From Candidatus Nanoarchaeia archaeon (GTDB lineage: Archaea > Nanobdellota > Nanobdellia > Woesearchaeales > DATDTY01): DNA of 51,139 nucleotides. Below, piece by piece: positions 1 to 51,139 of the stretch. The translations under genes and the position numbers were made by a program. How positions within the stretch are numbered: position 1 is the stretch's first letter; each line of letters opens with the position of its first letter. The stretch covers positions 1-51,139 of the forward strand of contig DATDTY010000067.1 of assembly GCA_035290625.1 (NCBI GenBank), in the 5' to 3' direction. Below the pieces are notes generated by a model. It saw only the letters and a list, made by a program, of their open reading frames with translations. It made no database searches and had not been told where the DNA came from.

Positions 1-141
1 TCGCTCGGCAGCGCCAGGTTCGCCATGCGCAAGTCAGGCAGAATAGCGACATTCTCCGAGGGAGGCGACCCTCTTGTCGCTGTGCCGCCGCTCCGTTATA
101 ATGGCTTACAAGAGGGCGCTGCATGACTTTTCAATGCCACC
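1..141. mobile_element. Structured repeat/MITE family A, copy 1 (left end cut by window)
   Basis: Aligns to 3574-3737 and 43098-43261; ends in the right TIR ACTTTTCAATGCCACC. Confidence 0.85.
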
Positions 142-150
142 GGTTCCCCT

Positions 151-295
151 GGCTCAGTAGAAAGTCCGGCATCATTTTTGCGAACTTCTTCAGTTTCATC
201 AGCACTGCTGACAGAGGGTAGGCCCCTTCGGGGGTGTCAGCAATCACAGATACAATCACAAGCGAGCCTGATGCCGATTGACTTTCTACTGAGCC
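151..295. mobile_element. Structured repeat/MITE family B, copy 1
   Basis: Perfect 16-bp TIR GGCTCAGTAGAAAGTC/GACTTTCTACTGAGCC; flanked by GGTTCCCCT (142-150) and GGTTCCCT (296-303); second copy at 17960-18104. Confidence 0.85.
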
Positions 296-380
296 GGTTC
301 CCTGGCTCTGCAGAAACTCTTTTCTCATTTTGGCTGTACCCGCTTATTTGGAAACTTGCTGCTTTAGATTTAACCCAATC

Positions 381-654
381 AACTGCATTCAAAATCTGCT
401 CCGCAGCTGCCGCCAGCTCGCAATATGCTAATCCCTTTGTATAAATCGGCATTCGCCCCGTAAGGGACTTCCCCCCGATGTCGATGCGATGCTTTTGGTT
501 ATTGAAAATTCGGGGTTTAAGACGCGGGGTTTAGCCCGAATTTTCAATCCCGAAAACCGCACGATCAAAAACCCCGACCTTTAGGTCGGGGATTAGTGCG
601 GTTTTCGTTATTTTGCTCGCACAAAAGGCGGCAGCCCTGATTTTGAATGCAGCT
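381..654. mobile_element. MITE-like element C containing nested element D
   Basis: IR CTGCATTCAAAATC (383-396)/GATTTTGAATGCAG (639-652); inner IR GCTGCCGCC/GGCGGCAGC; direct repeat TTAACCCAATCAA at 370-382 and 654-666. Confidence 0.7.
498..610. mobile_element. Hairpin repeat family D, copy 1 (IS200/IS605-type non-autonomous element?)
   Basis: Hairpins ATTGAAAATTCGGG/CCCGAATTTTCAAT and CCCCGACC-TTTA-GGTCGGGG; bounded by GTTA at both ends; second copy at 13115-13279. Confidence 0.75.
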
Positions 655-664
655 TAACCCAATC

Positions 665-679
665 AAAAACCTTATATAA
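665..679 (+). promoter_or_regulatory. BRE-TATA promoter of the GH130 operon
   Basis: AAAAACCTTATATAA upstream of a GAGGTGA SD and the GTG start at 712. Confidence 0.6.
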
Positions 680-711
680 CCTCGGCGTGTAGGCCAAGTC
701 AGAGGTGAATT

Positions 712-1782
712 GTGAGGATCACTGATAAGCTTCTTATCACTCCAAAGGAGATTGAGCCTTCATTTTCAGAGTGGAAAGTCCAGGGAGTCTTTAATCCTGC
801 AGCAGTCAGGCTGCCTGATGGAAAAATCCTGCTGATGGCCAGGGTTGCTGAGCAGCATCTTCATAATGGAAAGGTCATCCACTGCCCGATGATCACTGAC
901 AGCGGTTTCTCCTCAGAAGCAATCCCGATGAAGATGGTGAGAAAAAGAACAAAGACGCATGTGTACCTCAGAAACGGGGTTTGCCGCCTCACCACCTTTT
1001 CGCATTTTCGAACCATCACCCTCAATGAGGATGGCCTTCATGTTGAGCATGCAGGCAGGAATCCTGCATTCACCGGCTTGCCTGGAGAGGGAGAATATGG
1101 AGTAGAGGATCCAAGGCTCACAAAGCTGCAGCACAGGTATGCCATGACCTATGTTGGGGTTTCCAGAAGAGAAGGTATCTCCACGTTCCTGGCGCTTTCT
1201 GACGACCTTATATCCTGGAAGAGGCAAGGAATCATCTTCAGGGAGCAGAACAAGGATGCAGTGCTGTTTCCTGAGAAGATCAAGGGAAAGTATGTTGCTT
1301 TGAACAGGCCTGAAGGGACATTTGCCAAGCCCTCAATCTGGATTTCGTATTCTCCTGACCTCATCTACTGGGGCAGGGAGAAGAGCCTGCTGCAGCCAAG
1401 GAGCGGCTGGGAGGAAAGCAGGATCGGAGCAGGCACGCCTCCGCTCAAGACCCCAGAAGGCTGGCTCTGCATCTACCATGGCATGCGTGAGCAGAAGCAG
1501 CAACATAGGATTATTCGGAGCTACAGCGCAGGCGCTTTTCTGCTTGACCTGAAGAATCCTGAGAGGGTGCTTGCGCGATCATCAAAAGACATCCCTCTCA
1601 TAAAGCCGAACAAGCCCTATGAGCAAAAGGGATTTATCGCAAATGTTGTGTTTCCGACAGGAGCAGTCATGGGCATCAATAAGAAGGATCTTTTGATCTA
1701 TGCAGGCGGAGCTGATGCTGTGATCAGCGTGAAAAAGATCCGCTTGAAGGACATCTTTAACCACATGGAGTGGGCAAGGTGA
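712..1782 (+). CDS. GH130/DUF377-family glycosidase or mannoside phosphorylase
   Basis: VFNPAA, EDPRL, NKD, IYHG and NVVFPTG motifs of the five-bladed GH130 family. Confidence 0.85.
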   Translation: MRITDKLLITPKEIEPSFSEWKVQGVFNPAAVRLPDGKILLMARVAEQHLHNGKVIHCPMITDSGFSSEAIPMKMVRKRTKTHVYLRNGVCRLTTFSHFRTITLNEDGLHVEHAGRNPAFTGLPGEGEYGVEDPRLTKLQHRYAMTYVGVSRREGISTFLALSDDLISWKRQGIIFREQNKDAVLFPEKIKGKYVALNRPEGTFAKPSIWISYSPDLIYWGREKSLLQPRSGWEESRIGAGTPPLKTPEGWLCIYHGMREQKQQHRIIRSYSAGAFLLDLKNPERVLARSSKDIPLIKPNKPYEQKGFIANVVFPTGAVMGINKKDLLIYAGGADAVISVKKIRLKDIFNHMEWAR

Positions 1783-2486
1783 GGCAAGCCCTCATGCTCT
1801 TGGTATCGGCAGTGCTTCTGTTTGGCTGCAGCCAGGGCAGAGAGATGCAGGAAGCTGGGAAGGGCGTGAACATGGGCAGCATCAAGGATATTCAACTCAT
1901 AACAGAAGATGGAATCAGGCTTAAGGCAACTGTGTATGAGGCTGATGGGCCGGGTGTTGTTCTGCTGCACATGCTTGATAAGAACAGGCATGACTGGGAT
2001 GCTTTTGGAAGGCAACTGCAGTCTCTTGGTTATCACGTCGTCTCTGTTGACTTGAGGGGCCATGGAGAAAGCGATTTGACCTGGAAGGATTTTTCTCCAA
2101 AAGAGTTCAATGATATGGTTTTGGATGCTAAGGCAGCTCAGCAGTATCTGGGAAAGGATGTTGCTGTAATCGGAGCGAGCATCGGAGCAAATATTGCATT
2201 GAATTTTGCCTCTGATGATTCTGTGAAAACTGTGGTCCTGATGTCTCCTGGATTAGAGTACAAAGGTGTGAAGAGTGAGGAAAGCATTGAAAATCTAGAT
2301 AAGTCTGTCCTGATCATTGCTGCTGAAGGCGATACCTATGCTGCTGAGTCTTCCAGGAAGCTGCATTCTTTGAATTCAAATGCAGAGCTGAAGATATACG
2401 ATGGAAAAGAGCATGGAACAGGGCTGTTTGGGAAGACAGATGTTGATAACGTTATGATTCAATGGCTGAAGGAGCATATTAGGTAA
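1779..2486 (+). CDS. Alpha/beta hydrolase, probable lipoprotein
   Basis: GASIG nucleophile elbow, DLRGHGES, C-terminal EHG; signal peptide ending VLLFGC; GTGA overlap with the upstream stop. Confidence 0.85.
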   Translation: MRQALMLLVSAVLLFGCSQGREMQEAGKGVNMGSIKDIQLITEDGIRLKATVYEADGPGVVLLHMLDKNRHDWDAFGRQLQSLGYHVVSVDLRGHGESDLTWKDFSPKEFNDMVLDAKAAQQYLGKDVAVIGASIGANIALNFASDDSVKTVVLMSPGLEYKGVKSEESIENLDKSVLIIAAEGDTYAAESSRKLHSLNSNAELKIYDGKEHGTGLFGKTDVDNVMIQWLKEHIR

Positions 2487-3350
2487 GTGATGGACATGTG
2501 GACAAAGCAGCAGATTAATGATCATACAAAAGCTGCAGAAATCTTAGTAAAGATAGTTAACGAGGCTTTCGGTATTCTTCGGCAAGGAATCAGCGAATAC
2601 CAGGTTATGCAGTTTATTCTCAAAAGGTTTAAGCAGGAAGGCCTGAAGACAGACAGGAAGGTTGTCATTGTTGCCTTCAATGCAAGCGCTGCTCACCCTC
2701 ACTACTATCCAACTCAGAAGAAATCCAAGAAGCTCAGGAGGAATTCTTTGGTTTTGATTGACATCTGGGCAAGGCTGAATAAAAGAAAGGCTCCATTCGC
2801 AGACATCACCTGGATGGGATGGTATGGCGATAAAGTTCCAAAAAAAATTAAAAAATTATTTAATCTAATTATTGAAGGGAGGAGCAACGGGGTAGATCTC
2901 ATTGAAAAAAAACTAAAAAATAAAACGATGCCGACAGGGTCAGAAATTGATTTGGAGGTATATCGGCTCATTCCAAAAAAATATAAAAAAAACATCCTGC
3001 ATCGGACTGGCCACAGCCTTGGAACAACATCTCCTCATGGGATTCATGGAAGAGTGAGGTATTCGAATAAGAAGGCGCTGCATACGAATTTGGGGTATAC
3101 CATTGAGCCTGGGCTGTACTTCAAGGGAAAATACGGGTTCAGGACCGAGATTGATTTCTATATAACTCCTGAGTATAAGCTCGTGGTTACTGGCGAGGCG
3201 CAGAGGGAGATGGTCCTCTCGGGAAAGAAGCCCCTCTCTTATTTTTATGGAGTGCTGAGCAAAAAATCTGCCGCAGAACGCGAAAAGAACATGAAGATAT
3301 TCAGAAGGAGTTTCAACAAAAGGTGTCTGAAACGCATCTCTGATGCATGA
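2487..3350 (+). CDS. M24-family (Xaa-Pro) aminopeptidase with a foreign C-terminal tail
   Basis: PHY, IDI, ADIT, HRTGHSLG, TIEPGLY and FRTE metal-site motifs. Confidence 0.85.
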   Translation: MMDMWTKQQINDHTKAAEILVKIVNEAFGILRQGISEYQVMQFILKRFKQEGLKTDRKVVIVAFNASAAHPHYYPTQKKSKKLRRNSLVLIDIWARLNKRKAPFADITWMGWYGDKVPKKIKKLFNLIIEGRSNGVDLIEKKLKNKTMPTGSEIDLEVYRLIPKKYKKNILHRTGHSLGTTSPHGIHGRVRYSNKKALHTNLGYTIEPGLYFKGKYGFRTEIDFYITPEYKLVVTGEAQREMVLSGKKPLSYFYGVLSKKSAAEREKNMKIFRRSFNKRCLKRISDA

Positions 3351-3385
3351 TCTTGGATACTTTTCCTATCGTCGAGATTCTTTAG
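3219..3385 (+). pseudogene. Remnant vapBC module: VapB-like tail fused to the M24 gene, plus a 12-codon PIN/VapC start
   Basis: Tail GKKPLSYFYGVLSKKSAAEREKN resembles archaeal VapB C-termini; ATGA overlap at 3347 opens MILDTFPIVEIL* (PIN-type MILDT start). Confidence 0.55.
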
Positions 3386-3407
3386 GAAGAACTTAGCTAA
3401 AAAAGAA

Positions 3408-3530
3408 TGCTCCCGCCGGGACTTTCACTCACTTCGTTCGTTCCGTCCATTTCGGAACGCCGAAATAGATTTGAACCCGGGTCGAAGCCTCGAGAGGGCT
3501 CCATGATTGACCGGACTACACTACGGGAGC
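3408..3530 (-). tRNA. tRNA-Glu(CTC) with a 48-nt intron at 59/60 (intron 3422-3469)
   Basis: Acceptor GCTCCCG/CGGGAGC, anticodon arm GAGCC-CTCTCGA-GGCTT, T-stem CCGGG/CCCGG; BHB motif TTCA-AAT...TGAA-AGT. Confidence 0.93.
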
Positions 3531-3573
3531 ATATGCCGGAAAAGTCGATGTTGGTTTATAAGTGTTTTTATCC

Positions 3574-3737
3574 GGCGCCATTGAAAAGCCGCTCACTTCG
3601 TTCGGCAACGCCGATTTCGCCATGCGCAAGTCAGGCAGAATAGCGACATATCCCCGAAGGTGGCAACCCCCTTGTCGCTGTGCCAACTTCTGTTTCAATG
3701 GCTCACAAGGGGCGTTGCATGACGTTTCAATGCCGCT
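3574..3737. mobile_element. Structured repeat/MITE family A, copy 2
   Basis: Homologous to copies 1 and 3 with imperfect TIRs; compensatory GCAACGCC/GGCGTTGC versus GCAGCGCC/GGCGCTGC. Confidence 0.85.
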
Positions 3738-3799
3738 TGCGCCATGTATCTCCTGGAGAATAATTAAGTTTAAATAGATTCTTCTCTTGTCGTGCAGCC

Positions 3800-4864
3800 A
3801 TGGTTATCAAGATGCTGAAGTCTGCGCTGGACAATCAGAAACGGAAGTGGAAGGAGTCCCAGCTTGAGAAAGAAAAGGTCAAGCAATACCAGGAAAACGA
3901 GCAGATCCAGGCAGCAGAGCAGATCAGGAGGGACGCAAAGAGGCTTGCTGTCCTGAAGCAGTATGAGACTGCCATTGCTGAGTTCGGGAAGGCATTGGAA
4001 CTCTATCCTGTGGCAGATCCTTCCAGGAACAATACTCAAGACGACATCATGATGAAGGATGTTAATCTGTTCTATTTCAAATGCTATTACAATATGGCTT
4101 TGTGTTACTCCTACCGCCAGGACGTAGACCAGGCCATCAAGTTCTATGACCAGGCCCTGAACCTGAATGTGGATGAGACAAGCAAGATCATGGCTCTGCT
4201 TGGAAAAGGAACTGAACTTTCAAAGAAGCGCAACATTCTCCTGGAAAAAGGGGATACGCTGGCAAAGGCGCATAAACTCCTCCTCTCCGAGGCCTATACA
4301 TGCTTTTCCGAGATTGTGAACACGGACAGGAACCACATCGATGCCTGGTATCAGAAGGGCTATCATGAATACCTTATGGGAGAAGTGCGGGAATCTGTAA
4401 AATCCTTTGACGAGGTGCTTCGCCTGAACAAGAGGTATGAAAACAAGGCAAATATCCCTTTGTTTGACTCAATGAAGCGTGAAAAGGGCATCAAGGTCAA
4501 GTCTACCTATGAGCAGGAGCCGTCAGAAGCCTTCTTCAAGACTAAATCAGGCCATCAGGTCAGGAACAGGGCAGAGATGATGATCGCAAACTTCCTCTTT
4601 GACAACAACCTTCTCTTCCAGTATGAGACTATTGCTGGCTGGGCAGATGCTTCTGATTTCCGGCCAAGCTTCTACCTGCCCAAGTTTGACCTGTACGTCG
4701 AGCATTATGGCTACGACAATATGAAGGGCTACAAGAAGATGATGCAGCAGCGTATACGGGAGTTTGAGAAAAAGAACAAACGGATTGTCTATACTGTCTC
4801 TGCGGATGAAAGGCAGATGGAAGATGCCCTCCGGTCAAGGCTGAAGCCGTATCTTGGCGGCTGA
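3800..4864 (+). CDS. TPR-repeat protein with a C-terminal PD-(D/E)xK-like domain
   Basis: TPR patterns (YYNMALCYSY...AIKFYDQAL, AWYQKG); C-terminus EMMIANFLFDNNLLFQYE...RPSFYLP...YVEHYG. Confidence 0.7.
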   Translation: MVIKMLKSALDNQKRKWKESQLEKEKVKQYQENEQIQAAEQIRRDAKRLAVLKQYETAIAEFGKALELYPVADPSRNNTQDDIMMKDVNLFYFKCYYNMALCYSYRQDVDQAIKFYDQALNLNVDETSKIMALLGKGTELSKKRNILLEKGDTLAKAHKLLLSEAYTCFSEIVNTDRNHIDAWYQKGYHEYLMGEVRESVKSFDEVLRLNKRYENKANIPLFDSMKREKGIKVKSTYEQEPSEAFFKTKSGHQVRNRAEMMIANFLFDNNLLFQYETIAGWADASDFRPSFYLPKFDLYVEHYGYDNMKGYKKMMQQRIREFEKKNKRIVYTVSADERQMEDALRSRLKPYLGG

Positions 4865-4865
4865 G

Positions 4866-5675
4866 TCACTCTTCTTCGGCAAAGAAATCAATCATCTTTG
4901 AAAAAAGGCCTTTGCCTTCCGGCTTGGCAGCATTGGATCCTGCAGAAGGCCTGCGGCTTTTCTTGCTGGCAGGTTCAATTTTGGCTATACTTTTAGAATC
5001 CAGCCTCTTCCCAAGAGCCTCAATCGCCTTTTCAGCTGCCCTTGCCTGAGCCCGTGTATCTTGAATATCAGCTTCCTCATCCTTGATGCTTTTCTCAACA
5101 TCCTCGATCCTTCTTAAAATGCTCTCATCAGGCTTGGAGACTTTTTCCCGCTTCTTGGCCTCAGATTGCTTGGCCAGCTGATCCCAGATCACTTTAAACT
5201 CGTTCTCTGTGGATGATTTGAATTCATTGATGCCTGCTTCAATGGCTTTCTGGCTCTTCATAGCCTTCTCGATTGCCTCAATCCTCGCAGTATCCGGAGA
5301 CCTATTCCTGAGGCTCTTCTCGATTGCCTCAATCCTTGCAGTATCAGGAGCAGCTTTCCTTGCCCTCACTTCTTCCCATACCCCTGCCAGATCCTTCTCT
5401 AGAGATGCCTTGAAATCCTTGAGGCTGGCTTCTGTGCCCCTTCGCTTCTTTTCCATATCCTGGATCCACTGCATCTGCTCATCGCTTGGATACTCCCGAA
5501 GAACAGAGTCTGAAACAGTCTTTTGGACCTCTTCAATCCTCTTGCCGAGATCCTTGACGTCTTTCTTGATGCCGGAAAAAGCCCTTTGGAGACTTGCATC
5601 CCTCCTGGCATCTCTCTCCCGGAGTTCAATGATATCTCTCTTCACAGCATCAAATGCAGCTTTGACAGGTTGCAT
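4866..5675 (-). CDS. Coiled-coil hypothetical protein with an internal duplication
   Basis: Heptad-rich; PDTARIEAIEK occurs twice (DNA repeat at 5265 and 5316, 51-nt period). Confidence 0.75.
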   Translation of the reverse strand: MQPVKAAFDAVKRDIIELRERDARRDASLQRAFSGIKKDVKDLGKRIEEVQKTVSDSVLREYPSDEQMQWIQDMEKKRRGTEASLKDFKASLEKDLAGVWEEVRARKAAPDTARIEAIEKSLRNRSPDTARIEAIEKAMKSQKAIEAGINEFKSSTENEFKVIWDQLAKQSEAKKREKVSKPDESILRRIEDVEKSIKDEEADIQDTRAQARAAEKAIEALGKRLDSKSIAKIEPASKKSRRPSAGSNAAKPEGKGLFSKMIDFFAEEE

Positions 5676-5747
5676 AACTACTCTGGAATAGTATATAAAT
5701 ATATAAAGATATCGGAAGAATCAGAGAGCCTGAGAAGAAGAAACCGC

Positions 5748-6719
5748 TCATGCATCCGGTTTCTGCAGATGGGTTGTAGACGGAGGATGCCCTGAAGGCG
5801 AAGCTGAAGGCGTATTTGGGATGGCAGAAATGCGGTTCCTTAGGATTCCCTTTATTCTTAGATTTTGAAGATCATTATTTGCCATGACCATATCTTGAAT
5901 AAAATACTTCTGAAAAGAGGGGCCCTCCAATATAAGTGCATATGCATCATGGTATTCATGGGGAATTCGATTGAAGCCAAGCAACGAGTAGAATTCATTA
6001 AGCTGAGCCATAAGAACCGAATTCCAGATAGCATGAGTTGATTGGGACATAACACCTAGTTTATAGTACGATGCAAGCGCTTGCAGGGACTGAATGGGTT
6101 CGTTCAAAGACTCGAAAGCACCTGACAAATAGCTGCACATCCGGTTATGATAATCGGGAATGTGCAGTGGGTGAGGAAAAGATACGACAGCATCCTTAGT
6201 ATGTTGAAATCCACGGATAATGCATGCATCTGACGGAAGTAACGGAGGGCGATCGACATAGGTGACTTGATACTCAATTCCGGCACATCTAAACAGTTTT
6301 CTTGGAGGATCTTGTATCCAAGGCTCGTCTGAAAATGAATCCTCTAACTGCTGCGCTCGTTGGTGAACTTCTCTAAGGCGATTTTCTTTAAGCGTAATAA
6401 ATAATCTGTTTGTACGTCTCAGTTTTCCCAGATGTTTGTTGTGAGAAAATCCTACCTTTGATCGCCCACTGTAGAGCCGATTCCCATCCTTGCCGCTGCC
6501 TGCTATCTCATGGCACCATAATATCCATTGGGTGAATGCGCTCGCTTCTGAAACAATTTCTTTCCAACAATCAAAAGAAGAGGACAAGAAGTCAGAAAGA
6601 TCTACCATATTTGTCATGTAGTTATAGGGAACAGATTCTAAAGACTGGAGGTCTGGGCATCGAACCATTGACTCGTAGGGAATCTTCTGCTGCAGCTCCT
6701 CTTTTGGAGGTGTTTCCAT
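5748..6719 (-). CDS. Hypothetical protein with a possibly degenerate Fido-like C-terminus
   Basis: Long ORF downstream of tRNA-Ser; likely start METPPK at 6719; family call is weak. Confidence 0.55.
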   Translation of the reverse strand: METPPKEELQQKIPYESMVRCPDLQSLESVPYNYMTNMVDLSDFLSSSFDCWKEIVSEASAFTQWILWCHEIAGSGKDGNRLYSGRSKVGFSHNKHLGKLRRTNRLFITLKENRLREVHQRAQQLEDSFSDEPWIQDPPRKLFRCAGIEYQVTYVDRPPLLPSDACIIRGFQHTKDAVVSFPHPLHIPDYHNRMCSYLSGAFESLNEPIQSLQALASYYKLGVMSQSTHAIWNSVLMAQLNEFYSLLGFNRIPHEYHDAYALILEGPSFQKYFIQDMVMANNDLQNLRIKGILRNRISAIPNTPSASPSGHPPSTTHLQKPDA

Positions 6720-6858
6720 ACGATTGAAGAACCAGCCGGATATTAAAAGGATTACGGGTACGCCAGTTTCCGATATTGGATTTTGTGCGGTAGACCAGGC
6801 ATTGAAAATGCCGCAGCCCGGTGGTGCAACCTGCATTCCGGACCGTGCTTTGGCTGGA

Positions 6859-6973
6859 CGCCGACGCCCGGACTTTCAAGGCGAAGCTGTGAAGCTTCCT
6901 CCATTTGAACCGGGAAATCCCGAAGGAAAGCAGGTCTCAAGCCTGCCGCAATACCAGGTTATGCGACATCGGC
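6859..6973 (-). tRNA. tRNA-Ser(TGA) with a 31-nt intron at 59/60 (intron 6873-6903)
   Basis: Acceptor GCCGATG/CGTCGGC, G73, anticodon arm GCAGG-CTTGAGA-CCTGC, long variable arm, T-stem CCCGG/CCGGG; BHB TTCA-AAT...TGAA-AGT. Confidence 0.93.
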
Positions 6974-7050
6974 AGGGGTTTTCTGAATTGTAGAGAATTT
7001 ATAAATCTGTCTCCCATACATTTATATAATGGTCTTACTCATTCTTGGGT

Positions 7051-7686
7051 ATGAAGCAGGACCTGCTCATCACCATCGGGAAAGAGGTTGTTGAGAAAGG
7101 CTCTTTTCGTACCTCTACAGTCCAATTGTCAAAAAAACTAGGCTTTCCCCAGCAGAGCGTTTCTCGGCATTTGATAGGGCTAGAAAAGAGAGGGCTGATT
7201 GAGCGCGATAGTAAGGGAAAATCGATGGAACTGCGGCTGACGGAGAACGGGTTTCTTAAGCTCAAGGAGCTGTATGGCCATCTGAGCTTTATCTTTGCGA
7301 GAAAGAAGGCGATAACGGGAAAGATCGTCAAAGGGCTGGGAGAAGGAAAGTTCTATATGGGACTGGACGGATACCGGAGGCAATTCAAGGCATTGTTCAG
7401 CTTTGCTCCGTTTCGTGGAACATTAAACCTCCATGTTGATGCTGACAGGAAGCAGGTTTTGAGCCGGAGCAATCCTGTGTATATCAAAGGATTCAAGGCA
7501 AAAGGAAGGGATTTCGGAGGATTGTTTGCATATCCCTGCATGATAGAAGGGAGGATAAAAGGGCTGGTCATTGTGCCTGATCGGACCCATCATAAGCCAA
7601 ACATCATCGAGGTCGTTGCAAAGGAGAATTTGAAGAAGGCTTTGAAGAAAAGGGACGGGCAGATGGTGAATGTTGAAGTTGCGTGA
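7051..7686 (+). CDS. ribK: CTP-dependent riboflavin kinase with N-terminal wHTH
   Basis: QQSVSRHL HTH, GLGEGKFYM, PFRGTLNL and PDRTHH motifs. Confidence 0.9.
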   Translation: MKQDLLITIGKEVVEKGSFRTSTVQLSKKLGFPQQSVSRHLIGLEKRGLIERDSKGKSMELRLTENGFLKLKELYGHLSFIFARKKAITGKIVKGLGEGKFYMGLDGYRRQFKALFSFAPFRGTLNLHVDADRKQVLSRSNPVYIKGFKAKGRDFGGLFAYPCMIEGRIKGLVIVPDRTHHKPNIIEVVAKENLKKALKKRDGQMVNVEVA

Positions 7687-7880
7687 TGGATAAGCACATA
7701 AAGATCGGTTGCGAAGTGTTTATTCTGAAGGATAATAAAGTAGTATTAGGCAAGAGGAAGAATTGCTTTGGAGCAGGAGACTGGGGTCTGCCTGGCGGCC
7801 ATCTGAAGTATGGGGAAAAAATAGAAGACGCTGCAAAAAGAGAATTTGAAAGAAGAGGTTTACTTCAAATAAGTTCTTAG
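7683..7880 (+). pseudogene. 3'-truncated NUDIX hydrolase
   Basis: Nudix box GGHLKYGEKIEDAAKREF breaks where the convergent response-regulator gene ends. Confidence 0.75.
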
Positions 7881-8237
7881 CGCCTTTGCAATTCCTGGCG
7901 TAAATCTGGGATCCACTTTGCCAAGGTAACCGTTTGCGCCCGATTCCAATGCTGCGTTTCCTGCCTCGCTTGAGGAGGATAGCATATAGATCGGGACTGT
8001 TGGATTCAGTTCCCTTATCTGTTTAATGGCACGCAGCCCATTGAGTTGCGCCATATGATTATCTGTAAAAACCAGATCATAGTTGCCTCTCAGGACTCTT
8101 TCAACCAAGTCTTTCCCATCAAGAGCCTGGTCGAACTCAGCATCAATGCCGTTTTGTTTGCAGATGAGCCTCATTGTAGCAACAAGAGATTCCCGTAGCT
8201 CTTTGCTATCATCAGCTATGATTACTTTTTTTGTCAT
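7860..8237 (-). CDS. Single-domain CheY-like response regulator
   Basis: IIADD, DLVFTD (phospho-Asp), LSS and YLGK motifs. Confidence 0.9.
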   Translation of the reverse strand: MTKKVIIADDSKELRESLVATMRLICKQNGIDAEFDQALDGKDLVERVLRGNYDLVFTDNHMAQLNGLRAIKQIRELNPTVPIYMLSSSSEAGNAALESGANGYLGKVDPRFTPGIAKALRTYLK

Positions 8238-8331
8238 TCTTCATACCCCCCTGCGTACGGGAAATACGCATGCGTTTATAAACTCTTTGATTTGGGACTA
8301 CTACCAAGTTAAGAAGCGTTTGCACCAGAAC

Positions 8332-8643
8332 TCAATTCTCAAGCATCTCAATCTCAATGTTAAGGCCGGAAGGGATGGGAACGCGCATCACAAGCCTGAG
8401 CGCACGCTCATCAATCCCAAGGTCAATGAGGCGCTTGTAGACCCGCATCTCAAAGCGGTCCCATGTGGCTGTGCCATTGCCGCAGGGACTCTTCCGTGTG
8501 GTGATCTTGAGCCTTTTGGTAGGCAGGGTAACAGGCCCCCTCATATCCACCCCGGTCTTGTCCACGATATCTCTAATATAAGAAGTCACTTCGTTGATTT
8601 TGTCGATATTTGTGCTTGCGAGCTTGATTCTTGCTTTTGGCAT
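8332..8643 (-). CDS. rps10: 30S ribosomal protein S10 (uS10)
   Basis: MPKARIKL...[20 protein letters not shown]...[14 protein letters not shown]; true start at 8643. Confidence 0.97.
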
Positions 8644-8708
8644 GGTCTCGTTGTGGATCACCGGTGTTTCATCATGGCAACAGGATTGCCATGATTGCCT
8701 ATACGGCT

Positions 8709-9995
8709 CTAGAGCTGCTTCTTGACTACTGCAGTACACATTCCAGCTGCAACTGTTGTGCCGGAATCCCGGATAGCAAACCTTGACAGCTGAGGGATCT
8801 CTTTTTGTACCTCAATAACCAGAGGCTGAATCGGCTTACACTTAATGATAGCAGCATCTCCTGTCTTGATGAAATCGGGCTTCTCCTTGAGGATTTCGCC
8901 TGTTGCAGGGTTAATCTGCTTGACGATTTCGGTGATTTGGACTGCCACTTGTGCGGTATGGATGTGGAATACAGGAGAATAGCCAACAGTGACGACTGTC
9001 GGATGGTTCAGGATTACAACCTGGGCAGTAAATTCTGTGGCAACAGTCGGAACATTGTCAGTATGGCCAAGGACGTCTCCTCGTGCAATATCCTTCTTCC
9101 CAATGCCCCGCACGTTGAAGCCGATATTGTCTCCAGGCTCAGCCATCTGGAGCTGCTCATGGTGCATCTCAATGCTCTTGACTTCTCCAGTGATCCCCTT
9201 CCCTTCTCTTGCGGGAACAACGATGACCTTGTCTCCGACCTTCATGATCCCTGTCTCAACCCTTCCTACAGGAACAACGCCAATGCCGGTGATATTGTAC
9301 ACATCCTGGATCGGAAGCCTGAGCGGCAATTGGGTCGGTTTTTCAGGCAGCTTGAACTGATCCATGACCTTGATAAGAGGTTCGCCGGTATACCATCCCA
9401 TCTTGGCTGATTTCTTCACAACATTCTCTCCTAACAGAGAGGCTGTCGGCACAAAAGGGACATTTGCAGGATTGTAGCCAACGGTCTTGAGCAGCTTGGA
9501 CACATCTTCCTTGACTGCCTCGAATGCCTTCTGGTCGAAGTTCTTGGCATCCATCTTGTTGACAACTACGATAAGCTGCTGGACTCCAAGTGTTCTGGAA
9601 AGCCAGACATGCTCTTTTGTCTGGGCCATAACCCCATCAGTGGCAGCAACAACAATCACTGCTGCATCTGCCTGGGATGCTCCTGTAATCATGTTCTTGA
9701 TAAAATCCTTGTGGCCGGGCGCGTCAATGATGGTGAAATCAAATTTTTCTGATTTGAATCGCTTGTGAGAAAGATCAATCGTAACTCCCCTCTCACGCTC
9801 TTCCTTGAGATTGTCCATGACAAAGGCAAATTCAAAGCCTCCCTTTCCAAGCTCTTCTGCCTTCTCCTTGAGCTTTCTCATCTCCTGTTCAGGAATATTT
9901 CCGGAATCATAAAGCAGCCTTCCTACTGTTGTAGACTTTCCATGGTCTACATGACCAATAAATACCAGGTTAATATGCGGTTTTTCTTTTGCCAT
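8709..9995 (-). CDS. tuf: Elongation factor 1-alpha
   Basis: [22 protein letters not shown] and NKMD motifs. Confidence 0.98.
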
Positions 9996-10211
9996 CGTAC
10001 GCCTCCGAGTGGTAGATTCTGGAGTTCCTAGCCACTTTATAAAGGTTTCCCTTTCAAATATATCTGTTCAGATGGGTTAATCGTGCGGTTTTTGGTTATT
10101 TCGCAACCAGAAAAATGAGCAGCACTTAGATTACTGCAAAGCAGACAAGAATGCAGGAGAATCGTGGGCTAATACCTTGCATGAAAGTATTTAAACTAGA
10201 AGTGGTTTTTA

Positions 10212-10426
10212 ATGTTTGAGATGGTGGGAGAGGCTCAAAAAGGGCTAGTAGTTTTTCAGGACAGGAAAATTCGTAGACTTCGGGTTGATAATGAGTGGTT
10301 TTATTCTGTAGTAGATATTGTTGCTGTATTAAGTGAAAGCGATAATCCTACCACCTACTGGAGGGTGCTTAAACACAGGGAACCTCAACTCGTTACAATT
10401 TGTAACGGTTTGAAATTACCCGCCAA
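10212..10426 (+). pseudogene. Truncated Bro-N domain gene
   Basis: N-terminus homologous to 34998-35831 (LVVFQDxxIRR...WxxSVVD); homology stops at the 3' end of fusA. Confidence 0.75.
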
Positions 10427-12610
10427 TCACGCCCCAACCATCGCCTCAGTGAGCCCTTTGCGCTCCTTGATCTGCGATACGACCTTCTGCTGCAGCTCAT
10501 GAGGAATCCTCTCAAACATCTGGTCGATTAAGGAGGAGTTGCCCCTGCCTCCTGTTGCAGATCTTAAATCCGAGCTCCAGCCGAACATCTCAGCCACAGG
10601 GAGCTTCGCCTTTACAATGACCAGCCCCCTCTCCGGCGCCATATCAAGAAGCTGGCCTCTCTTGTTGCCGATAATCTTGGAAATCTCTCCCATAAACTCC
10701 TCAGGCGCTTCAATGTGAAGGATCTGCATCGGCTCCAGCATCTGAGGGCCTGCAAGCATAAATGACCCCCTGATTCCGTCCCTGATTGCAGGATACATCT
10801 GGGCAGGACCGCGGTGAATAGCATCCTCATGCAGCTTTGCATCCATAAGCGTCACTTTGACTTTCGCAGCAGGCTCCTTGCAGATAGGCCCCAGGTTCAT
10901 CACATCCTCAAACATATCCTGGACCATCTCTATGATCTCGCCGATATGGACTATACCTCTTGTTCCATCAATGAGGATATTCCCCTTGAACACATCCCTC
11001 ACTTTATCCGCAGTCTTCGCATCATATCCGGCCTCGATAAAGTGCTCCCTGAGCTTCAGGTCTCTCTTCTTGATCCTCATCTCAGGGATCGTGCCGTCCT
11101 TGATCTTCGCATACAGGCTATCCTCCAAAGGCTCAACAACAAAATAGAGCTTATTGTGCTTGTTCGGAGATTTTCCCTCAACCTCAGGGCCGCTCTTTGT
11201 GACAGTTTCCCTGTAAACCACAATCGGAGGAGAGGTCTTCACATCAACGCCCTTCTCGGTCTTTATCCTGTTTTCAATGACCTCAAGATGGAGCTCTCCC
11301 ATGCCGTGGATCAGATGCTCTCCTGTCTGCTCGTTGATCTCAACTTTGATGGTAGGGTCTTCCTTGCTCACCTGCTTAAGGACCTCCACAAGCTTCGGCA
11401 GGTCTGAGGGCTTTGCTGCCTCAATCGCCTTGGTGATCACGGGGTCGAAGATATGCTTGATGGCCTCGAAAGGCTCAGTCTCTCTTTCAGCGACAGTCTC
11501 CCCTGCATACGATCTCGCTCCCGATATCCCAATGATGTTGCCTGCTGGAACATGATCCACAATCTCCCGCTTTGCCCCGTTATAGATAAAAACCTGCTGG
11601 ACACGCGCGCCGCTCTTCATCATGTGGAGGTACACCTCCGTCCCCTTCTTCATCGTGCCAGAGAAGAGCCTTCCTGCAGCAATCTCTCCTGCCTGCGGAT
11701 CAATCACGATCTTGGTGATTACAAAGAACAGCGGCCCATGGGGGTCGCATTTGGTCAGCGAAACGCCTTCCGGGCTTTCTATGTCCCCATGCCATATCTT
11801 CGGGACACGGTACTCCTGGGCTATGAGGGGATTCGGAAGATGCCTCACCACCATATTCAGGACAACCTCATGGAGCGGAGCCTGCTCTGCAAGCTTTTTT
11901 TGCGCTTCCTGCTTCCCGGAGGACGTATATGCTTCAATGACATTCTTGAATGTGATCCCTTTCTTCTGCATATAGGGGATATTGAGCGCCCAGTTATGGA
12001 ACGCAGAGCCAAAAGAGACAGATCCGTCTGAAACGCTGACCTGCCATTTTTCCCCGATCTCCTTGGGAGCAATCTGCTTGATGAATCTGTTGACATCGGT
12101 GATGATCCTAACAAAGCGCTCCTGCATCTGCTCCGGCGCAAGCTTGAGCTCGTTGATAAGGCGATCCACCTTGTTGATAAACAGGACAGGCTTGACAAGC
12201 TCCCTCAATGCCTGCCTCACAACCGTTTCAGTCTGGGGCATGATGCCCTCAACAGCGTCAATAAGGATGATGGTTCCATCCACAGCGCGCATCGCCCGTG
12301 TAACATCCCCTCCAAAGTCCACGTGCCCGGGTGTATCAAGAAGGTTGACAAGATACTCCTCGCCCTCGACCTCATGGACCATGGAAACCGCTGCAGTGTC
12401 AATGGTGATGCCGCGTTCCTGCTCATCAGCATGAAAGTCCATCTTCAATGCCTTTCCTGCATCCTCCTTAGACATCATCCCGGCGCCTGCAAGAAGGTTG
12501 TCTGTAAATGTCGTCTTGCCATGATCGATATGCGCAGCTATCGCAATGTTGCGAATCTGGCCTGGGATCTTCATGATCCTCAATACCTTATCAACCATCT
12601 TTTCTGCCAT
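10427..12610 (-). CDS. fusA: Elongation factor 2
   Basis: AHIDHGKTT, DTPGHVDF and NKVD motifs; diphthamide loop HEDAIHRG intact. Confidence 0.98.
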   Translation of the reverse strand: MAEKMVDKVLRIMKIPGQIRNIAIAAHIDHGKTTFTDNLLAGAGMMSKEDAGKALKMDFHADEQERGITIDTAAVSMVHEVEGEEYLVNLLDTPGHVDFGGDVTRAMRAVDGTIILIDAVEGIMPQTETVVRQALRELVKPVLFINKVDRLINELKLAPEQMQERFVRIITDVNRFIKQIAPKEIGEKWQVSVSDGSVSFGSAFHNWALNIPYMQKKGITFKNVIEAYTSSGKQEAQKKLAEQAPLHEVVLNMVVRHLPNPLIAQEYRVPKIWHGDIESPEGVSLTKCDPHGPLFFVITKIVIDPQAGEIAAGRLFSGTMKKGTEVYLHMMKSGARVQQVFIYNGAKREIVDHVPAGNIIGISGARSYAGETVAERETEPFEAIKHIFDPVITKAIEAAKPSDLPKLVEVLKQVSKEDPTIKVEINEQTGEHLIHGMGELHLEVIENRIKTEKGVDVKTSPPIVVYRETVTKSGPEVEGKSPNKHNKLYFVVEPLEDSLYAKIKDGTIPEMRIKKRDLKLREHFIEAGYDAKTADKVRDVFKGNILIDGTRGIVHIGEIIEMVQDMFEDVMNLGPICKEPAAKVKVTLMDAKLHEDAIHRGPAQMYPAIRDGIRGSFMLAGPQMLEPMQILHIEAPEEFMGEISKIIGNKRGQLLDMAPERGLVIVKAKLPVAEMFGWSSDLRSATGGRGNSSLIDQMFERIPHELQQKVVSQIKERKGLTEAMVGA

Positions 12611-12613
12611 TGT

Positions 12614-13093
12614 CTAGAACACGTGTTTTTCATTCACTGTAGAATACGTATGGATCTCCCCTGGCGTAAACCAGAGCTTGATCTCCTGATCAGCATCTTT
12701 CTTGCTTTCAGATGCATGGACAAGGTTTTTTATTGCTTTCCTCTTCCTATCCGCATACTCTTGCGTGAGATGCGAATAATCCCCCCGTATCGTTCCAGGC
12801 GCAGCTGACTGGGGCGCAGTCGGCCCTATCATCTTCCTCACGCCAGCGATTGCGTGAACACCTTCTACTGCCATTGCAACGACAGGCCCTGAAGTGATGA
12901 AATCGACCAGGCCGGAATAAAAGGGCTTCTTGACATGGGCTGCGTAATGCTTTGCAGCAAACTCCTTGTCCAGCCAGACCATCTTCATTGCTATGATCTT
13001 GAGGCCAGACCTCTCAAGCCGTGAGAGAATCTCTCCGATAAGGCCTCGCTCCACTCCATCAGGCTTGATTGCCACAAATGTTCGCTCTACCAT
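12614..13093 (-). CDS. ndk: Nucleoside diphosphate kinase
   Basis: ERTFVAIKPDGV, PGTIRGD and NLVHAS motifs. Confidence 0.96.
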   Translation of the reverse strand: MVERTFVAIKPDGVERGLIGEILSRLERSGLKIIAMKMVWLDKEFAAKHYAAHVKKPFYSGLVDFITSGPVVAMAVEGVHAIAGVRKMIGPTAPQSAAPGTIRGDYSHLTQEYADRKRKAIKNLVHASESKKDADQEIKLWFTPGEIHTYSTVNEKHVF

Positions 13094-13114
13094 GGTTCTC
13101 CCTCTTTCTTGTTT

Positions 13115-13279
13115 GTTATTGGAAATTCGGGGTTTAAGACTCGGGCTTTAGCCCGAATTTTCAATCCACAAAAATCCAGGATTTTTGGGACGGAAAATTG
13201 CTTTTCAATTTTCCTGTCCCGAAAACCGCACGATCAAAAACCCCGACCTTTAGGTCGGAGATTAGTGCGGTTTTCGTTA
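13115..13279. mobile_element. Hairpin repeat family D, copy 2 (longer, extra internal hairpins)
   Basis: Ends near-identical to 498-610; bounded by GTTA, and the right GTTA overlaps the stop codon of the MBL-fold gene. Confidence 0.75.
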
Positions 13280-13909
13280 CTGGAACTCCCGTACAGCTCC
13301 GCTCTCCATTGGAATAAAATCGATGCCTGCCAGGCAGCTTTTTGGAAGCATATGGCTAGCACCAGGGAATTTCAGCATGCCGTCATGGACTGGGAAGCAC
13401 GCCTTTGGATGCACTTCTTTGGCATAGTCGATCGCCTCTGAAATCCTCATCCAGGGCCCTGCTACAGGCAACGCAAGGATCTCAACTTTTTTCTTAGGGA
13501 CGTAAAATGCATCTCCGGGATAAAAGAGCCTTCCTCCTATCATATAGCCAGTGTTCAAAACATCTGGAACCGTAGTATATATAGGTGCATGCCTTTCTCC
13601 GAAAGCCTCTATCGAAACACCATTTAGAGTTATACTCTGGCCGTGCTCAAGCAGTGAATAGGCAATCCCTGCCTCCTTAAGATGTTTTCCAACTCCTTTG
13701 TTCGTATACACCTCTGCCGAAGGATTTGTCTTCAAGACCTTTTTCAGCGATTCTATATGCATATGGTCAGGATGCTCATGTGTAATCAGGACTGCGTCAA
13801 CATCCGCTTCTGAATTCTGCCTGTCAGTATAGCTTCCCGGATCTGTAAGAACCTTGCGGCTGGCCTCTTCCACAACAAGGCAGCAGTGGCCGATTTTTTT
13901 GATTCTCAT
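13277..13909 (-). CDS. MBL-fold metallohydrolase (UPF0173/UlaG-like)
   Basis: GHCC, TDPG, THEHPDH, YPGD and PVHD motifs. Confidence 0.88.
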
Positions 13910-14082
13910 TTCCCCTTTTTGTAGGCTTTAGTCCACTTCAGTTTTATCGGATTCCTTTTGAGCTTTAAGCGATTCTTCTCGCACTTCATGGAGCAGAAGT
14001 AGAGGACAGTTCCATCCAGCTCAACATACATCTTTCCTGTCCCTTCCCGGAGGTCCTCCTTGCAGAAGCTGCATGTTGCCAT
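13906..14082 (-). CDS. rpl24e: 50S ribosomal protein L24e (not in the ORF track, 58 aa)
   Basis: Translates [58 protein letters not shown]. Confidence 0.95.
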
Positions 14083-14483
14083 TATGAGACGTTCCCCCTC
14101 CCGCCCTTGCTAAGCTGCCGGGCCTCAAATTCTGTCTCTCTGAGCATCAGGATATCCCCCAGCTGAATCGGCCCTTTGACGTTCCTCCTTATAATCTTAT
14201 GCTCATCCCGGCCTTCAAGAATCTTGCACCTCACCTGGACCACTTCTCCCCGCATCCCTGTCCTTCCGATAATCTCCTCTACCCTTGCTGGCCAGGACCT
14301 GCTGAACGACGGGCGAGCCTCTTCCGGCTTTTTCTCAGTCTGCTTCCCTTGCGGAGCAGCTCTATCCGGCTGTCTTTTCTCTGGAGCCTGCCTTTCTGCT
14401 TTTTCTGGAGCCTTTTTATCCTTCTTCTCAGCTTCCGCCTGTTTTTTCTCCCCAGTATCTTTGCCCCGTTTTAGATTGTCCAT
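14082..14483 (-). CDS. rps28e: 30S ribosomal protein S28e with a charged N-terminal extension
   Basis: [28 protein letters not shown]...RNVKGP...LRETEFEAR. Confidence 0.93.
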
Positions 14484-14487
14484 TGTT

Positions 14488-14823
14488 TCACTTCAGGCTA
14501 TCGCTAATCTCCTTGATGGCCTTTTTTGCTTCTCCTTCTGCCACGATTGCGACTGCCACTGTCGGAACATCTAATCCAGCTGCTGCGCCCAGCTCTTCTC
14601 TGCTGGCCACGCTTACCACAGGGATCTCCTTCTCCTGGCAGAGCAGCGGGAGATGCATGGTCAGTTCAGGCGGATTTGCGTCCTTTGCAAAGACAACCAG
14701 CTTCGCCTCAGCCCGCTCGATAGCTTTGGTCACTTCATTGATCCCCTTCCGGATCTTTCCTGTCGCCCGTGCAACCTCAATCGCCTGCAAGGCATTTTCC
14801 ATGACTTCTTTTGATTCTGCCAT
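14488..14823 (-). CDS. rpl7ae: Ribosomal protein L7Ae
   Basis: [16 protein letters not shown]...[12 protein letters not shown]...ELGAAAG. Confidence 0.96.
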
Positions 14824-14849
14824 TATGACCTCCGAGGAAAGAATTCATT

Positions 14850-14878
14850 CCTCAAACAGCAGCGCTGTTATCATCAGT
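14850..14878 (-). promoter_or_regulatory. Putative K-turn in the rpl7ae 5'UTR
   Basis: Transcript reads CUGAUGA-U-AACAGC-GCU-GCUGUU-UGAG (tandem G.A, U.U, stem); the C-stem is weak. Confidence 0.5.
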
Positions 14879-15157
14879 TACGAGATGGAATAGGGGGGGT
14901 TTTATAAAGGTTACTGTGCGGATGTCAAGAACCTCCAGTCACCGCTCCTTTCAGTCGCTAGAGACGGGTGGCATGATGTAGCGTGGTTCTTGAGCACACT
15001 CATTCCACCAGTGAAATACACTGACGGAATTTCATTGTTTAAAGAATTGAACCGTCAGAAGGGGTTACAGGAATATCTAAATGTTTAGAATTCAGGTAGA
15101 CAGTTCTTGGAGGAGCGATTGCCGGAAGTTTGCCTGGGTTTTCTGCAATTGCCGGAA

Positions 15158-16201
15158 TTATTTTTTGGGCATTTCCATCGCAGCGTAATTACGTGGGAGA
15201 AACCGGGTTCCAACAACTCTTCCAGCCAGAATTGAATCTAATACGTCATATCTTCTCTGCGAACCTTTTCTTCTTTCTTGATAGGGGGCATCATGGTTGC
15301 AAAATTGGCCGTTAGCTATTACTACATAAACCCCACCCAGTGCTGCGTCTCTTGATGCATCAATTTTTGAAATTACGCCGCCCCTGCCTCTTGCTGAGCT
15401 TACAGGCAATGCCTGTTCTTCTAGCCCTGCGGATATCTTAACAACTCGTATCGGATTATATTCGCTGTTTCTAAAAGATTCTGCTGTATAGATCCCATCT
15501 GTATTTGATAAGAGAACCAGAAGCGGCTTATAGCCCGCTCTTTTTAGAAATTGGGCATGGAGACTAGCTAAACCATCATTGTCCCGAAATGCTCTTTTTC
15601 CCTTTAGTAAAATATCTATTTCTTCCAAACTTCTGGCGTCATCTTCATTTATGACAGGTATTTTGCCTTCCAAAAGCCATCTTTGATATTTTTGTAATAA
15701 TTTTTTTTGCGGGTCTCTGATGTCGTCATGTGTAACAAGGGATTCATTCACGAGTTGCGGATAAAAGTGGTGCCTCCATAGTTCATAGAGCAATGTTTGG
15801 CCCTCTATAGCATCTGTTCTTTTTTGTTCAGGCGTATCCTTTTCCATTTCAGGGATTCTTTCGCCCCTTCTTAGCCTGGCTTTCCTGCCCAAGCCAATAG
15901 CCCCAGATGATACAAGGAGGATATTCAAGCCCCTTTCTTCTTTTAACTGAGTTAGATCTTCTGAGATGCAGTTCATGTTGTACACGGTTCTTTGGTATCC
16001 AGCATGCGCTATTATGCTCGTGCCCACTTTAACTACAAGCGTGTCAATTCCAGAAACATCTGTGTACAGCCTGTACTTTTCAGGCTGCTCCAACTGGAGA
16101 GAGCCATCAAAAACCAGGAATGAAGCTGGGGGGCTGTCTCTAAAATATCCTCCTAGATCCTCTTGGAATTTTACTCTATCTACCTTTGGCTCTCCTGACA
16201 T
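15158..16201 (-). CDS. proB: Glutamate 5-kinase-like amino-acid kinase (no PUA domain evident)
   Basis: VVKVGTS, VSSGAIGLG, PVINEDD, DNDGLA and GRGGVISK motifs. Confidence 0.8.
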   Translation of the reverse strand: MSGEPKVDRVKFQEDLGGYFRDSPPASFLVFDGSLQLEQPEKYRLYTDVSGIDTLVVKVGTSIIAHAGYQRTVYNMNCISEDLTQLKEERGLNILLVSSGAIGLGRKARLRRGERIPEMEKDTPEQKRTDAIEGQTLLYELWRHHFYPQLVNESLVTHDDIRDPQKKLLQKYQRWLLEGKIPVINEDDARSLEEIDILLKGKRAFRDNDGLASLHAQFLKRAGYKPLLVLLSNTDGIYTAESFRNSEYNPIRVVKISAGLEEQALPVSSARGRGGVISKIDASRDAALGGVYVVIANGQFCNHDAPYQERRKGSQRRYDVLDSILAGRVVGTRFLPRNYAAMEMPKK

Positions 16202-16267
16202 AACCCTGCGTTATCCATCTGCTGCTTTTAAAGTTTTCTCTATTTACTACTATTAAGTCACTATCAA

Positions 16268-17233
16268 CTATGGAGAGGAAGAAAGACTATCCTTTACCAG
16301 CGTTAGCAATTCACTGACCCCAGAGACCGATTCATGATCTTTTTTGAATTCATCAATCGTCTTTTTATCAATGATATCCTCTTTTGAAAGGAATAGGATG
16401 ACTGGCTTTCCGATCTGTTCTAATGATTCGTACAATTTCAGCTGCTTCTCAAGCGGATACGGTTCAGTCAAGTCAATCACGCAAACAAGGAGGTCAGCCA
16501 CAAGCTTCATCGCAAGATACGCCTGCTTCTCTATGGAATTCATCTTGTCAAACCGGTTCAATGTTCCCGGAGTGTCCAGGAACTGGATCTTTCCCTTTGG
16601 GGTCTGGAGATACGCAACATTGATTGTTTTTGTGGTGAACGGATAGGAGCTGATCTCAGGCTTTGACCCGGTCAGGTTGAACATGAGCGTTGTCTTCCCC
16701 ACATTGGGAAATCCCACAATCGCTATGGTCTTGGTCTCTGTCTTTATGGTAGGAAATCCCTTCATGATCTTCCTTGTCTCTTCAAGCAGGCTAAGCTGTT
16801 TTCCTATCTGCTTGATGATGGAAGAGCATCTTCCATAGATCTCTGTCCGGCTGATCCTCAGATTCCTGCTGTCCCTGCTTTTCCGCATTTTGCTCAGGGA
16901 AGCCCGGGAAAGCCTTTGAACATTCTCATTTGCCCATTTCAGGCCTGCCAATGCCCTCCTCACTTCCGGGACATCGAGGGTCACTCTGCTAAGCTCTTTG
17001 TAGAAAGGAGGAAGCTGCTCAAAGGAGGGGAAATCCCTCAGTACGCGAAGAAGCTGCCTTGAGAGGAGCTTTGTCGCAGTCTCCACCCTGAGAATCTCGA
17101 GCCGCCTTGCCTTGATTGCCCTGTCCTTAAACTTCTTGGAGCGGAGCTGCTGGGTGTGCTGTGCAGCGGTATTGAATGCTGTGTCAAGAAAGGCCTGCGG
17201 CTTCTCAACAGGAGGGATTGATTGGAAGTTCAT
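16268..17233 (-). CDS. NOG1-family GTPase
   Basis: GFPNVGKTT, YPFTTK and DTPG motifs; N-terminal helical domain with LPPFYKEL. Confidence 0.9.
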   Translation of the reverse strand: MNFQSIPPVEKPQAFLDTAFNTAAQHTQQLRSKKFKDRAIKARRLEILRVETATKLLSRQLLRVLRDFPSFEQLPPFYKELSRVTLDVPEVRRALAGLKWANENVQRLSRASLSKMRKSRDSRNLRISRTEIYGRCSSIIKQIGKQLSLLEETRKIMKGFPTIKTETKTIAIVGFPNVGKTTLMFNLTGSKPEISSYPFTTKTINVAYLQTPKGKIQFLDTPGTLNRFDKMNSIEKQAYLAMKLVADLLVCVIDLTEPYPLEKQLKLYESLEQIGKPVILFLSKEDIIDKKTIDEFKKDHESVSGVSELLTLVKDSLSSSP

Positions 17234-17306
17234 ACCGCCCGAATCCTGCCGGAGTATAAAAAGGTAGGCTTAAAATCTGCAGCTTTCACAACAGGGCCGC
17301 AACCTT

Positions 17307-17912
17307 CTAAGGCCAAGATTCCAACATTCCTCCACTCCGCAGAAAAATTAATGCAGCAAAAATCCCGATACCCAATGCAATGCTCACGGCAAGCAAAACC
17401 GGCAGCACATATGCCGCCACAAACGACCTCATCTTTGTTACCTTATGCACCTCAGCAAAGAAGAGCAGTGCTATGTGGATCTGGTAAATCAGGACAGGAA
17501 TCCCTACAATCAGGCTTGCCAGGATCTGAAGCAAGCCTGTCCCGAAGATGGCGTAATAGACTCCCTGGAATGGCGCAAGAAGCATCGAAGGTGTCTTTGC
17601 ATAGACTGCTGCCTGGAATGTTTTTTCATACGCCCCCTTTCCCCTGACCAGGAGGAACATCAGGTGAATGATGCCAGTGCTTATGAAGATTCCGGCGATG
17701 GAAATCCCAAATCCAAAGAGGAGCCCAAAGAACAGAGGGAATGGTGAAGGTATCGCCTGCCGCATAATCACGCCTGCAGAAAACACCACTGCAATTGCGG
17801 CAAACAGCAGAAAGTAGAGGAACGCGTCCTGGATGCCTTTCTCTTTCCTCAGCTTCGGCAGAAACGCATTCGGCTTCGAAATGATCGCAATCGCTGTCTG
17901 GAACGGGTTCAT
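17307..17912 (-). CDS. Yip1-domain membrane protein
   Basis: About 5 TM segments; KPNAF and HLMFLLVRGKGAYEKTF patterns. Confidence 0.8.
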   Translation of the reverse strand: MNPFQTAIAIISKPNAFLPKLRKEKGIQDAFLYFLLFAAIAVVFSAGVIMRQAIPSPFPLFFGLLFGFGISIAGIFISTGIIHLMFLLVRGKGAYEKTFQAAVYAKTPSMLLAPFQGVYYAIFGTGLLQILASLIVGIPVLIYQIHIALLFFAEVHKVTKMRSFVAAYVLPVLLAVSIALGIGIFAALIFLRSGGMLESWP

Positions 17913-17959
17913 TACTATAGATATGAGAGATGCCCTTTAAATAGTTTTGCGGAGACTGA

Positions 17960-18104
17960 GGCTCAGTAGAAAGTCCGGCATCATTTCTTCGAGCTTCTTC
18001 AGCTTCATCAGCACTGCTGGCAGAGAGTTGCCCCATCCGGGGGTGTCAGCAAACAGTGAAGGAAGCACAAGCGAGCTCGATGCCGATTGACTTTCTACTG
18101 AGCG
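17960..18104. mobile_element. Structured repeat/MITE family B, copy 2
   Basis: Colinear with 151-295; lies between divergent promoters; flanking duplication degenerate at best. Confidence 0.85.
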
Positions 18105-18159
18105 TGGCCGAGAGAAAGCTATATATAGCAGAGGAGGTTTGATAGGGCAGGGGGAAATC

Positions 18160-18474
18160 ATGATTGTTGTCACGACCGAAGCGGTTGAAGGAAAGATCAT
18201 CAAGCAATGTTTGGGAATGGTCCGCGGCAGCACCATCAGGTCACGATGGCTTGGCAGGGATATCATGGCAGGCCTGAAGACACTGGTCGGCGGAGAGATC
18301 AAGAGCTATACTGATATGATGAACAAGGCAAGGGATGAGGCTCAGGCAAGAATGGAAGAAGAAGCAAAAAAGCTCGGGGCTGATGCAATCGTAGCTGTCC
18401 GCTTTTCAACTGCAAATGTCATGCAGGGAGCTGCTGAAATCCTGGCATACGGGACTGCGGTGAAGCTGAGGTAA
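18160..18474 (+). CDS. UPF0145/YbjQ-family protein
   Basis: MIVVTTE...GLKTLVGGEIKSYT...GADAIV...AYGTAV. Confidence 0.92.
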   Translation: MIVVTTEAVEGKIIKQCLGMVRGSTIRSRWLGRDIMAGLKTLVGGEIKSYTDMMNKARDEAQARMEEEAKKLGADAIVAVRFSTANVMQGAAEILAYGTAVKLR

Positions 18475-18475
18475 C

Positions 18476-19228
18476 ATGGCGCTTCTCTTTGGGATCAACA
18501 CACTGGTTTTCATAGGTATTGTAGCGGTCCTTTCTGGACTAAAAGTGGTGAAGCAGTATGAGAGGGGCGTCAAATTTACATTAGGGAAATTCACAGGCAT
18601 GATGGAGCCTGGATTAAGGATTGTTATTCCAATTATCCAGACCTGGGAGCGGATTGACATCAGGGTAAAGACCATTGATGTGCCAAGCCAGGAAGCTGTC
18701 TCAAAGGATAATGTGAGCCTGAAGGTGAATGCCGTGCTGTATTATAGGGTGGGGGACGCGAAGAAGGCAGTGATTGAGGTAGAGCAGTTCAACTATGCGG
18801 TTTCACAGCTTTCCCAGACGACAATGAGGAACATCATCGGGGAGTTTGAGCTGGACGAGATTCTTCAGAAGAGGGAAGAGATCTCAAAGAAGATCCAGAG
18901 CATTGTTGATAAGGACACAGATCCGTGGGGGATTGTTGTCACGAAGATCGAGCTCAAGGACATCGAGCTGCCAGATACGATGAAGAGGGCTATGGCCCGC
19001 CAGGCAGAATCCGAGAGGGACAGGAGGGCTCGTGTTATCCTTGCAGCAGGGGAGAAGCAGGCGTCAACTTTGCTTTTTGAAGCAGGGAAAGTCATCGGGA
19101 AAGAGCCCGCAGCCCTGCAATTGAGGCTCTTCCAGACGCTGTCTGACATCGCTGTTGAGAAGAACAGCACCATTATCGTCCCTTTCCCCAGCGAGCTGAT
19201 GGATCTCATAACCAAGAAGAGCAAATAG
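18476..19228 (+). CDS. SPFH/band 7 stomatin-like protein
   Basis: QYERGVKFTLG, DPWGIVV, AMARQAESER and ALQLRLFQTL motifs. Confidence 0.93.
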   Translation: MALLFGINTLVFIGIVAVLSGLKVVKQYERGVKFTLGKFTGMMEPGLRIVIPIIQTWERIDIRVKTIDVPSQEAVSKDNVSLKVNAVLYYRVGDAKKAVIEVEQFNYAVSQLSQTTMRNIIGEFELDEILQKREEISKKIQSIVDKDTDPWGIVVTKIELKDIELPDTMKRAMARQAESERDRRARVILAAGEKQASTLLFEAGKVIGKEPAALQLRLFQTLSDIAVEKNSTIIVPFPSELMDLITKKSK

Positions 19229-19391
19229 GATTCTCTTTTCAATAAGCGGTGAAAATCAGTGCTGCCGCCCCTTGTAATCAACATAACTTCATCGAGCATC
19301 ATACAACAACAGGAGCTTTGCCTTGCGAATTGGCAGGATTGAAGTTATACTCACTGACAAAAATGATTATACAAATACTCGTCAGTTCGTA

Positions 19392-19438
19392 ATAGCAAAT
19401 GACATATATAGTGTCTAAAAATTTGTGTCATTTGCTAT
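19392..19438. repeat. 13-21-13 inverted-repeat site
   Basis: ATAGCAAATGACA...TGTCATTTGCTAT; related to 35854-35898. Confidence 0.7.
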
Positions 19439-19460
19439 AGATTGCGGTGCTAATCGGTGG

Positions 19461-19787
19461 CTAGGGTTGATTAGGGTGAGTTCTTTGTAACAACGTTCTG
19501 ATTTCTTGCTCTAATCTTTCACGTCTAATCCTCGATTTATCTCGTTGATACCACGCGCCTATCGCTATGAATGCTATAAGTGTTAAGACTATTGCTAAAG
19601 TAAGAATGAAATATAGTTTGTTAAAATTAAATGCCCCAACTTGGATAAGAGAAAGCCAAATACCAATTGTACCAATGACAATACCATTAAATATTTCCCA
19701 AAAACTTGAAAATATGGTATGTGCCTTTGATATTTCTCTTTCATACTGTAGTATTAATATTTGTAAGGGGGTAGTTTCTTTTTTCAT
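19461..19787 (-). CDS. Small 2-TM hypothetical protein
   Basis: Two hydrophobic segments and a basic tail; AT-rich island. Confidence 0.6.
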   Translation of the reverse strand: MKKETTPLQILILQYEREISKAHTIFSSFWEIFNGIVIGTIGIWLSLIQVGAFNFNKLYFILTLAIVLTLIAFIAIGAWYQRDKSRIRRERLEQEIRTLLQRTHPNQP

Positions 19788-20010
19788 TAACGTAAATTCT
19801 TACATATCTCCAAGAACCGATACCAACACAAAAATATAAGAACGCTATCCACAAAAACAAACTCACTGAAGTTAATAATAAAATAAGAAAGAAAAATAAA
19901 CCACCTATAAAACTACTTACACTAATACAGATAAATAAGAGAAGATTTATTTTTTCTTCTTTGCTCAGTATATCATTCTGAACATTTTGCATGTTTGTAG
20001 TTTTCCCCAT
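19741..20010 (-). CDS. Small hydrophobic hypothetical protein
   Basis: Mostly TM; overlaps neighbours in a co-directional run. Confidence 0.5.
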   Translation of the reverse strand: MGKTTNMQNVQNDILSKEEKINLLLFICISVSSFIGGLFFFLILLLTSVSLFLWIAFLYFCVGIGSWRYVRIYVNEKRNYPLTNINTTV

Positions 20011-20224
20011 CCAATTTATCGAGTTGTTCTTTACTTATATAAACTAAATTGGAATTATCTACATTGTTTATAGAGCACTTAAACAAGTCGTATGTTGTAT
20101 TAGAAGAAACATCTAAAACATACCGACTCTCTGAAACAGCTTTATAGGTTCCATACAACCCTAAAGCAACGATACCTAGTAACAGGAACGTACCTACTAC
20201 TATAGCTTCTCCTTTTTTGTCCAT
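19973..20224 (-). CDS. Small exported protein with a class III (prepilin-like) signal
   Basis: Likely start MDKKG-EAIVVGTFLLLGIVALGL at 20224. Confidence 0.55.
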   Translation of the reverse strand: MDKKGEAIVVGTFLLLGIVALGLYGTYKAVSESRYVLDVSSNTTYDLFKCSINNVDNSNLVYISKEQLDKLDGENYKHAKCSE

Positions 20225-20370
20225 TGGACTATACTCATACATTTTTGGACTATTTAGTTCTTTCTTTGTTACTCTGGAGTACTCAGAATGTATAAAAACT
20301 TTTAGGTTATCCGATGAGACTAACCTAACTAAGTGACGTTTACTTAACCGTTCATTACACGTAATTAAAC

Positions 20371-21033
20371 CTATTTGAAAGTATGGGATAAAATTAACAG
20401 CACAAAAATTAATCTCAAAGACCATTGTTCATTTGCGTAATTCGGTTGTATGCCGTGCATAACATCATTTCTAAATTCCCATAACTTTTTGTATTTCCAA
20501 ACTCGAGTTTTGAATTGTTCTTTTGACATAAATTCACAAAAGTTTTTGTCGAAAAGAGCGTGTAGTTCTTTTAAAACCTTTTCCATATTAGCATAACCTT
20601 TTCCTTGAATCCGCCCTCCCTTCACAATATTCTTCTCCTCTCCAAACTTGATAAATATGCCATCTATTGATAAAAGTAATAAAGGAATTGAGACATAATA
20701 ACCTTCTTTCCTGTTGTTGATGTGAGCAATTAATGCTCTGTTGATAACCTTATAGTATGGTTTAATGAACTTATTTGACCTGAACAATCTAAGAAGCTGT
20801 TTAACATCTTCTTTATCGGTTACGAAATTGTTGAATCTATTGTGAGTATGGTCATAAAAAGAGGAATAAGTTATTGGGAGTTCTCCGTGTAATATCCATT
20901 TGTGGAGAGAGTTTCTTATTTTATTATAACGTCTCTCTTGAAGCTTACCTGCCGTCTCCAATGCCTGATTTAATGCTTTAAATCTTGCACTAATCAACTC
21001 AATAACCCCAAAGATAGGTTTTCTTGGCGTCAT
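20371..21033 (-). CDS. Hypothetical protein with a HEPN-type RNxxxHG motif
   Basis: LLSIDG...FRNDVMHG followed by a terminal helix. Confidence 0.6.
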   Translation of the reverse strand: MTPRKPIFGVIELISARFKALNQALETAGKLQERRYNKIRNSLHKWILHGELPITYSSFYDHTHNRFNNFVTDKEDVKQLLRLFRSNKFIKPYYKVINRALIAHINNRKEGYYVSIPLLLLSIDGIFIKFGEEKNIVKGGRIQGKGYANMEKVLKELHALFDKNFCEFMSKEQFKTRVWKYKKLWEFRNDVMHGIQPNYANEQWSLRLIFVLLILSHTFK

Positions 21034-21099
21034 ATAGCCTATGACTTACAAATAGTATAAATACCTATTCTAATTTTTTCTTTATCGAGATTGATTCAG

Positions 21100-21642
21100 T
21101 TATCCCCGATTAAAAATGAAAGCTAGAACAGCAATGATTACTGCTACAATTGCCCAGAAAATGGCTACATCTTTGATGATTTTCTCCCCAGACAATTCTG
21201 AATACAGTCTTCCAACTTCTCTAAATCTTAATAATCTATCCTCCATCTCCAAAGCAGTATGGGGATTCTCCAATTCCTTTCTCAATTCCTTTATATTATC
21301 CAGCTTCTTTCTATAATCTGAATTCTTTATGAAATAATATCTACAAAATAAAAGAATCTCATGCAAACTTGAAGTCAGATTTTTCTCTTTAAATGAAATA
21401 TAGGTTTGCCACACCATTATCTCATAACTATGAAGTCTTTTTCTGATTGCAGTTTGGGGCTGAAGAGGCGGCTCCTTATCCGCAAAATAATCTTTGGTTA
21501 TATTCACATAATCCGAAAAGTGCTTAGTCACCTGAGAATAATAGTCTCTATAGTCCTTCAAAGATAGACGTTGAGCTGCTATCTCTTTGCTTATAGTAAC
21601 TACATTTTCTCCGAATTGTAATATCTCTGAGGATAGACTCAT
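21100..21642 (-). CDS. Hypothetical protein with a C-terminal TM anchor
   Basis: Helical body ending AIFWAIVAVIIAVLAFIF; ATGA-coupled to the upstream ORF. Confidence 0.65.
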   Translation of the reverse strand: MSLSSEILQFGENVVTISKEIAAQRLSLKDYRDYYSQVTKHFSDYVNITKDYFADKEPPLQPQTAIRKRLHSYEIMVWQTYISFKEKNLTSSLHEILLFCRYYFIKNSDYRKKLDNIKELRKELENPHTALEMEDRLLRFREVGRLYSELSGEKIIKDVAIFWAIVAVIIAVLAFIFNRG

Positions 21643-21827
21643 CTTAAATAATCCTTCAATCTAATAAGGAAGTATACTAAAAGTAAGACACTTGCAATGC
21701 CTAATATCAAGGATGCTAAACTGTTAAGATTGTTCACATCAACAAATCCTTTTAATAAGAAGAATGCAAAAGCCCCATACAAAATACTCCCCCCTATGAT
21801 GAAAAATAGAGTATAGTGAGGTTTCAT
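21639..21827 (-). CDS. Small 2-TM hypothetical protein
   Basis: 62 aa with two TM segments; TATA-like element upstream. Confidence 0.6.
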   Translation of the reverse strand: MKPHYTLFFIIGGSILYGAFAFFLLKGFVDVNNLNSLASLILGIASVLLLVYFLIRLKDYLR

Positions 21828-22002
21828 CTTATAAGTTCCCCAATCAATTTTCCTATTTAAACCTTCCTTATCCCAGAACCAGCACCCCCTCCATTGACCT
21901 CTTCAGAAATGGCTTTATATCCAGAAGACTTACCAGCCCTCTTTTCAATAACCTTTAAATATTCCCCCCATCCCCTTCTCGGAAAACAACGGAGGATGAA
22001 CT

Positions 22003-22518
22003 ATGGCAGCATTCAAGATGACCATTGGCGATCCCAAGACGGGAAAGACGGTTCAGAAGGAAGTTAAGGATCAGGAGGCGGAAAGCTTGATCGGGAAGAA
22101 GATAACAGATACGTTCGAAGGAGACGGCGTCGGATTAGCCGGATATTCTTTTGAGATTACCGGAGGCTCGGATGACTCTGGAGTTCCCATGAGGAGAGAT
22201 GTTCAGGGAACAGCAAGGAAGAAGATACTGGTCGTAAGCGGCGTTGGAGCCAGGAAGAGAGGAAAGGGAATCCGGCAGAGGAAGATGGTTGCAGGCAACA
22301 CGGTTCATGCAAAGACGGCGCAGATCAACCTGAAGGTCCTTAAGATGGGCAAGGAAGACATTTTCGCTGGAGCCAAGGAGGCAAAGAAGGCAGTGAAGGA
22401 AGCCAAGCCCGAGGCAAAGGAAGCAAAACAACCTGCGCCAAAGCCCGAGGCAAAGGAAGATACGCGCCCTGAGCCAAAGCATCAGGCAAAGCTAGCAAAG
22501 GAGGAAAAGGCCTCTTAG
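22003..22518 (+). CDS. rps6e: 30S ribosomal protein S6e with a K/E/A/P-rich C-terminal tail
   Basis: DPKTGK, ITGGSDDSGVPMR, RKMVAGN and QINLK motifs; GGAGG SD. Confidence 0.95.
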   Translation: MAAFKMTIGDPKTGKTVQKEVKDQEAESLIGKKITDTFEGDGVGLAGYSFEITGGSDDSGVPMRRDVQGTARKKILVVSGVGARKRGKGIRQRKMVAGNTVHAKTAQINLKVLKMGKEDIFAGAKEAKKAVKEAKPEAKEAKQPAPKPEAKEDTRPEPKHQAKLAKEEKAS

Positions 22519-22519
22519 A

Positions 22520-23749
22520 ATGTCAAAGAAAAAGGAAGGCCAGCCGGAGATTAACATTGGCTTGTTCGGCCATGTTGATCATGGTAAGACAACACTTCTT
22601 CAGCGCCTGAGTGGCAAATGGGCTGATACGCATTCTGAAGAGATTAAGAGGGGCATCACGATTCGCCTCGGCTATGCCTATATCGAGATACGGAAATGCC
22701 CGAAATGCAGCACCTATACTGTAAAGGAGGAATGCCCTGAATGCAACGAGAAGGCCGAGCCAGTGAGGAAGATAAGCTTTGTTGACGCTCCCGGGCATGA
22801 AAGCTTAATGGCAACGATGCTTGCAGGCTCTGCAATCATCGATGCAGCATTGCTCCTTGTGGCAGCCAACGAGGACTGCCCCCAGCCGCAGACGCGGGAG
22901 CATTTAATGGCTTTGGAGATCCTCGGCATCAAAGATATCATCATTATCCAGAATAAGATTGACCTGGTGGATGAAAAAACCAGCCTCAAGAACTACAATG
23001 AGATCAGGAGCCTGCTCAAGGATACTGCCTACGCTGATGCCCCCATCATCCCTGTGAGCGCGCAGTTTGGGGTGAACATCGACCTGCTGCTTGAGGAGAT
23101 AGAGGGCAGGTTCAGGACTCCAAAGAGAGAGGCAGGCAAAGATCCCCTCTTCTTGGTCGCACGGAGTTTTGACGTTAACAAGCCAGGCACAGAGATCGCA
23201 AAGCTTCAGGGAGGCGTTGTTGGAGGCACGGTGATTCGTGGAAAGCTCAAGATAGGCGATGAGATTGAGATCAGGCCTGGAAGGCTTGTTGAGGAGAAGA
23301 ACCAGAAGGTGTGGAAGCCAATTCTCTCAAAGATCGTGGAAATTCAGAGCGGAGGAGTTTCCTTAAAAGAGGTTGTGCCCGGAGGATCAGCTGCCCTGCA
23401 GACCTCCCTTGACCCGTTTCTGGTGAAGTCTGACTCTCTTGTGGGGGGCATTGTCGGCCATGTGAAGAAACTCCCTCCGGTCTGGGAGGAACTTCATTTG
23501 GCTCCGAAGCTGCTCAAACGTGTTGTTGGTGCAAAGGAGGACCTTGCCGTTGAGGAGCTGAAGATGAACGAGGTATTGATGCTCAACGTGAATTCTGCGG
23601 CAACTGTCGGAACCATCACAAAGGTAGGAAAGGACATTGTTGAGGCTGTCCTGAAGCTTCCGGTCTGCGCCGAGAAGGGCAGCAGGGTGGCGATCTCAAG
23701 AAGGATAGGGAACAGGTTCAGGCTGATTGGATATGGGGTTATACAATAG
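22520..23749 (+). CDS. eif2g: Translation initiation factor aIF-2 gamma
   Basis: QPEINIG, GHVDHGKTT, RGITIRLGY, Zn knuckle, DAPGHE and QNKID. Confidence 0.97.
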   Translation: MSKKKEGQPEINIGLFGHVDHGKTTLLQRLSGKWADTHSEEIKRGITIRLGYAYIEIRKCPKCSTYTVKEECPECNEKAEPVRKISFVDAPGHESLMATMLAGSAIIDAALLLVAANEDCPQPQTREHLMALEILGIKDIIIIQNKIDLVDEKTSLKNYNEIRSLLKDTAYADAPIIPVSAQFGVNIDLLLEEIEGRFRTPKREAGKDPLFLVARSFDVNKPGTEIAKLQGGVVGGTVIRGKLKIGDEIEIRPGRLVEEKNQKVWKPILSKIVEIQSGGVSLKEVVPGGSAALQTSLDPFLVKSDSLVGGIVGHVKKLPPVWEELHLAPKLLKRVVGAKEDLAVEELKMNEVLMLNVNSAATVGTITKVGKDIVEAVLKLPVCAEKGSRVAISRRIGNRFRLIGYGVIQ

Positions 23750-23762
23750 CTGACTAAGAAAT

Positions 23763-24272
23763 TTAATCTCTCAGCACATACTTGCCATTTTCTTCGAAAA
23801 CAATCGCTCCTCTAAACGGATCGTTTTCCTGATAGAGATGTAAGTTGTACATGTTATTGAGTATTGCATCTAATTCTTCTGCTGCTCTTTCATTAGTTTT
23901 ATCAGGAACCGTAACCTGTATTGTATACCTTAGCTCTCTATCTCCGATTTCTTGTTTTGTCCTTAATCTATCTTGAGTGCTCATTGCGCTAGGAAATCGT
24001 ATCCGGGATTTAGCACTTTCATAAGCTGGCATTAATAGGGGATCTCCTTCTAGTCCGCCTAACCCTTCTGTCAAGGAAAGTTCTAATTCAGACGGAGTTT
24101 GAGTAGCCTCCCTGATGAAAGGCAGATACCCTTCAATTTCTCCTTTTGAAGCATTACAATCAAAAAATCCGTACGCTTTTCCGCCTGGTTTAGCCGTAGG
24201 GCTCGTATTTACTTTCCTGCCCTCTCTATCAACGAATGACATATCCATTGGGTATACCTTTGTAGCTGCCAT
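23763..24272 (-). CDS. Hypothetical protein
   Basis: 169-aa ORF with its own TATA at 24295-24302. Confidence 0.65.
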   Translation of the reverse strand: MAATKVYPMDMSFVDREGRKVNTSPTAKPGGKAYGFFDCNASKGEIEGYLPFIREATQTPSELELSLTEGLGGLEGDPLLMPAYESAKSRIRFPSAMSTQDRLRTKQEIGDRELRYTIQVTVPDKTNERAAEELDAILNNMYNLHLYQENDPFRGAIVFEENGKYVLRD

Positions 24273-24400
24273 ACCCTTACTATGGATTGTCTAGTATATA
24301 AACCTTTCAATTTGTAACTACTAAAAAGAGACTATAAACTCGGGTTGAGCCTGCTACCGTAGAGTGTTTTAGGGAGCACATCTTTCTTATCAAATCTTGC

Positions 24401-25138
24401 TTAGGGAGCACAGTTCGCAATCTTCACGAAATGGCCTGGAAGCAGGGATTCGTGCCCTACCAATAATCCGTCGATTGCTGCTTTTTTGAGAAAGGAAGGG
24501 GCGTTTCTTGGAGTGACGCTTCCTCCGTAGAGGATTGGTATCTTTTTTGCTGTGGCTGCTGAGCTTGATTTTGCCAGAACAGAGCGGATGAATTCGTTGG
24601 TCTTTTCTGCGTTTTCAGGGGTGTCTGGCGTATGTGAGCCTATAGCCCATAACGGCTCATAGGCGATGATGATGTTTTTTAGCTTGTGGGTTCCTTTTAA
24701 TGCTGTGAGGAGCTGATTCCTCAAGACATGCGAGGCCTGGCCTAATCTTCTCTGCAGGCCTGTCTCACCGATGCAGAGGATAGGAGTGAGGCTGTGCTTC
24801 AGGCAGGCCCTAAGCTTTTGATTAATGAGGCGGTTATTCTCATGGAGGATAGAGCGCCTCTCTGAATGGCCGATGAGCACGTACTTTACATTAAGTTCTT
24901 TCAGCATCAAGGGAGAGATCTCTCCTGTAAACGCTCCTCTTGTTTCGTAGAAGACATCTTGGGCTCCTAAACGTATGTTGGTTTTTTTGAGAAGAGGGGC
25001 GATTGGGCAGATGTCTGTGTACGGAGGGCAGAGGACGATGGTACGCTTTGTTTTTATTCTTGGAAGGATTTGCTTTACGAATGCCAAAGACTGCTTCTGG
25101 GTCTTGTGCATCTTCCAGTTGGCGACAATGTACTTCAT
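24401..25138 (-). CDS. tpiA: Triosephosphate isomerase (bacterial-type)
   Basis: ANWKMHK, GAFTGEISP, IGHSERR, AYEPLWAIG and LYGGSV motifs. Confidence 0.95.
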   Translation of the reverse strand: MKYIVANWKMHKTQKQSLAFVKQILPRIKTKRTIVLCPPYTDICPIAPLLKKTNIRLGAQDVFYETRGAFTGEISPLMLKELNVKYVLIGHSERRSILHENNRLINQKLRACLKHSLTPILCIGETGLQRRLGQASHVLRNQLLTALKGTHKLKNIIIAYEPLWAIGSHTPDTPENAEKTNEFIRSVLAKSSSAATAKKIPILYGGSVTPRNAPSFLKKAAIDGLLVGHESLLPGHFVKIANCAP

Positions 25139-25371
25139 GCCATACTACTTGGGAACTGGGTTTATAAGGGTTTCGAGGTCCGGCAGGGTTACCTCTTCCG
25201 ATGAGCGAAGCGATACATCAAGAACAGGTATCAAGTGGGAGTTCGTTTCCAAACCGAAGGCTCTTTTTGTTAATGCAATCGGGGGAGTTCCGTTAGTTAG
25301 GTTCTCGTGGACCAAATATCACTCACAAGTAGAAACATTTTTAAATACGCGGATATGTCTAATACAATAAG

Positions 25372-27081
25372 ATGTTAAAACAAAAAATCCTAGTTACAGC
25401 TGCGCTTCCGTATATTAATAATGTTCCTCATATGGGGCATATTGTTGGATCTCATCTGCCAGCAGATATATTTTATCGATATTGCAGAGCAAAGGGCTAT
25501 GATGCTATTTTTGTGGGTGGTTCAGATGAACACGGAACCCCATCTGCTGTGGCAGCAAAAGAACTGGGGTTGCATCCTCAACAATTAGTAGATAAACTTC
25601 ATAATATTCATAAAAAAGTTTATGAAAGACTAAATATTGATTATACAAATTATTCTAGAACCTCAAATTTATCACATCACAAAACCGTACAGGATTTTTT
25701 TAATGTCATTAATGAAAACGGATACGTTAGTAAAGGAAGTATGAGAATGTATTTTTGTGAAAATGATAATATGTTTCTTCCAGATAGGTTTGTTGTTGGA
25801 ACATGCCCAAAATGTGGTTACGAATCTGCTAATGCCGATCAATGTGAGAGCTGTGCATCAGTTTTGGCTCCAGACGAATTAGTTGATCCACATTGTAAAA
25901 GTTGTGAAGCAACACCTATAATGAAGGAATCAGAACATTTGTATATTCGTTTAGATCGGTTGGCAGAAAGTCTAGATAAGTGGATAGAAGGAAATAAAGG
26001 GACTTGGAGATCTCAAGTTTATGGAGAAGCCAAAAAATGGATTAGAGAAGGATTGAGAGAACGATCAATAACTAGAGATTTAGAATGGGGTGTGAAAGTT
26101 CCATCGGAAGCGTTGGAGAATAAAGTGTTTTATGTTTGGTTTGATGCACCAATAGGTTATATGACTTTCACGAGAGAGATTGGTGAAGACGTTTTCGATG
26201 AATATTGGAGAGATCCAGAATCAAAAATATTTCACTTTTTAGGAAAGGACAATATACCATTTCATACTGTTTTTTGGCCTGGTATGCTAATAGCGCATGG
26301 TGGATTTAATTTGCCATTAAATGTAGTAGGTTCTAATTATCTAAATTTTGAAGGACAAAAATTTTCTAAAAGCAAGGGGGTCGGCGTATTTTGTTATAAT
26401 CTGTTGGACTCAGATATAGATATAGATGTTCTCCGTTCTTATTTGACAACGGTAATCCCAGAAACAAAAGAATCTGACTTCAAGTGGGGGGAGTTTAGAA
26501 CTATCACTAATAATGAACTTATTGGTAAGTTAGGCAATCTCTTTAATAGAACCCTGAATATGATTTGGAAGAATTTCGGAGGACAACTAAATTACAGTAC
26601 GTTATCAGACCTAAATGGTATTGACAATCATTTGATAGAAGCGATAAAGACAGAACCATTATCTATAGGCGACCTCTTCTTTGGAGTGGAGTTTAGAGAA
26701 GCCTATAGAAGGATTATGCAATATGCTTCAGAAGGGAATGTTTATCTCCACAAAACCGCGCCATGGAATTTAATAAAAGAAGGCAGGGAAGAAGAGGCAA
26801 AGAAATCTCTTTATCTCGCTCTAAGCTTATGTAGATCTTTAGCTATTGTTTCAAGCCCCATATTGCCTGAAAGTATGCAGAGATTATGGACTGATCAGTT
26901 AAATCTTCGCGGTTCTTTGTCAACTCCAGGAATTTGGGATGAAGCTACTCAAATAAGTATTCCATCTGACCACACAATAAACAAACCAGAACCATTATAT
27001 GCTAGAATAGACGATAAGAGATTGGAAGAACTAGAAAAACATCTATCAAAACCCCACTCACTGGAAGAACTAGTTAAGTAA
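25372..27081 (+). CDS. metG: Methionyl-tRNA synthetase (no C-terminal OB domain), first gene of an AT-rich operon
   Basis: ALPY, HMGH, DEHG, Zn knuckles, YVWFDA, GKDNIPFH and KFSKS. Confidence 0.93.
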   Translation: MLKQKILVTAALPYINNVPHMGHIVGSHLPADIFYRYCRAKGYDAIFVGGSDEHGTPSAVAAKELGLHPQQLVDKLHNIHKKVYERLNIDYTNYSRTSNLSHHKTVQDFFNVINENGYVSKGSMRMYFCENDNMFLPDRFVVGTCPKCGYESANADQCESCASVLAPDELVDPHCKSCEATPIMKESEHLYIRLDRLAESLDKWIEGNKGTWRSQVYGEAKKWIREGLRERSITRDLEWGVKVPSEALENKVFYVWFDAPIGYMTFTREIGEDVFDEYWRDPESKIFHFLGKDNIPFHTVFWPGMLIAHGGFNLPLNVVGSNYLNFEGQKFSKSKGVGVFCYNLLDSDIDIDVLRSYLTTVIPETKESDFKWGEFRTITNNELIGKLGNLFNRTLNMIWKNFGGQLNYSTLSDLNGIDNHLIEAIKTEPLSIGDLFFGVEFREAYRRIMQYASEGNVYLHKTAPWNLIKEGREEEAKKSLYLALSLCRSLAIVSSPILPESMQRLWTDQLNLRGSLSTPGIWDEATQISIPSDHTINKPEPLYARIDDKRLEELEKHLSKPHSLEELVK

Positions 27082-27093
27082 GCTAGCATCAAA

Positions 27094-28770
27094 ATGAATA
27101 AAAATGAAATATACGAGAGAATTAAGCAATACTTCCCGCTTCAATTTACTGAGAACCACATTTCTGAATACTTAGTACGATGTCTTAGGGCCGTTGCTCA
27201 AAAGATAGATTCCGATGATTTGGCAAGGTTGAATGGTTCTGCTGGTAAATCTGAATTCAAAGGTTTAGTTGAAAAATATTCATCAGTCCCAAAGGTTGGA
27301 GAGCCTGCAGAAGAGGTCTTAGAAAGCATTGTTAATGATTTGTTCTCACGTGTTCCAAGATGGCGGAGTCCGGAACTACAGTATAATGTCGGAACTGCCG
27401 TAAATTCGGTTGCTTTAGCGGCTTATGTCTTAGCATTAGAGGAGAATATCTATGCGATAAATGATGGCCTAGCAGGAAACTCTCTTGTAGCAGAAGAAGC
27501 TGTTTCTAGCATATTAGCCAGAGATCTTGCGGGTGTTGAAAAAAAAGCAAGAGGCTTCTTTACATTTGGAGGGACTGCTACAAACTTATATGCTAAAAAA
27601 TTGGGCATAAAGAAAGCCGTCCCAGGATCCTCAAGGAAAGGCAATACTGAAGGAATTAAGGCAATGGTCACAAGAGACTGCCACTTTTCTCATGACGTTT
27701 CTATTGATTGGCTAGGCATTGGCAAAGATAACACAATAATAATTGAGCCAGGAAGTGACAGAAGAAGTAATCTGGATGATGCCGAAAGAAAAATAAGAGA
27801 GGCGCTTGATTCTGGTGGAATACTAACTTCCATAGCAGTTAATGGGGGTACGACATACAATCACATTGTTGATGGTATAAACGGATTTGTCGAACTTAGG
27901 GATAGGATTGTCCAAGAATATTCTTTAAGTTACACTCCTCACGTCCATGTTGACTCTGTAATCGGATGGTCATGGCTATTTTTTAGAGGATATGACTTTG
28001 AAAATAATCCGTTAGATATTAATCAAAGAGCTTTAAACATGATTAGAGAACAGTATGGACGAATTTCTCACATTAATATGGCAGATTCATGGGGTGTTGA
28101 TTTTCATAAAGGCATCGGTGCCTGCCCAGTAGATTGCAGCGTTTTCATGGTTAATGATGAACGGGATTTGAGATATATCTCAAAGAAGGGAGAAATTGAC
28201 ATTCATCATCTAGCTGAAGAATTTAGTTTCACAAGCCCAGTAGATTTTACGTTAGAAACTTCTCGATCAGCAGGTCCTGCTTTATCAGCACTAGCCTCTC
28301 TTCGTCTTTTGGGATTAAACGGTTACAGAAGAAATCTTGCTAACTTGATAGAGCAGACCGTAGTCATGAGAGACTCGTTGCGTGAACACAAAGACATGTA
28401 CATTTGTCACGAAGAAGCCTCCTTAGGTTTTGTGACAATGCTTCGGTTTTATCCTCCCGAACTTATGCGAGACCCGAGATTATGTATTGAACTCTCCGAC
28501 CCATCTTTGGATACAAAAAACATCAGCGAACAAGTTAACAAATATATGAAGGAATTTTTCACATGGGACGAATCTACGAGAATGAGGGCGGGACGCGGTG
28601 TGGAGTATTCTATCAGTTCCGGTTATATTACTTTATCAAATGGTGCAAAAATAACTGGTGTAAAATTGTATCCTGTATCACCTCATTTTAATGAGCAATA
28701 TGCAAGGAAGGCTGTTGAAACAATTGTATCGCAGAAGAAAATATTTGATCAACAAGTTAAGGGAAAATGA
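27094..28770 (+). CDS. Group II PLP-dependent decarboxylase
   Basis: GGTATN, HFS, GGTT, HVHVD and DSWGVDFHK (PLP lysine). Confidence 0.85.
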   Translation: MNKNEIYERIKQYFPLQFTENHISEYLVRCLRAVAQKIDSDDLARLNGSAGKSEFKGLVEKYSSVPKVGEPAEEVLESIVNDLFSRVPRWRSPELQYNVGTAVNSVALAAYVLALEENIYAINDGLAGNSLVAEEAVSSILARDLAGVEKKARGFFTFGGTATNLYAKKLGIKKAVPGSSRKGNTEGIKAMVTRDCHFSHDVSIDWLGIGKDNTIIIEPGSDRRSNLDDAERKIREALDSGGILTSIAVNGGTTYNHIVDGINGFVELRDRIVQEYSLSYTPHVHVDSVIGWSWLFFRGYDFENNPLDINQRALNMIREQYGRISHINMADSWGVDFHKGIGACPVDCSVFMVNDERDLRYISKKGEIDIHHLAEEFSFTSPVDFTLETSRSAGPALSALASLRLLGLNGYRRNLANLIEQTVVMRDSLREHKDMYICHEEASLGFVTMLRFYPPELMRDPRLCIELSDPSLDTKNISEQVNKYMKEFFTWDESTRMRAGRGVEYSISSGYITLSNGAKITGVKLYPVSPHFNEQYARKAVETIVSQKKIFDQQVKGK

Positions 28771-29627
28771 ACCAACCCCAAAAAGAAATCAGTAGCTTGC
28801 TTGATTATTCTCATGAGGTGACTGGACTTGACCAATTTATTTTATATGGGGGAACTCCGTTAGATTTAATGATTCATGGAAGCTATCATGATATTGATCT
28901 TGCAACTCAAGGGAAGAGTGAAGAATGGATTACTGCGTTAAATAAACAATTTTCAGCGAAAGGATTTGATGTAATTCAACCAAGAAGGCCGTATCAAATA
29001 CGTAATGGCTCCGTAGAGGTTATCTTAGTTTATGCCAAAAATGATGCTAATTTTTTTGATGTTTGTTTTATGGAAGACTTAAGTTTAATTGGACTATTTG
29101 ATATAGAATCATCTTACTGGAAATATCCGAAAAAAGAGCATGTTGACCAATATAATGCACTTGAAGCATTAGCGTCAAAGTGTATTAGGCCAATAAGATC
29201 ATTTGAATCAGAAAACCCATTATTGTGGTTCTCACGATTTGTACGTCTTTGTTCAAAATACAATTTTCAAATGACCAATACCTCCCATGCTCCAATAATT
29301 GATGCAATAAATTCAAGAGTTGGTTATGATGAACAGACTGTTAGTTCACCCCAATATTCCTCAGCAGTATCATCTGTTTTCAGTGCAATATTGCGAGCAA
29401 AAGACCGTCAAAAGTTTTCTAGTGAACTTATTGAAACCGGGTTGATACGTAAGCTTCTACCAGAACTGGATAAATTTTTAAGCAGAACGAATGAAGACGT
29501 GCTGATCAGAATTAGAAACAGAGAAGAATTTTGTGGCATTTTAAGAGAAAACCTTTCACCTGAAGAAAGAGTAGATCTCGACAAAAAGTTACAGGAGTTA
29601 AGCTACAGAAGTTGGGAAAATGAGTGA
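28767..29627 (+). CDS. Nucleotidyltransferase, degenerate class II CCA/poly(A)-polymerase-like
   Basis: LYGGTPLD...DIDL motif A; ENPLLWFSRFVRL resembles EDPLRxxRxxRF. Confidence 0.65.
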   Translation: MNQPQKEISSLLDYSHEVTGLDQFILYGGTPLDLMIHGSYHDIDLATQGKSEEWITALNKQFSAKGFDVIQPRRPYQIRNGSVEVILVYAKNDANFFDVCFMEDLSLIGLFDIESSYWKYPKKEHVDQYNALEALASKCIRPIRSFESENPLLWFSRFVRLCSKYNFQMTNTSHAPIIDAINSRVGYDEQTVSSPQYSSAVSSVFSAILRAKDRQKFSSELIETGLIRKLLPELDKFLSRTNEDVLIRIRNREEFCGILRENLSPEERVDLDKKLQELSYRSWENE

Positions 29628-30651
29628 TAAAATGGAAAAAATTGAGTATTTATTACATTTGCCAAGTGAATATCAACTTATGTTAGCAAGTTTTTTCGTT
29701 ACTAACCCCGTTGCTTTACAAAGAATGAAAAAACAATGGGTTGAAAGAGATACTGAACACAAAGTAAGAGGAAGAACAGACGCACAGTCTAAAGAATTTA
29801 GGAATGATCTTCTTGGTGGGGCTGTTTGTCTTTTTGATCCGAACAGAGTTGATTTGGGTTTTCTGGCAGAAGTTAATGTGCCAACCGCATCTGGTTTATA
29901 CTATCCTCCTTCAGAGAAGGCTCTATATGTTGGAAGTAATATGTATGTGAAGAAAGTTCAGAGAGGAAAAGTTGTTGACACATTAAACAATAATTTGTTC
30001 TGCGATGTACACACAATTGAAGAAGGACCAGATAAGAAATTGCTTATCGCTTCCACGGGTGTTGATGGGATTCTCCTAATAGATCCTAAAAGTCCTCAGC
30101 GAGTGATTTGGGACTGGCTGGCTACAAAGCATGGATACAATAGAACGCCAGATGGAAGAAGAAGAAAAATTGATAGGGGGGTAAATTATCAAGAGGTTTA
30201 TTCAATAACACCAGATCACACCACCCATCTAAATACGGCTATTTTTCACAACGGCAGGATTTATGCTTGCTTATTCCACCAAGGTTCTCTGGTTGAGATT
30301 GATCCAGATACAAGGAAGCATGATGTTGTTCTAGAGGGAATGATCTGTCCCCATCATATTAAGCCAAGAGAAGGGGGGTATATTATTTCAAATTCAAGAG
30401 CAAATAAGGTGCTGTTGCTTGACGGAGGATTTAATGTCACAAGAACTATAGATGGTGATTTTGATTGGGTTCAGGATGCTACCCCACTAGAAGATAATAA
30501 ATACTTGATTGGCGATTCTAATAATAATAGGTTTGTAAAAGTTGATGAACATGGTTACAAAATCGATGAGTTAAGGTACGAAGAGAGGAAGATGTTTTGC
30601 TTTCTACCAATCAAAAAACAAGACGTTGTGGAGATTTTTGGGGCATCATAA
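29620..30651 (+). CDS. Beta-propeller protein (NHL/sulfotransferase-like)
   Basis: DVHT, IASTGVD, HLNT, PHHI and IGDSNNNR blade patterns. Confidence 0.6.
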   Translation: MSDKMEKIEYLLHLPSEYQLMLASFFVTNPVALQRMKKQWVERDTEHKVRGRTDAQSKEFRNDLLGGAVCLFDPNRVDLGFLAEVNVPTASGLYYPPSEKALYVGSNMYVKKVQRGKVVDTLNNNLFCDVHTIEEGPDKKLLIASTGVDGILLIDPKSPQRVIWDWLATKHGYNRTPDGRRRKIDRGVNYQEVYSITPDHTTHLNTAIFHNGRIYACLFHQGSLVEIDPDTRKHDVVLEGMICPHHIKPREGGYIISNSRANKVLLLDGGFNVTRTIDGDFDWVQDATPLEDNKYLIGDSNNNRFVKVDEHGYKIDELRYEERKMFCFLPIKKQDVVEIFGAS

Positions 30652-30653
30652 AA

Positions 30654-31802
30654 ATGTCATTAACAATAATCATCTCGGCGCTTAATGAAGAACAAAATAT
30701 TGAAGCTGTTTTAAGTAAGCTAGAGAATCAAGTTGATGAAAAAGGGAATGTGTTAGACAAAGATAAGTATAATGTACTTGTAGTTGATAATGGAAGCAGT
30801 GATGATACGGCAAAATTAGTCAGGAGATTTAGTGAGCAGAGCGAATTGCACATTGGAATGACGTATGAACCAGTTCAAAACATAATCACTGCAAGAAGAG
30901 CTGGTGTTCGAGAATTGCAAGCAAATAAATTTTATGCCAACACTAGATTTCTAGCTTTTTGTGACGCTGATGTTTCTGTCCCTGGCGAATGGATTAGTTC
31001 AATGATGACAGGATTTAAAGATAGAGGCACTGGAATTTTATCATACAACGGCTCGTTTCCACACAGTTTTTGGGAAAAAGTACCCAGACTTGTTGAAAAA
31101 TACGTCTTGGAGGTAGGAACTTTATTCTTTCCAATGGAGACCATAACCTATTATGAGGTGCATAAAAGAGATGTTAAGTTTACTAGACAGATATACTCTG
31201 ATTTTGTAAGACCGCCAAGCGGTGGTTTTTATGCCATTAGATTAGATCATTATAATTCTGTTAATGGTTATGAGAGAGAGTTTACTGATGATGGTAAAGA
31301 GGTTGATGGGCCAACATGGAGACTATACATCAAACTGATGGGCGCAGGAGCTAATCTTAAATTTATTCCTGATATTGAAATGATTAATAGTGAAAGAAGG
31401 TTATTAGGAGCCCCCGAGAAATTCTTCAGAGTCCAGGAATACGATCAACTAAGTGATCTTAGGCAGGATCTGCGAGAAAGAAGTGACAGCCAGTACAGTT
31501 TTGTTGATAATTTAGCGAGTTCTATTGACTTTACCCCTGTACAAAGATATGTGACTCAATATTACTTGTTATTTCCATGCGTTAATAGACCAGAACTTAT
31601 AGGATTGAATGAAACGTATTTTGGCTCATTAAAAAGAGCTGTAGAAACAGATATTCTTCAGTGGAGATCAAAGAATAACCGTGCAAGAGGACAGGATGTT
31701 TTTAGATTTTGTGATGAGTTAACTGACAAATACTCTGATAAATTATGGCATGAAATACCAACTGGGAGGGAAGAAGCTCAGCCACCAAAATCCAGAAAAT
31801 GA
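30654..31802 (+). CDS. GT2 glycosyltransferase
   Basis: IIISALNEE, VVDNGSSDDT and FCDAD motifs; start at 30654. Confidence 0.85.
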   Translation: MSLTIIISALNEEQNIEAVLSKLENQVDEKGNVLDKDKYNVLVVDNGSSDDTAKLVRRFSEQSELHIGMTYEPVQNIITARRAGVRELQANKFYANTRFLAFCDADVSVPGEWISSMMTGFKDRGTGILSYNGSFPHSFWEKVPRLVEKYVLEVGTLFFPMETITYYEVHKRDVKFTRQIYSDFVRPPSGGFYAIRLDHYNSVNGYEREFTDDGKEVDGPTWRLYIKLMGAGANLKFIPDIEMINSERRLLGAPEKFFRVQEYDQLSDLRQDLRERSDSQYSFVDNLASSIDFTPVQRYVTQYYLLFPCVNRPELIGLNETYFGSLKRAVETDILQWRSKNNRARGQDVFRFCDELTDKYSDKLWHEIPTGREEAQPPKSRK

Positions 31803-32815
31803 GAATAATAGAAGATGATCAGGTACATTCAAAAGCTTCTGATGGTAATTGGAGACCATCACAAGTAGTTGAAGAAGCAAAACAAAGAGGTCTCCAAGCA
31901 ATTGCTCTTACTGACCATGACACTACTTTTGGTGTTCCTGAAGCCCAAGAAACTGGAAAAAGGGTTGGAGTAATTGTGCATAGTGGTATCGAAGTTAATT
32001 CTTCCTATCAAGACTCAGATGTAACCTTAGATAGTTTAGATATATTAGGCCTAAAAATGAATCTAGATTTAATTCAGCCACTTGAGAGTAAACTGTCTGT
32101 CTATAGGCATGATGCACTTGATAGGATCATAGATAAGCTTAATCAGTATATCTCTTCAGAGGAGTTTGAAAGAGATGATAGGGAGAAAAGGTACTCTCTT
32201 AAGAGTCCAAGAGTAATAAGCGTCGACGATCTCATTACCTGGAAATGTGAATGGAATGATTATAAATGTGAAGTGCCATACATTTCTGATTGGGAAATTG
32301 CATTTTATGCCTTTGGTCGTTTCGCTCCTCACTTGAATTTAGAGAAAAGAACATTGGGTGGGGACAGAAGTGTTATGAAAGAAATAATGAGAGAATATCC
32401 ATTTTTATTCCAAAGAACAACCAGGAGGCCATCCTGGGAAGAAGCGATGAGAGAAATTAAAAATGCCGAAGGTTTAGCTGTATGGAGTCATCCCGGGCGG
32501 GCACTTTATTATCAAGAAAGCGGGCTAATTAAAGAATGGGAACTCGACGAAAATGGATGGTGCTTACCTGAGAGAAAGAAAAGTCCATTTGCCGTAGCAC
32601 AAAAATTAGCTGAAAAAGGATTGGATGGGATTGAGTTGTATTATTATGCTGGAAATGATACTCTTCATGGTCATATACAAGAACAGATCAACAAGTATTT
32701 TAAATTAATGGCAGAAACATTTGGACTTATGGTCACTTATGGATCTGACTGCCATGGACCGCGATTAAGAGAACCGTATATGGGGGTATTTGGTTCTTCT
32801 ACGCTGATATTGTAA
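31799..32815 (+). CDS. PHP-family phosphoesterase
   Basis: QVHSKASDG, ALTDHD, GIE, SHPG and GSDCHG motifs. Confidence 0.88.
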   Translation: MRIIEDDQVHSKASDGNWRPSQVVEEAKQRGLQAIALTDHDTTFGVPEAQETGKRVGVIVHSGIEVNSSYQDSDVTLDSLDILGLKMNLDLIQPLESKLSVYRHDALDRIIDKLNQYISSEEFERDDREKRYSLKSPRVISVDDLITWKCEWNDYKCEVPYISDWEIAFYAFGRFAPHLNLEKRTLGGDRSVMKEIMREYPFLFQRTTRRPSWEEAMREIKNAEGLAVWSHPGRALYYQESGLIKEWELDENGWCLPERKKSPFAVAQKLAEKGLDGIELYYYAGNDTLHGHIQEQINKYFKLMAETFGLMVTYGSDCHGPRLREPYMGVFGSSTLIL

Positions 32816-32820
32816 TCAAG

Positions 32821-33654
32821 ATGGAAATCATAAACAAAACCATGGACCGGGGAGATTTGTTTACTGATGAATCTATGCCCGCAATAAACCGGATTGATGA
32901 CTTGATTCGTGACATTTACTCTAGGGGATTGAATATCACAAACTGGTATGGTTTTATGACAGACGACAGAGAAGCTGAAAGTCTGCAGGGTGTTGGGATA
33001 GACAATAGAGGTTCAGATTATGAGCCGCTCACAGGAGTTGTTGATGATGGAAGATTTCCATGGTACTTATATTGGGAAACATGTACCGTCCTGGCAAACG
33101 GCCCTAAACTAAAAAAAGACCATGTTGTTTTAGATGCAGGAGGAACTTCTTCTTTATTTAGTTGTTATCTTGCTTCTCGAGGAGCCGAGATGCATTCGAT
33201 AGATTTTAATGAGGAAATTGTTGCGAACGGCAATAAGTTAAGCCAAGAGATGGGTTGGAATATGTCCTCATACCATATGGATATGAGGACACTGGATTTC
33301 CCTGACGAATTTTTTAATCACGCTTATTCGATTTGTGTGTTTGAACATTTAGAGTCTAGAGTAAAGCAACTTGCATTAGAGGAGATTGCAAGATGCTTGA
33401 AACCAAAGGGGATGTTATCAATAACTTTTGATTACAAAAATCCTGCTCCTGATGTCTATCCAATTGGGCCGGATACAAGTTCTGAGAATAGACCCTCAAC
33501 AACAGAAGATATTGGGAGGGCATTTCTTTCAACAGGGCGTTTTGAGTTAGTAGGAAACAAAGAATTTTTTGATAACGGGAAAACATATTTAATGAACCCT
33601 AAATTTGGCAACCGTCCCTATACTTTTGGAGCGATATTTTTACAGAAAAAATAG
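32821..33654 (+). CDS. Class I SAM-dependent methyltransferase
   Basis: VLDAGG, DMRTLDFPD, SICVFEHL and RCLKPKG motifs. Confidence 0.88.
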   Translation: MEIINKTMDRGDLFTDESMPAINRIDDLIRDIYSRGLNITNWYGFMTDDREAESLQGVGIDNRGSDYEPLTGVVDDGRFPWYLYWETCTVLANGPKLKKDHVVLDAGGTSSLFSCYLASRGAEMHSIDFNEEIVANGNKLSQEMGWNMSSYHMDMRTLDFPDEFFNHAYSICVFEHLESRVKQLALEEIARCLKPKGMLSITFDYKNPAPDVYPIGPDTSSENRPSTTEDIGRAFLSTGRFELVGNKEFFDNGKTYLMNPKFGNRPYTFGAIFLQKK

Positions 33655-33690
33655 TAAACTTATTAAATAAGATTAAACATAATTGTAAAA

Positions 33691-34239
33691 ATGGATATCG
33701 GATTTGCAATACTTTTAGAGGATGAATGTTACAACTACTCTCGTAAATTAGAATTAAAACTATGTGAAAAATTCGGTTTATGCTGGGGCTTGAAGCAAAG
33801 TCCACACATAACCATTAAGGCACCATTTGAAACAGACAAATTAGGCCCATTTGTAAAATATCTGAAGAGCTTGGCAAAAGAGATATCTCCATTTGAAATC
33901 GAATTAGAAGGGTTTAATTACTTCGGGAATAAAGTTATTTTTCTTGATGTAAAGAGAAACAAGCAGCTTAAAGAGTTGCATTTTAGAATCTTAAGAGATT
34001 TACAAAGTAAGTTTAGTATCAATCCGCACGAATTGGAAGGTAAACATGTAAAATTTCATTCTAGTATTGCTACTGGCGACGTGACTGAGGAAAAGTTTAG
34101 GAAAGCAAAGCAATATCTGAAGAAATATCATCCAAACTTTAAGTTTACAGCAAAGACTATGGGGATTTTTTATTATCTTGGTGAAGATGCTGGATGGATT
34201 ATAGTAAGAAGGACAAAGTTTAATAGAGATAGAAAATAG
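33691..34239 (+). CDS. 2H phosphoesterase (2'-5' RNA ligase/YjcG-like)
   Basis: Two HxT/S motifs: PHITIKAPF and FHSSIA. Confidence 0.85.
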   Translation: MDIGFAILLEDECYNYSRKLELKLCEKFGLCWGLKQSPHITIKAPFETDKLGPFVKYLKSLAKEISPFEIELEGFNYFGNKVIFLDVKRNKQLKELHFRILRDLQSKFSINPHELEGKHVKFHSSIATGDVTEEKFRKAKQYLKKYHPNFKFTAKTMGIFYYLGEDAGWIIVRRTKFNRDRK

Positions 34240-34242
34240 TTT

Positions 34243-35019
34243 TTAGTGGCTGTAATATTCCTTCAGCGTCGCTTTTCTTCCTGAAGGAGTATATGCGAAA
34301 GCGCCGAACTCTTTCATGTTTTTTGCTTCCTTGAAGCTGAACACAGGCCCGTCCTTGCATACTAACCTGTCATCTACCATGCACTGGGCGCAGATTCCGT
34401 AACCGCAGGCCATGAAGCGCTCTAAGGAGAGTTCTCCCTGAATGCTGTGTTTTAACCCTAGTTCCATCACTTTTTTCATCATGACCTCAGGTCCGCAGGC
34501 GTAGATGAAGTCTATTTTTTTGTTTTTTAATTCGTTTTCCAATACCGCTGTTGTAAAGCCTTTAAATCCAAAGCTGCCGTCATCAGTGCAGAATCTTGCG
34601 TTTTTAAAGCGGTCTTTGTATAATAATAATTCCCTGGTTCTTGCTCCATTGATGATGATTGGATTGTTTAATTCTTCTATCAAGGTTGCCACTGAGGCCA
34701 TGCCCAGGCCGCCTGCTACGACTATTGATTTTCCCTTCTTTATCGAGAACGGTTTTCCATAGGGGCCTCTGATGCCGAGCTTGTCTCCTGGCTTTAGGGT
34801 TATTAGTTTCTTTGTGCATTCTCCCTTTGCTTCTACGGTTATTCCTATCTGGTCTTTGGAGTGGTAGGATAACGCGAACGGCTTCTCATCAATGCCAGGA
34901 AGCCAGAGCATTATAAATTGGCCTGGCTGGTAATCAATCTTATGGTTCAGGAAGAGGGTTGAGACGGTTTTGGATTCCTTCTTTACTTTCGTGATTTTTA
35001 GGACTTTTGGGATTTCCAT
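34243..35019 (-). CDS. pyrK: Dihydroorotate dehydrogenase electron-transfer subunit
   Basis: PGQFIMLW, RGPYG, AGGLG, ACGPE and CGYGICAQC...C motifs. Confidence 0.93.
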   Translation of the reverse strand: MEIPKVLKITKVKKESKTVSTLFLNHKIDYQPGQFIMLWLPGIDEKPFALSYHSKDQIGITVEAKGECTKKLITLKPGDKLGIRGPYGKPFSIKKGKSIVVAGGLGMASVATLIEELNNPIIINGARTRELLLYKDRFKNARFCTDDGSFGFKGFTTAVLENELKNKKIDFIYACGPEVMMKKVMELGLKHSIQGELSLERFMACGYGICAQCMVDDRLVCKDGPVFSFKEAKNMKEFGAFAYTPSGRKATLKEYYSH

Positions 35020-35831
35020 TTCAGGCTTCTCCTTTTCTGCGATTCAGGCTGTTGCAGATAATTCTCATCCGTAATAACCTTATCTCCGGATTCAAGCTCA
35101 AGATTCTTTCGTGCATCTCCAGCTATCTTACCTCCTTTCCTGGCAGCACTTTTATTCTCAGAGAATCCTAATGCATTTCTGCTTCGTGCGATCTTTGTTG
35201 TTGATGCTTCTCCCAACATTGTGAAGATAATCTCGAGATCAGTCATATGGTCCCTTAGATTCTCTTTTTTAAGAGATTTAAGCTTTTTGTATTCATCAAC
35301 CGTCTTGCCAAACGTTGCCTTGCTGATTTCGTTTGTAAGAATTGCATATTCTTTGTCTTCTTTTACTCCTCGTTTAGACCATTCGTCAGTTAATTCCTGC
35401 CTTACTGCAATGCCCCTGACCCTCTTTTCTATCCAGTCATCAGAATAGCCTTTTTGCTTGTACAACTCCTTCATACGCTTTTGTGTAAGTTCTGGATCTT
35501 GTATTTCCTCCACACGCTCATAACCGACTTGCGCAAGCCATTGCTTAAAGGGCTCGGCCTTTGGGGATGGGATGGACTGGATTATACGGAACATGTTCTT
35601 TGTATTTGCGCAGTCTGTAGCGTAGGATTTACCATCAGCTGAGGGTAATTTCAGTTGTAAACAATATGTTAACAACTGACTTTCTCTTCCTTTCAAAACC
35701 CCCCAGTATTGCCTGGGGCTTGGGCTGTCAGTGAGTGCCTGAACTACATCCACCACAGAGAAATACCACTGATTTTCATGCCAGATTCTTCTTATCCGCT
35801 TGTCTTGGAAGACGACTAAGGCTTTGTCCAT
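34998..35831 (-). CDS. Bro-N domain protein (antirepressor-like)
   Basis: WYFSVVDVV, RIIQSIPSPKAEPFKQWLA and NLRDHMTDLE motifs. Confidence 0.88.
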   Translation of the reverse strand: MDKALVVFQDKRIRRIWHENQWYFSVVDVVQALTDSPSPRQYWGVLKGRESQLLTYCLQLKLPSADGKSYATDCANTKNMFRIIQSIPSPKAEPFKQWLAQVGYERVEEIQDPELTQKRMKELYKQKGYSDDWIEKRVRGIAVRQELTDEWSKRGVKEDKEYAILTNEISKATFGKTVDEYKKLKSLKKENLRDHMTDLEIIFTMLGEASTTKIARSRNALGFSENKSAARKGGKIAGDARKNLELESGDKVITDENYLQQPESQKRRSLKWKSQKS

Positions 35832-35853
35832 TCTTGCCTGAACCCTCTCTTTA

Positions 35854-35943
35854 TAGCAAATCGCACAAATTTTGGAACATTTATCCTGCGATTTGCTAGT
35901 TACTAAATCTCACAATATGTTCATAAATTAATGAGATTTACTA
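35854..35943. repeat. Two tandem inverted-repeat sites upstream of the Bro-N gene
   Basis: TAGCAAATCGCA-N21-TGCGATTTGCTA followed by TACTAAATCTCA-N19-TGAGATTTACTA. Confidence 0.7.
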
Positions 35944-35993
35944 TTAGATGGGTATTCCTGGTTTTATAATGGTTGCGGTGGTGTTGGGATGGC

Positions 35994-36416
35994 TTATTTC
36001 TTTAAAAATTTCCTGGCCATCTCGTGAAATTCCCTGCATATCCCAAGGTCAAACTCTGCAGTCTCTCTAGAATAGGAATAATGGTAATCAGCATCTTCTC
36101 TTGCACTCATCGCAGCCTTAAAATCGTTGATATGCCTGCTCTCAATCTTTCCATTTTTGTTTAAGTGCTCCAATACAGCAATGACTGCAATGTGTTTTTT
36201 CTCAATATAGCCCTGATCGTAAAGGACGGCTTTGGCGGCATGAAACATGGAATAATAGCATTTCACAATACTCCATTTGTAATCCTCATCACTGAGCGCT
36301 TTTTCAGCTTTCCCAAGGTCATAGGCTGACTCATTTAATTCCTTTTCGCTGAGCTCCTTATCTGGGCTCGTTTTTATCAGGAATCTCTTTTCAATGCATT
36401 GCTTCAGGCTTATCAT
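35994..36416 (-). CDS. HEPN-domain protein (UPF0332-like), pair 1
   Basis: YYSMFHAAKAVL...H...REDADY; ATGA-coupled to the MNT gene. Confidence 0.88.
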   Translation of the reverse strand: MISLKQCIEKRFLIKTSPDKELSEKELNESAYDLGKAEKALSDEDYKWSIVKCYYSMFHAAKAVLYDQGYIEKKHIAVIAVLEHLNKNGKIESRHINDFKAAMSAREDADYHYSYSRETAEFDLGICREFHEMARKFLKK

Positions 36417-36937
36417 ACAAGCCTCACCTTGTCCTTCTCAACCCTCTCATAGAATGCCTTGTCCTGCTTGGCCATCTTTGACCATTCCAGGTCTGTGAAT
36501 ATGTTAAAACTTATCTTTCTTCCCATCTTTCTCTCCAGGGATTCCATATCGCGTATGATCTCTGTTCTTCTGGCCTTTCCTATGATCAAGAGATCCATAT
36601 CACTGTCTGTACTGTAGTCTCCTCTTGCGCAGCTTCCATACAGGTATACCTCTGAATTCTCTGGCTTCTTTATATCGCTTAATCCCATCAGGATATTTAT
36701 CTTCTTGAGTTCGGTAATCACCCCGTTATCATTGTTGATGTTCACCATGCGGCTAGAGCCTATTGTCTTTCTTGTTATGAATCCGTTTTTTTCAAGATAG
36801 TACAGCCATTTTATGACTGTGGCTTTTGATATCTTTGTTTTTTGTACCAGCTCTCTCTGGAGGACGTCTTCATGGTCTACAAGGTATTTTAGAATGAGGA
36901 GTATCTTCTTGTTGCCGAATAGGTCTTCCAGCTGCAT
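36413..36937 (-). CDS. wHTH-minimal nucleotidyltransferase (MNT), pair 1
   Basis: N-terminal HTH; LYGSCARG...SDMDLLII. Confidence 0.88.
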   Translation of the reverse strand: MQLEDLFGNKKILLILKYLVDHEDVLQRELVQKTKISKATVIKWLYYLEKNGFITRKTIGSSRMVNINNDNGVITELKKINILMGLSDIKKPENSEVYLYGSCARGDYSTDSDMDLLIIGKARRTEIIRDMESLERKMGRKISFNIFTDLEWSKMAKQDKAFYERVEKDKVRLV

Positions 36938-37117
36938 GATGAGATTAGGACTGGTTTAAGTATTTAAACCTTTTGGTATAAATGGATAGACCTAATGGTT
37001 TAATTGGTTTGACTCATAGTTTGTGAGTTCTTCAGATTTTCTTAGCCTGCTTGGGAGGCATCTTTTGGATGACTGCAAAAATGCTAAAATGTGGTCACCC
37101 AAGAGCAAAAGAATTCT

Positions 37118-37204
37118 TTACAACCTCTCCTGCCCTAACCTCTTATTAATAATCGCATGATATCTCTTCTCCTTGTCTATACCGATGGAATTCCTGTTAA
37201 GCAT
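37118..37204 (-). pseudogene. C-terminal remnant of an N4/N6 DNA methyltransferase
   Basis: Minus frame reads MLNRNSIGIDKEKRYHAIINKRLGQERL*, typical of beta-class MTase C-termini. Confidence 0.55.
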
Positions 37205-37251
37205 TGGTATGCGCAGCATATCCATTAAGCTAAAAAGACCCTAACACAAAA

Positions 37252-38028
37252 TCATCTCAACGCTATATACTTCCCCCTTTCTCTAAAACTTACTATTCCT
37301 TTATCTCTCAGAAACTGCAATTGCTGCCTTATTTTTGCTTTGACATGCTGATTTTCGGGGTGATCTTTTGCAAGCTCTTCTTCATATTCATAGACCTCTT
37401 TAAGCGAAAACTCCTTTTTCTCCAGTGCATGGATTACCCGCAGGACATCAAGAGTCCAGCCCCTTTCAGGCAGAGTAGTGTCTTTGATGAAGCTGACCTT
37501 CTTCCACTGATTATGCACAGTCGTCTTATCGTATATTTCTTTCTCATGGATTATCTTTATTATTCCTTCTGGCGGAATTTTATTTAGCAGTACATTACAG
37601 CCAATCCATCCAGCTCTTCTGGCCCTCTGCGAGAGTGGCTTCCTTTTCTCAATAATGGTCTCGGTGAAAAAGAAGTAAGGCAATAAGAATAGGTTTTCAA
37701 TGTAATAATCAGTATTATACTTCAGAAGGAAGAAATTTGGCCTGATATCGTGCTTGATAGAGTCTATCATTAAAGTATAAGCACCATCAAGAATCCTTTT
37801 TCCAAACTTACTCTTTTGACTCTTCAACTGGAATTGCTGGTTGCATTGAGGGCAGAAGAAATCTGCCACAGGCTGGTTATTTGGAAATTTATTTATCTCT
37901 AAATGAGAACATGCTGGGCAGAACATATTATTGCCCATCCAATTCTCAGTGAGAACCCGTATTCTTTGGGAATTGCTTTTGTATCTGTCAAATACTTCCT
38001 CTTGGTAAATACTGAGTTCCATTCTCAT
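37252..38028 (-). CDS. DpnI/DRP-family methyl-directed restriction endonuclease
   Basis: YKSNSQRIRVLTE, CPAC, PVADFFCPQC, RKPLSQRARRAGWIGCN and KIRQQLQFLRD motifs. Confidence 0.92.
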   Translation of the reverse strand: MRMELSIYQEEVFDRYKSNSQRIRVLTENWMGNNMFCPACSHLEINKFPNNQPVADFFCPQCNQQFQLKSQKSKFGKRILDGAYTLMIDSIKHDIRPNFFLLKYNTDYYIENLFLLPYFFFTETIIEKRKPLSQRARRAGWIGCNVLLNKIPPEGIIKIIHEKEIYDKTTVHNQWKKVSFIKDTTLPERGWTLDVLRVIHALEKKEFSLKEVYEYEEELAKDHPENQHVKAKIRQQLQFLRDKGIVSFRERGKYIALR

Positions 38029-38118
38029 TCCATTATGTTGATGGTTAATAAATCTTATCCAAGATCGCTCCCCAGCCTATGATCATTCTTAAATAGATCC
38101 TCTGGATCAGCTTGTTTA

Positions 38119-38340
38119 ATGAAATGCCCGTACTGCAATTCAAAAACCAAAGTAGAGATTCTTACAACAGAAAGAGGCCAGGTTAGGTGGCTGAATCCAA
38201 AGATAGGAGATAATGGCGCAATAATCGAGTTAGGAAATAAATGGGAATATGAAGGCGGAGAGACTCTAGAGGATACAAGATATGAAATAAGGTGCGTTAA
38301 ATGCGGCAAAACAATAAAACATACTGATACCTTGGCGTAG
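38119..38340 (+). CDS. Small Zn-ribbon protein
   Basis: MKCPYC...CVKCGK. Confidence 0.65.
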   Translation: MKCPYCNSKTKVEILTTERGQVRWLNPKIGDNGAIIELGNKWEYEGGETLEDTRYEIRCVKCGKTIKHTDTLA

Positions 38341-38368
38341 TGTTAGGATCCGAAAAAAGGTGATCAAC

Positions 38369-38643
38369 ATGAAAATCACCCAAACCATCCTTGAAAAAAC
38401 GTTCATCATCGAGCATAGAGGAAAAGAGTACTATGTCAATTTCGCGACTCTGATGGATATGTTATGGAACTAAGAGAGGGCGAGAATTGGCAAATAAATG
38501 ATGAAGATGGCAACGAGCTTGATGTGTATGTCTTCCAACCTACTCCAGGAGAATTGAAGCAGAAATATAAAGAAGTAAGATTATTCAACAAGCTTGTCCG
38601 CTTCTGCATCAGGCATTTCAATGATTATCGGCCGGAATTATAG
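38369..38643 (+). pseudogene. Frameshifted hypothetical gene
   Basis: GGTGA SD then MKITQTILEKTFIIEHRGKEYYVNF; after a frameshift near 38445 it continues DSDGYVME...KLVRFCIRHFNDYRPEL*. Confidence 0.6.
38590..38642 (+). repeat. 53-bp direct repeat, left copy (right copy 39718-39770)
   Basis: AAGCTTGTCCGCTTCTGCATCAGGCATTT...GGAATTATA; 49/53 identical by eye. Confidence 0.9.
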
Positions 38644-38754
38644 GCTTCTTATATACCCAAGCACGGGAGGAATCCTTTGGGTGACTACAAAAACAACCAA
38701 ATGTAGTCACCTAAAATAGCAACATTTAAATATGTAGTCACCTCTATTAGAGGT

Positions 38755-39711
38755 ATGCATATTGAAAAGCGAAAGGTTGGAAAGAAGATTAAGTATTTTC
38801 TTTCACATTCCTACAGAGAAGGCAAAAAAGTCCACAAATTCAGGAAATACATCGGGCAGAACTTAAAAATACAATTATTGGAAGAAAGAAGAACAATCGC
38901 TGAAAAGCTTATTTTGGAGGAGATACACCGCTACAAAATCATAAAAGACCCGCTCCGGGTGCAGCTTTCAGACGAAGAAATCACTGCAATAAGAAAACTT
39001 GAATTCAAGATACCGATAAAGCTAAGGCATTTGTCTGAAGGCCAATGGAAAGAATTCTCAGAGATATTCACCTATAACACCAATGCCATAGAAGGAAGCA
39101 AATTAAACCAAAGAGAGGTGCAGGATCTCCTGGAAAAGGATAAATGGCCCGACAAGTCAAAAGGGGATATTGCAGAAGCCTACGGAGTGGATGAGGCATT
39201 ACGGTTTATCAGAGGGACCAAGGAGCATCTATCCATAGAACTTAGCAAAAAAATACACAAGATTGTCTTCAAGAATTCAAAGCCATTTGCCGGGAAATTA
39301 AGGAAAAAAGGCGAAGAAGTTGTTGTTATGGACAGCAGCGGGAATGTTGTCCATGAAGGAGCCCCCCAACCCCGGATCAGCCATTTATTGAATGAGCTGG
39401 TTTCATGGTATGACAAGAACAAGACAGCATATCCTGCCTTGGTTCTTGGCGCAGTGATCCATAACCAATTCGAGAATATTCATCCGTTCAGGGATGGAAA
39501 CGGCAGGGTTGGCAGAATCTTGCTGAATAATATCCTGATTAAGCACAGCCTGCCTCCAATTAATATAGACTTAAAAAATAGGATGGAATACTACTCATCA
39601 TTGCAGTCATATGAAAAGAATCACGATCTAAGGCCTACTATAGATCTTTATTTGAAGGAGTATGCAAACTTAAGAAAAAAGCTGGGTGGCCACAAAACAA
39701 GGAAAATGTAG
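38755..39711 (+). CDS. Fic-family protein
   Basis: YNTNAIEG and the canonical HPFRDGNGRVGR motif. Confidence 0.93.
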   Translation: MHIEKRKVGKKIKYFLSHSYREGKKVHKFRKYIGQNLKIQLLEERRTIAEKLILEEIHRYKIIKDPLRVQLSDEEITAIRKLEFKIPIKLRHLSEGQWKEFSEIFTYNTNAIEGSKLNQREVQDLLEKDKWPDKSKGDIAEAYGVDEALRFIRGTKEHLSIELSKKIHKIVFKNSKPFAGKLRKKGEEVVVMDSSGNVVHEGAPQPRISHLLNELVSWYDKNKTAYPALVLGAVIHNQFENIHPFRDGNGRVGRILLNNILIKHSLPPINIDLKNRMEYYSSLQSYEKNHDLRPTIDLYLKEYANLRKKLGGHKTRKM

Positions 39712-39717
39712 ACACCT

Positions 39718-39770
39718 AAGCTTGTCCGCTTCTGCATCAGGCATTTTAATGATTATAAGCTGGAATTATA
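39718..39770 (+). repeat. 53-bp direct repeat, right copy
   Basis: Matches 38590-38642; encodes KLVRFCIRHFNDYKLEL*. Confidence 0.9.
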
Positions 39771-39876
39771 AGAAGGTATTCTGAAATCTTGAGGCAACCG
39801 GGTTAAGTCAACACGCGTGTGTTGACTTAACCGATGATTGCAAAGGCTTTTAAATGTAAATGGGATTAGATACTGT

Positions 39877-40077
39877 ATGGTGGGCACTCGTATCAAGGAC
39901 AAGAGGGGCAGATTTATAGGTATTTTCGGAAATGTGCCTGAAACATTGAGGGATGATATTATAGTTACTTTGGACAAGAAGCCTTACACTTGGAACACTG
40001 CCTTTTTGGAGATCAAGGACAACACCAGTCTGGGAAAGAAACTATTAAAAAGACTGGAGGAATTGGATATCCTATGA
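39877..40077 (+). CDS. Small hypothetical protein (gene 1 of a three-gene module)
   Basis: ATG about 22 nt after TTTTAAAT; ATGA-coupled to the next gene. Confidence 0.65.
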   Translation: MVGTRIKDKRGRFIGIFGNVPETLRDDIIVTLDKKPYTWNTAFLEIKDNTSLGKKLLKRLEELDIL

Positions 40078-40316
40078 GCGCTAAAATATCTGAAAGCATG
40101 AAAGAACTGGTTATAACCAAGATAGAGTCACATATGCCCTCTCACCTCAAGCTTTCTATAGGCTCTTACGGGAATCTCAGCAAAGAGGAGATGATAGAGC
40201 ATGTCAAGAAAGGGGATGAGATAGGCCAGCAGATTGTCAGGGTACATATGTCCTTCTTGAAGGCTGTTGCAAGCGGGGAATTTGCCAGAAAGATGGTTTC
40301 TGTGGAAAATGGATAA
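40074..40316 (+). CDS. Small hypothetical protein (gene 2 of the module)
   Basis: MSAKISESMKELVITKIE...EHVKKGDEIGQQI; overlaps both neighbours. Confidence 0.7.
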   Translation: MSAKISESMKELVITKIESHMPSHLKLSIGSYGNLSKEEMIEHVKKGDEIGQQIVRVHMSFLKAVASGEFARKMVSVENG

Positions 40317-40950
40317 AGGAATGATTATAACCCTGCCTCGTAACGATTACGTAACTGAATACATTTCACAATATTCAATAGAAATCATAAATCAAGCTCG
40401 GATTAAGGGGGTGCCTGTCAAGGAATTAAAAGACAAGAATGCAAATAGGGAGGAATTTGAATCTGTTCTCAGGAAGCTTAACTATTCCCTGATAGTCTTT
40501 AATGGGCATGGGTCTGAAGTATCTATAGAGGGACAGAATGGGGTTCTTGCGGACAAAGCGAACTCATCCTTACTTAAAGAAAGAATTACCTATGCACGAT
40601 CCTGTAGTGCTGGGAGTATCTTGGGAAGGATCTGTATGAAAGATTCCAAGAAGGGATGTTTTATCGGATATACGCTTCCGTTCATGTTCTATGTGGATTC
40701 GAATTGGATTTCAACTCCCCGGAAGGATAGCGTTGCTCCTTTATTTCTAGAGCCGTCAAATTTGGTTGCTATCTCTCTGTTAAAAGGGAATTCAGCTCTT
40801 CACGCGCATGAAAACAGTAAGAAACAGATGTTAAAGAATATTAATAAAGTTTTAAGGAGGGGAGGTAATGAATCCTTTTTGTTTGCACAAGCTTTATGGA
40901 ATAATTACCTAGGCCAAGTGCTCATAGGTAATCCATCTGCAGTAATGTGA
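40309..40950 (+). CDS. Caspase/gingipain (clan CD)-like protease (gene 3 of the module)
   Basis: LIVFNGHG and TYARSC give the His-Gly/Cys dyad pattern; FIGY follows. Confidence 0.6.
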   Translation: MDKGMIITLPRNDYVTEYISQYSIEIINQARIKGVPVKELKDKNANREEFESVLRKLNYSLIVFNGHGSEVSIEGQNGVLADKANSSLLKERITYARSCSAGSILGRICMKDSKKGCFIGYTLPFMFYVDSNWISTPRKDSVAPLFLEPSNLVAISLLKGNSALHAHENSKKQMLKNINKVLRRGGNESFLFAQALWNNYLGQVLIGNPSAVM

Positions 40951-40953
40951 TTT

Positions 40954-41871
40954 TTACTGTGATTGCTTATGCCCTTCTCCAATCAATTGTTTTATGCCTG
41001 AATAGCCTCTTTCTTTCATCCATGCTTCCATCTCAGAGCAGACTTTCTTAAAAACATCCATCCCTCTATAATGCACTGCAGTGCCAATCCCCAAAGCAGT
41101 AGCTCCTGCCATGAGCATCTCAATAGCATCTTTGCCGTAGGTTATCCCTCCGGTTCCGATAACAGGAATATCAACTGTTTCATAGACTTGGTAAACGCAC
41201 CTTACTGCAATCGGCTTTATTGCAGGGCCGCTTAATCCTCCTGTCTTGAAGGAAAGGACCGGCTTCTTAGCATCAATATCTATAAGCATGCCGGGCCCTG
41301 CTGAGTTAATAGCAGTAATAGCGTCAGCTCCTGCCTCTTCCGCTGCCTTGGCAACAGATGCAATATTCTCTGTAGGAGAAAGCTTGGCTGACACCGGAAT
41401 CTTTCCAACTGCGTTTTTCACAGTTTCAACCACTTTTCCCGTCATAGAAGGATCAGTGCAGAACAGGACATCATTCTTTGAAGTGTTCGGGCAGGACATG
41501 TTGACTTCGATCATCTCTGGCTTTTTTTCAGCAATAAAGGAAGAAATTTCTGAGAACTTTTCAATAGTTGGTGCATATATTGATGCGATCAATGGGAAAT
41601 CCCTTTTCCTGAGCTCCTGCCATTCCTCCTCCATGTTCTTATATCCTGGCCCAGGCAATCCTACGCAATTGATCATCCCATGCTCCCAGACCAATATCTT
41701 GGGATTCTGGTGGCCTTTTCTCTCAACCATGCCGATGGACTTCATGGTTACAGCTCCTGCCCCTCCTTCCTTCACCACTCTTTTGAGGATAGGAGCGCCC
41801 ATTCCGAGAATTCCAGAAGCTAATATTGTCGGGTTAGAAAGGGTTATGTTGCAGAGCTTGGTTTGGAGCAT
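40954..41871 (-). CDS. pyrD: Dihydroorotate dehydrogenase 1B catalytic subunit
   Basis: NPTILASG, NMSCPN, KLSP, GGLSGPAIKP and IGTGGI motifs. Confidence 0.95.
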   Translation of the reverse strand: MLQTKLCNITLSNPTILASGILGMGAPILKRVVKEGGAGAVTMKSIGMVERKGHQNPKILVWEHGMINCVGLPGPGYKNMEEEWQELRKRDFPLIASIYAPTIEKFSEISSFIAEKKPEMIEVNMSCPNTSKNDVLFCTDPSMTGKVVETVKNAVGKIPVSAKLSPTENIASVAKAAEEAGADAITAINSAGPGMLIDIDAKKPVLSFKTGGLSGPAIKPIAVRCVYQVYETVDIPVIGTGGITYGKDAIEMLMAGATALGIGTAVHYRGMDVFKKVCSEMEAWMKERGYSGIKQLIGEGHKQSQ

Positions 41872-41914
41872 AGAAACAGGAAATGCTGGCTTGATTAATA
41901 AAGGTTTGGTGGGC

Positions 41915-42448
41915 TCACTTCATAAGCTCTCTTGGAACTTCAAACTCCTGTTCAGAATACACGATATCCTCGGTCTGGGAGATGCATCTTTTGCAGATAT
42001 CCATCATCATCGAATACTTCTCTATGATCTCCTGGCTTTGCACCGAAGAACCATATCGCGCATCCTCCCTTTCATCTACGATGCTTCGTTGTTCCTTTTC
42101 GCTATGCACAGTAATCCGGTCAATGAAGTCTCCATCATAGTCTATGAGGCCTTTCTCCTTAATGTATTTCAGGAACAATGCAGTGCATCTCTGGCTCCTG
42201 CTCTCTACTCCGAATTTCGCAAGGATCGCCAAAGCGCAATAGTACAAAGTGTAAAACCATTCTTCAGGAATCTTGTAATCCAGTCGTCTGGCCTTGAATA
42301 AATCGCACGTGGCAAGATTTGTTTTTGCCTTGCTGATGTATTCTTCCGCTTTCTTATCATTTCTCCTGACGATCAGCAGCCCTTTGTGCTTCTTTCCTTT
42401 CTCTTCAGCCTTTTTGGCATTTACAAAGCAGTCTCTTGTCTTATCCAT
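41915..42448 (-). CDS. HEPN-domain protein, pair 2
   Basis: FYTLYYCALAIL...REDARY. Confidence 0.8.
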   Translation of the reverse strand: MDKTRDCFVNAKKAEEKGKKHKGLLIVRRNDKKAEEYISKAKTNLATCDLFKARRLDYKIPEEWFYTLYYCALAILAKFGVESRSQRCTALFLKYIKEKGLIDYDGDFIDRITVHSEKEQRSIVDEREDARYGSSVQSQEIIEKYSMMMDICKRCISQTEDIVYSEQEFEVPRELMK

Positions 42449-43040
42449 GTATCTTCCTCATAATCCTGATAAAACTCTCCTGTCCAAACAGGACAACTCC
42501 TTTTTTCACTGCGGCAATAAAGGCTTCATTGGGCTTCTGAAGCTCTTTCCTGAATTCTTTCTCGGTGAAGTGTACTGCATGGATCTTCCTGTCTGCTGTC
42601 CTCTGGATCGTATCCAATGCCTTCTGTATCGGGGTGAATTTGTCTTTTCTTGCAACTCCAATGATATCTATATCATGTGCCTGCTTAGGAGAATGGAGAA
42701 TGCTTCCGTAAAGGATGAGAAAATCAGTCTTGGATCCAAGTTCTGCAAAATCTGCCTGCCATCTCCTCTGTTCCATGGCTTCCTCCGCCAGATACAAGGC
42801 AAGAGCTTTTTCCATTAATGTGCTCTCCCAATTGAGGCTTATCGTATAGGTGCTTGTCTTTCCGCTTCCGATGGGGTTGAGATTGATGTATCTTTTCCTC
42901 TCAAGCTTCTTGAGAACCTTCCACATGCCAACACGGCTCATCTTCAATTCTCTGGCAAGAGACGTGATGGTGTGATGCATTGAGGGGTCTTTAAGTAAAG
43001 CTCTTAGCACGGATTTGGAGATGTTTTTCTCTATTTCCAT
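42441..43040 (-). CDS. wHTH-MNT, pair 2
   Basis: HTH TITSLARELKMSR; LYGS...HDIDII. Confidence 0.82.
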   Translation of the reverse strand: MEIEKNISKSVLRALLKDPSMHHTITSLARELKMSRVGMWKVLKKLERKRYINLNPIGSGKTSTYTISLNWESTLMEKALALYLAEEAMEQRRWQADFAELGSKTDFLILYGSILHSPKQAHDIDIIGVARKDKFTPIQKALDTIQRTADRKIHAVHFTEKEFRKELQKPNEAFIAAVKKGVVLFGQESFIRIMRKIHG

Positions 43041-43097
43041 TTTGTTAATAACTATTAACTAGATGTTGACAGGTATATATAAACGTTTCTATTCTCA

Positions 43098-43261
43098 GGT
43101 GGCATTGAAAAGTTGCTCGCTTCGCTCGGCAGCGCCAGGTTCGCCATGCGCAAGTCAGGAAGAATAGCGACATTCCCCGAAGGGGGCAACCCCATTGTCG
43201 CTCTGCTGTCTTATTTTAAGATGGCTCACAAGAGGGCGCTGCATGACTTTTCAATGCCACC
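43098..43261. mobile_element. Structured repeat/MITE family A, copy 3 (complete, with 8-bp TSD)
   Basis: Perfect 16-bp TIR GGTGGCATTGAAAAGT/ACTTTTCAATGCCACC; TATTCTCA at 43090-43097 and 43262-43269. Confidence 0.9.
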
Positions 43262-43404
43262 TATTCTCAATACCCTACTGGAAGATGGAATGTCATAATA
43301 ACCACAGTACCCTCAACGCGTTCAAGATGGTTGGGAAATCTCAATTTGACGGAGACTTTACGGGATCATACCGGGATACCGCAGGAGGAATGATGTTAAA
43401 CTTT

Positions 43405-44301
43405 CTACAGATGCTGCACCACCGGCAGGCTCTTCACAGGCGCTCCGGAAGCATAAGAAACATATCTCTCGGCAAGCGACTTCGTGGGAGGGTTCATCCT
43501 GTCAAGGATCTTGAAATGCCGTATCCCTAAATCAAGATACTGCTGGATCTGCTCAGGCTCTATCCTGACATTGTCAATCGATTCCATGGTGTGGGAATCG
43601 CATAAGCCCAGGCCTTGCAAATGGCTCAGGCAAAGCTCCCCAGGATCCTCTCCCTCAATCGCTCTCCTATTCATCCCGCTTATAAGGTCATAATGCTTCG
43701 GTATCTTTCCGCAGCCCTTGAAGCAGAAGGAGTTTGCAATCAGCTCTATCTTCCCCACAGGCAGCCTTCTTATAAATTCTCTTTTATCATTCAGCTGTTC
43801 TGGAAGAACGACAACATCAAACTCACTGCAGAGCCCGAGGATTGATTTTTCAGTCAGCGGATTGTAGATTCTGGAAGCTCTTCTTGTGAATTTTGGAAAA
43901 TTCTGCTTGATGAATCCATGCAAGCTATCATTCGCCAGGATGACTCCGTTTTTCCTGGAATGGCAGCTTTCCAGGAGATTGAGAAATGCCTTGTTCTCAA
44001 AATCCTTATTTTCCACTAGTGTTGTGTTGAGAACGAAGTTAAAGCCGAGACCCGAATCATTGCATCGGTGGACAAACCCAATAAGGTCTTGCGTTGAAAT
44101 CTGGGGAACATTGAAGAATTCCCTTCCTCCATCGAACGGAATATCAGTCGAAATTCCGAAGAGAGAATCTATCCTCCCTCCGTACTTTTCGTTAATCTCC
44201 CTGGAATCTTCTATCTGCTCGTTCAGGAAGGATGCAGCAAGCGTGAACATGGCAAAGCCCAAGCAATGGCGATATATAAAGATTGGGTTTGTGGCTTGCA
44301 T
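43405..44301 (-). CDS. U32-peptidase-like putative Fe-S protein
   Basis: FNFVLN, ELIANSFCFKGC...H...C and HFKILDR motifs; start may be 44250. Confidence 0.6.
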   Translation of the reverse strand: MQATNPIFIYRHCLGFAMFTLAASFLNEQIEDSREINEKYGGRIDSLFGISTDIPFDGGREFFNVPQISTQDLIGFVHRCNDSGLGFNFVLNTTLVENKDFENKAFLNLLESCHSRKNGVILANDSLHGFIKQNFPKFTRRASRIYNPLTEKSILGLCSEFDVVVLPEQLNDKREFIRRLPVGKIELIANSFCFKGCGKIPKHYDLISGMNRRAIEGEDPGELCLSHLQGLGLCDSHTMESIDNVRIEPEQIQQYLDLGIRHFKILDRMNPPTKSLAERYVSYASGAPVKSLPVVQHL

Positions 44302-44304
44302 AAA

Positions 44305-45723
44305 TCAATTCATGGATGAGACTTCCTTTCCCTTGTTCTTATGCACCCCTCCCTCATCAAACACGACGTTTCCATTGCATATCGTCATGACAGGCCAGCC
44401 CTTCAGTGTCATTCCATGATACGGGCTCCATTTGCATTTGGTGTATTGCTTGCTGTTCTCTATTGTTCTCTCTCTATCGATGTCAACGATCACCAAATCA
44501 GCGTCATAGCCTTCTTTGATAAATCCTTTGTTTCTTAATCCAAAGATTGCAGCAGGATTGTTGCAGCAGAGCTCTATTATCTTTTTCAATGGTATTTTTT
44601 TCTTGTGATATGCGTTTAATAATAATGCCAGATAATTCTCAATGCCGGGAACTCCTGAAGGCGCTTCATGATACGGCTTTTCCTTCTCTGATCGTAGATG
44701 AGGAGCATGGTCTGTGCCAATTACGTCTATGGTTCCCTCCTTTATTCCTTCCCAGAGGCCGTCAACGTCTGCCTGGCCCCTCAGGCTAGGGTTCATCTTT
44801 GCGTAGTTCTTTTTTAGTTCCAAATCCTTGGCTGTGAGAAACAAGTGGTGGGGAGCTGTTTCTATGAAATATCTTTTATTTTTTAATGGGTTGGGAGTAT
44901 TTGAGGCTTCATTGGCGATGTTTGTTGTTTCTTTTCTTGAATTGTTTTCATTGATTGCTTTTTTGTTATTTATTTTTTCTTTTTTACTCATACTATCTGA
45001 TTCTTTGATTTTGGTGGGGTCATTGGCTTTTTTTAAGAGCTTGAGGGCATTGGCTGTCGAGACATGGCAGAAGTAGTGCTTGGACGGCGTGCCTTTGATT
45101 ATGTTCAATATTTTTTTTATGGCAACGATCTCTGCCTCTGCTGACCGTATATGGGAGTGGACGGAGTGGTCAGTCCTGCGCTTTAATGCCTCAGTGTTCT
45201 TGTCAATGGTTTCCTGATCTTCTGCATGCCAGAGGATGAGCGGAACTGCGTTTGCAAGCTGCCTGAGGTATTTTGGGTCAGAGACCCCCATGTTTCCTGT
45301 TGAATGGCCGAAGTACACCTTGACTGCAAGCCCGGATGCTTTGGCCTGGTCTAGATTCCCTAAAGCAGCTCCGAAATGGAACCCGTAGCTGATGATGGAC
45401 TTCCTCGCAGCCCTTCTCTTCAGCTCTAAGGCTTTGAGGCTTGTTGTTGGGGGAGAGCTGTTGGGCATGTCAAAGACTGTGGTAACCCCTCCTGCTGCTG
45501 CAGCGCAGCTTCCAGTGTAGAAATCCTCTTTTGCCTTCTGGCCTAAATCCCTAAAATGGGCATGAGGGTCTATCAGCCCGGGAAAAACATAGCTCCCTTT
45601 CGCATCAATCTCTTTGGCTGCATGCAGGCGCTTTCCAATGCGAGCTATCTTTCCTGCCTTAATCAGGATGTCTCTTTCAGAGAACTCTTCTCCGACGAGT
45701 ATACAGGCGCTTCGGATGAGCAT
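44305..45723 (-). CDS. pyrC: Dihydroorotase with a low-complexity insertion
   Basis: PGLIDPHAH, DMPN, HAE, CHVST, KMNPSLR and GTDHAPH motifs. Confidence 0.93.
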   Translation of the reverse strand: MLIRSACILVGEEFSERDILIKAGKIARIGKRLHAAKEIDAKGSYVFPGLIDPHAHFRDLGQKAKEDFYTGSCAAAAGGVTTVFDMPNSSPPTTSLKALELKRRAARKSIISYGFHFGAALGNLDQAKASGLAVKVYFGHSTGNMGVSDPKYLRQLANAVPLILWHAEDQETIDKNTEALKRRTDHSVHSHIRSAEAEIVAIKKILNIIKGTPSKHYFCHVSTANALKLLKKANDPTKIKESDSMSKKEKINNKKAINENNSRKETTNIANEASNTPNPLKNKRYFIETAPHHLFLTAKDLELKKNYAKMNPSLRGQADVDGLWEGIKEGTIDVIGTDHAPHLRSEKEKPYHEAPSGVPGIENYLALLLNAYHKKKIPLKKIIELCCNNPAAIFGLRNKGFIKEGYDADLVIVDIDRERTIENSKQYTKCKWSPYHGMTLKGWPVMTICNGNVVFDEGGVHKNKGKEVSSMN

Positions 45724-46015
45724 GGAAATCTATAATACCTGCTACTTTATAAAACGTTCCTCCTCCCTCCTTTGCCACAACGCGCATGAGATTTATGATG
45801 CTCTAGAGAAGAAGCCGGCTGAATTTGGTCATATGATCGTGCACGGAATAATAACGGATATTGTAAGGAAAAGAATCTTCATGCAGCCAGTTGAGCCAAA
45901 GAAAGGCAATGCAGCAAGGCCTCGAAAGGTTGATGAGCGTTTTCTGGAGTATTTTTCAAGGAAAGAATAGAAAAGTTTATATATATGGTATTAAACCATA
46001 ATAGTATTACCTAAG

Positions 46016-46588
46016 ATGGATAATGAAAAACTGAATATACTTAAACTGCTGATTGAAAACCAGGAAGATCCCTTCAGCATAAGAAGAATCTCACAACTAA
46101 GGAAGATTAACTATAAATCAGCGTATTACGCATTAAAAAAGCTGCAACAGGAAGGCATCGTTAGCCTTAAGCATTCTGGAAACACCACCCTTTGCTCTTT
46201 TAACATGGCTTTCAATGATTCTGTCTTTACCGTCGAATCTGAGAGAAGGAGGGGGCTTTTGGAAGACAAGAATCTTTTAGTGATGTACAACGACTTGCGC
46301 AGAGTAAACGTGCCATTTATATTGCTTTTGTTTGGAAGCTATGCTAAAGGCAGGCAGACAAAGCATTCTGACATAGACCTGCTTGTAATCACAGAAGATT
46401 TTAAGCCAATAGGGCAGGCATTATCGCGTTTCCCTTTAAAGATTCACACAACTGACATAAGATACAAGGATTTTATGGAGATGCTAAAGAGCAGGGAGTT
46501 TACGGTTGTAAGCGAGGCAATAAAAAGGAATATAATCCTGATTGGTATAGAAGAATATTATAGGGTGATGGAAAACGCTAACAGATAA
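46016..46588 (+). CDS. wHTH-MNT, pair 3
   Basis: FSIRRISQLRKINYKSAY HTH; LFGSYAKG...SDIDLLVI. Confidence 0.9.
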   Translation: MDNEKLNILKLLIENQEDPFSIRRISQLRKINYKSAYYALKKLQQEGIVSLKHSGNTTLCSFNMAFNDSVFTVESERRRGLLEDKNLLVMYNDLRRVNVPFILLLFGSYAKGRQTKHSDIDLLVITEDFKPIGQALSRFPLKIHTTDIRYKDFMEMLKSREFTVVSEAIKRNIILIGIEEYYRVMENANR

Positions 46589-47099
46589 ACGGATAAAGGA
46601 AGCAAAAGATAATGTCAAAATGTATCTTTCAGACGGTCTTTTGACAAAAGCCGATTTTGACAGGCAGGTGTTTACTATACTGGAAAAGAATGCAAACGAA
46701 AGCCTGAGCGTGGCTGAAATTCTGTATAACGGAAAACACTCATGGCTTTGGGTAATCGTGATCTCTTATTATTCAATGTATTATATTGCCAATGCAGTTT
46801 TATTTAAGATGGGATATAAAGTTGGGGAAAAGATTTCGCATAAGGTTACAGCTGACAGCCTTATTGCTCTTGTAAGGGATAAACTTAAGGGGTCATTAAT
46901 AGAAGAATATGAAGAGATGCAAAAGGAGGCTCTTGCCGGGATAAAAGCCGATGAGCTTATGCAGGCTTTTGATTATGAGAGGGAAAAGAGAGGAATCTTC
47001 CAGTATACGACAAATGAGAGCGCAAAAGAAGCAAAAGCAAAGACTTCACTTGAGCGCGCAAAAGAATTTGTCATTGAAATGAAAAAATTAGCTGCTTAG
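46575..47099 (+). CDS. HEPN-domain protein, pair 3 (probable start ACG at 46575; first ATG at 46620)
   Basis: SYYSMYYIANAVL...SH...RGIFQY; frame open from 46575 behind a GGTGA SD. Confidence 0.82.
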   Translation, partial: TLTDKRIKEAKDNVKMYLSDGLLTKADFDRQVFTILEKNANESLSVAEILYNGKHSWLWVIVISYYSMYYIANAVLFKMGYKVGEKISHKVTADSLIALVRDKLKGSLIEEYEEMQKEALAGIKADELMQAFDYEREKRGIFQYTTNESAKEAKAKTSLERAKEFVIEMKKLAA

Positions 47100-47172
47100 A
47101 GCTGAATTACAATCATTTTTGATCTGTAAGCCGGTTTCTCACACTTGGTAGCAAAACAAGAGCGACGAAGTC

Positions 47173-48912
47173 TCACACCCCCCACACCGGATTCTCCTTT
47201 CGCATGATTGTTGCGATCTCCTTCAGGACATCGATCTGGTCCTTGGAGAGATATTTCTTGAGCTGCTTCAGCTTCCTGAACTCATCCTCTGTAATGGAAG
47301 AGTAGAGCACCTCTCCCTCCTGGATCTGCCTCCCGACAACAACCCCTGAAAGCGAGACAGCAACCTGCTTTCCGCGATCCGCAGTTGGTATATTCTCCTG
47401 ATCCGCCTGGATCCCTTTGGCCCGTGTGAACTCTTTTCCATCAGCCTTCATCAAAGGAGTGTCAGTTGCAAGCGTTCCTGCAAGGATATCCACCCCTACA
47501 ACAGCAGGATTGCTCTGCCTGAAGACATAGCCTTTCATAAGCTGGATCTTGCACGGCTTCGTTATCCCTTCAAGCTCCCGCTGCTCTCCCTCCTTATGCA
47601 TGCTCGCTTTCCATTTCTCATAATCCTCAAGGAGCCTGTAGATCACATCATGGGTGATGATCTTGACTTTGTCAGACGCAGCAGCCGGAACATTGAAGCC
47701 AAGGATAACTGCAGTCAGGGGATCAAGATTCGACTCAGCATCTGCAATATCTGATTTTGAAATCATGCCTACAGAAGCCTTCCGGACAGGAACAGACTTC
47801 TCCTTCAATAGCTTGGCAAGAGCCTCTAAGCTTCCCAGCGAGTCTGCCTTGAGGATGATGCCTTGCTGGTCTGTCTGGATCAGCACCTCCTCGACTTCCC
47901 TCTGGACTTCCTCTTTGACCTTTTCTACCTCTCCCTCGCCGCAGCCCCGAAGCGGCGCGCCTGCAAGGCTCTTCTCTATGCCAACCGCCAGGATCTTCAC
48001 TCCTGTTGCAGCCCTCACCTCCTGGACAGGCTTGAACTTGCTCTTCTTATCCCTCATCTCACTTAACGGAGCAGGCTCAAATAATCCTTTGACCTTTGTT
48101 GCAAAGGCTCCTTCAGCGCTTCCAACCACAATGATGTCATTCTTCTTTAACGTTCCATCATAGATGATTGCGTCAACAGTTGCTCCAAGCCCTTTCTCCT
48201 CCTTAACCTCAAGAATTGTTCCCTGGCACTTGCCTTCAGATACCGTAAGCTGGCTCTCGAGAAATCTTCCTCCAAGCCCCATCAAGACCATGAGCAGCTC
48301 CGGAATCCCTGCCCCTGTGCTGGCAGAGGTGGGGATGATGGCTATTTGTTTTGTGTAATCAAGGACGCGGTCAAAGCGCTCAGACTCAAATCCGTATTCA
48401 GAGAGTTTTCCAACAATAGTATACAGCTTTTCATCCAGCCTCTTCTGGACTGATTCGTGCTGCTTTGCAATCCGTTGCAGGGCCGATCCTGATGCCTTCT
48501 GCCATCCGGAAATCTGGTCAATCTTGTTTGCTGCAACAACAAATGGCGTTTTGTAGGATTTCAGGATGTCGATGCATTCGATGGTCTGCGGCATCACTCC
48601 CTCATTGATATCAATGACAAGGACGGCAATATCCGCCAGATTCCCTCCTCTCTTCCTTATCGTTGTAAATGCAGCATGCCCCGGAGTGTCAATAAACAGG
48701 ATTCCAGGCACAAGGATCTCCTTTTTTATGGTATCAAGCAATGGCCCGCATATCTTCTGTATCATCCTCAAAGGAACGATAGAGGCTCCGATTGCCTGCG
48801 TGATGGCTCCAGCCTCCCTCTTCACCACAGAGCTCCCTCTGATATAATCCAGGATGCTTGACTTGCCGTGGTCAACATGGCCTACAACGGTTACGATGAT
48901 CTGGCGTTTCAT
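47173..48912 (-). CDS. infB: Translation initiation factor aIF-5B (IF-2)
   Basis: [33 protein letters not shown] and VFRQSNPA motifs. Confidence 0.97.
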   Translation of the reverse strand: MKRQIIVTVVGHVDHGKSSILDYIRGSSVVKREAGAITQAIGASIVPLRMIQKICGPLLDTIKKEILVPGILFIDTPGHAAFTTIRKRGGNLADIAVLVIDINEGVMPQTIECIDILKSYKTPFVVAANKIDQISGWQKASGSALQRIAKQHESVQKRLDEKLYTIVGKLSEYGFESERFDRVLDYTKQIAIIPTSASTGAGIPELLMVLMGLGGRFLESQLTVSEGKCQGTILEVKEEKGLGATVDAIIYDGTLKKNDIIVVGSAEGAFATKVKGLFEPAPLSEMRDKKSKFKPVQEVRAATGVKILAVGIEKSLAGAPLRGCGEGEVEKVKEEVQREVEEVLIQTDQQGIILKADSLGSLEALAKLLKEKSVPVRKASVGMISKSDIADAESNLDPLTAVILGFNVPAAASDKVKIITHDVIYRLLEDYEKWKASMHKEGEQRELEGITKPCKIQLMKGYVFRQSNPAVVGVDILAGTLATDTPLMKADGKEFTRAKGIQADQENIPTADRGKQVAVSLSGVVVGRQIQEGEVLYSSITEDEFRKLKQLKKYLSKDQIDVLKEIATIMRKENPVWGV

Positions 48913-49109
48913 ACCTGTACTGAGTTCAAAGTGGAGTTATAAAGGTTGCGGCGAGCCTGTGAAGATGATTTATGAAAATAGAACACTCACTTCTTGAAAT
49001 ACTTTATAACGGAAAGTGCCTCTGAACAACTGTGCGTTCCCCCCTTTACCCAACACCCTGTCTCCGGGCGATCCAACAAAAGCTCCTCCGCGCTTTCGGC
49101 TATCGGCCT

Positions 49110-49652
49110 TCAGCTTAATATTTCCTCAATTCTGGTAATAAACTCTTCCGCATCCTCCAGGCTGCTGGCCGCATTTTCCCCTGAAATCGCAGGAGTTGCA
49201 TCATATTGCGCAGTTTCTCTTCGTGTTTTGGTTTGGATAAGTTTATTGATCAACTCCTCACTCAACACATATGCTTTCGTCAATTGCTGGATATGCTTAG
49301 CTTCCAGATTCTTCTGTTGATGAACGTAGTGGCGTTCCAAGACCGCGATAGTAGCAGCATGGCTTTTGGACTTAAATCCAAGTCGCGCCAACGCCGCCAG
49401 CGCAGATACATACATTGAATAATATGAGACAATAATCACCCAATCGTACGTTTCAAAATCAGAGGCAAGGGTAAGAACTTTCTTTAACTCCTCCTGTCCG
49501 GAAATCTTAAACATTAAATTCGCAACCGTATAATTTTTTCTTGCTTTTCCCAGGAAGGGTTTTTCAAGTTTTGTGTATTCCTGATCTTTGAGCAGCTGTT
49601 CCTTGCGTAGGTAAGCATCAATTTTCTTCTTCAAAATGTCTATTCTTGCCAT
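49110..49652 (-). CDS. HEPN-domain protein, pair 4
   Basis: SYYSMYVSALAAL...KSH...RETAQY; start MARID at 49652. Confidence 0.85.
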   Translation of the reverse strand: MARIDILKKKIDAYLRKEQLLKDQEYTKLEKPFLGKARKNYTVANLMFKISGQEELKKVLTLASDFETYDWVIIVSYYSMYVSALAALARLGFKSKSHAATIAVLERHYVHQQKNLEAKHIQQLTKAYVLSEELINKLIQTKTRRETAQYDATPAISGENAASSLEDAEEFITRIEEILS

Positions 49653-50281
49653 GCAACTAACCTCCAAAACTGTTCTGAGCCGTACAGCGGGATTCCGTAG
49701 TCTCTGGCTTCTTTTCCAACATTCATCTCCTTAGATTTGAGCATTTTTTTAAATTCTTCTAGGTCAGCTATGAGGGGGCCTATCTTTAGATTATAAGAAT
49801 ACTGATAACTTGCGCATTCTCGCTCTATTGCCTCTCGCGCCGTCTTATTTTTGATATCGCTTACCATAAACAAGAGGTCGGCATCTGAGATTTTTGTAGC
49901 CGTACCTTTTGCATAGCTTCCAAACAGGACAATAGAATGGATCTCAGCAGTAAATGCTGCAGTTATTCTGGAAATCAGGCCTTCGAGAACAGCTTTTAAT
50001 TTAGGATTGGCTTTATACAATGCCTCTTTTTTTGTTAAATCCACTTCTTGGAGAAAATAACGGCATCGAGGGCTGTCAAGATTGAGGAAAGACTGTTTTG
50101 CCCTGCCAACCGTTTTTACAATAATGGCTTTTTCTTTCTCTAACTCAGTGATATGGTTATACGCCGGGCGATATCCTATCTTTAGCTTCTTAGAGAGTTC
50201 TAGGATAGTAAGCCCTCTGCCAAGTTCTTTTCTCAGCCTTCCGATTATTTTCAAAGCAGTTTCTCTTCTCATATTATTCAC
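49640..50281 (-). CDS. wHTH-MNT, pair 4
   Basis: LTILELSKKLKIGYRPAY HTH; LFGSYAKG...SDADLLF. Confidence 0.88.
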   Translation of the reverse strand: MNNMRRETALKIIGRLRKELGRGLTILELSKKLKIGYRPAYNHITELEKEKAIIVKTVGRAKQSFLNLDSPRCRYFLQEVDLTKKEALYKANPKLKAVLEGLISRITAAFTAEIHSIVLFGSYAKGTATKISDADLLFMVSDIKNKTAREAIERECASYQYSYNLKIGPLIADLEEFKKMLKSKEMNVGKEARDYGIPLYGSEQFWRLVAWQE

Positions 50282-50330
50282 TTAATGAATAACATTATTC
50301 ACTTTAGTATATAAAGATTGCTATTCTGGG

Positions 50331-50534
50331 GGCTCAGTAGAAGCTGAGCTTTCCACTGGTGTTTCACCGGTGGCGTAACCTTTTTCTGCAGCCCCCGTCT
50401 CATTTCAGTAAGGCTGCAAAGAAGAGGACCAAAACCAACGTACGCCTTTTGGACACTATCCGTATAGAGTTAAAGGTTTGAGTCAACCTGACGAGTAGGT
50501 ATGATCCGTCTTCCTGCACTAGGTTCTAGATACT
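50331..50534 (+). mobile_element. Hairpin-rich left end upstream of tnpA; starts with the family-B terminus
   Basis: GGCTCAGTAGAA identical to the B TIR start; hairpins GCTCAG/CTGAGC, CCACTGGTG/CACCGGTGG and TGCAGCC/GGCTGCA. Confidence 0.55.
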
Positions 50535-50564
50535 TTGAACTCTAAAAAACTTTCAGGTGATACT

Positions 50565-50750
50565 ATGAAAACAAATCCAACCAGATACAGCTCTGCTGTA
50601 GGAGAGATATGGGTTATGGCAACATTCAAGGTCAAATACTGCCATAAGGTATTTGACATACGGGCAGTGAGAGAACTCTGCCTTGTTCTCTTTTATGGGG
50701 CATTTGCCTTCTATGGTATACGCTGGAGAAAGATAGCCTTTGATTCAGAT
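50565..50750 (+). pseudogene. tnpA: IS200/IS605 Y1 transposase, N-terminal fragment
   Basis: FKVKYCHKVF...YGI...IAFDSD resembles the TnpA N-terminus; breaks just before the expected HUH motif. Confidence 0.65.
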
Positions 50751-51139
50751 AAGGGGGATTTTTGCCGGAGAAAACAAGCACGTTACAATAATCAATTCAG
50801 ATGGAGTCACAGAAGGATACATAGCCAAAGGAGCTGATATTATTGTGGATGCAGCTCAAACCGGAAATTCTCTTGAGGAGTATGGTTTGAGGGAGCTTGA
50901 GCAAATTATGGAATCAAGCGCAGGGCTGTATGCAGGGAAAACGTGTACAGGATGGAAAGAGCAAAAGGCGCATCAGATCTTTGAAATGCTGAAGGGCACC
51001 GTAAATGCTAAAACATATTCTGACCTGGAATTCAATGTTCCAGATTCCAATCTTGGCCAACTGGTGGAATCGCTCTCCAGAGAAGGAATGTTTGCAGACG
51101 AGCCTACCATCTCAAGAGGGAAGGATTTCTCTGCCGTAA
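50740..51139 (+). pseudogene. hisG: 5'-truncated ATP phosphoribosyltransferase (long form), runs off the window
   Basis: Unlisted frame: NSDGVTEGYIAKGADIIVDAAQTGNSLEEYGLRELEQIMESSAGLY...FNVP...EPTIS; in-frame stop at 50734-50736. Confidence 0.75.

Follow-up and report, generated by a model that had tools for sequence, protein, structure and literature searches.

At the left end of contig DATDTY010000067.1 of a Candidatus Nanoarchaeia archaeon, a small inhabitant of groundwater, several short structured elements lie directly next to, and in one case inside, each other, with copies of one short sequence in between, which raises the question of how such a cluster came about. The window, i.e. the complete stretch of 51,139 nucleotides analyzed here, corresponds to this entire contig (C67), which is part of an 84-contig, 1.37-Mb assembly with archaeal translation factors. 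The initial annotation had explained the cluster by repeated insertion of four unrelated elements, A to D, into one hotspot, each beside the previous one. According to the present analysis the cluster is real and free of assembly collapse, yet it is not a single hotspot; it is a composite of ordinary element types, for the arrangement of which a cut anchored at the promoter and shared by three families of DDE transposases offers the best explanation.

Architecture of the cluster and contig integrity

The order A, GGTTCCCCT, B, GGTTCCCT, a TIR-like end and C with nested D can be read directly in the sequence, as originally described, and all features lie on the forward strand. Element A (positions 1–141) consists of the right 141 nt of a 165-bp MITE, the left 24 nt of which are found on contig C21; it is 100% identical to the ends of contigs C21, C42 and C45 and harbors an inner stem-hairpin core at 41–85 (covariance model R1, 61.5 bits). 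The middle target copy GGTTCCCCT (142–150) is common to A and B, shows a one-base slip relative to the outer copies and reads identically in contigs from three of the public runs. Element B (151–295) is a complete 145-bp MITE with perfect 16-bp TIRs, 92% identical to its nearest kin and member of a class with mostly 9-bp duplications. It is followed by the distal target copy GGTTCCCT (296–303), which together with the G at 304 would make up the 9-bp duplication of B, and by E (304–370), a lone TIR-like end (304–319) starting with GGCTCTGCAGAAA and continuing into a body without element match. Element C (381–654), delimited by its family end profile, is a 165-bp MITE with its core at 441–489; it is split by element D (503–611) behind the tetranucleotide TTAT (499–502), which is part of C, and is flanked by a 10-bp target duplication without mismatches (371–380 and 655–664).

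To the right a BRE/TATA-like promoter is predicted at 663–679 (profile score 15.6), with its TATA motif 17 nt (10 + 7) from the end of C, and belongs to the intact neighboring gene of a GH130-family glycoside phosphorylase (712–1782; Pfam PF04041, E-value 1.4e-45). The left neighbor, across the putative join to C21, is a leftward VTT/DedA-type gene, and the block likely sits between two divergent promoters, both predicted from their motifs. Further copies of the elements are present in the window at 3574–3737 and 43098–43261 (A), 17960–18104 (B) and 13116–13280 (D).

As the contig starts within a 141-nt repeat common to four contig ends, the array might have arisen artificially during assembly, where a repeat broke the contig. 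However, the inner junctions recur at single-copy depth and without differences across several public runs, possibly including the source sample. The B|E|C|D junctions are bridged by contigs of all four runs and the D|C|flank junction by those of three of the four; the A|B junction is bridged in three of the four as well, by pieces of 67–68 nt with 0 differences, which fall slightly short of the 31-letter bridging rule on the A side. An artefact is therefore given virtually no weight, and the assembly collapse considered in the initial annotation is contradicted by these contigs. Neither an empty allele nor a joint skipping an element was seen in the four public runs examined. In the search for an orthologous empty locus a 760-nt query retrieved only D-like or short matches, in three of 40 relatives.

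The terminus of C21 consists of GGTTCCCT and, behind it, the left end of an A copy of identical sequence. Of the four contig ends sharing the A repeat, only the joining of C21 and the window yields a duplication, while the identical A ends of C42 and C45 have no duplication in common. Judged by this duplication, C21 would connect to window position 1; in that case the target is present three times, and the question of the initial annotation whether a copy precedes A to the left of the window is to be answered in the affirmative. The second identical A copy (C42:1–165, C45:1–141) is flanked on either side by promoter-like motifs and lacks a duplication; it is possibly a recombinant of two copies.

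Identity of the elements and candidate transposases

A (165 bp), B (145 bp) and C (165 bp without D) possess TIRs of 14–16 bp and no ORF of 100 amino acids; each of them, as well as D, is multicopy in the genome. A genome catalogue by end pattern comprises 128 TIR-paired elements in 12 end classes. Within one mismatch, 8-bp TSDs are found in 17 of 27 copies of the A class and in three of 36 copies of the B class, in which 14 further copies show 9-bp TSDs; 9-bp TSDs also occur in the C (3/10), F (6/8) and G (7/23) classes. The possibility raised earlier, that other copies lack flanking duplications, is not borne out for the A, B and C classes. Many duplications are decayed, however, and in 69 of 126 elements neither an 8- nor a 9-bp TSD is present within one mismatch. 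With respect to C, the annotated limits agree with the family end profile, but the 13-bp duplication ascribed to it does not, because the apparent repeat (370–382, 654–666) includes decayed terminal bases of C, and the true one measures 10 bp. Such decayed tips (window 381–382; also on C19 and C6) often equal the bases after the far duplication, which lengthens the apparent direct repeat.

The four elements had been regarded as mutually unrelated, which is correct for D, an element of different kind, but not for A, B and C, which share a 45-nt inner core, evident in C and weak in B. A covariance model of this core, trained on 20 copies from outside the B and C classes, detects C with an E-value of 4e-4 and the B of the window weakly (0.14). 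It also matches some B copies and copies in four of five other genomes, which were picked for carrying stacks. The cores of the window's B and C escaped an HMM based on sequence alone (E-values 0.88 and 2.8). The nearest inner relatives of C (on C8, C2, C44 and C69) bear a different TIR class; hence, ends and cores are exchanged or co-convert. Genome-wide, many A and B copies contain hairpin modules of about 40–57 nt at fixed internal positions. In the shared core (41–85 and 441–489; L135–L154 and L160–L189) a third run of pyrimidines shows parallel-register covariation with two hairpin pairs, namely T with a T-A pair in 10/10 and 7/8 cores and C with C-G in 56/64 and 62/68. This is the pattern expected of a short triple helix, which it suggests weakly, there being few independent events and unrelated columns of equal strength.

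The TIR-like end of the E type occurs at just 12 sites among 2.63 million non-repeat positions, several of which are real element ends. No element matches the body of E, whose best score (29) equals the mean of shuffled sequences (29). A decayed B was ruled out, as the body scores like the shuffles, and so was a transposase end, for which foreign loci gave no match. E is likely a relic of an older insertion.

D had been placed in one kind with A–C. By its sequence, this 109-bp element is to be classified as IS200/IS605-type, PATE-like and non-autonomous, thus as HUH-type: it has two subterminal palindromes, starts after TTAT in 10/10 copies, ends in TTAT in 9/10 and is inserted without duplication, since C, once D is removed, can be aligned through the insertion point with kin that lack D. 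Its nesting in C was recognized correctly; its limits have to be shifted from 498–610 to 503–611 by the same alignment. Rfam at gathering score gave no match, the best hit being HgcC over the palindrome of D (23.5 versus 50 bits). The palindrome of the resident TnpA elements recurs at both ends of D. On the 5′ side of each D palindrome stand four bases that fit TTAT in the way that those of the resident elements fit TTAG and TCAC, under a presumed position-by-position guide pairing rule deduced from the AAAG/TTAC pair in PMC3201880. According to the same source, IS608 inserts 3′ of a guide-chosen tetranucleotide with no DNA gained or lost. The resident TnpA elements share the D-like palindrome but use TTAG/TCAC sites, and an autonomous TTAT/TTAT partner of D was looked for without success. 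D resembles IS608 and the PATEs of Haloquadratum (PMC3119063, available portion) in the lack of terminal inverted repeats and duplication, the subterminal palindromes and the fixed tetranucleotide. Nesting of mobile elements within each other is described there as well. However, the table in that portion contains MITEs inserted into PATEs and no PATE inserted into a MITE, whereas here the PATE-like D resides within the MITE C. Two of the ten D copies are located inside MITEs.

The genome encodes IS6, an IS5-type element, IS1634, an IS481-like element and Y1 TnpA genes; a transposase bearing A-, B- or C-type ends is absent from the 84-contig assembly, which is possibly incomplete. The sole IS5-type gene found in the assembly has ends that match those of A at 9/16 positions only, and its protein scores 98.7 bits with the NF033579 model (cut-off 140); nonetheless, A has identical, recent copies. 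Homologues of this protein are present in 73 of 401 genomes of the order and at 55 metagenome loci. Among the full-length IS5 elements, L052 from another genome of the order matches the ends of A at 15/16 positions (its TSD could not be read), L037 those of B at 14/16 with a 9-bp TSD, and L044 those of the C class at 15/16; L048 and L047 are likewise near-exact to B and the C class, respectively. These ends suggest that A, B and C, as non-autonomous MITEs, are likely moved in trans by IS5-family DDE transposases. Like the IS5 family (IS903-like, NF033579) and its MITEs they exhibit 16-bp TIRs starting with GG, 8–9-bp duplications and derivatives sharing the ends only, and the full-length partners encode a single DDE transposase of about 290 amino acids. 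Unlike in that family, docking takes place at a fixed position upstream of TATA boxes and one structured core extends across many end classes. The DDE signature read from TIRs and TSDs therefore stands for A, B and C, with the IS903/IS5 type as the fitting one among those named; it does not apply to the HUH-type D, nor to an IS1 or IS1595 origin, for which the profiles PF03400 and PF12762 gave no match in the genome. IS6, an initial candidate by its end sequences, was rejected as mover of A–C, the resident IS6 end pattern matching none of the three. The IS481-like transposase L195 (C24:15370–16323) apparently starts in a frame different from the rest of the ORF, reflecting either a programmed frameshift or a broken copy.

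Insertion offset upstream of TATA motifs

A TATA-like motif is found 12–22 nt outward on one side of 86/126 elements, compared to 12% of intergenic sites. A BRE/TATA profile trained on genes remote from repeats detects no promoter site above its threshold in 36/126 elements. According to this profile, element end and TATA are separated by the duplication length plus 7: elements with 8-bp TSDs have the TATA at exactly 15 in 16/24 cases (none at 16, four without site) and those with 9-bp TSDs at exactly 16 in 14/33 (none at 15, 14 without site). IS5 elements from other genomes follow the same rule in 18/19 cases (8/9 at 15, 10/10 at 16). For the IS481-like element, copies of which were paired across contig ends via their 14–16-bp duplications, the TATA is located at 21–23 in all seven TSD-paired insertions and in six of them at exactly TSD plus 7. 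The resident IS6 has it at 15 in 4/4 insertions, corresponding to plus 6 for the 9-bp duplications of the three pairable ones. In the window, A conforms with 8 + 7 (TATA at 15, on C21) and C with 10 + 7. None of the ten D copies is near a TATA box, and the HUH-type D thereby serves as a built-in negative control for the offset rule. At window positions 39801–39832 a 32-bp mini-element composed of two IS6 ends only is likewise situated at the TATA offset.

Since the offset tracks the duplication length, the constant is the promoter-side cut. Insertion might nevertheless be random, with selection sparing only copies just upstream of promoters and stacks arising as chance pile-ups in scarce intergenic DNA; in agreement with this, a crude mask puts the coding share of the genome at about 87% and no fresh, unselected insertions are observable. 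However, the peak is one base wide and shifts with the duplication length (15, 16, 21–23) though the promoter-side sequence stays intact, positions 23–40 are hardly used although the null offers them, and D lacks such a bias. As the duplication restores the promoter-side sequence, selection cannot act on the cut position, which argues for targeting. Random insertion is thus rather improbable, and promoter targeting is likely mechanistic.

As to what positions the cut, the main rival to a host protein is that the transposases themselves read DNA sequence or shape, such as BRE/TATA-like A-tracts. The flanks do have in common an A-rich run followed by the TATA motif, and an AT-rich motif is the reported target of ISH6 (PMC3942029). 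This is, however, difficult to reconcile with the fact that three unrelated families, whose targets measure 8–16 bp, coincide at the promoter-side edge and not at the target center, and that the duplicated bases are without consensus. Direct reading is accordingly considered unlikely, though less so than random insertion, and it is probably promoter-bound TBP/TFB that would set the cut as a ruler.

In the preferred reading, the DDE transposases of this archaeon would cut the target with the promoter-side nick fixed 6–7 bases upstream of TATA, at a position probably determined by promoter-bound TBP/TFB. If the cut is fixed, the same bases are duplicated again by the next element, which comes to sit nearest to the promoter; each newcomer would therefore land between promoter and previous element, re-duplicating the same 8–9 bases and displacing older elements away. 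The proposed nick would account for the stacking of A, B and C: A and B would queue behind the leftward promoter on C21, C would have docked likewise at the opposite, rightward promoter, and D would have been added afterwards and independently, likely through an IS200/IS605 TnpA that inserts single strands 3′ of TTAT. This explanation as a whole, with IS5-moved MITEs stacked by a fixed promoter-side cut and D separate, is assigned a probability of about 0.75. It has its direct basis in the element limits, the duplications, the offset rule, the IS5-matching ends and the clean TTAT insertion of D, from which we infer the transposases, the arrival order, the C21 join and the role of TBP/TFB. A more general and tentative proposal, held with slightly less than even confidence, is that the TBP/TFB-bound promoter could act as a dock for unrelated DDE families, cut on the promoter side one BRE-length upstream of TATA for any target length, so that queues are ordered and datable.

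In yeast, Ty3 and Tf1 undergo promoter-tethered, safe-harbor integration set by the transcription machinery; these are eukaryotic retrotransposons with known host partners, whereas the host partner here is a proposed one. The bacterial Mutator-like elements TnGBS, ISLre2 and ISKra4 insert 15–17 bp upstream of a core promoter element, a fixed distance tied to a lineage-specific transposase motif, according to the accessible part of Guerillot et al. 2014 (PMC3942029). The fixed distance upstream of a core promoter element is common to both systems; theirs, as far as that part of the paper goes, are bacterial sigma-A promoters, those described here archaeal TATA promoters used by three families (IS5, IS6 and IS481-like). 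The likeness is one of behavior only, as the partners score as IS5, IS6 and IS481 types and no p-MULT member, i.e. no Mutator-like transposase, is among them. TATA-anchored targeting is absent from the available parts of a MITE review (PMC10969869) and an IS6 review (PMC7986276), and a literature search of titles and abstract starts, with most subscription journals outside its coverage, returned no precedent for a TATA-anchored archaeal IS. MITEs, nesting and promoter-targeted transposons are each already known; unusual is that one offset rule (duplication plus 6–7) holds for IS5, IS6 and IS481-like elements alike within a single archaeal genome. Should the cut be set by the transcription machinery, this would explain how a compact genome tolerates more than 120 elements; insertion sites would then mark active promoters in uncultured archaea, the effect could be tested simply in vitro by combining TBP, TFB and a small transposase, and a natural safe-harbor insertion tool is suggested.

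Stacks and order of arrival

The repeated use of the GGTTCCCT target noted initially is confirmed. It does not extend to all four elements, as there are two docking sites, the left one used by A, B and the relic E, the right one by C. For the left queue the arrival order E, then B, then A is suggested by the lone end of E, the 92% identity of B to its nearest kin and the identity of A to other copies; A is likely the youngest. The middle target copy requires one slippage event, which is a point against the model.

The genome contains four tight stacks versus 0.15 expected at random. This excess, together with the position of the TIR-like end E directly behind the target, would also be compatible with transposases that target the end of a resident element, as IS26 does, and the initial annotation had likewise made the previous element the attractor. 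Yet most elements are single and still keep the same TATA offset, which points to the promoter as the anchor. Promoter anchoring alone predicts 8–32 re-used sites, more than the four tight stacks seen, so that with free promoter choice no extra hotspot is needed; moreover, targeting by IS26 makes no new duplication (PMC7986276, available part). Resident-end targeting is hence regarded as very unlikely, and anchoring by the promoter is retained.

In the other three stacks of the genome (C1, C33 and C25/C50) the cleaner duplication belongs to the element nearer the promoter. The 9-bp duplication in the C1 stack takes in the last base of the older neighbor, the same one-base overlap as proposed for B and the G at 304. 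Across 400 genomes the stack pattern is not enriched overall (23 matches in 20 genomes versus 19 control genomes); one match stems from genome G315, and no claim is built on it. Eight of the 23 matches have a gap of 8–9, three of them without partner end and set aside as chance, and eight, in five genomes, have element ends on both sides. Of these eight stacks in the five other genomes, two fit the age order, one (L157) does not and five are undecided. The same three-copy queue is found at L132 in another genome. At the metagenome locus L061 a full-length IS5 lies 8 bp from an apparent other IS5-type element with a B-like TIR, thus forming an IS-on-IS stack.

Follow-up and report, generated by a model that had tools for sequence, protein, structure and literature searches.

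Do small mobile elements in an archaeal genome choose the upstream edge of a promoter when they insert, or are they found there only because insertions elsewhere have been lost? The question is raised by a contig of 51,139 nt (DATDTY010000067.1, analysed in its entirety and here called the window) of a Candidatus Nanoarchaeia archaeon, a groundwater organism with a 1.37-Mb, 86%-coding and MITE-rich genome. The first-pass annotation had described elements lying just outside the BRE and leaving the promoter intact; this positional preference proved to be real and to extend genome-wide. The preference for the upstream BRE/TATA edge goes beyond chance and survival alone, and the transposase is likely steered by the BRE/TATA core of the promoter or by proteins bound there. 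With a probability of roughly 0.55, we attribute the placement to a transposase that captures target DNA at the edge of a TBP/TFB-bound promoter. Chance and survival are insufficient to explain it, and the duplications of both MITEs and IS5-family elements end at the BRE/TATA edge.

Mobile elements of the genome and of the window

Four MITE families (A, B, D and F) are present in the genome, all with inverted ends of 15-23 nt; they are 145-245 nt long, non-coding and multi-copy, as MITEs are. nhmmer returned 118 matches for family A and 68 for family B; merged with the BLAST matches of family C, these gave 179 intervals, corresponding to 22 kb. A target duplication, called as a direct repeat of at least 6 nt with at most one mismatch, was found in 37 of 44 elements; its length centres on 9 bp and its position is always external to the inverted ends. 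The flanks of the A and B copies are all different (146/146 ends).

The features of the window are collected in Table 1. MITE A1 is extended by a metagenome contig (L030) into contig C21 of the genome, where the flank is promoter-like. Copies related to MITE F were found by BLAST on contigs C8, C44, C2 and C69, and copies of hairpin repeat C on C84, C33, C28 and C55. A duplication was searched for around A2 (3574-3737), and none was detectable. The tRNA-Glu gene at 3411..3529 was missed by both ARAGORN and Rfam.

Table 1. Elements, promoter cores and associated genes in the window
Feature	Position	Strand	Remarks
MITE A1, family A	1..141	+	cut off by contig start; nhmmer model positions 25-163
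MITE B1, family B	151..295	+	adjoins A1; full-length nhmmer match; 9-bp direct repeat on both sides
MITE F	381..653	.	16-nt inverted ends; 10-bp duplication 371-380 + 654-663
BRE/TATA core of GH130 gene (712-1782; Pfam Glyco_hydro_130)	664..679	+	matrix 12.8 bits; F end 10 nt away; TATA 671-678
tRNA-Glu (anticodon CTC in DNA)	3411..3529	-	intron of ~47 nt in T-loop region; read by eye
BRE/TATA core of tRNA-Glu gene	3554..3569	-	matrix 13.8 bits; A2 end 4 nt away
MITE A2, family A	3574..3737	+	old copy, degenerate ends; nhmmer model 2-163
Hairpin repeat C2	13112..13279	.	between ndk start and end of upstream gene; away from promoter edges
"Hairpin 14925"	14921..14993	.	unique DNA upstream of L7Ae promoter; edge 16 nt from TATA 14901-14908
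BRE/TATA core of Yip1-domain gene (17307-17912; Pfam)	17935..17950	-	matrix 10.6 bits; B2 left end 9 nt away
MITE B2, family B	17960..18104	+	flanked by two divergent promoters; full-length nhmmer match
BRE/TATA core of YbjQ-family gene (18160-18474; Pfam)	18113..18128	+	matrix 15.4 bits; B2 right end 8 nt away
BRE/TATA core of gene 42441-43040	43075..43090	-	matrix 16.0 bits; A3 left end 7 nt away
MITE A3, family A	43098..43261	+	9-bp duplication 43089-43097 / 43261-43269; far-side free space 143 nt
BRE/TATA core of nucleotidyltransferase-domain gene (49640-50281; Pfam)	50307..50322	-	matrix 16.0 bits; 8 nt from 50331
"tnpA leader", two-copy repeat with B-like terminus	50331..50545	+	89% identity over 215 nt to C49:22534-22748; right boundary provisional

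The first-pass annotation listed seven gaps between elements and TATA boxes; all were checked on the sequence and their geometry held, whereas the labels of two items did not. The edge of A2 is 11 nt from the TATA box at 3555-3562, which is located 24-31 nt ahead of the intron-bearing tRNA-Glu gene; B2 is separated by 16 nt from the box at 17936-17943 and by 15 nt from the one at 18120-18127, A3 by 14 nt from that at 43076-43083, and the repeat starting at 50331 by 15 nt from that at 50308-50315. At the first promoter, the TATA box is real, but the element named there, repeat C (495-610), is nested within MITE F, which forms the actual outer element. "Hairpin 14925" (14921..14993) was taken for an element; BLAST of the genome returns only the region itself and Rfam gives no match, so that it is to be regarded as unique DNA. 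The "tnpA leader" is a 215-bp repeat with two copies and a B-like terminus; the ORFs behind it match no Pfam family and no match to a Y1 transposase was found anywhere in the window.

Placement relative to promoters

A BRE+TATA matrix was learned from 549 upstream regions without any element within 250 nt; a promoter match was defined by a score of at least 8 bits, and distances were taken from the element end to the start of the match. The distances depart from random intergenic placement: a promoter core starts 6-11 nt from 56 of the 146 A/B ends, against 1.47% of 334,566 random position-directions in intergenic DNA. Distances of 7-8 nt are the most frequent (41/146 ends), corresponding to 14-15 nt ahead of the TATA box. 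Among the elements with both ends defined, 27 of 44 are promoter-adjacent (18/24 for family A, 8/19 for family B and 1/1 for a mixed A/B match), and the same applies to 11 of the 17 copies of family D. Promoter sites within 20 nt of an element fire away from it in 64 cases and towards it in 5. Either end can face the promoter, the right one in 22 and the left one in 15 cases for family A, the left in 13 and the right in 8 for family B; the joint on the promoter side is found 5-6 nt ahead of the TATA box in any family and in either element orientation, and on the BRE side only. Targeted promoters score like the others (median 12.5 vs 12.7 bits).

At 17 of the 44 A/B elements there is no promoter match at distance 5-12, and 8 of 40 elements in classed gaps lack one anywhere in the gap. 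Between convergent genes there are four copies of family B and three of family D; being real copies, they indicate that targeting is a strong preference and not a rule. A depletion of convergent gaps was looked for and did not appear, with 15 copies observed vs 16.1 expected of 144 in crude counts; the underlying gene calls are home-made and include neither RNA genes nor small genes. A polymorphic empty site was sought in four runs of short low-depth contigs, in which no joint or bridging piece spans A3. The loose ends in these four read runs showed only the flanks of other copies.

Survival and element-borne promoters as explanations

The idea that the promoter belongs to the element itself, as an outward-firing BRE/TATA at one end that is donated to neighbour genes, has precedents in promoter-carrying bacterial MITEs such as the Correia elements (PMC10969869), but it is refuted, and left with practically no probability, by the target duplication, which separates the inverted end from the BRE, by the spacer, which is different in each copy, by the use of either end, and by scores similar to those of element-free promoters. 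The position of the duplication between element and BRE implies that the promoter is host DNA; by restoring the native sequence as far as the joint, the duplication also leaves BRE, TATA box and gene intact.

Survival bias was already considered as the alternative in the first-pass annotation. On this view insertion is random, and the copies that last in a compact genome are those sparing genes and promoters alike. The gaps are indeed tight, with a median of 36 nt of space on the far side, the distribution among divergent, tandem and convergent gaps follows their share of bases, and selection would treat all transposon families in the same way. The tight far-side space indicates that survival does contribute; as the sole cause, however, it is very improbable. 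In a survival-aware null, in which every harmless placement within the same gap is allowed, 2.77 of 28 elements are expected at distance 7-8 and 10.08 at distance 5-12, while 16 (P=6.5e-12) and 22 (P=2.3e-9), respectively, were observed. Moreover, copies with 108-268 nt of room on their far side are still found at distance 6-8, adjacency shows no trend with the age proxy, copies closest to the family consensus and diverged copies being adjacent equally often (P=0.67 and 0.80), and the ten identical copies of an IS described below all lie at distance 8.

Insertion sequences with the same geometry

The same placement is displayed by intact IS5-family elements of related organisms, which are 0.89-0.99 kb long and carry one ORF of 268-288 aa between inverted ends of about 16-18 nt. 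All ten identical copies of an 890-bp IS in one genome (G219) are promoter-adjacent at distance 8 (P=6e-21); their identity indicates that they are young. All four copies of a 990-bp IS in another genome (G157) are promoter-adjacent as well, and a 9-bp target duplication is found at every copy of both (10/10 and 4/4). As for the single copies examined by eye, those of G109 and G128 have the same geometry and that of G290 does not.

The G219 and G157 transposases contain the Pfam domain DDE_Tnp_1 (PF01609), together with DDE_Tnp_1_5 in G157. Against the NCBIfam model transpos_IS5_2, whose cut-off is 140, G157 scores 155 bits and G219 116.5 bits, the latter under the cut-off. The G157 protein has 27-29% identity, over 89-95% of the length, with the plasmid IS5-family transposases listed. 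An alignment of nine sequences revealed the invariant residues D100, D151, D170, Y215, R218, E222 and K229, including a Y-R-E-K signature.

One IS6-family copy in the genome (C49:1-915; n=1, with one flank visible) follows the same scheme, 8 nt and then 6 nt preceding the TATA box, with a promoter of 11.6 bits at distance 7, which is consistent with a cue that comes from the host. In an automatic survey of IS6-family elements in the relatives, ends and duplications could be resolved at 1 of the 21 loci; when the inverted repeats were listed, stacked end-like palindromes appeared beside TATA boxes.

What guides insertion

The mechanism that we propose starts from an IS5-family DDE transposase of IS903-like type, producing a 9-bp duplication, which would mobilise the MITEs in trans. 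Its cue would be the promoter complex and not the naked sequence, and this would set the observed end of the duplication of about 9 bp at the upstream BRE/TATA edge; the benefit for the element may be a safe harbour in an 86%-coding genome. The guidance by TBP/TFB is the step that we infer, as the placement data fit protein-guided capture and direct reading of DNA alike.

In the case of direct reading, the transposase or its end-binding domain would recognise the BRE A-tract and the T-rich box at one side of the 9-bp target, as an elaborated form of an IS903-type preference in which TBP and TFB have no role. For IS903, which duplicates 9 bp, the published target motif is WTTYA-N9-TRAAW (PMC2577343, Table 1), and all ten G219 targets consist of the duplication followed by R, N, A, A, N, N and then the TATA box; an AA pair stands at identical positions behind the duplication in the motif and in the targets, which makes direct reading a live alternative. 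MITE families A, B, D and F, like the G219 IS, have an A-tract as well, 10-15 nt inward of the tip, with the BRE A-tract about equally far outside, as judged by eye. However, no matching A-tract is seen on the far side, where the corresponding positions give counts of 4, 8 and 5 of 23, and a search for a symmetrical motif on that side of the targets found none, so recognition would have to be one-sided; the AA pair is too common to yield 10/10 by itself, and the IS6-family copy, whose ends differ and whose duplication measures 8 bp, has the same geometry. On balance we consider direct reading less likely than not.

Capture at the TBP/TFB-bound promoter edge could be part of a more general phenomenon, which we put forward tentatively and below even odds. 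The pre-initiation complex, TBP and TFB on BRE/TATA, might act as a landing beacon for unrelated DDE families (IS5 and, from one copy, IS6), with the promoter-side joint set where the TFB footprint ends on its upstream side. Archaeal TFB and Brf1 belong to the same protein family. Homing on TFIIB-family proteins, comparable to that of yeast Ty3, might then be an old and general safe-harbour strategy that has shaped archaeal intergenic DNA too.

If promoter-edge capture is correct, transposons would pinpoint promoters to the base pair in uncultured archaea, beyond the reach of transcript mapping, and the tolerance of more than 100 mobile elements by very small, 86%-coding genomes would be explained. 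It would also offer a simple and testable system of TBP/TFB-guided target capture linking archaeal IS elements to bacterial TnGBS and to yeast Ty3, and a transposase of about 270 aa with a defined promoter-proximal site could serve as a tool for archaeal genetics.

Comparison with known systems

Targeting of promoter edges is already known for bacterial TnGBS/ISLre2 and for yeast Ty3; in the literature searched, no description was found of such targeting by transposons in archaea. TnGBS, ISLre2 and ISKra4, which are bacterial DDE elements, are reported to insert at a constant spacing, 15-17 bp ahead of the -35 box in sigma-A promoters, leaving the promoter intact, and a contact with the initiation complex was proposed by the authors (PMC3942029). 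A constant spacing ahead of the promoter core is encountered here in an archaeal form, as a likeness of behaviour and not of membership: the transposases of those elements are Mutator-like, whereas the ISs with this geometry belong to the IS5 family. In addition, most TnGBS-type elements have one orientation while both occur here, and the target is BRE/TATA instead of a bacterial sigma-70-type promoter.

The yeast retrotransposon Ty3 and the tRNA-gene retroelements of Dictyostelium insert in a narrow window set by a complex of TBP and the TFIIB-like Brf1, a safe harbour in compact genomes (10.1101/2021.07.27.453949, PMC6101501, PMC5006619). They are retrotransposons with an integrase, directed to Pol III start sites at the downstream edge of the complex. 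The archaeal elements, by contrast, are DNA transposons that occupy the upstream edge, next to genes of every class, tRNA genes among them.

For the archaeal ISH6 family a preference for AT-rich targets was described, with the suggestion that it may bias insertion towards promoters or intergenic DNA (PMC3942029); the AT-rich motif of ISH6 is itself duplicated, whereas in the present elements the 9 bp that are duplicated show no constraint, the motif being next to them. IS903 is described as having a weak palindromic target motif and as being captured by H-NS-bound DNA (PMC2577343, PMC11335895). The window MITEs match the IS903/IS5 family in end architecture, while being short, non-coding and multi-copy; differently from IS903, their cue is confined to one side, has single-base precision and is the archaeal core promoter.

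Search for the autonomous parent

An autonomous parent with the MITE ends turned up neither in the genome nor in one metagenome scan. The scan, performed with a B-type end, yielded 18 loci, 17 of which match genome contigs at 99.7-100% and one (L024) at 96-98%; they consist of MITE copies or single ends only, with no autonomous element among them. ISL3 and Mutator-type transposases, including Transposase_mut (PF00872), have no match in the genome.

Other candidates were rejected. The sole DDE_Tnp_1 match in the genome, a 516-aa transposase on a 2.3-kb contig (C61), is not the parent, because its ends are unlike those of the MITEs and an ORF is interrupted by its insertion. There are also six IS200/IS605 TnpA matches, a type that does not suit elements possessing inverted ends and target duplications. 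The ends of the IS5-family elements in G219, G109 and G128 are similar, though not identical, to those of the MITEs.

Genome context and element families

The window comprises contig C67 in its entirety. The genome from which it comes (1.37 Mb in 84 contigs; completeness 100%, contamination 1.14%) is present in groundwater and soil metagenome runs. It belongs to an order with very many families and genome sizes of 0.6-2.7 Mb, and the closest genomes in the collection share only the order with it. The window is archaeal, encoding L7Ae, aEF-2 and aIF5B; two stretches of low GC (19900-21700 and 25300-34200, 34-38% versus about 46%) are probably foreign DNA, since their long ORFs score badly under the genome's own codon model.

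Families A, B, D and F, delimited by BLAST, alignment and nhmmer, are MITEs. The units of A and B measure about 164 and 145 nt, respectively, with terminal inverted repeats of 15-23 nt, and D has 17 paired copies genome-wide. Direct repeats flank 37 of the 44 elements with both ends defined, their length being centred on 9 nt with a boundary ambiguity of up to 2 nt. Merged intervals (n=179) total 22 kb, while the other intergenic DNA of the genome amounts to about 170 kb. The left end of A1, missing from the window, is found on a metagenome contig (L030) and faces a promoter-like flank; this contig links the window start (C67:1) to C21:8535 by way of a full-length A element, thus contigs C67 and C21 are neighbours.

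Location of mobile elements and related palindromes (C, contigs of the genome; L, loci, those with palindromes being IS6-family loci of relatives)
Feature	Location	Remarks
Family A, copy A1	window 1-141	truncated by contig start
Family A, copy A2	window 3574-3737	
Family A, copy A3	window 43098-43261	
Family B, copy B1	window 151-295	
Family B, copy B2	window 17960-18104	
Element F	window 381-653	16-nt inverted ends, 10-bp duplication; hairpin repeat C nested within
IS6-family element (L114)	C49:1-915	at contig start; 915 bp, 12-nt perfect inverted ends
Stacked palindromes	L107 1092-1162	
Stacked palindromes	L110 1068-1160	
Stacked palindromes	L109 2338-2440	
Stacked palindromes	L103 1084-1133	

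Promoter geometry at element ends

When the flanks of 147 family A and B ends are read outward, the duplication (8-10 unconstrained nt) is succeeded on one side of most elements by a BRE-like (C)GAAA(C), a TTTATATA-like box and, about 30 nt further, a start codon. A 16-nt BRE+TATA matrix was trained on 549 upstream regions, none with an element within 250 nt, and the test is therefore free of circularity. Of the 321 best sites above 8 bits in the element-free regions, 189 start 35-39 nt ahead of the predicted start codon, which suggests that leaderless mRNAs predominate in this genome.

Among the 146 ends with at least 60 nt of flank, 56 have a match of at least 8 bits that begins at a distance of 6-11 nt (41 of the 146 at 7-8 nt), versus 1.47% of 334,566 random intergenic position-directions; the adjacency thus goes beyond the intergenic null, and the 146 flanks are all distinct. 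The modal distance from element end to match start is 7 in family A (24/37 adjacent ends) and 8 in family B (10/21). Promoter sites within 20 nt fire away from the element in 64 cases versus 5 towards it, and the promoter may face either end. The first-pass annotation, which had placed mini-elements just upstream of TATA boxes, is confirmed in this respect, although two of its items were mislabelled: a "hairpin" at 14925 is unique DNA and a "tnpA leader" at 50331 is a two-copy repeat. Its element "C" beside the GH130 gene is indeed promoter-adjacent, but the outer element is F, with C inside it.

The two-copy repeat, 215 bp long and located in the 50331-51139 region, has its other copy at C49:22534-22748, the second half being about 95% conserved. 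In the ORF that follows, the match to HisG is confined to profile positions 78-158, the C-terminal half, and this hisG may be truncated or broken.

Survival bias versus insertion preference

Survival bias, already proposed as the alternative to targeted integration, is serious because the genome is compact; indeed, promoter-adjacent elements have a median of only 36 nt of free space on the opposite side. In 144 classed intervals (leaving out 25 at contig edges, 2 inside gene calls and any shorter than 60 nt), tandem gaps hold 88 versus 82.6 expected from free bases, divergent gaps 41 versus 45.3 and convergent gaps 15 versus 16.1. Copies equally common between convergent genes had been named as evidence against targeting, and the lack of depletion there resembles a refutation; four B copies, three D copies and several weak A-like matches lie between convergent genes.

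Position within the gap is a sharper test than gap type. With both neighbours rebuilt by the duplication, all left space + right space + 1 placements in a gap are harmless, and this number defines a survival-aware null. It was applied to 28 elements, namely 40 with both ends in classed gaps, minus 4 sharing a gap and 8 without a promoter match. A distance of 7-8 was observed in 16/28 versus 2.77 expected (P=6.5e-12), and one of 5-12 in 22/28 versus 10.08 (P=2.3e-9). Even where the far side offers 108-268 nt of free space, copies keep distances of 6-8. No dependence of adjacency on closeness to the family consensus was found, and targeted and untargeted promoters do not differ in matrix score. 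Thus, survival bias contributes, yet it cannot yield base-pair precision, and promoter targeting is supported against both the intergenic and the survival-aware nulls.

Insertion sequences in the genome and its relatives

No autonomous parent of the MITEs was found in the genome, and one metagenome scan with a B-type end recovered only the genome's own MITE copies. Its only DDE_Tnp_1 element, on C61 (L011), has unrelated ends and is itself inserted in an ORF, which it interrupts, and is thus excluded as parent; about 1.65 kb long, with inverted ends of about 20 nt and a 516-aa transposase, it is not located at a promoter edge. Six matches to IS200/IS605 TnpA (Y1) are also present (C49:16170, C46:22216, C18:70, C72:23333, C39:6 and C41:4681), two of them at contig ends.

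DDE_Tnp_1 was then sought in 300 genomes of the order and multi-copy cases were retrieved; none of the conclusions depends on the unpublished genomes G131 and G207. In one relative (G219), an 890-bp IS whose ends resemble family B is present in ten identical copies. Each has a perfect 9-bp duplication, beyond which come 6 nt and a TATA box; this arrangement occurs on a single side, except in one copy that has it on both. With the matrix trained on the MITE-bearing genome, 10/10 copies score at least 8 bits at distance 8 (P=6e-21 versus local background). Ten identical copies leave weak selection little time, which provides the strongest argument for site choice during insertion itself. A 990-bp IS of a second relative (G157) shows the same geometry in 4/4 intact copies (P=9e-9); by eye, it is also seen in related single-copy ISs of G109 and G128 and is absent in that of G290.

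By sequence, the G219 and G157 transposases are assigned to the IS5 family: both match Pfam DDE_Tnp_1, G157 additionally DDE_Tnp_1_5, and a Y-R-E-K signature is invariant across a 9-sequence alignment. For NCBIfam IS5_2, G157 is over the cut-off and G219 under it; the former has 27-29% identity over 89-95% of length with the plasmid IS5-family transposases listed.

The IS6-family element on C49 has, on its right flank, 8 nt, 6 nt, a TATA box and an ATG 30 nt on (11.6 bits, distance 7); this copy is of the 8-bp, not the 9-bp, duplication type, has unrelated ends and only one visible flank. Around the IS6-family genes of relatives, end-like palindromes (GGTACC/GGTATC-TAAA type) are stacked two or three deep immediately next to TATA boxes, which gives the impression of several ends accumulated at a single promoter.

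Promoter complex or direct DNA reading

The promoter is host DNA, since the duplication separates the BRE from the inverted end. The promoter-side joint is at a constant 5-6 nt upstream of the TATA box; the remainder of the staggered cut runs away from the promoter, and the duplication restores the original target sequence as far as the joint, leaving BRE and TATA box untouched. That the joint keeps its position relative to the TATA box in different families favours a host-supplied cue, for which the TBP/TFB complex on the promoter core is the obvious candidate. In archaeal initiation the BRE forms the upstream edge of this complex.

The main rival is that the transposase reads promoter DNA directly. 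IS903, type member of this IS5 subgroup, is listed with the target motif WTTYA-N9-TRAAW (PMC2577343, Table 1), and AA occupies the same two post-duplication positions in 10/10 G219 targets. However, the far side of the MITEs has no matching A-tract, which would require direct recognition to act on one side only and to be far more specific than AA. The two mechanisms cannot be separated from sequence alone; capture guided by TBP/TFB is plausible and is favoured with moderate confidence.

Relation to known systems

Insertion at a set distance ahead of a promoter core has been described in three contexts. In PMC3942029, bacterial TnGBS, ISLre2 and ISKra4, with Mutator-like transposases and mostly oriented insertion, are placed 15-17 bp before the -35 box, and contact with the initiation complex is proposed; the only archaeal remark there concerns ISH6, which prefers an AT-rich duplicated motif. 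In contrast to these oriented elements, either end of the MITEs can face the promoter, and the relatives' ISs are of the IS5 family. Yeast Ty3, to which the integration had been likened, is described as inserting at Pol III genes via TFIIIB, and capture of IS5-family elements by H-NS-bound DNA is reported in PMC11335895. For archaea, a search of largely open-access main texts revealed no account of ISs or MITEs inserted at the BRE/TATA edge. The terms promoter, TATA and target site are absent from a 2026 archaeal IS census (PMC13343696); term look-up in a MITE census (PMC11602168), which remarks on one MITE-dense Woesearchaeal genome, and of a MITE review (PMC10969869) did not find such insertion either.

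RNA gene and leader

A tRNA-Glu (CTC) on the minus strand (window 3411-3529), missed by ARAGORN and Rfam, has an intron of about 47 nt at a non-canonical position in the T-loop region; a 13-nt string of this intron recurs in the left arm of family A elements. At 14824-14908, 78 nt separate the TATA box of the L7Ae gene from its ATG, in contrast to the mostly leaderless pattern of this genome; the leader contains a TGATGA motif, which may be a kink-turn site for autoregulation.

Follow-up and report, generated by a model that had tools for sequence, protein, structure and literature searches.

The eight-gene block described here is built around three genes, encoding a PLP-dependent enzyme, a nucleotidyltransferase (NTase) and an intact aminoacyl-tRNA synthetase (aaRS), which form a conserved unit in many unrelated microbes. 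The five genes beyond this core are variable tailoring genes. No description of this gene combination was found in the open-access literature searched. We tentatively propose, as a reading that falls somewhat short of probable, that the block is a mobile, foreign cassette making an amino-acid-derived nucleotide conjugate that mimics an aminoacyl-AMP, with the aaRS serving as self-protection.

The window (the whole stretch of DNA that was analysed, 51,139 nucleotides of a contig from Candidatus Nanoarchaeia archaeon) carries the block on its plus strand at 25372..34239. All eight open reading frames lie where the original prediction had placed them, and the tight coupling it described is confirmed by successive intergenic gaps of 12, -4, -8, 2, -4, 5 and 36 nt, the two -4 nt gaps being ATGA overlaps at 28767 and 31799. 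The block had also been called compositionally foreign, and its GC content (37.0%, versus 45.9% for the tiny, Woesearchaeota-like genome) is indeed below that of all 794 genome sliding windows of equal size, with GC3 of its genes at 0.25-0.34 against a median of 0.52 for 642 long ORFs. Since homologous loci reach ~70% GC, the system as such is not AT-rich. Both junctions, from TPI to metG (24766-26186) and from the 2H gene to the DHOD-B gene (33661-35344), are spanned by contigs of other sequencing runs, indicating a physical link between the block and genes of the host. There were no tRNA genes in the window and no Rfam match, and convincing terminal repeats were absent from the block edges.

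The eight genes were originally presented as one system. What recurs is the three-gene core, whose members travel together, whereas the full set was found only in near-identical DNA (the window, L003 and L004). Core genes were counted in 32 loci, dereplicated at 90% and flanked by 2 kb or more on either side. An aaRS occurs in 28 of them (a raw count) and an NTase in 24, or 25 with L045, the NTase being undetected by the profiles used in the other 7. Of the four loci lacking an aaRS, three have a PLP gene that is split or fragmentary, and in the fourth (L034) the PLP gene is intact. Often the aaRS gene is encoded on the other strand or sits kilobases away; of the 51 aaRS genes that were labelled, 44 are no more than 2 kb from the PLP gene. 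Genome G605 carries seven of the eight genes in the same order at 44-65% identity, similar gene sets occur in L006 and L011, and there are minimal PLP-NTase-aaRS cassettes without any transferase (L053/G527, L072). The hosts of the core loci are mostly CPR bacteria and DPANN archaea.

The PLP enzyme (27094..28770, plus strand, 558 aa; PF00282) represents a new, uncharacterised family of group II PLP-dependent decarboxylase-like proteins. Its AlphaFold model (pLDDT 93) has the fold type I, group II architecture and matches GADL1, GAD65 (GAD) and CSAD with Z of 41-42 and rmsd of 2.6-2.9 over about 460 aligned residues, at 14-19% identity. The PLP lysine K339, the pyridine-stacking H197 and D287 at the pyridine N are present in 61 of 61 aligned rows. 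In canonical group II PLP decarboxylases, a loop tyrosine protonates the carbanion intermediate. No tyrosine occurs within residues 362-377 in any of the 61 rows, 59 of which have His371 (in a register taken from sequence spacing, not superposition), and simple amine formation is thus not assured. The enzyme scores 33 bits against the tyrosine decarboxylase family, for which the cut-off is 905 bits, and its predicted pocket positions 99, 100, 120, 122 and 390 are changed in the Cys and Leu clades. A single-protein search with this enzyme returned its own genome only (1 of 61), and a scan of species genomes with the single protein returned only the near-identical L003. Two distant relatives of the enzyme (26%) adjoin GadC antiporters instead, the remote homologue G484 (30%) has neither an aaRS nor an NTase next to it, and only a fragment is present in G402; no relatives were present among 83 pattern matches in viral contigs.

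The NTase (28767..29627, plus strand, 286 aa) has no Pfam match at E<=0.05. It had been predicted to be CCA-like, which holds for its short class II CCA/poly(A)-polymerase fold: Foldseek matched it to CCA-adding enzymes (E 3e-7, TM 0.5-0.6), all ~100-150 aa longer. The GG..DxD motif is present, and the catalytic D42, D44 and D98 are invariant in 40 rows. RRD and EDxxR are motifs of class II CCA-adding enzymes, EDxxR being nucleotide-templating. In the NTase, EDxxR is changed to ENPxx (in a profile alignment, EDPVR of poly(A) polymerase aligns to ENPyl), and RRD is lost, with N150 conserved and a GxF ahead of the aligned F-T-I-N stretch. The NTase is fused to the PLP enzyme in L038, P0071 and P0115, to GT2 in P0235 and P0243, to an APH-like kinase in P0197 and to a His phosphatase in P0191. 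An unrelated MobA/LicC-like enzyme takes its place in 8 of 73 loci, and the host genome has its own archaeal class I CCA-enzyme homologue. Complex prediction for the PLP enzyme and the NTase gave a null score and no answer either way.

The cluster MetRS (25372..27081, plus strand, 569 aa) is intact and of the MetRS2/archaeal type, without the C-terminal Trbp domain. Aligned to P. abyssi MetRS, it has the HMGH and KFSKS motifs, the Met pocket and the anticodon domain; it scores 614.8 bits against NF001100 (cut-off 587) and keeps 42 of the 46 columns conserved in housekeeping MetRS. There is no clear resistance signature in its sequence. The second, housekeeping metG that the original prediction had asked for lies on contig C17, its product being 33% identical to the cluster MetRS. 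The prediction would have lost its ground with a sole, vertically inherited metG and partners that do not co-occur; instead a second metG is present and the core recurs.

Copy number was checked in eight genomes, none of them CPR (G000, G296, G605, G527, G230, G358, G155 and G558), and in six the cluster aaRS is an extra copy: MetRS in G000, G296 and G605, CysRS in G527, LeuRS in G230, and Tyr/Trp-RS in G358, which has four matches versus two in three other genomes. As background, two full-length MetRS genes occur in only 1 of 150 other genomes of the phylum. The aaRS is thus usually a second copy. In G155 the cassette occupies the locus where the congener G143 has a MetRS1-type gene, and the cassette MetRS, the only one found in that genome, replaced the native metG in place; as the sole copy, it most likely charges tRNA. 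The phylogeny that had been called for placed cluster MetRSs in several unrelated lineages, their monophyly being rejected (18 rows, p-AU 9e-105), a result that fits a need for any working MetRS and not for a specialised biosynthetic paralogue. The proposal that MetRS belongs to the system stood for the aaRS as such, which is conserved, but not for MetRS in particular, since the in-cluster aaRS may be of the Met, Cys, Leu, His or Tyr/Trp type. The aaRS type follows the branch of the PLP enzyme, with 6 changes for 6 states on the PLP-enzyme tree versus at least 11 in 1000 shuffles; each type corresponds to about one PLP clade, and the clade match is therefore not independent proof of co-evolution.

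All five accessory genes lie on the plus strand. The predicted beta-propeller (29620..30651, 343 aa) is NHL-like by profile search; it has no Pfam match at E<=0.05, carries conserved histidines in D-x-H, HTTHxN and FHQG, and is present in 7 of 73 non-redundant loci. We considered an arylsulfotransferase identity for it and rejected this, as profile searches gave NHL repeats only and structural likeness was weak. The GT2 (30654..31802, 382 aa, DxD at 104-106; PF00535) most likely starts at ATG 30654, where its homologues start, and not at TTG 30597. Judging by its homologues, 14 of them full-length before a drop from E 1e-124 to 1e-11, it is a tight subfamily tied to these loci. The PHP-family metallophosphoesterase (31799..32815, 338 aa; PF02811), found in 3 of 73 loci, has Gln for the first His of HxH in the window and G605, and His in L006 and L011; its best NCBIfam match is a 3',5'-nucleoside bisphosphate phosphatase, far below cut-off. 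The class I SAM methyltransferase (32821..33654, 277 aa; PF08241/PF13649) occurs in 5 of 73 loci plus G605, and the 2H phosphoesterase (33691..34239, 182 aa, both HxT/S motifs; PF13563) in 3 of 73 plus G605. The family calls originally made for MetRS, the PLP decarboxylase, GT2, PHP, the methyltransferase and 2H are all backed by Pfam or NCBIfam. Neighbours elsewhere include families that tailor nucleotides (PNP, NMP kinases, HAD proteins, a MiaB-like methylthiotransferase, a carbamoyltransferase and a sulfotransferase), as well as SPASM radical SAM enzymes.

With this in mind, one may sketch how such a cassette would work. The PLP enzyme likely decarboxylates methionine in this block, and elsewhere its substrate would match the type of the adjoining aaRS (Cys, Leu, His, Tyr or Trp). 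The NTase probably acts on a small molecule, joining the decarboxylated product to a nucleotide, and the simplest product would be an amine-NMP phosphoramidate, an aminoacyl-adenylate look-alike. On chemical grounds the mimicry would be imperfect, as an amine-NMP has neither the alpha-amino nor the carbonyl group of aminoacyl-AMP. GT2, the methyltransferase, the propeller, PHP and 2H may mask, decorate or unmask the nucleotide, a tailoring role that kinases, the carbamoyltransferase, MiaB-like and SPASM radical SAM enzymes and sulfotransferases may fill at other loci. The target would be the cognate aaRS of the host, of a competitor or of cassette-free kin, and the intact extra MetRS would keep translation running despite the product. 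The original suggestions already included a cluster that makes a nucleotide or aminoacyl metabolite and in which MetRS is a resistance copy or a donor, and the second metG and the wide co-occurrence of the core support it. There is a precedent for reading the target from the in-cluster aaRS: in tiarin clusters the varying in-cluster aaRS is the predicted inhibitor target, confirmed for ArgRS (10.64898/2025.12.02.691738). One may speculate further, at the price of a somewhat unlikely model, that CPR and DPANN organisms exchange a two-enzyme platform, consisting of the His-loop PLP enzyme and the repurposed CCA-fold enzyme, which turns at least five amino acids into aaRS-specific nucleotide poisons. 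The cognate aaRS would travel along as antidote and could displace the host gene, and the whole would be either a weapon against host translation or a selfish poison-antidote element.

An inhibitor is not needed if the aaRS offsets a drain on its amino acid while the NTase, by LicC/PntC logic, activates the decarboxylated product as an NMP or NDP donor for GT2 or other transferases onto surface glycan or lipid. The tyrS-tdcA pair (PMC3315439) explains a cognate aaRS in this way, tyrS being an extra or sole copy, like the aaRS of the present loci. The core loci contain MobA/LicC-like NTases, APH kinases, GT2 and GT4, alongside the NTase-GT2 and NTase-kinase fusions, and no exporter recurs among the 128 neighbour proteins scanned (of 282 selected) or occurs in the window's block. 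We nevertheless regard this explanation as unlikely, given that no more than 12 of 73 loci carry a cluster-type GT2, that minimal cassettes dispense with any transferase, that the 128 neighbours include no LicD match, and that Met, Cys, Leu and His amines would offer no hydroxyl for LicA-type phosphorylation. The aaRS could also be biosynthetic itself, giving aminoacyl-AMP or aminoacyl-tRNA as acyl donor for a product that the PLP enzyme and the NTase build, in a valanimycin- or MshC-like manner. Biosynthetic use of an aaRS is known (PMC2922099; for valanimycin, as cited in 10.64898/2025.12.02.691738); metG and the PLP gene, 12 nt apart, are tightly coupled in translation, and with the loop Tyr gone, the PLP carbanion might be able to attack an electrophile. 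It is quite unlikely, as the aaRSs are ordinary, full-length and from many lineages, one serves as the sole metG of its genome (G155), the gene is often on the other strand or far off, and no GNAT/Fem-type aminoacyl-tRNA transferase was found to recur among the neighbours scanned.

Modification or repair of tRNA ends or bases, for example against anticodon- or CCA-cutting nucleases, was the second hypothesis of the original prediction, and the results disfavour it. The CCA-enzyme fold of the NTase, the RNA-end phosphoesterases within the PHP and 2H families, and the MiaB-like enzymes in some loci would suit it. The fusions, the substitution by an unrelated MobA-like NTase and the loss of the CCA base-reading motifs from a shortened protein argue against it; moreover, the host encodes a class I homologue of CCA enzymes, PHP and 2H each occur in only 3 of 73 loci, and end repair does not call for a decarboxylase, making this reading improbable. 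That unrelated foreign genes simply assembled beside metG is extremely improbable: the confinement of the full set to near-identical DNA speaks for this reading, but it is contradicted by the gene order in G605, the sets in L006 and L011, the core co-occurrence and the gene fusions.

If the aminoacyl-AMP mimic is real, these loci would be the source of a new family of natural aaRS inhibitors, with the adjacent gene revealing the target of each, and their makers would be organisms assumed to be without such chemistry. CPR bacteria and DPANN archaea are thought to have almost no specialised metabolism. Even if the aaRS only offsets an amino-acid drain, the loci would still define a decarboxylase family, so far uncharacterised, whose substrates (Met, Cys, Leu, His, Tyr/Trp) are predictable, along with a nucleotidyltransferase of CCA fold that works on small molecules. 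With only three genes in the minimal cassette, the question can be put to a direct test in vitro.

Albomycin, agrocin 84 and microcin C are known from aaRS-inhibitor clusters with an in-cluster aaRS. Clusters of this kind, including those of tiarins/trifolitoxin, likewise have a conserved core with variable tailoring and an in-cluster aaRS that varies in type and is usually a duplicate, as it is in G000 and five more genomes here. In contrast, our loci lack a precursor peptide, TfxBC dehydrogenases and a siderophore carrier, no exporter recurs among the neighbours scanned, their core is a group II PLP enzyme with a CCA-fold or MobA-fold NTase, their hosts are mostly CPR/DPANN, and an aaRS may be the only one of its kind in the genome. 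The eight genes include no FMN dehydrogenase; the TfxB/TfxC and precursor peptide set of tiarin clusters, as given in the main text of their report, is absent, and that main text does not mention 'nucleotidyltransferase', 'decarboxylase' or 'PLP'. FrbH of FR-900098 is a cytidylyltransferase-decarboxylase fusion. Like FrbH and the LicC/PntC pathways (PMC6697681), the core couples or fuses an NTase to a PLP enzyme, with a MobA/LicC-like NTase and a kinase in some loci; unlike them, it has no PEP mutase or LicD among the scanned neighbours, its commonest NTase is CCA-fold, and the unit includes an aaRS. Class II CCA-adding enzymes and poly(A) polymerase I share with the NTase the fold, GG..DxD and the third Asp, whereas the NTase is shorter, without RRD and EDxxR, and fused to small-molecule enzymes. 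The tyrS-tdcA-tyrP and hisS-hdc clusters of lactic acid bacteria also place a decarboxylase beside an extra or sole aaRS, which here is predicted from clade matching to be the cognate one; in the tyramine cluster, tyrS has been suggested to keep charged tRNA available while decarboxylation proceeds (PMC3315439). Where those clusters have an amino acid/amine antiporter, none recurs here and the window's block has none, the only ones seen being those beside the distant 26% relatives; an NTase and tailoring enzymes are coupled instead. The cupin-associated MetRS paralogue system (PMC2922099) likewise has an additional MetRS encoded in an operon predicted to make a metabolite, but here there is no cupin or lysine N6-monooxygenase, and the MetRSs are polyphyletic and swapped for other aaRS types.

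The eight plus-strand genes at window:25372-34239 carry a cassette that is real, widespread but sparse, and uncharacterised. Gene maps define its shared unit as a group II PLP-dependent decarboxylase-like protein (PLP enzyme), a nucleotidyltransferase (NTase) and an aminoacyl-tRNA synthetase (aaRS). Of 8000 candidates scored against the PLP protein, 749 are homologous to it at E<=0.001; the named ones belong to Nanoarchaeota, Patescibacteria and a handful of other groups, Solirubrobacter among them. A profile search of metagenomes contributed 80 loci (the best 80 of 138). Three overlapping genome samples were also scanned with the profile: it matched 5 of 400 other genomes of the phylum, 3 of 400 further genomes of the host's own order and 5 of 240 from a second order. 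Dereplication at 90% reduced 86 loci with the PLP gene to 73, 32 of them flanked by 2 kb or more on either side. Within these 32, an aaRS is found in 28 (17 Met, 4 Leu, 3 Cys, 2 His, 1 Tyr and 1 Trp/Tyr, labelled by hand or, in a few cases, by family membership in the gene maps) and an NTase in 24 (17 CCA-fold, 6 MobA-like, 1 MNT), or 25 counting a CCA-fold gene in L045; the profiles detected none in the other seven. At L066, L075, L065, L079, L080 and L082 the PLP gene is split into two or more ORFs, and the first two of these loci also lack an aaRS; such splits and losses may mark cassette decay or sequencing error.

The block itself comprises eight ORFs, as originally predicted, with intergenic gaps of 12, -4, -8, 2, -4, 5 and 36 nt. 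It is indeed compositionally foreign, at 37.0% GC versus 45.9% for the 1.37 Mb genome and below all 794 windows of the same size. Its flanks are the host genes eIF2-gamma, TPI and DHOD-B, and contigs from other sequencing runs bridge both edges. Gene content, together with the near-identical record L003, points to a Woesearchaeota-like DPANN host. The 11.5 kb at window:23711-35260 is ~100% identical in L003, a second Woesearchaeota record. The match breaks off within two genes, eIF2-gamma on the left (59-67% identity) and Bro-N on the right; either the DNA was transferred very recently or the L003 assembly is chimeric, and the arrangement in the window agrees with L004. Two TATA-like boxes were seen by eye about 21-24 nt before a start codon: TTTTTAAATA at window:25338-25347 precedes metG, and TTATTAAATA at window:33660-33669 precedes 2H, which may be transcribed from a promoter of its own. 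Elsewhere, window:19461-21642 is another low-GC island (32-35% GC) with four unknown minus-strand ORFs, and window:35994-36937, 41915-43040, 46016-47099 and 49110-50281 hold four gene pairs that, judged by sequence, are putative HEPN/MNT toxin-antitoxin-like modules.

By fold the NTase belongs with class II CCA/PAP enzymes, and three of its Asp residues are invariant. Of the class II CCA-enzyme motifs, EDxxR is replaced by ENPxx and RRD is absent. Separately, the host genome encodes a class I CCA homologue (E 1e-75, below the family cut-off). An NTase profile search gave 93 representatives at E<=1e-30, some of them fusion proteins whose partners are the PLP enzyme, GT2 of the subfamily seen in the window, the APH-like kinase of genomes G155 and G558, and a His phosphatase. 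Such fusions place the accessory genes in one pathway and point to a small molecule as the probable NTase substrate. The window's accessory genes are scarcer than the core (GT2 in 12 of 73 loci, propeller 7, methyltransferase 5, PHP 3, 2H 3); genome G605 keeps seven of the eight genes in the same order at 44-65% identity, and L006 and L011 have similar gene sets. Other loci carry APH kinases, HAD and His phosphatases, GT4, carbamoyltransferase, MiaB-like and SPASM radical SAM enzymes, PNP, NMP kinases and sulfotransferases. Other nucleotidylating folds adjoin the PLP gene at one locus each: PfkB plus CTP_transf_like (L040:3-1238), ThiF (L057:957-2144) and MNT (L018:2512-3249).

The AlphaFold model of the PLP enzyme (pLDDT 93) is equally close to the group II decarboxylases GADL1, GAD65/67, CSAD and DfoJ (Z 41-42, 14-19% identity), and the fold therefore does not give the substrate. 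Cofactor residues are invariant, and the catalytic loop lacks Tyr in 61 of 61 rows, with His at 371 in 59. Because oxidative deamination is the described outcome when DOPA decarboxylase and plant enzymes lose this Tyr (PMC7497351; 10.1101/404970), the reaction may be other than plain decarboxylation. A FastTree phylogeny was built from 65 PLP proteins, with seven near-duplicates and all rows shorter than 400 aa excluded. It recovers one supported clade apiece for the Cys, the bacterial-type Leu and the His loci, and its deepest branches hold the Tyr/Trp loci and one archaeal Leu locus. The aaRS labels need six changes on this tree, versus 11-15 in 1000 shuffles; as related loci carry the same labels, this shows clade structure and not independent co-evolution. 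The Cys clade, the Leu clade or both differ at positions 99, 100, 120, 122 and 390. Counted from the invariant W90, the first four would correspond to Phe101, Pro102, Val122 and Phe124, and 390, by its place in the C-terminal motif, to Gly370, the CrTDC pocket residues listed in 10.1101/404970.

A second, housekeeping MetRS, which the original prediction had proposed to look for, lies on contig C17 (702 aa, 33% identical, host-like GC). The cluster aaRS is likewise an extra copy in G296 and G605 (MetRS), G527 (CysRS), G230 (LeuRS, the second copy spread over two ORFs) and G358 (four Tyr/Trp-RS matches versus two in three other genomes). In G230 the second, archaeal LeuRS (L093:6463-9215; 674 + 285 aa) directly follows a highly divergent PLP homologue in which a loop Tyr is retained. 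G558 has partial MetRS matches on short contigs besides the cluster enzyme, and in G155 the cluster MetRS is the only one found. As background, 1 of 150 other genomes (G084) has two full-length MetRSs, and three more have split genes. The second MetRS of G084 (L135:4220-5839) falls in one broad clade with the cluster enzyme; it sits on an 11-kb contig without PLP or NTase gene and is possibly a remnant or an independent transfer. Around metG, G155 shows synteny with its congener G143, which has a 492-aa MetRS1-type gene where G155 has kinase-PLP-NTase-MetRS2 (the MetRSs 27% identical); gene order indicates that the cassette replaced the native metG in situ. Cluster MetRSs are spread over several lineages, both MetRS1 and MetRS2, and their monophyly is rejected (18-row subset). 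Of the 46 columns that 47 other MetRSs conserve, the window's MetRS retains 42, and its differences are mostly conservative; this comparison revealed no resistance signature, and the protein is predicted to be an ordinary working enzyme.

Most economically, amino acid X would pass through the PLP enzyme and the NTase to an X-derived nucleotide, which is then tailored, and aaRS-X would be present because the pathway threatens charging of X-tRNA. That the cassette is a functional unit keyed to its cognate amino acid is highly likely, and its product is probably a small nucleotide conjugate. The full claim, that the product mimics an aminoacyl-adenylate and the aaRS confers immunity, is tentative, at slightly under an even chance: no exporter recurs around the PLP loci (128 neighbour proteins scanned), the MetRS bears no resistance signature, an amine-NMP would be an imperfect mimic, and seven of 32 loci have no detected NTase. 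Its main rival, in which the aaRS would offset amino-acid drain and the NTase would perform LicC/PntC-type activation, seems unlikely but has precedents in tyrS-tdcA, where a cognate aaRS, as extra or sole copy, can adjoin a decarboxylase merely to offset drain (PMC3315439), and in LicC/PntC-type nucleotidyl activation itself (PMC6697681). The aaRS as acyl donor, after the use described in PMC2922099, is rather improbable. That the cassette repairs tRNA, as the original prediction had also considered, we judge very improbable.

We found no description of the PLP enzyme-NTase-aaRS combination in the open-access literature searched. Albomycin, agrocin 84 and microcin C come from aaRS-inhibitor clusters with an in-cluster aaRS, and FrbH, of FR-900098, is a cytidylyltransferase-decarboxylase fusion. 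The genomic logic here is the same as in the tiarin study, which takes an in-cluster aaRS as a pointer to the target, borne out for ArgRS (10.64898/2025.12.02.691738). A cluster with its cognate aaRS is of a known kind; the core enzymes described here are new.
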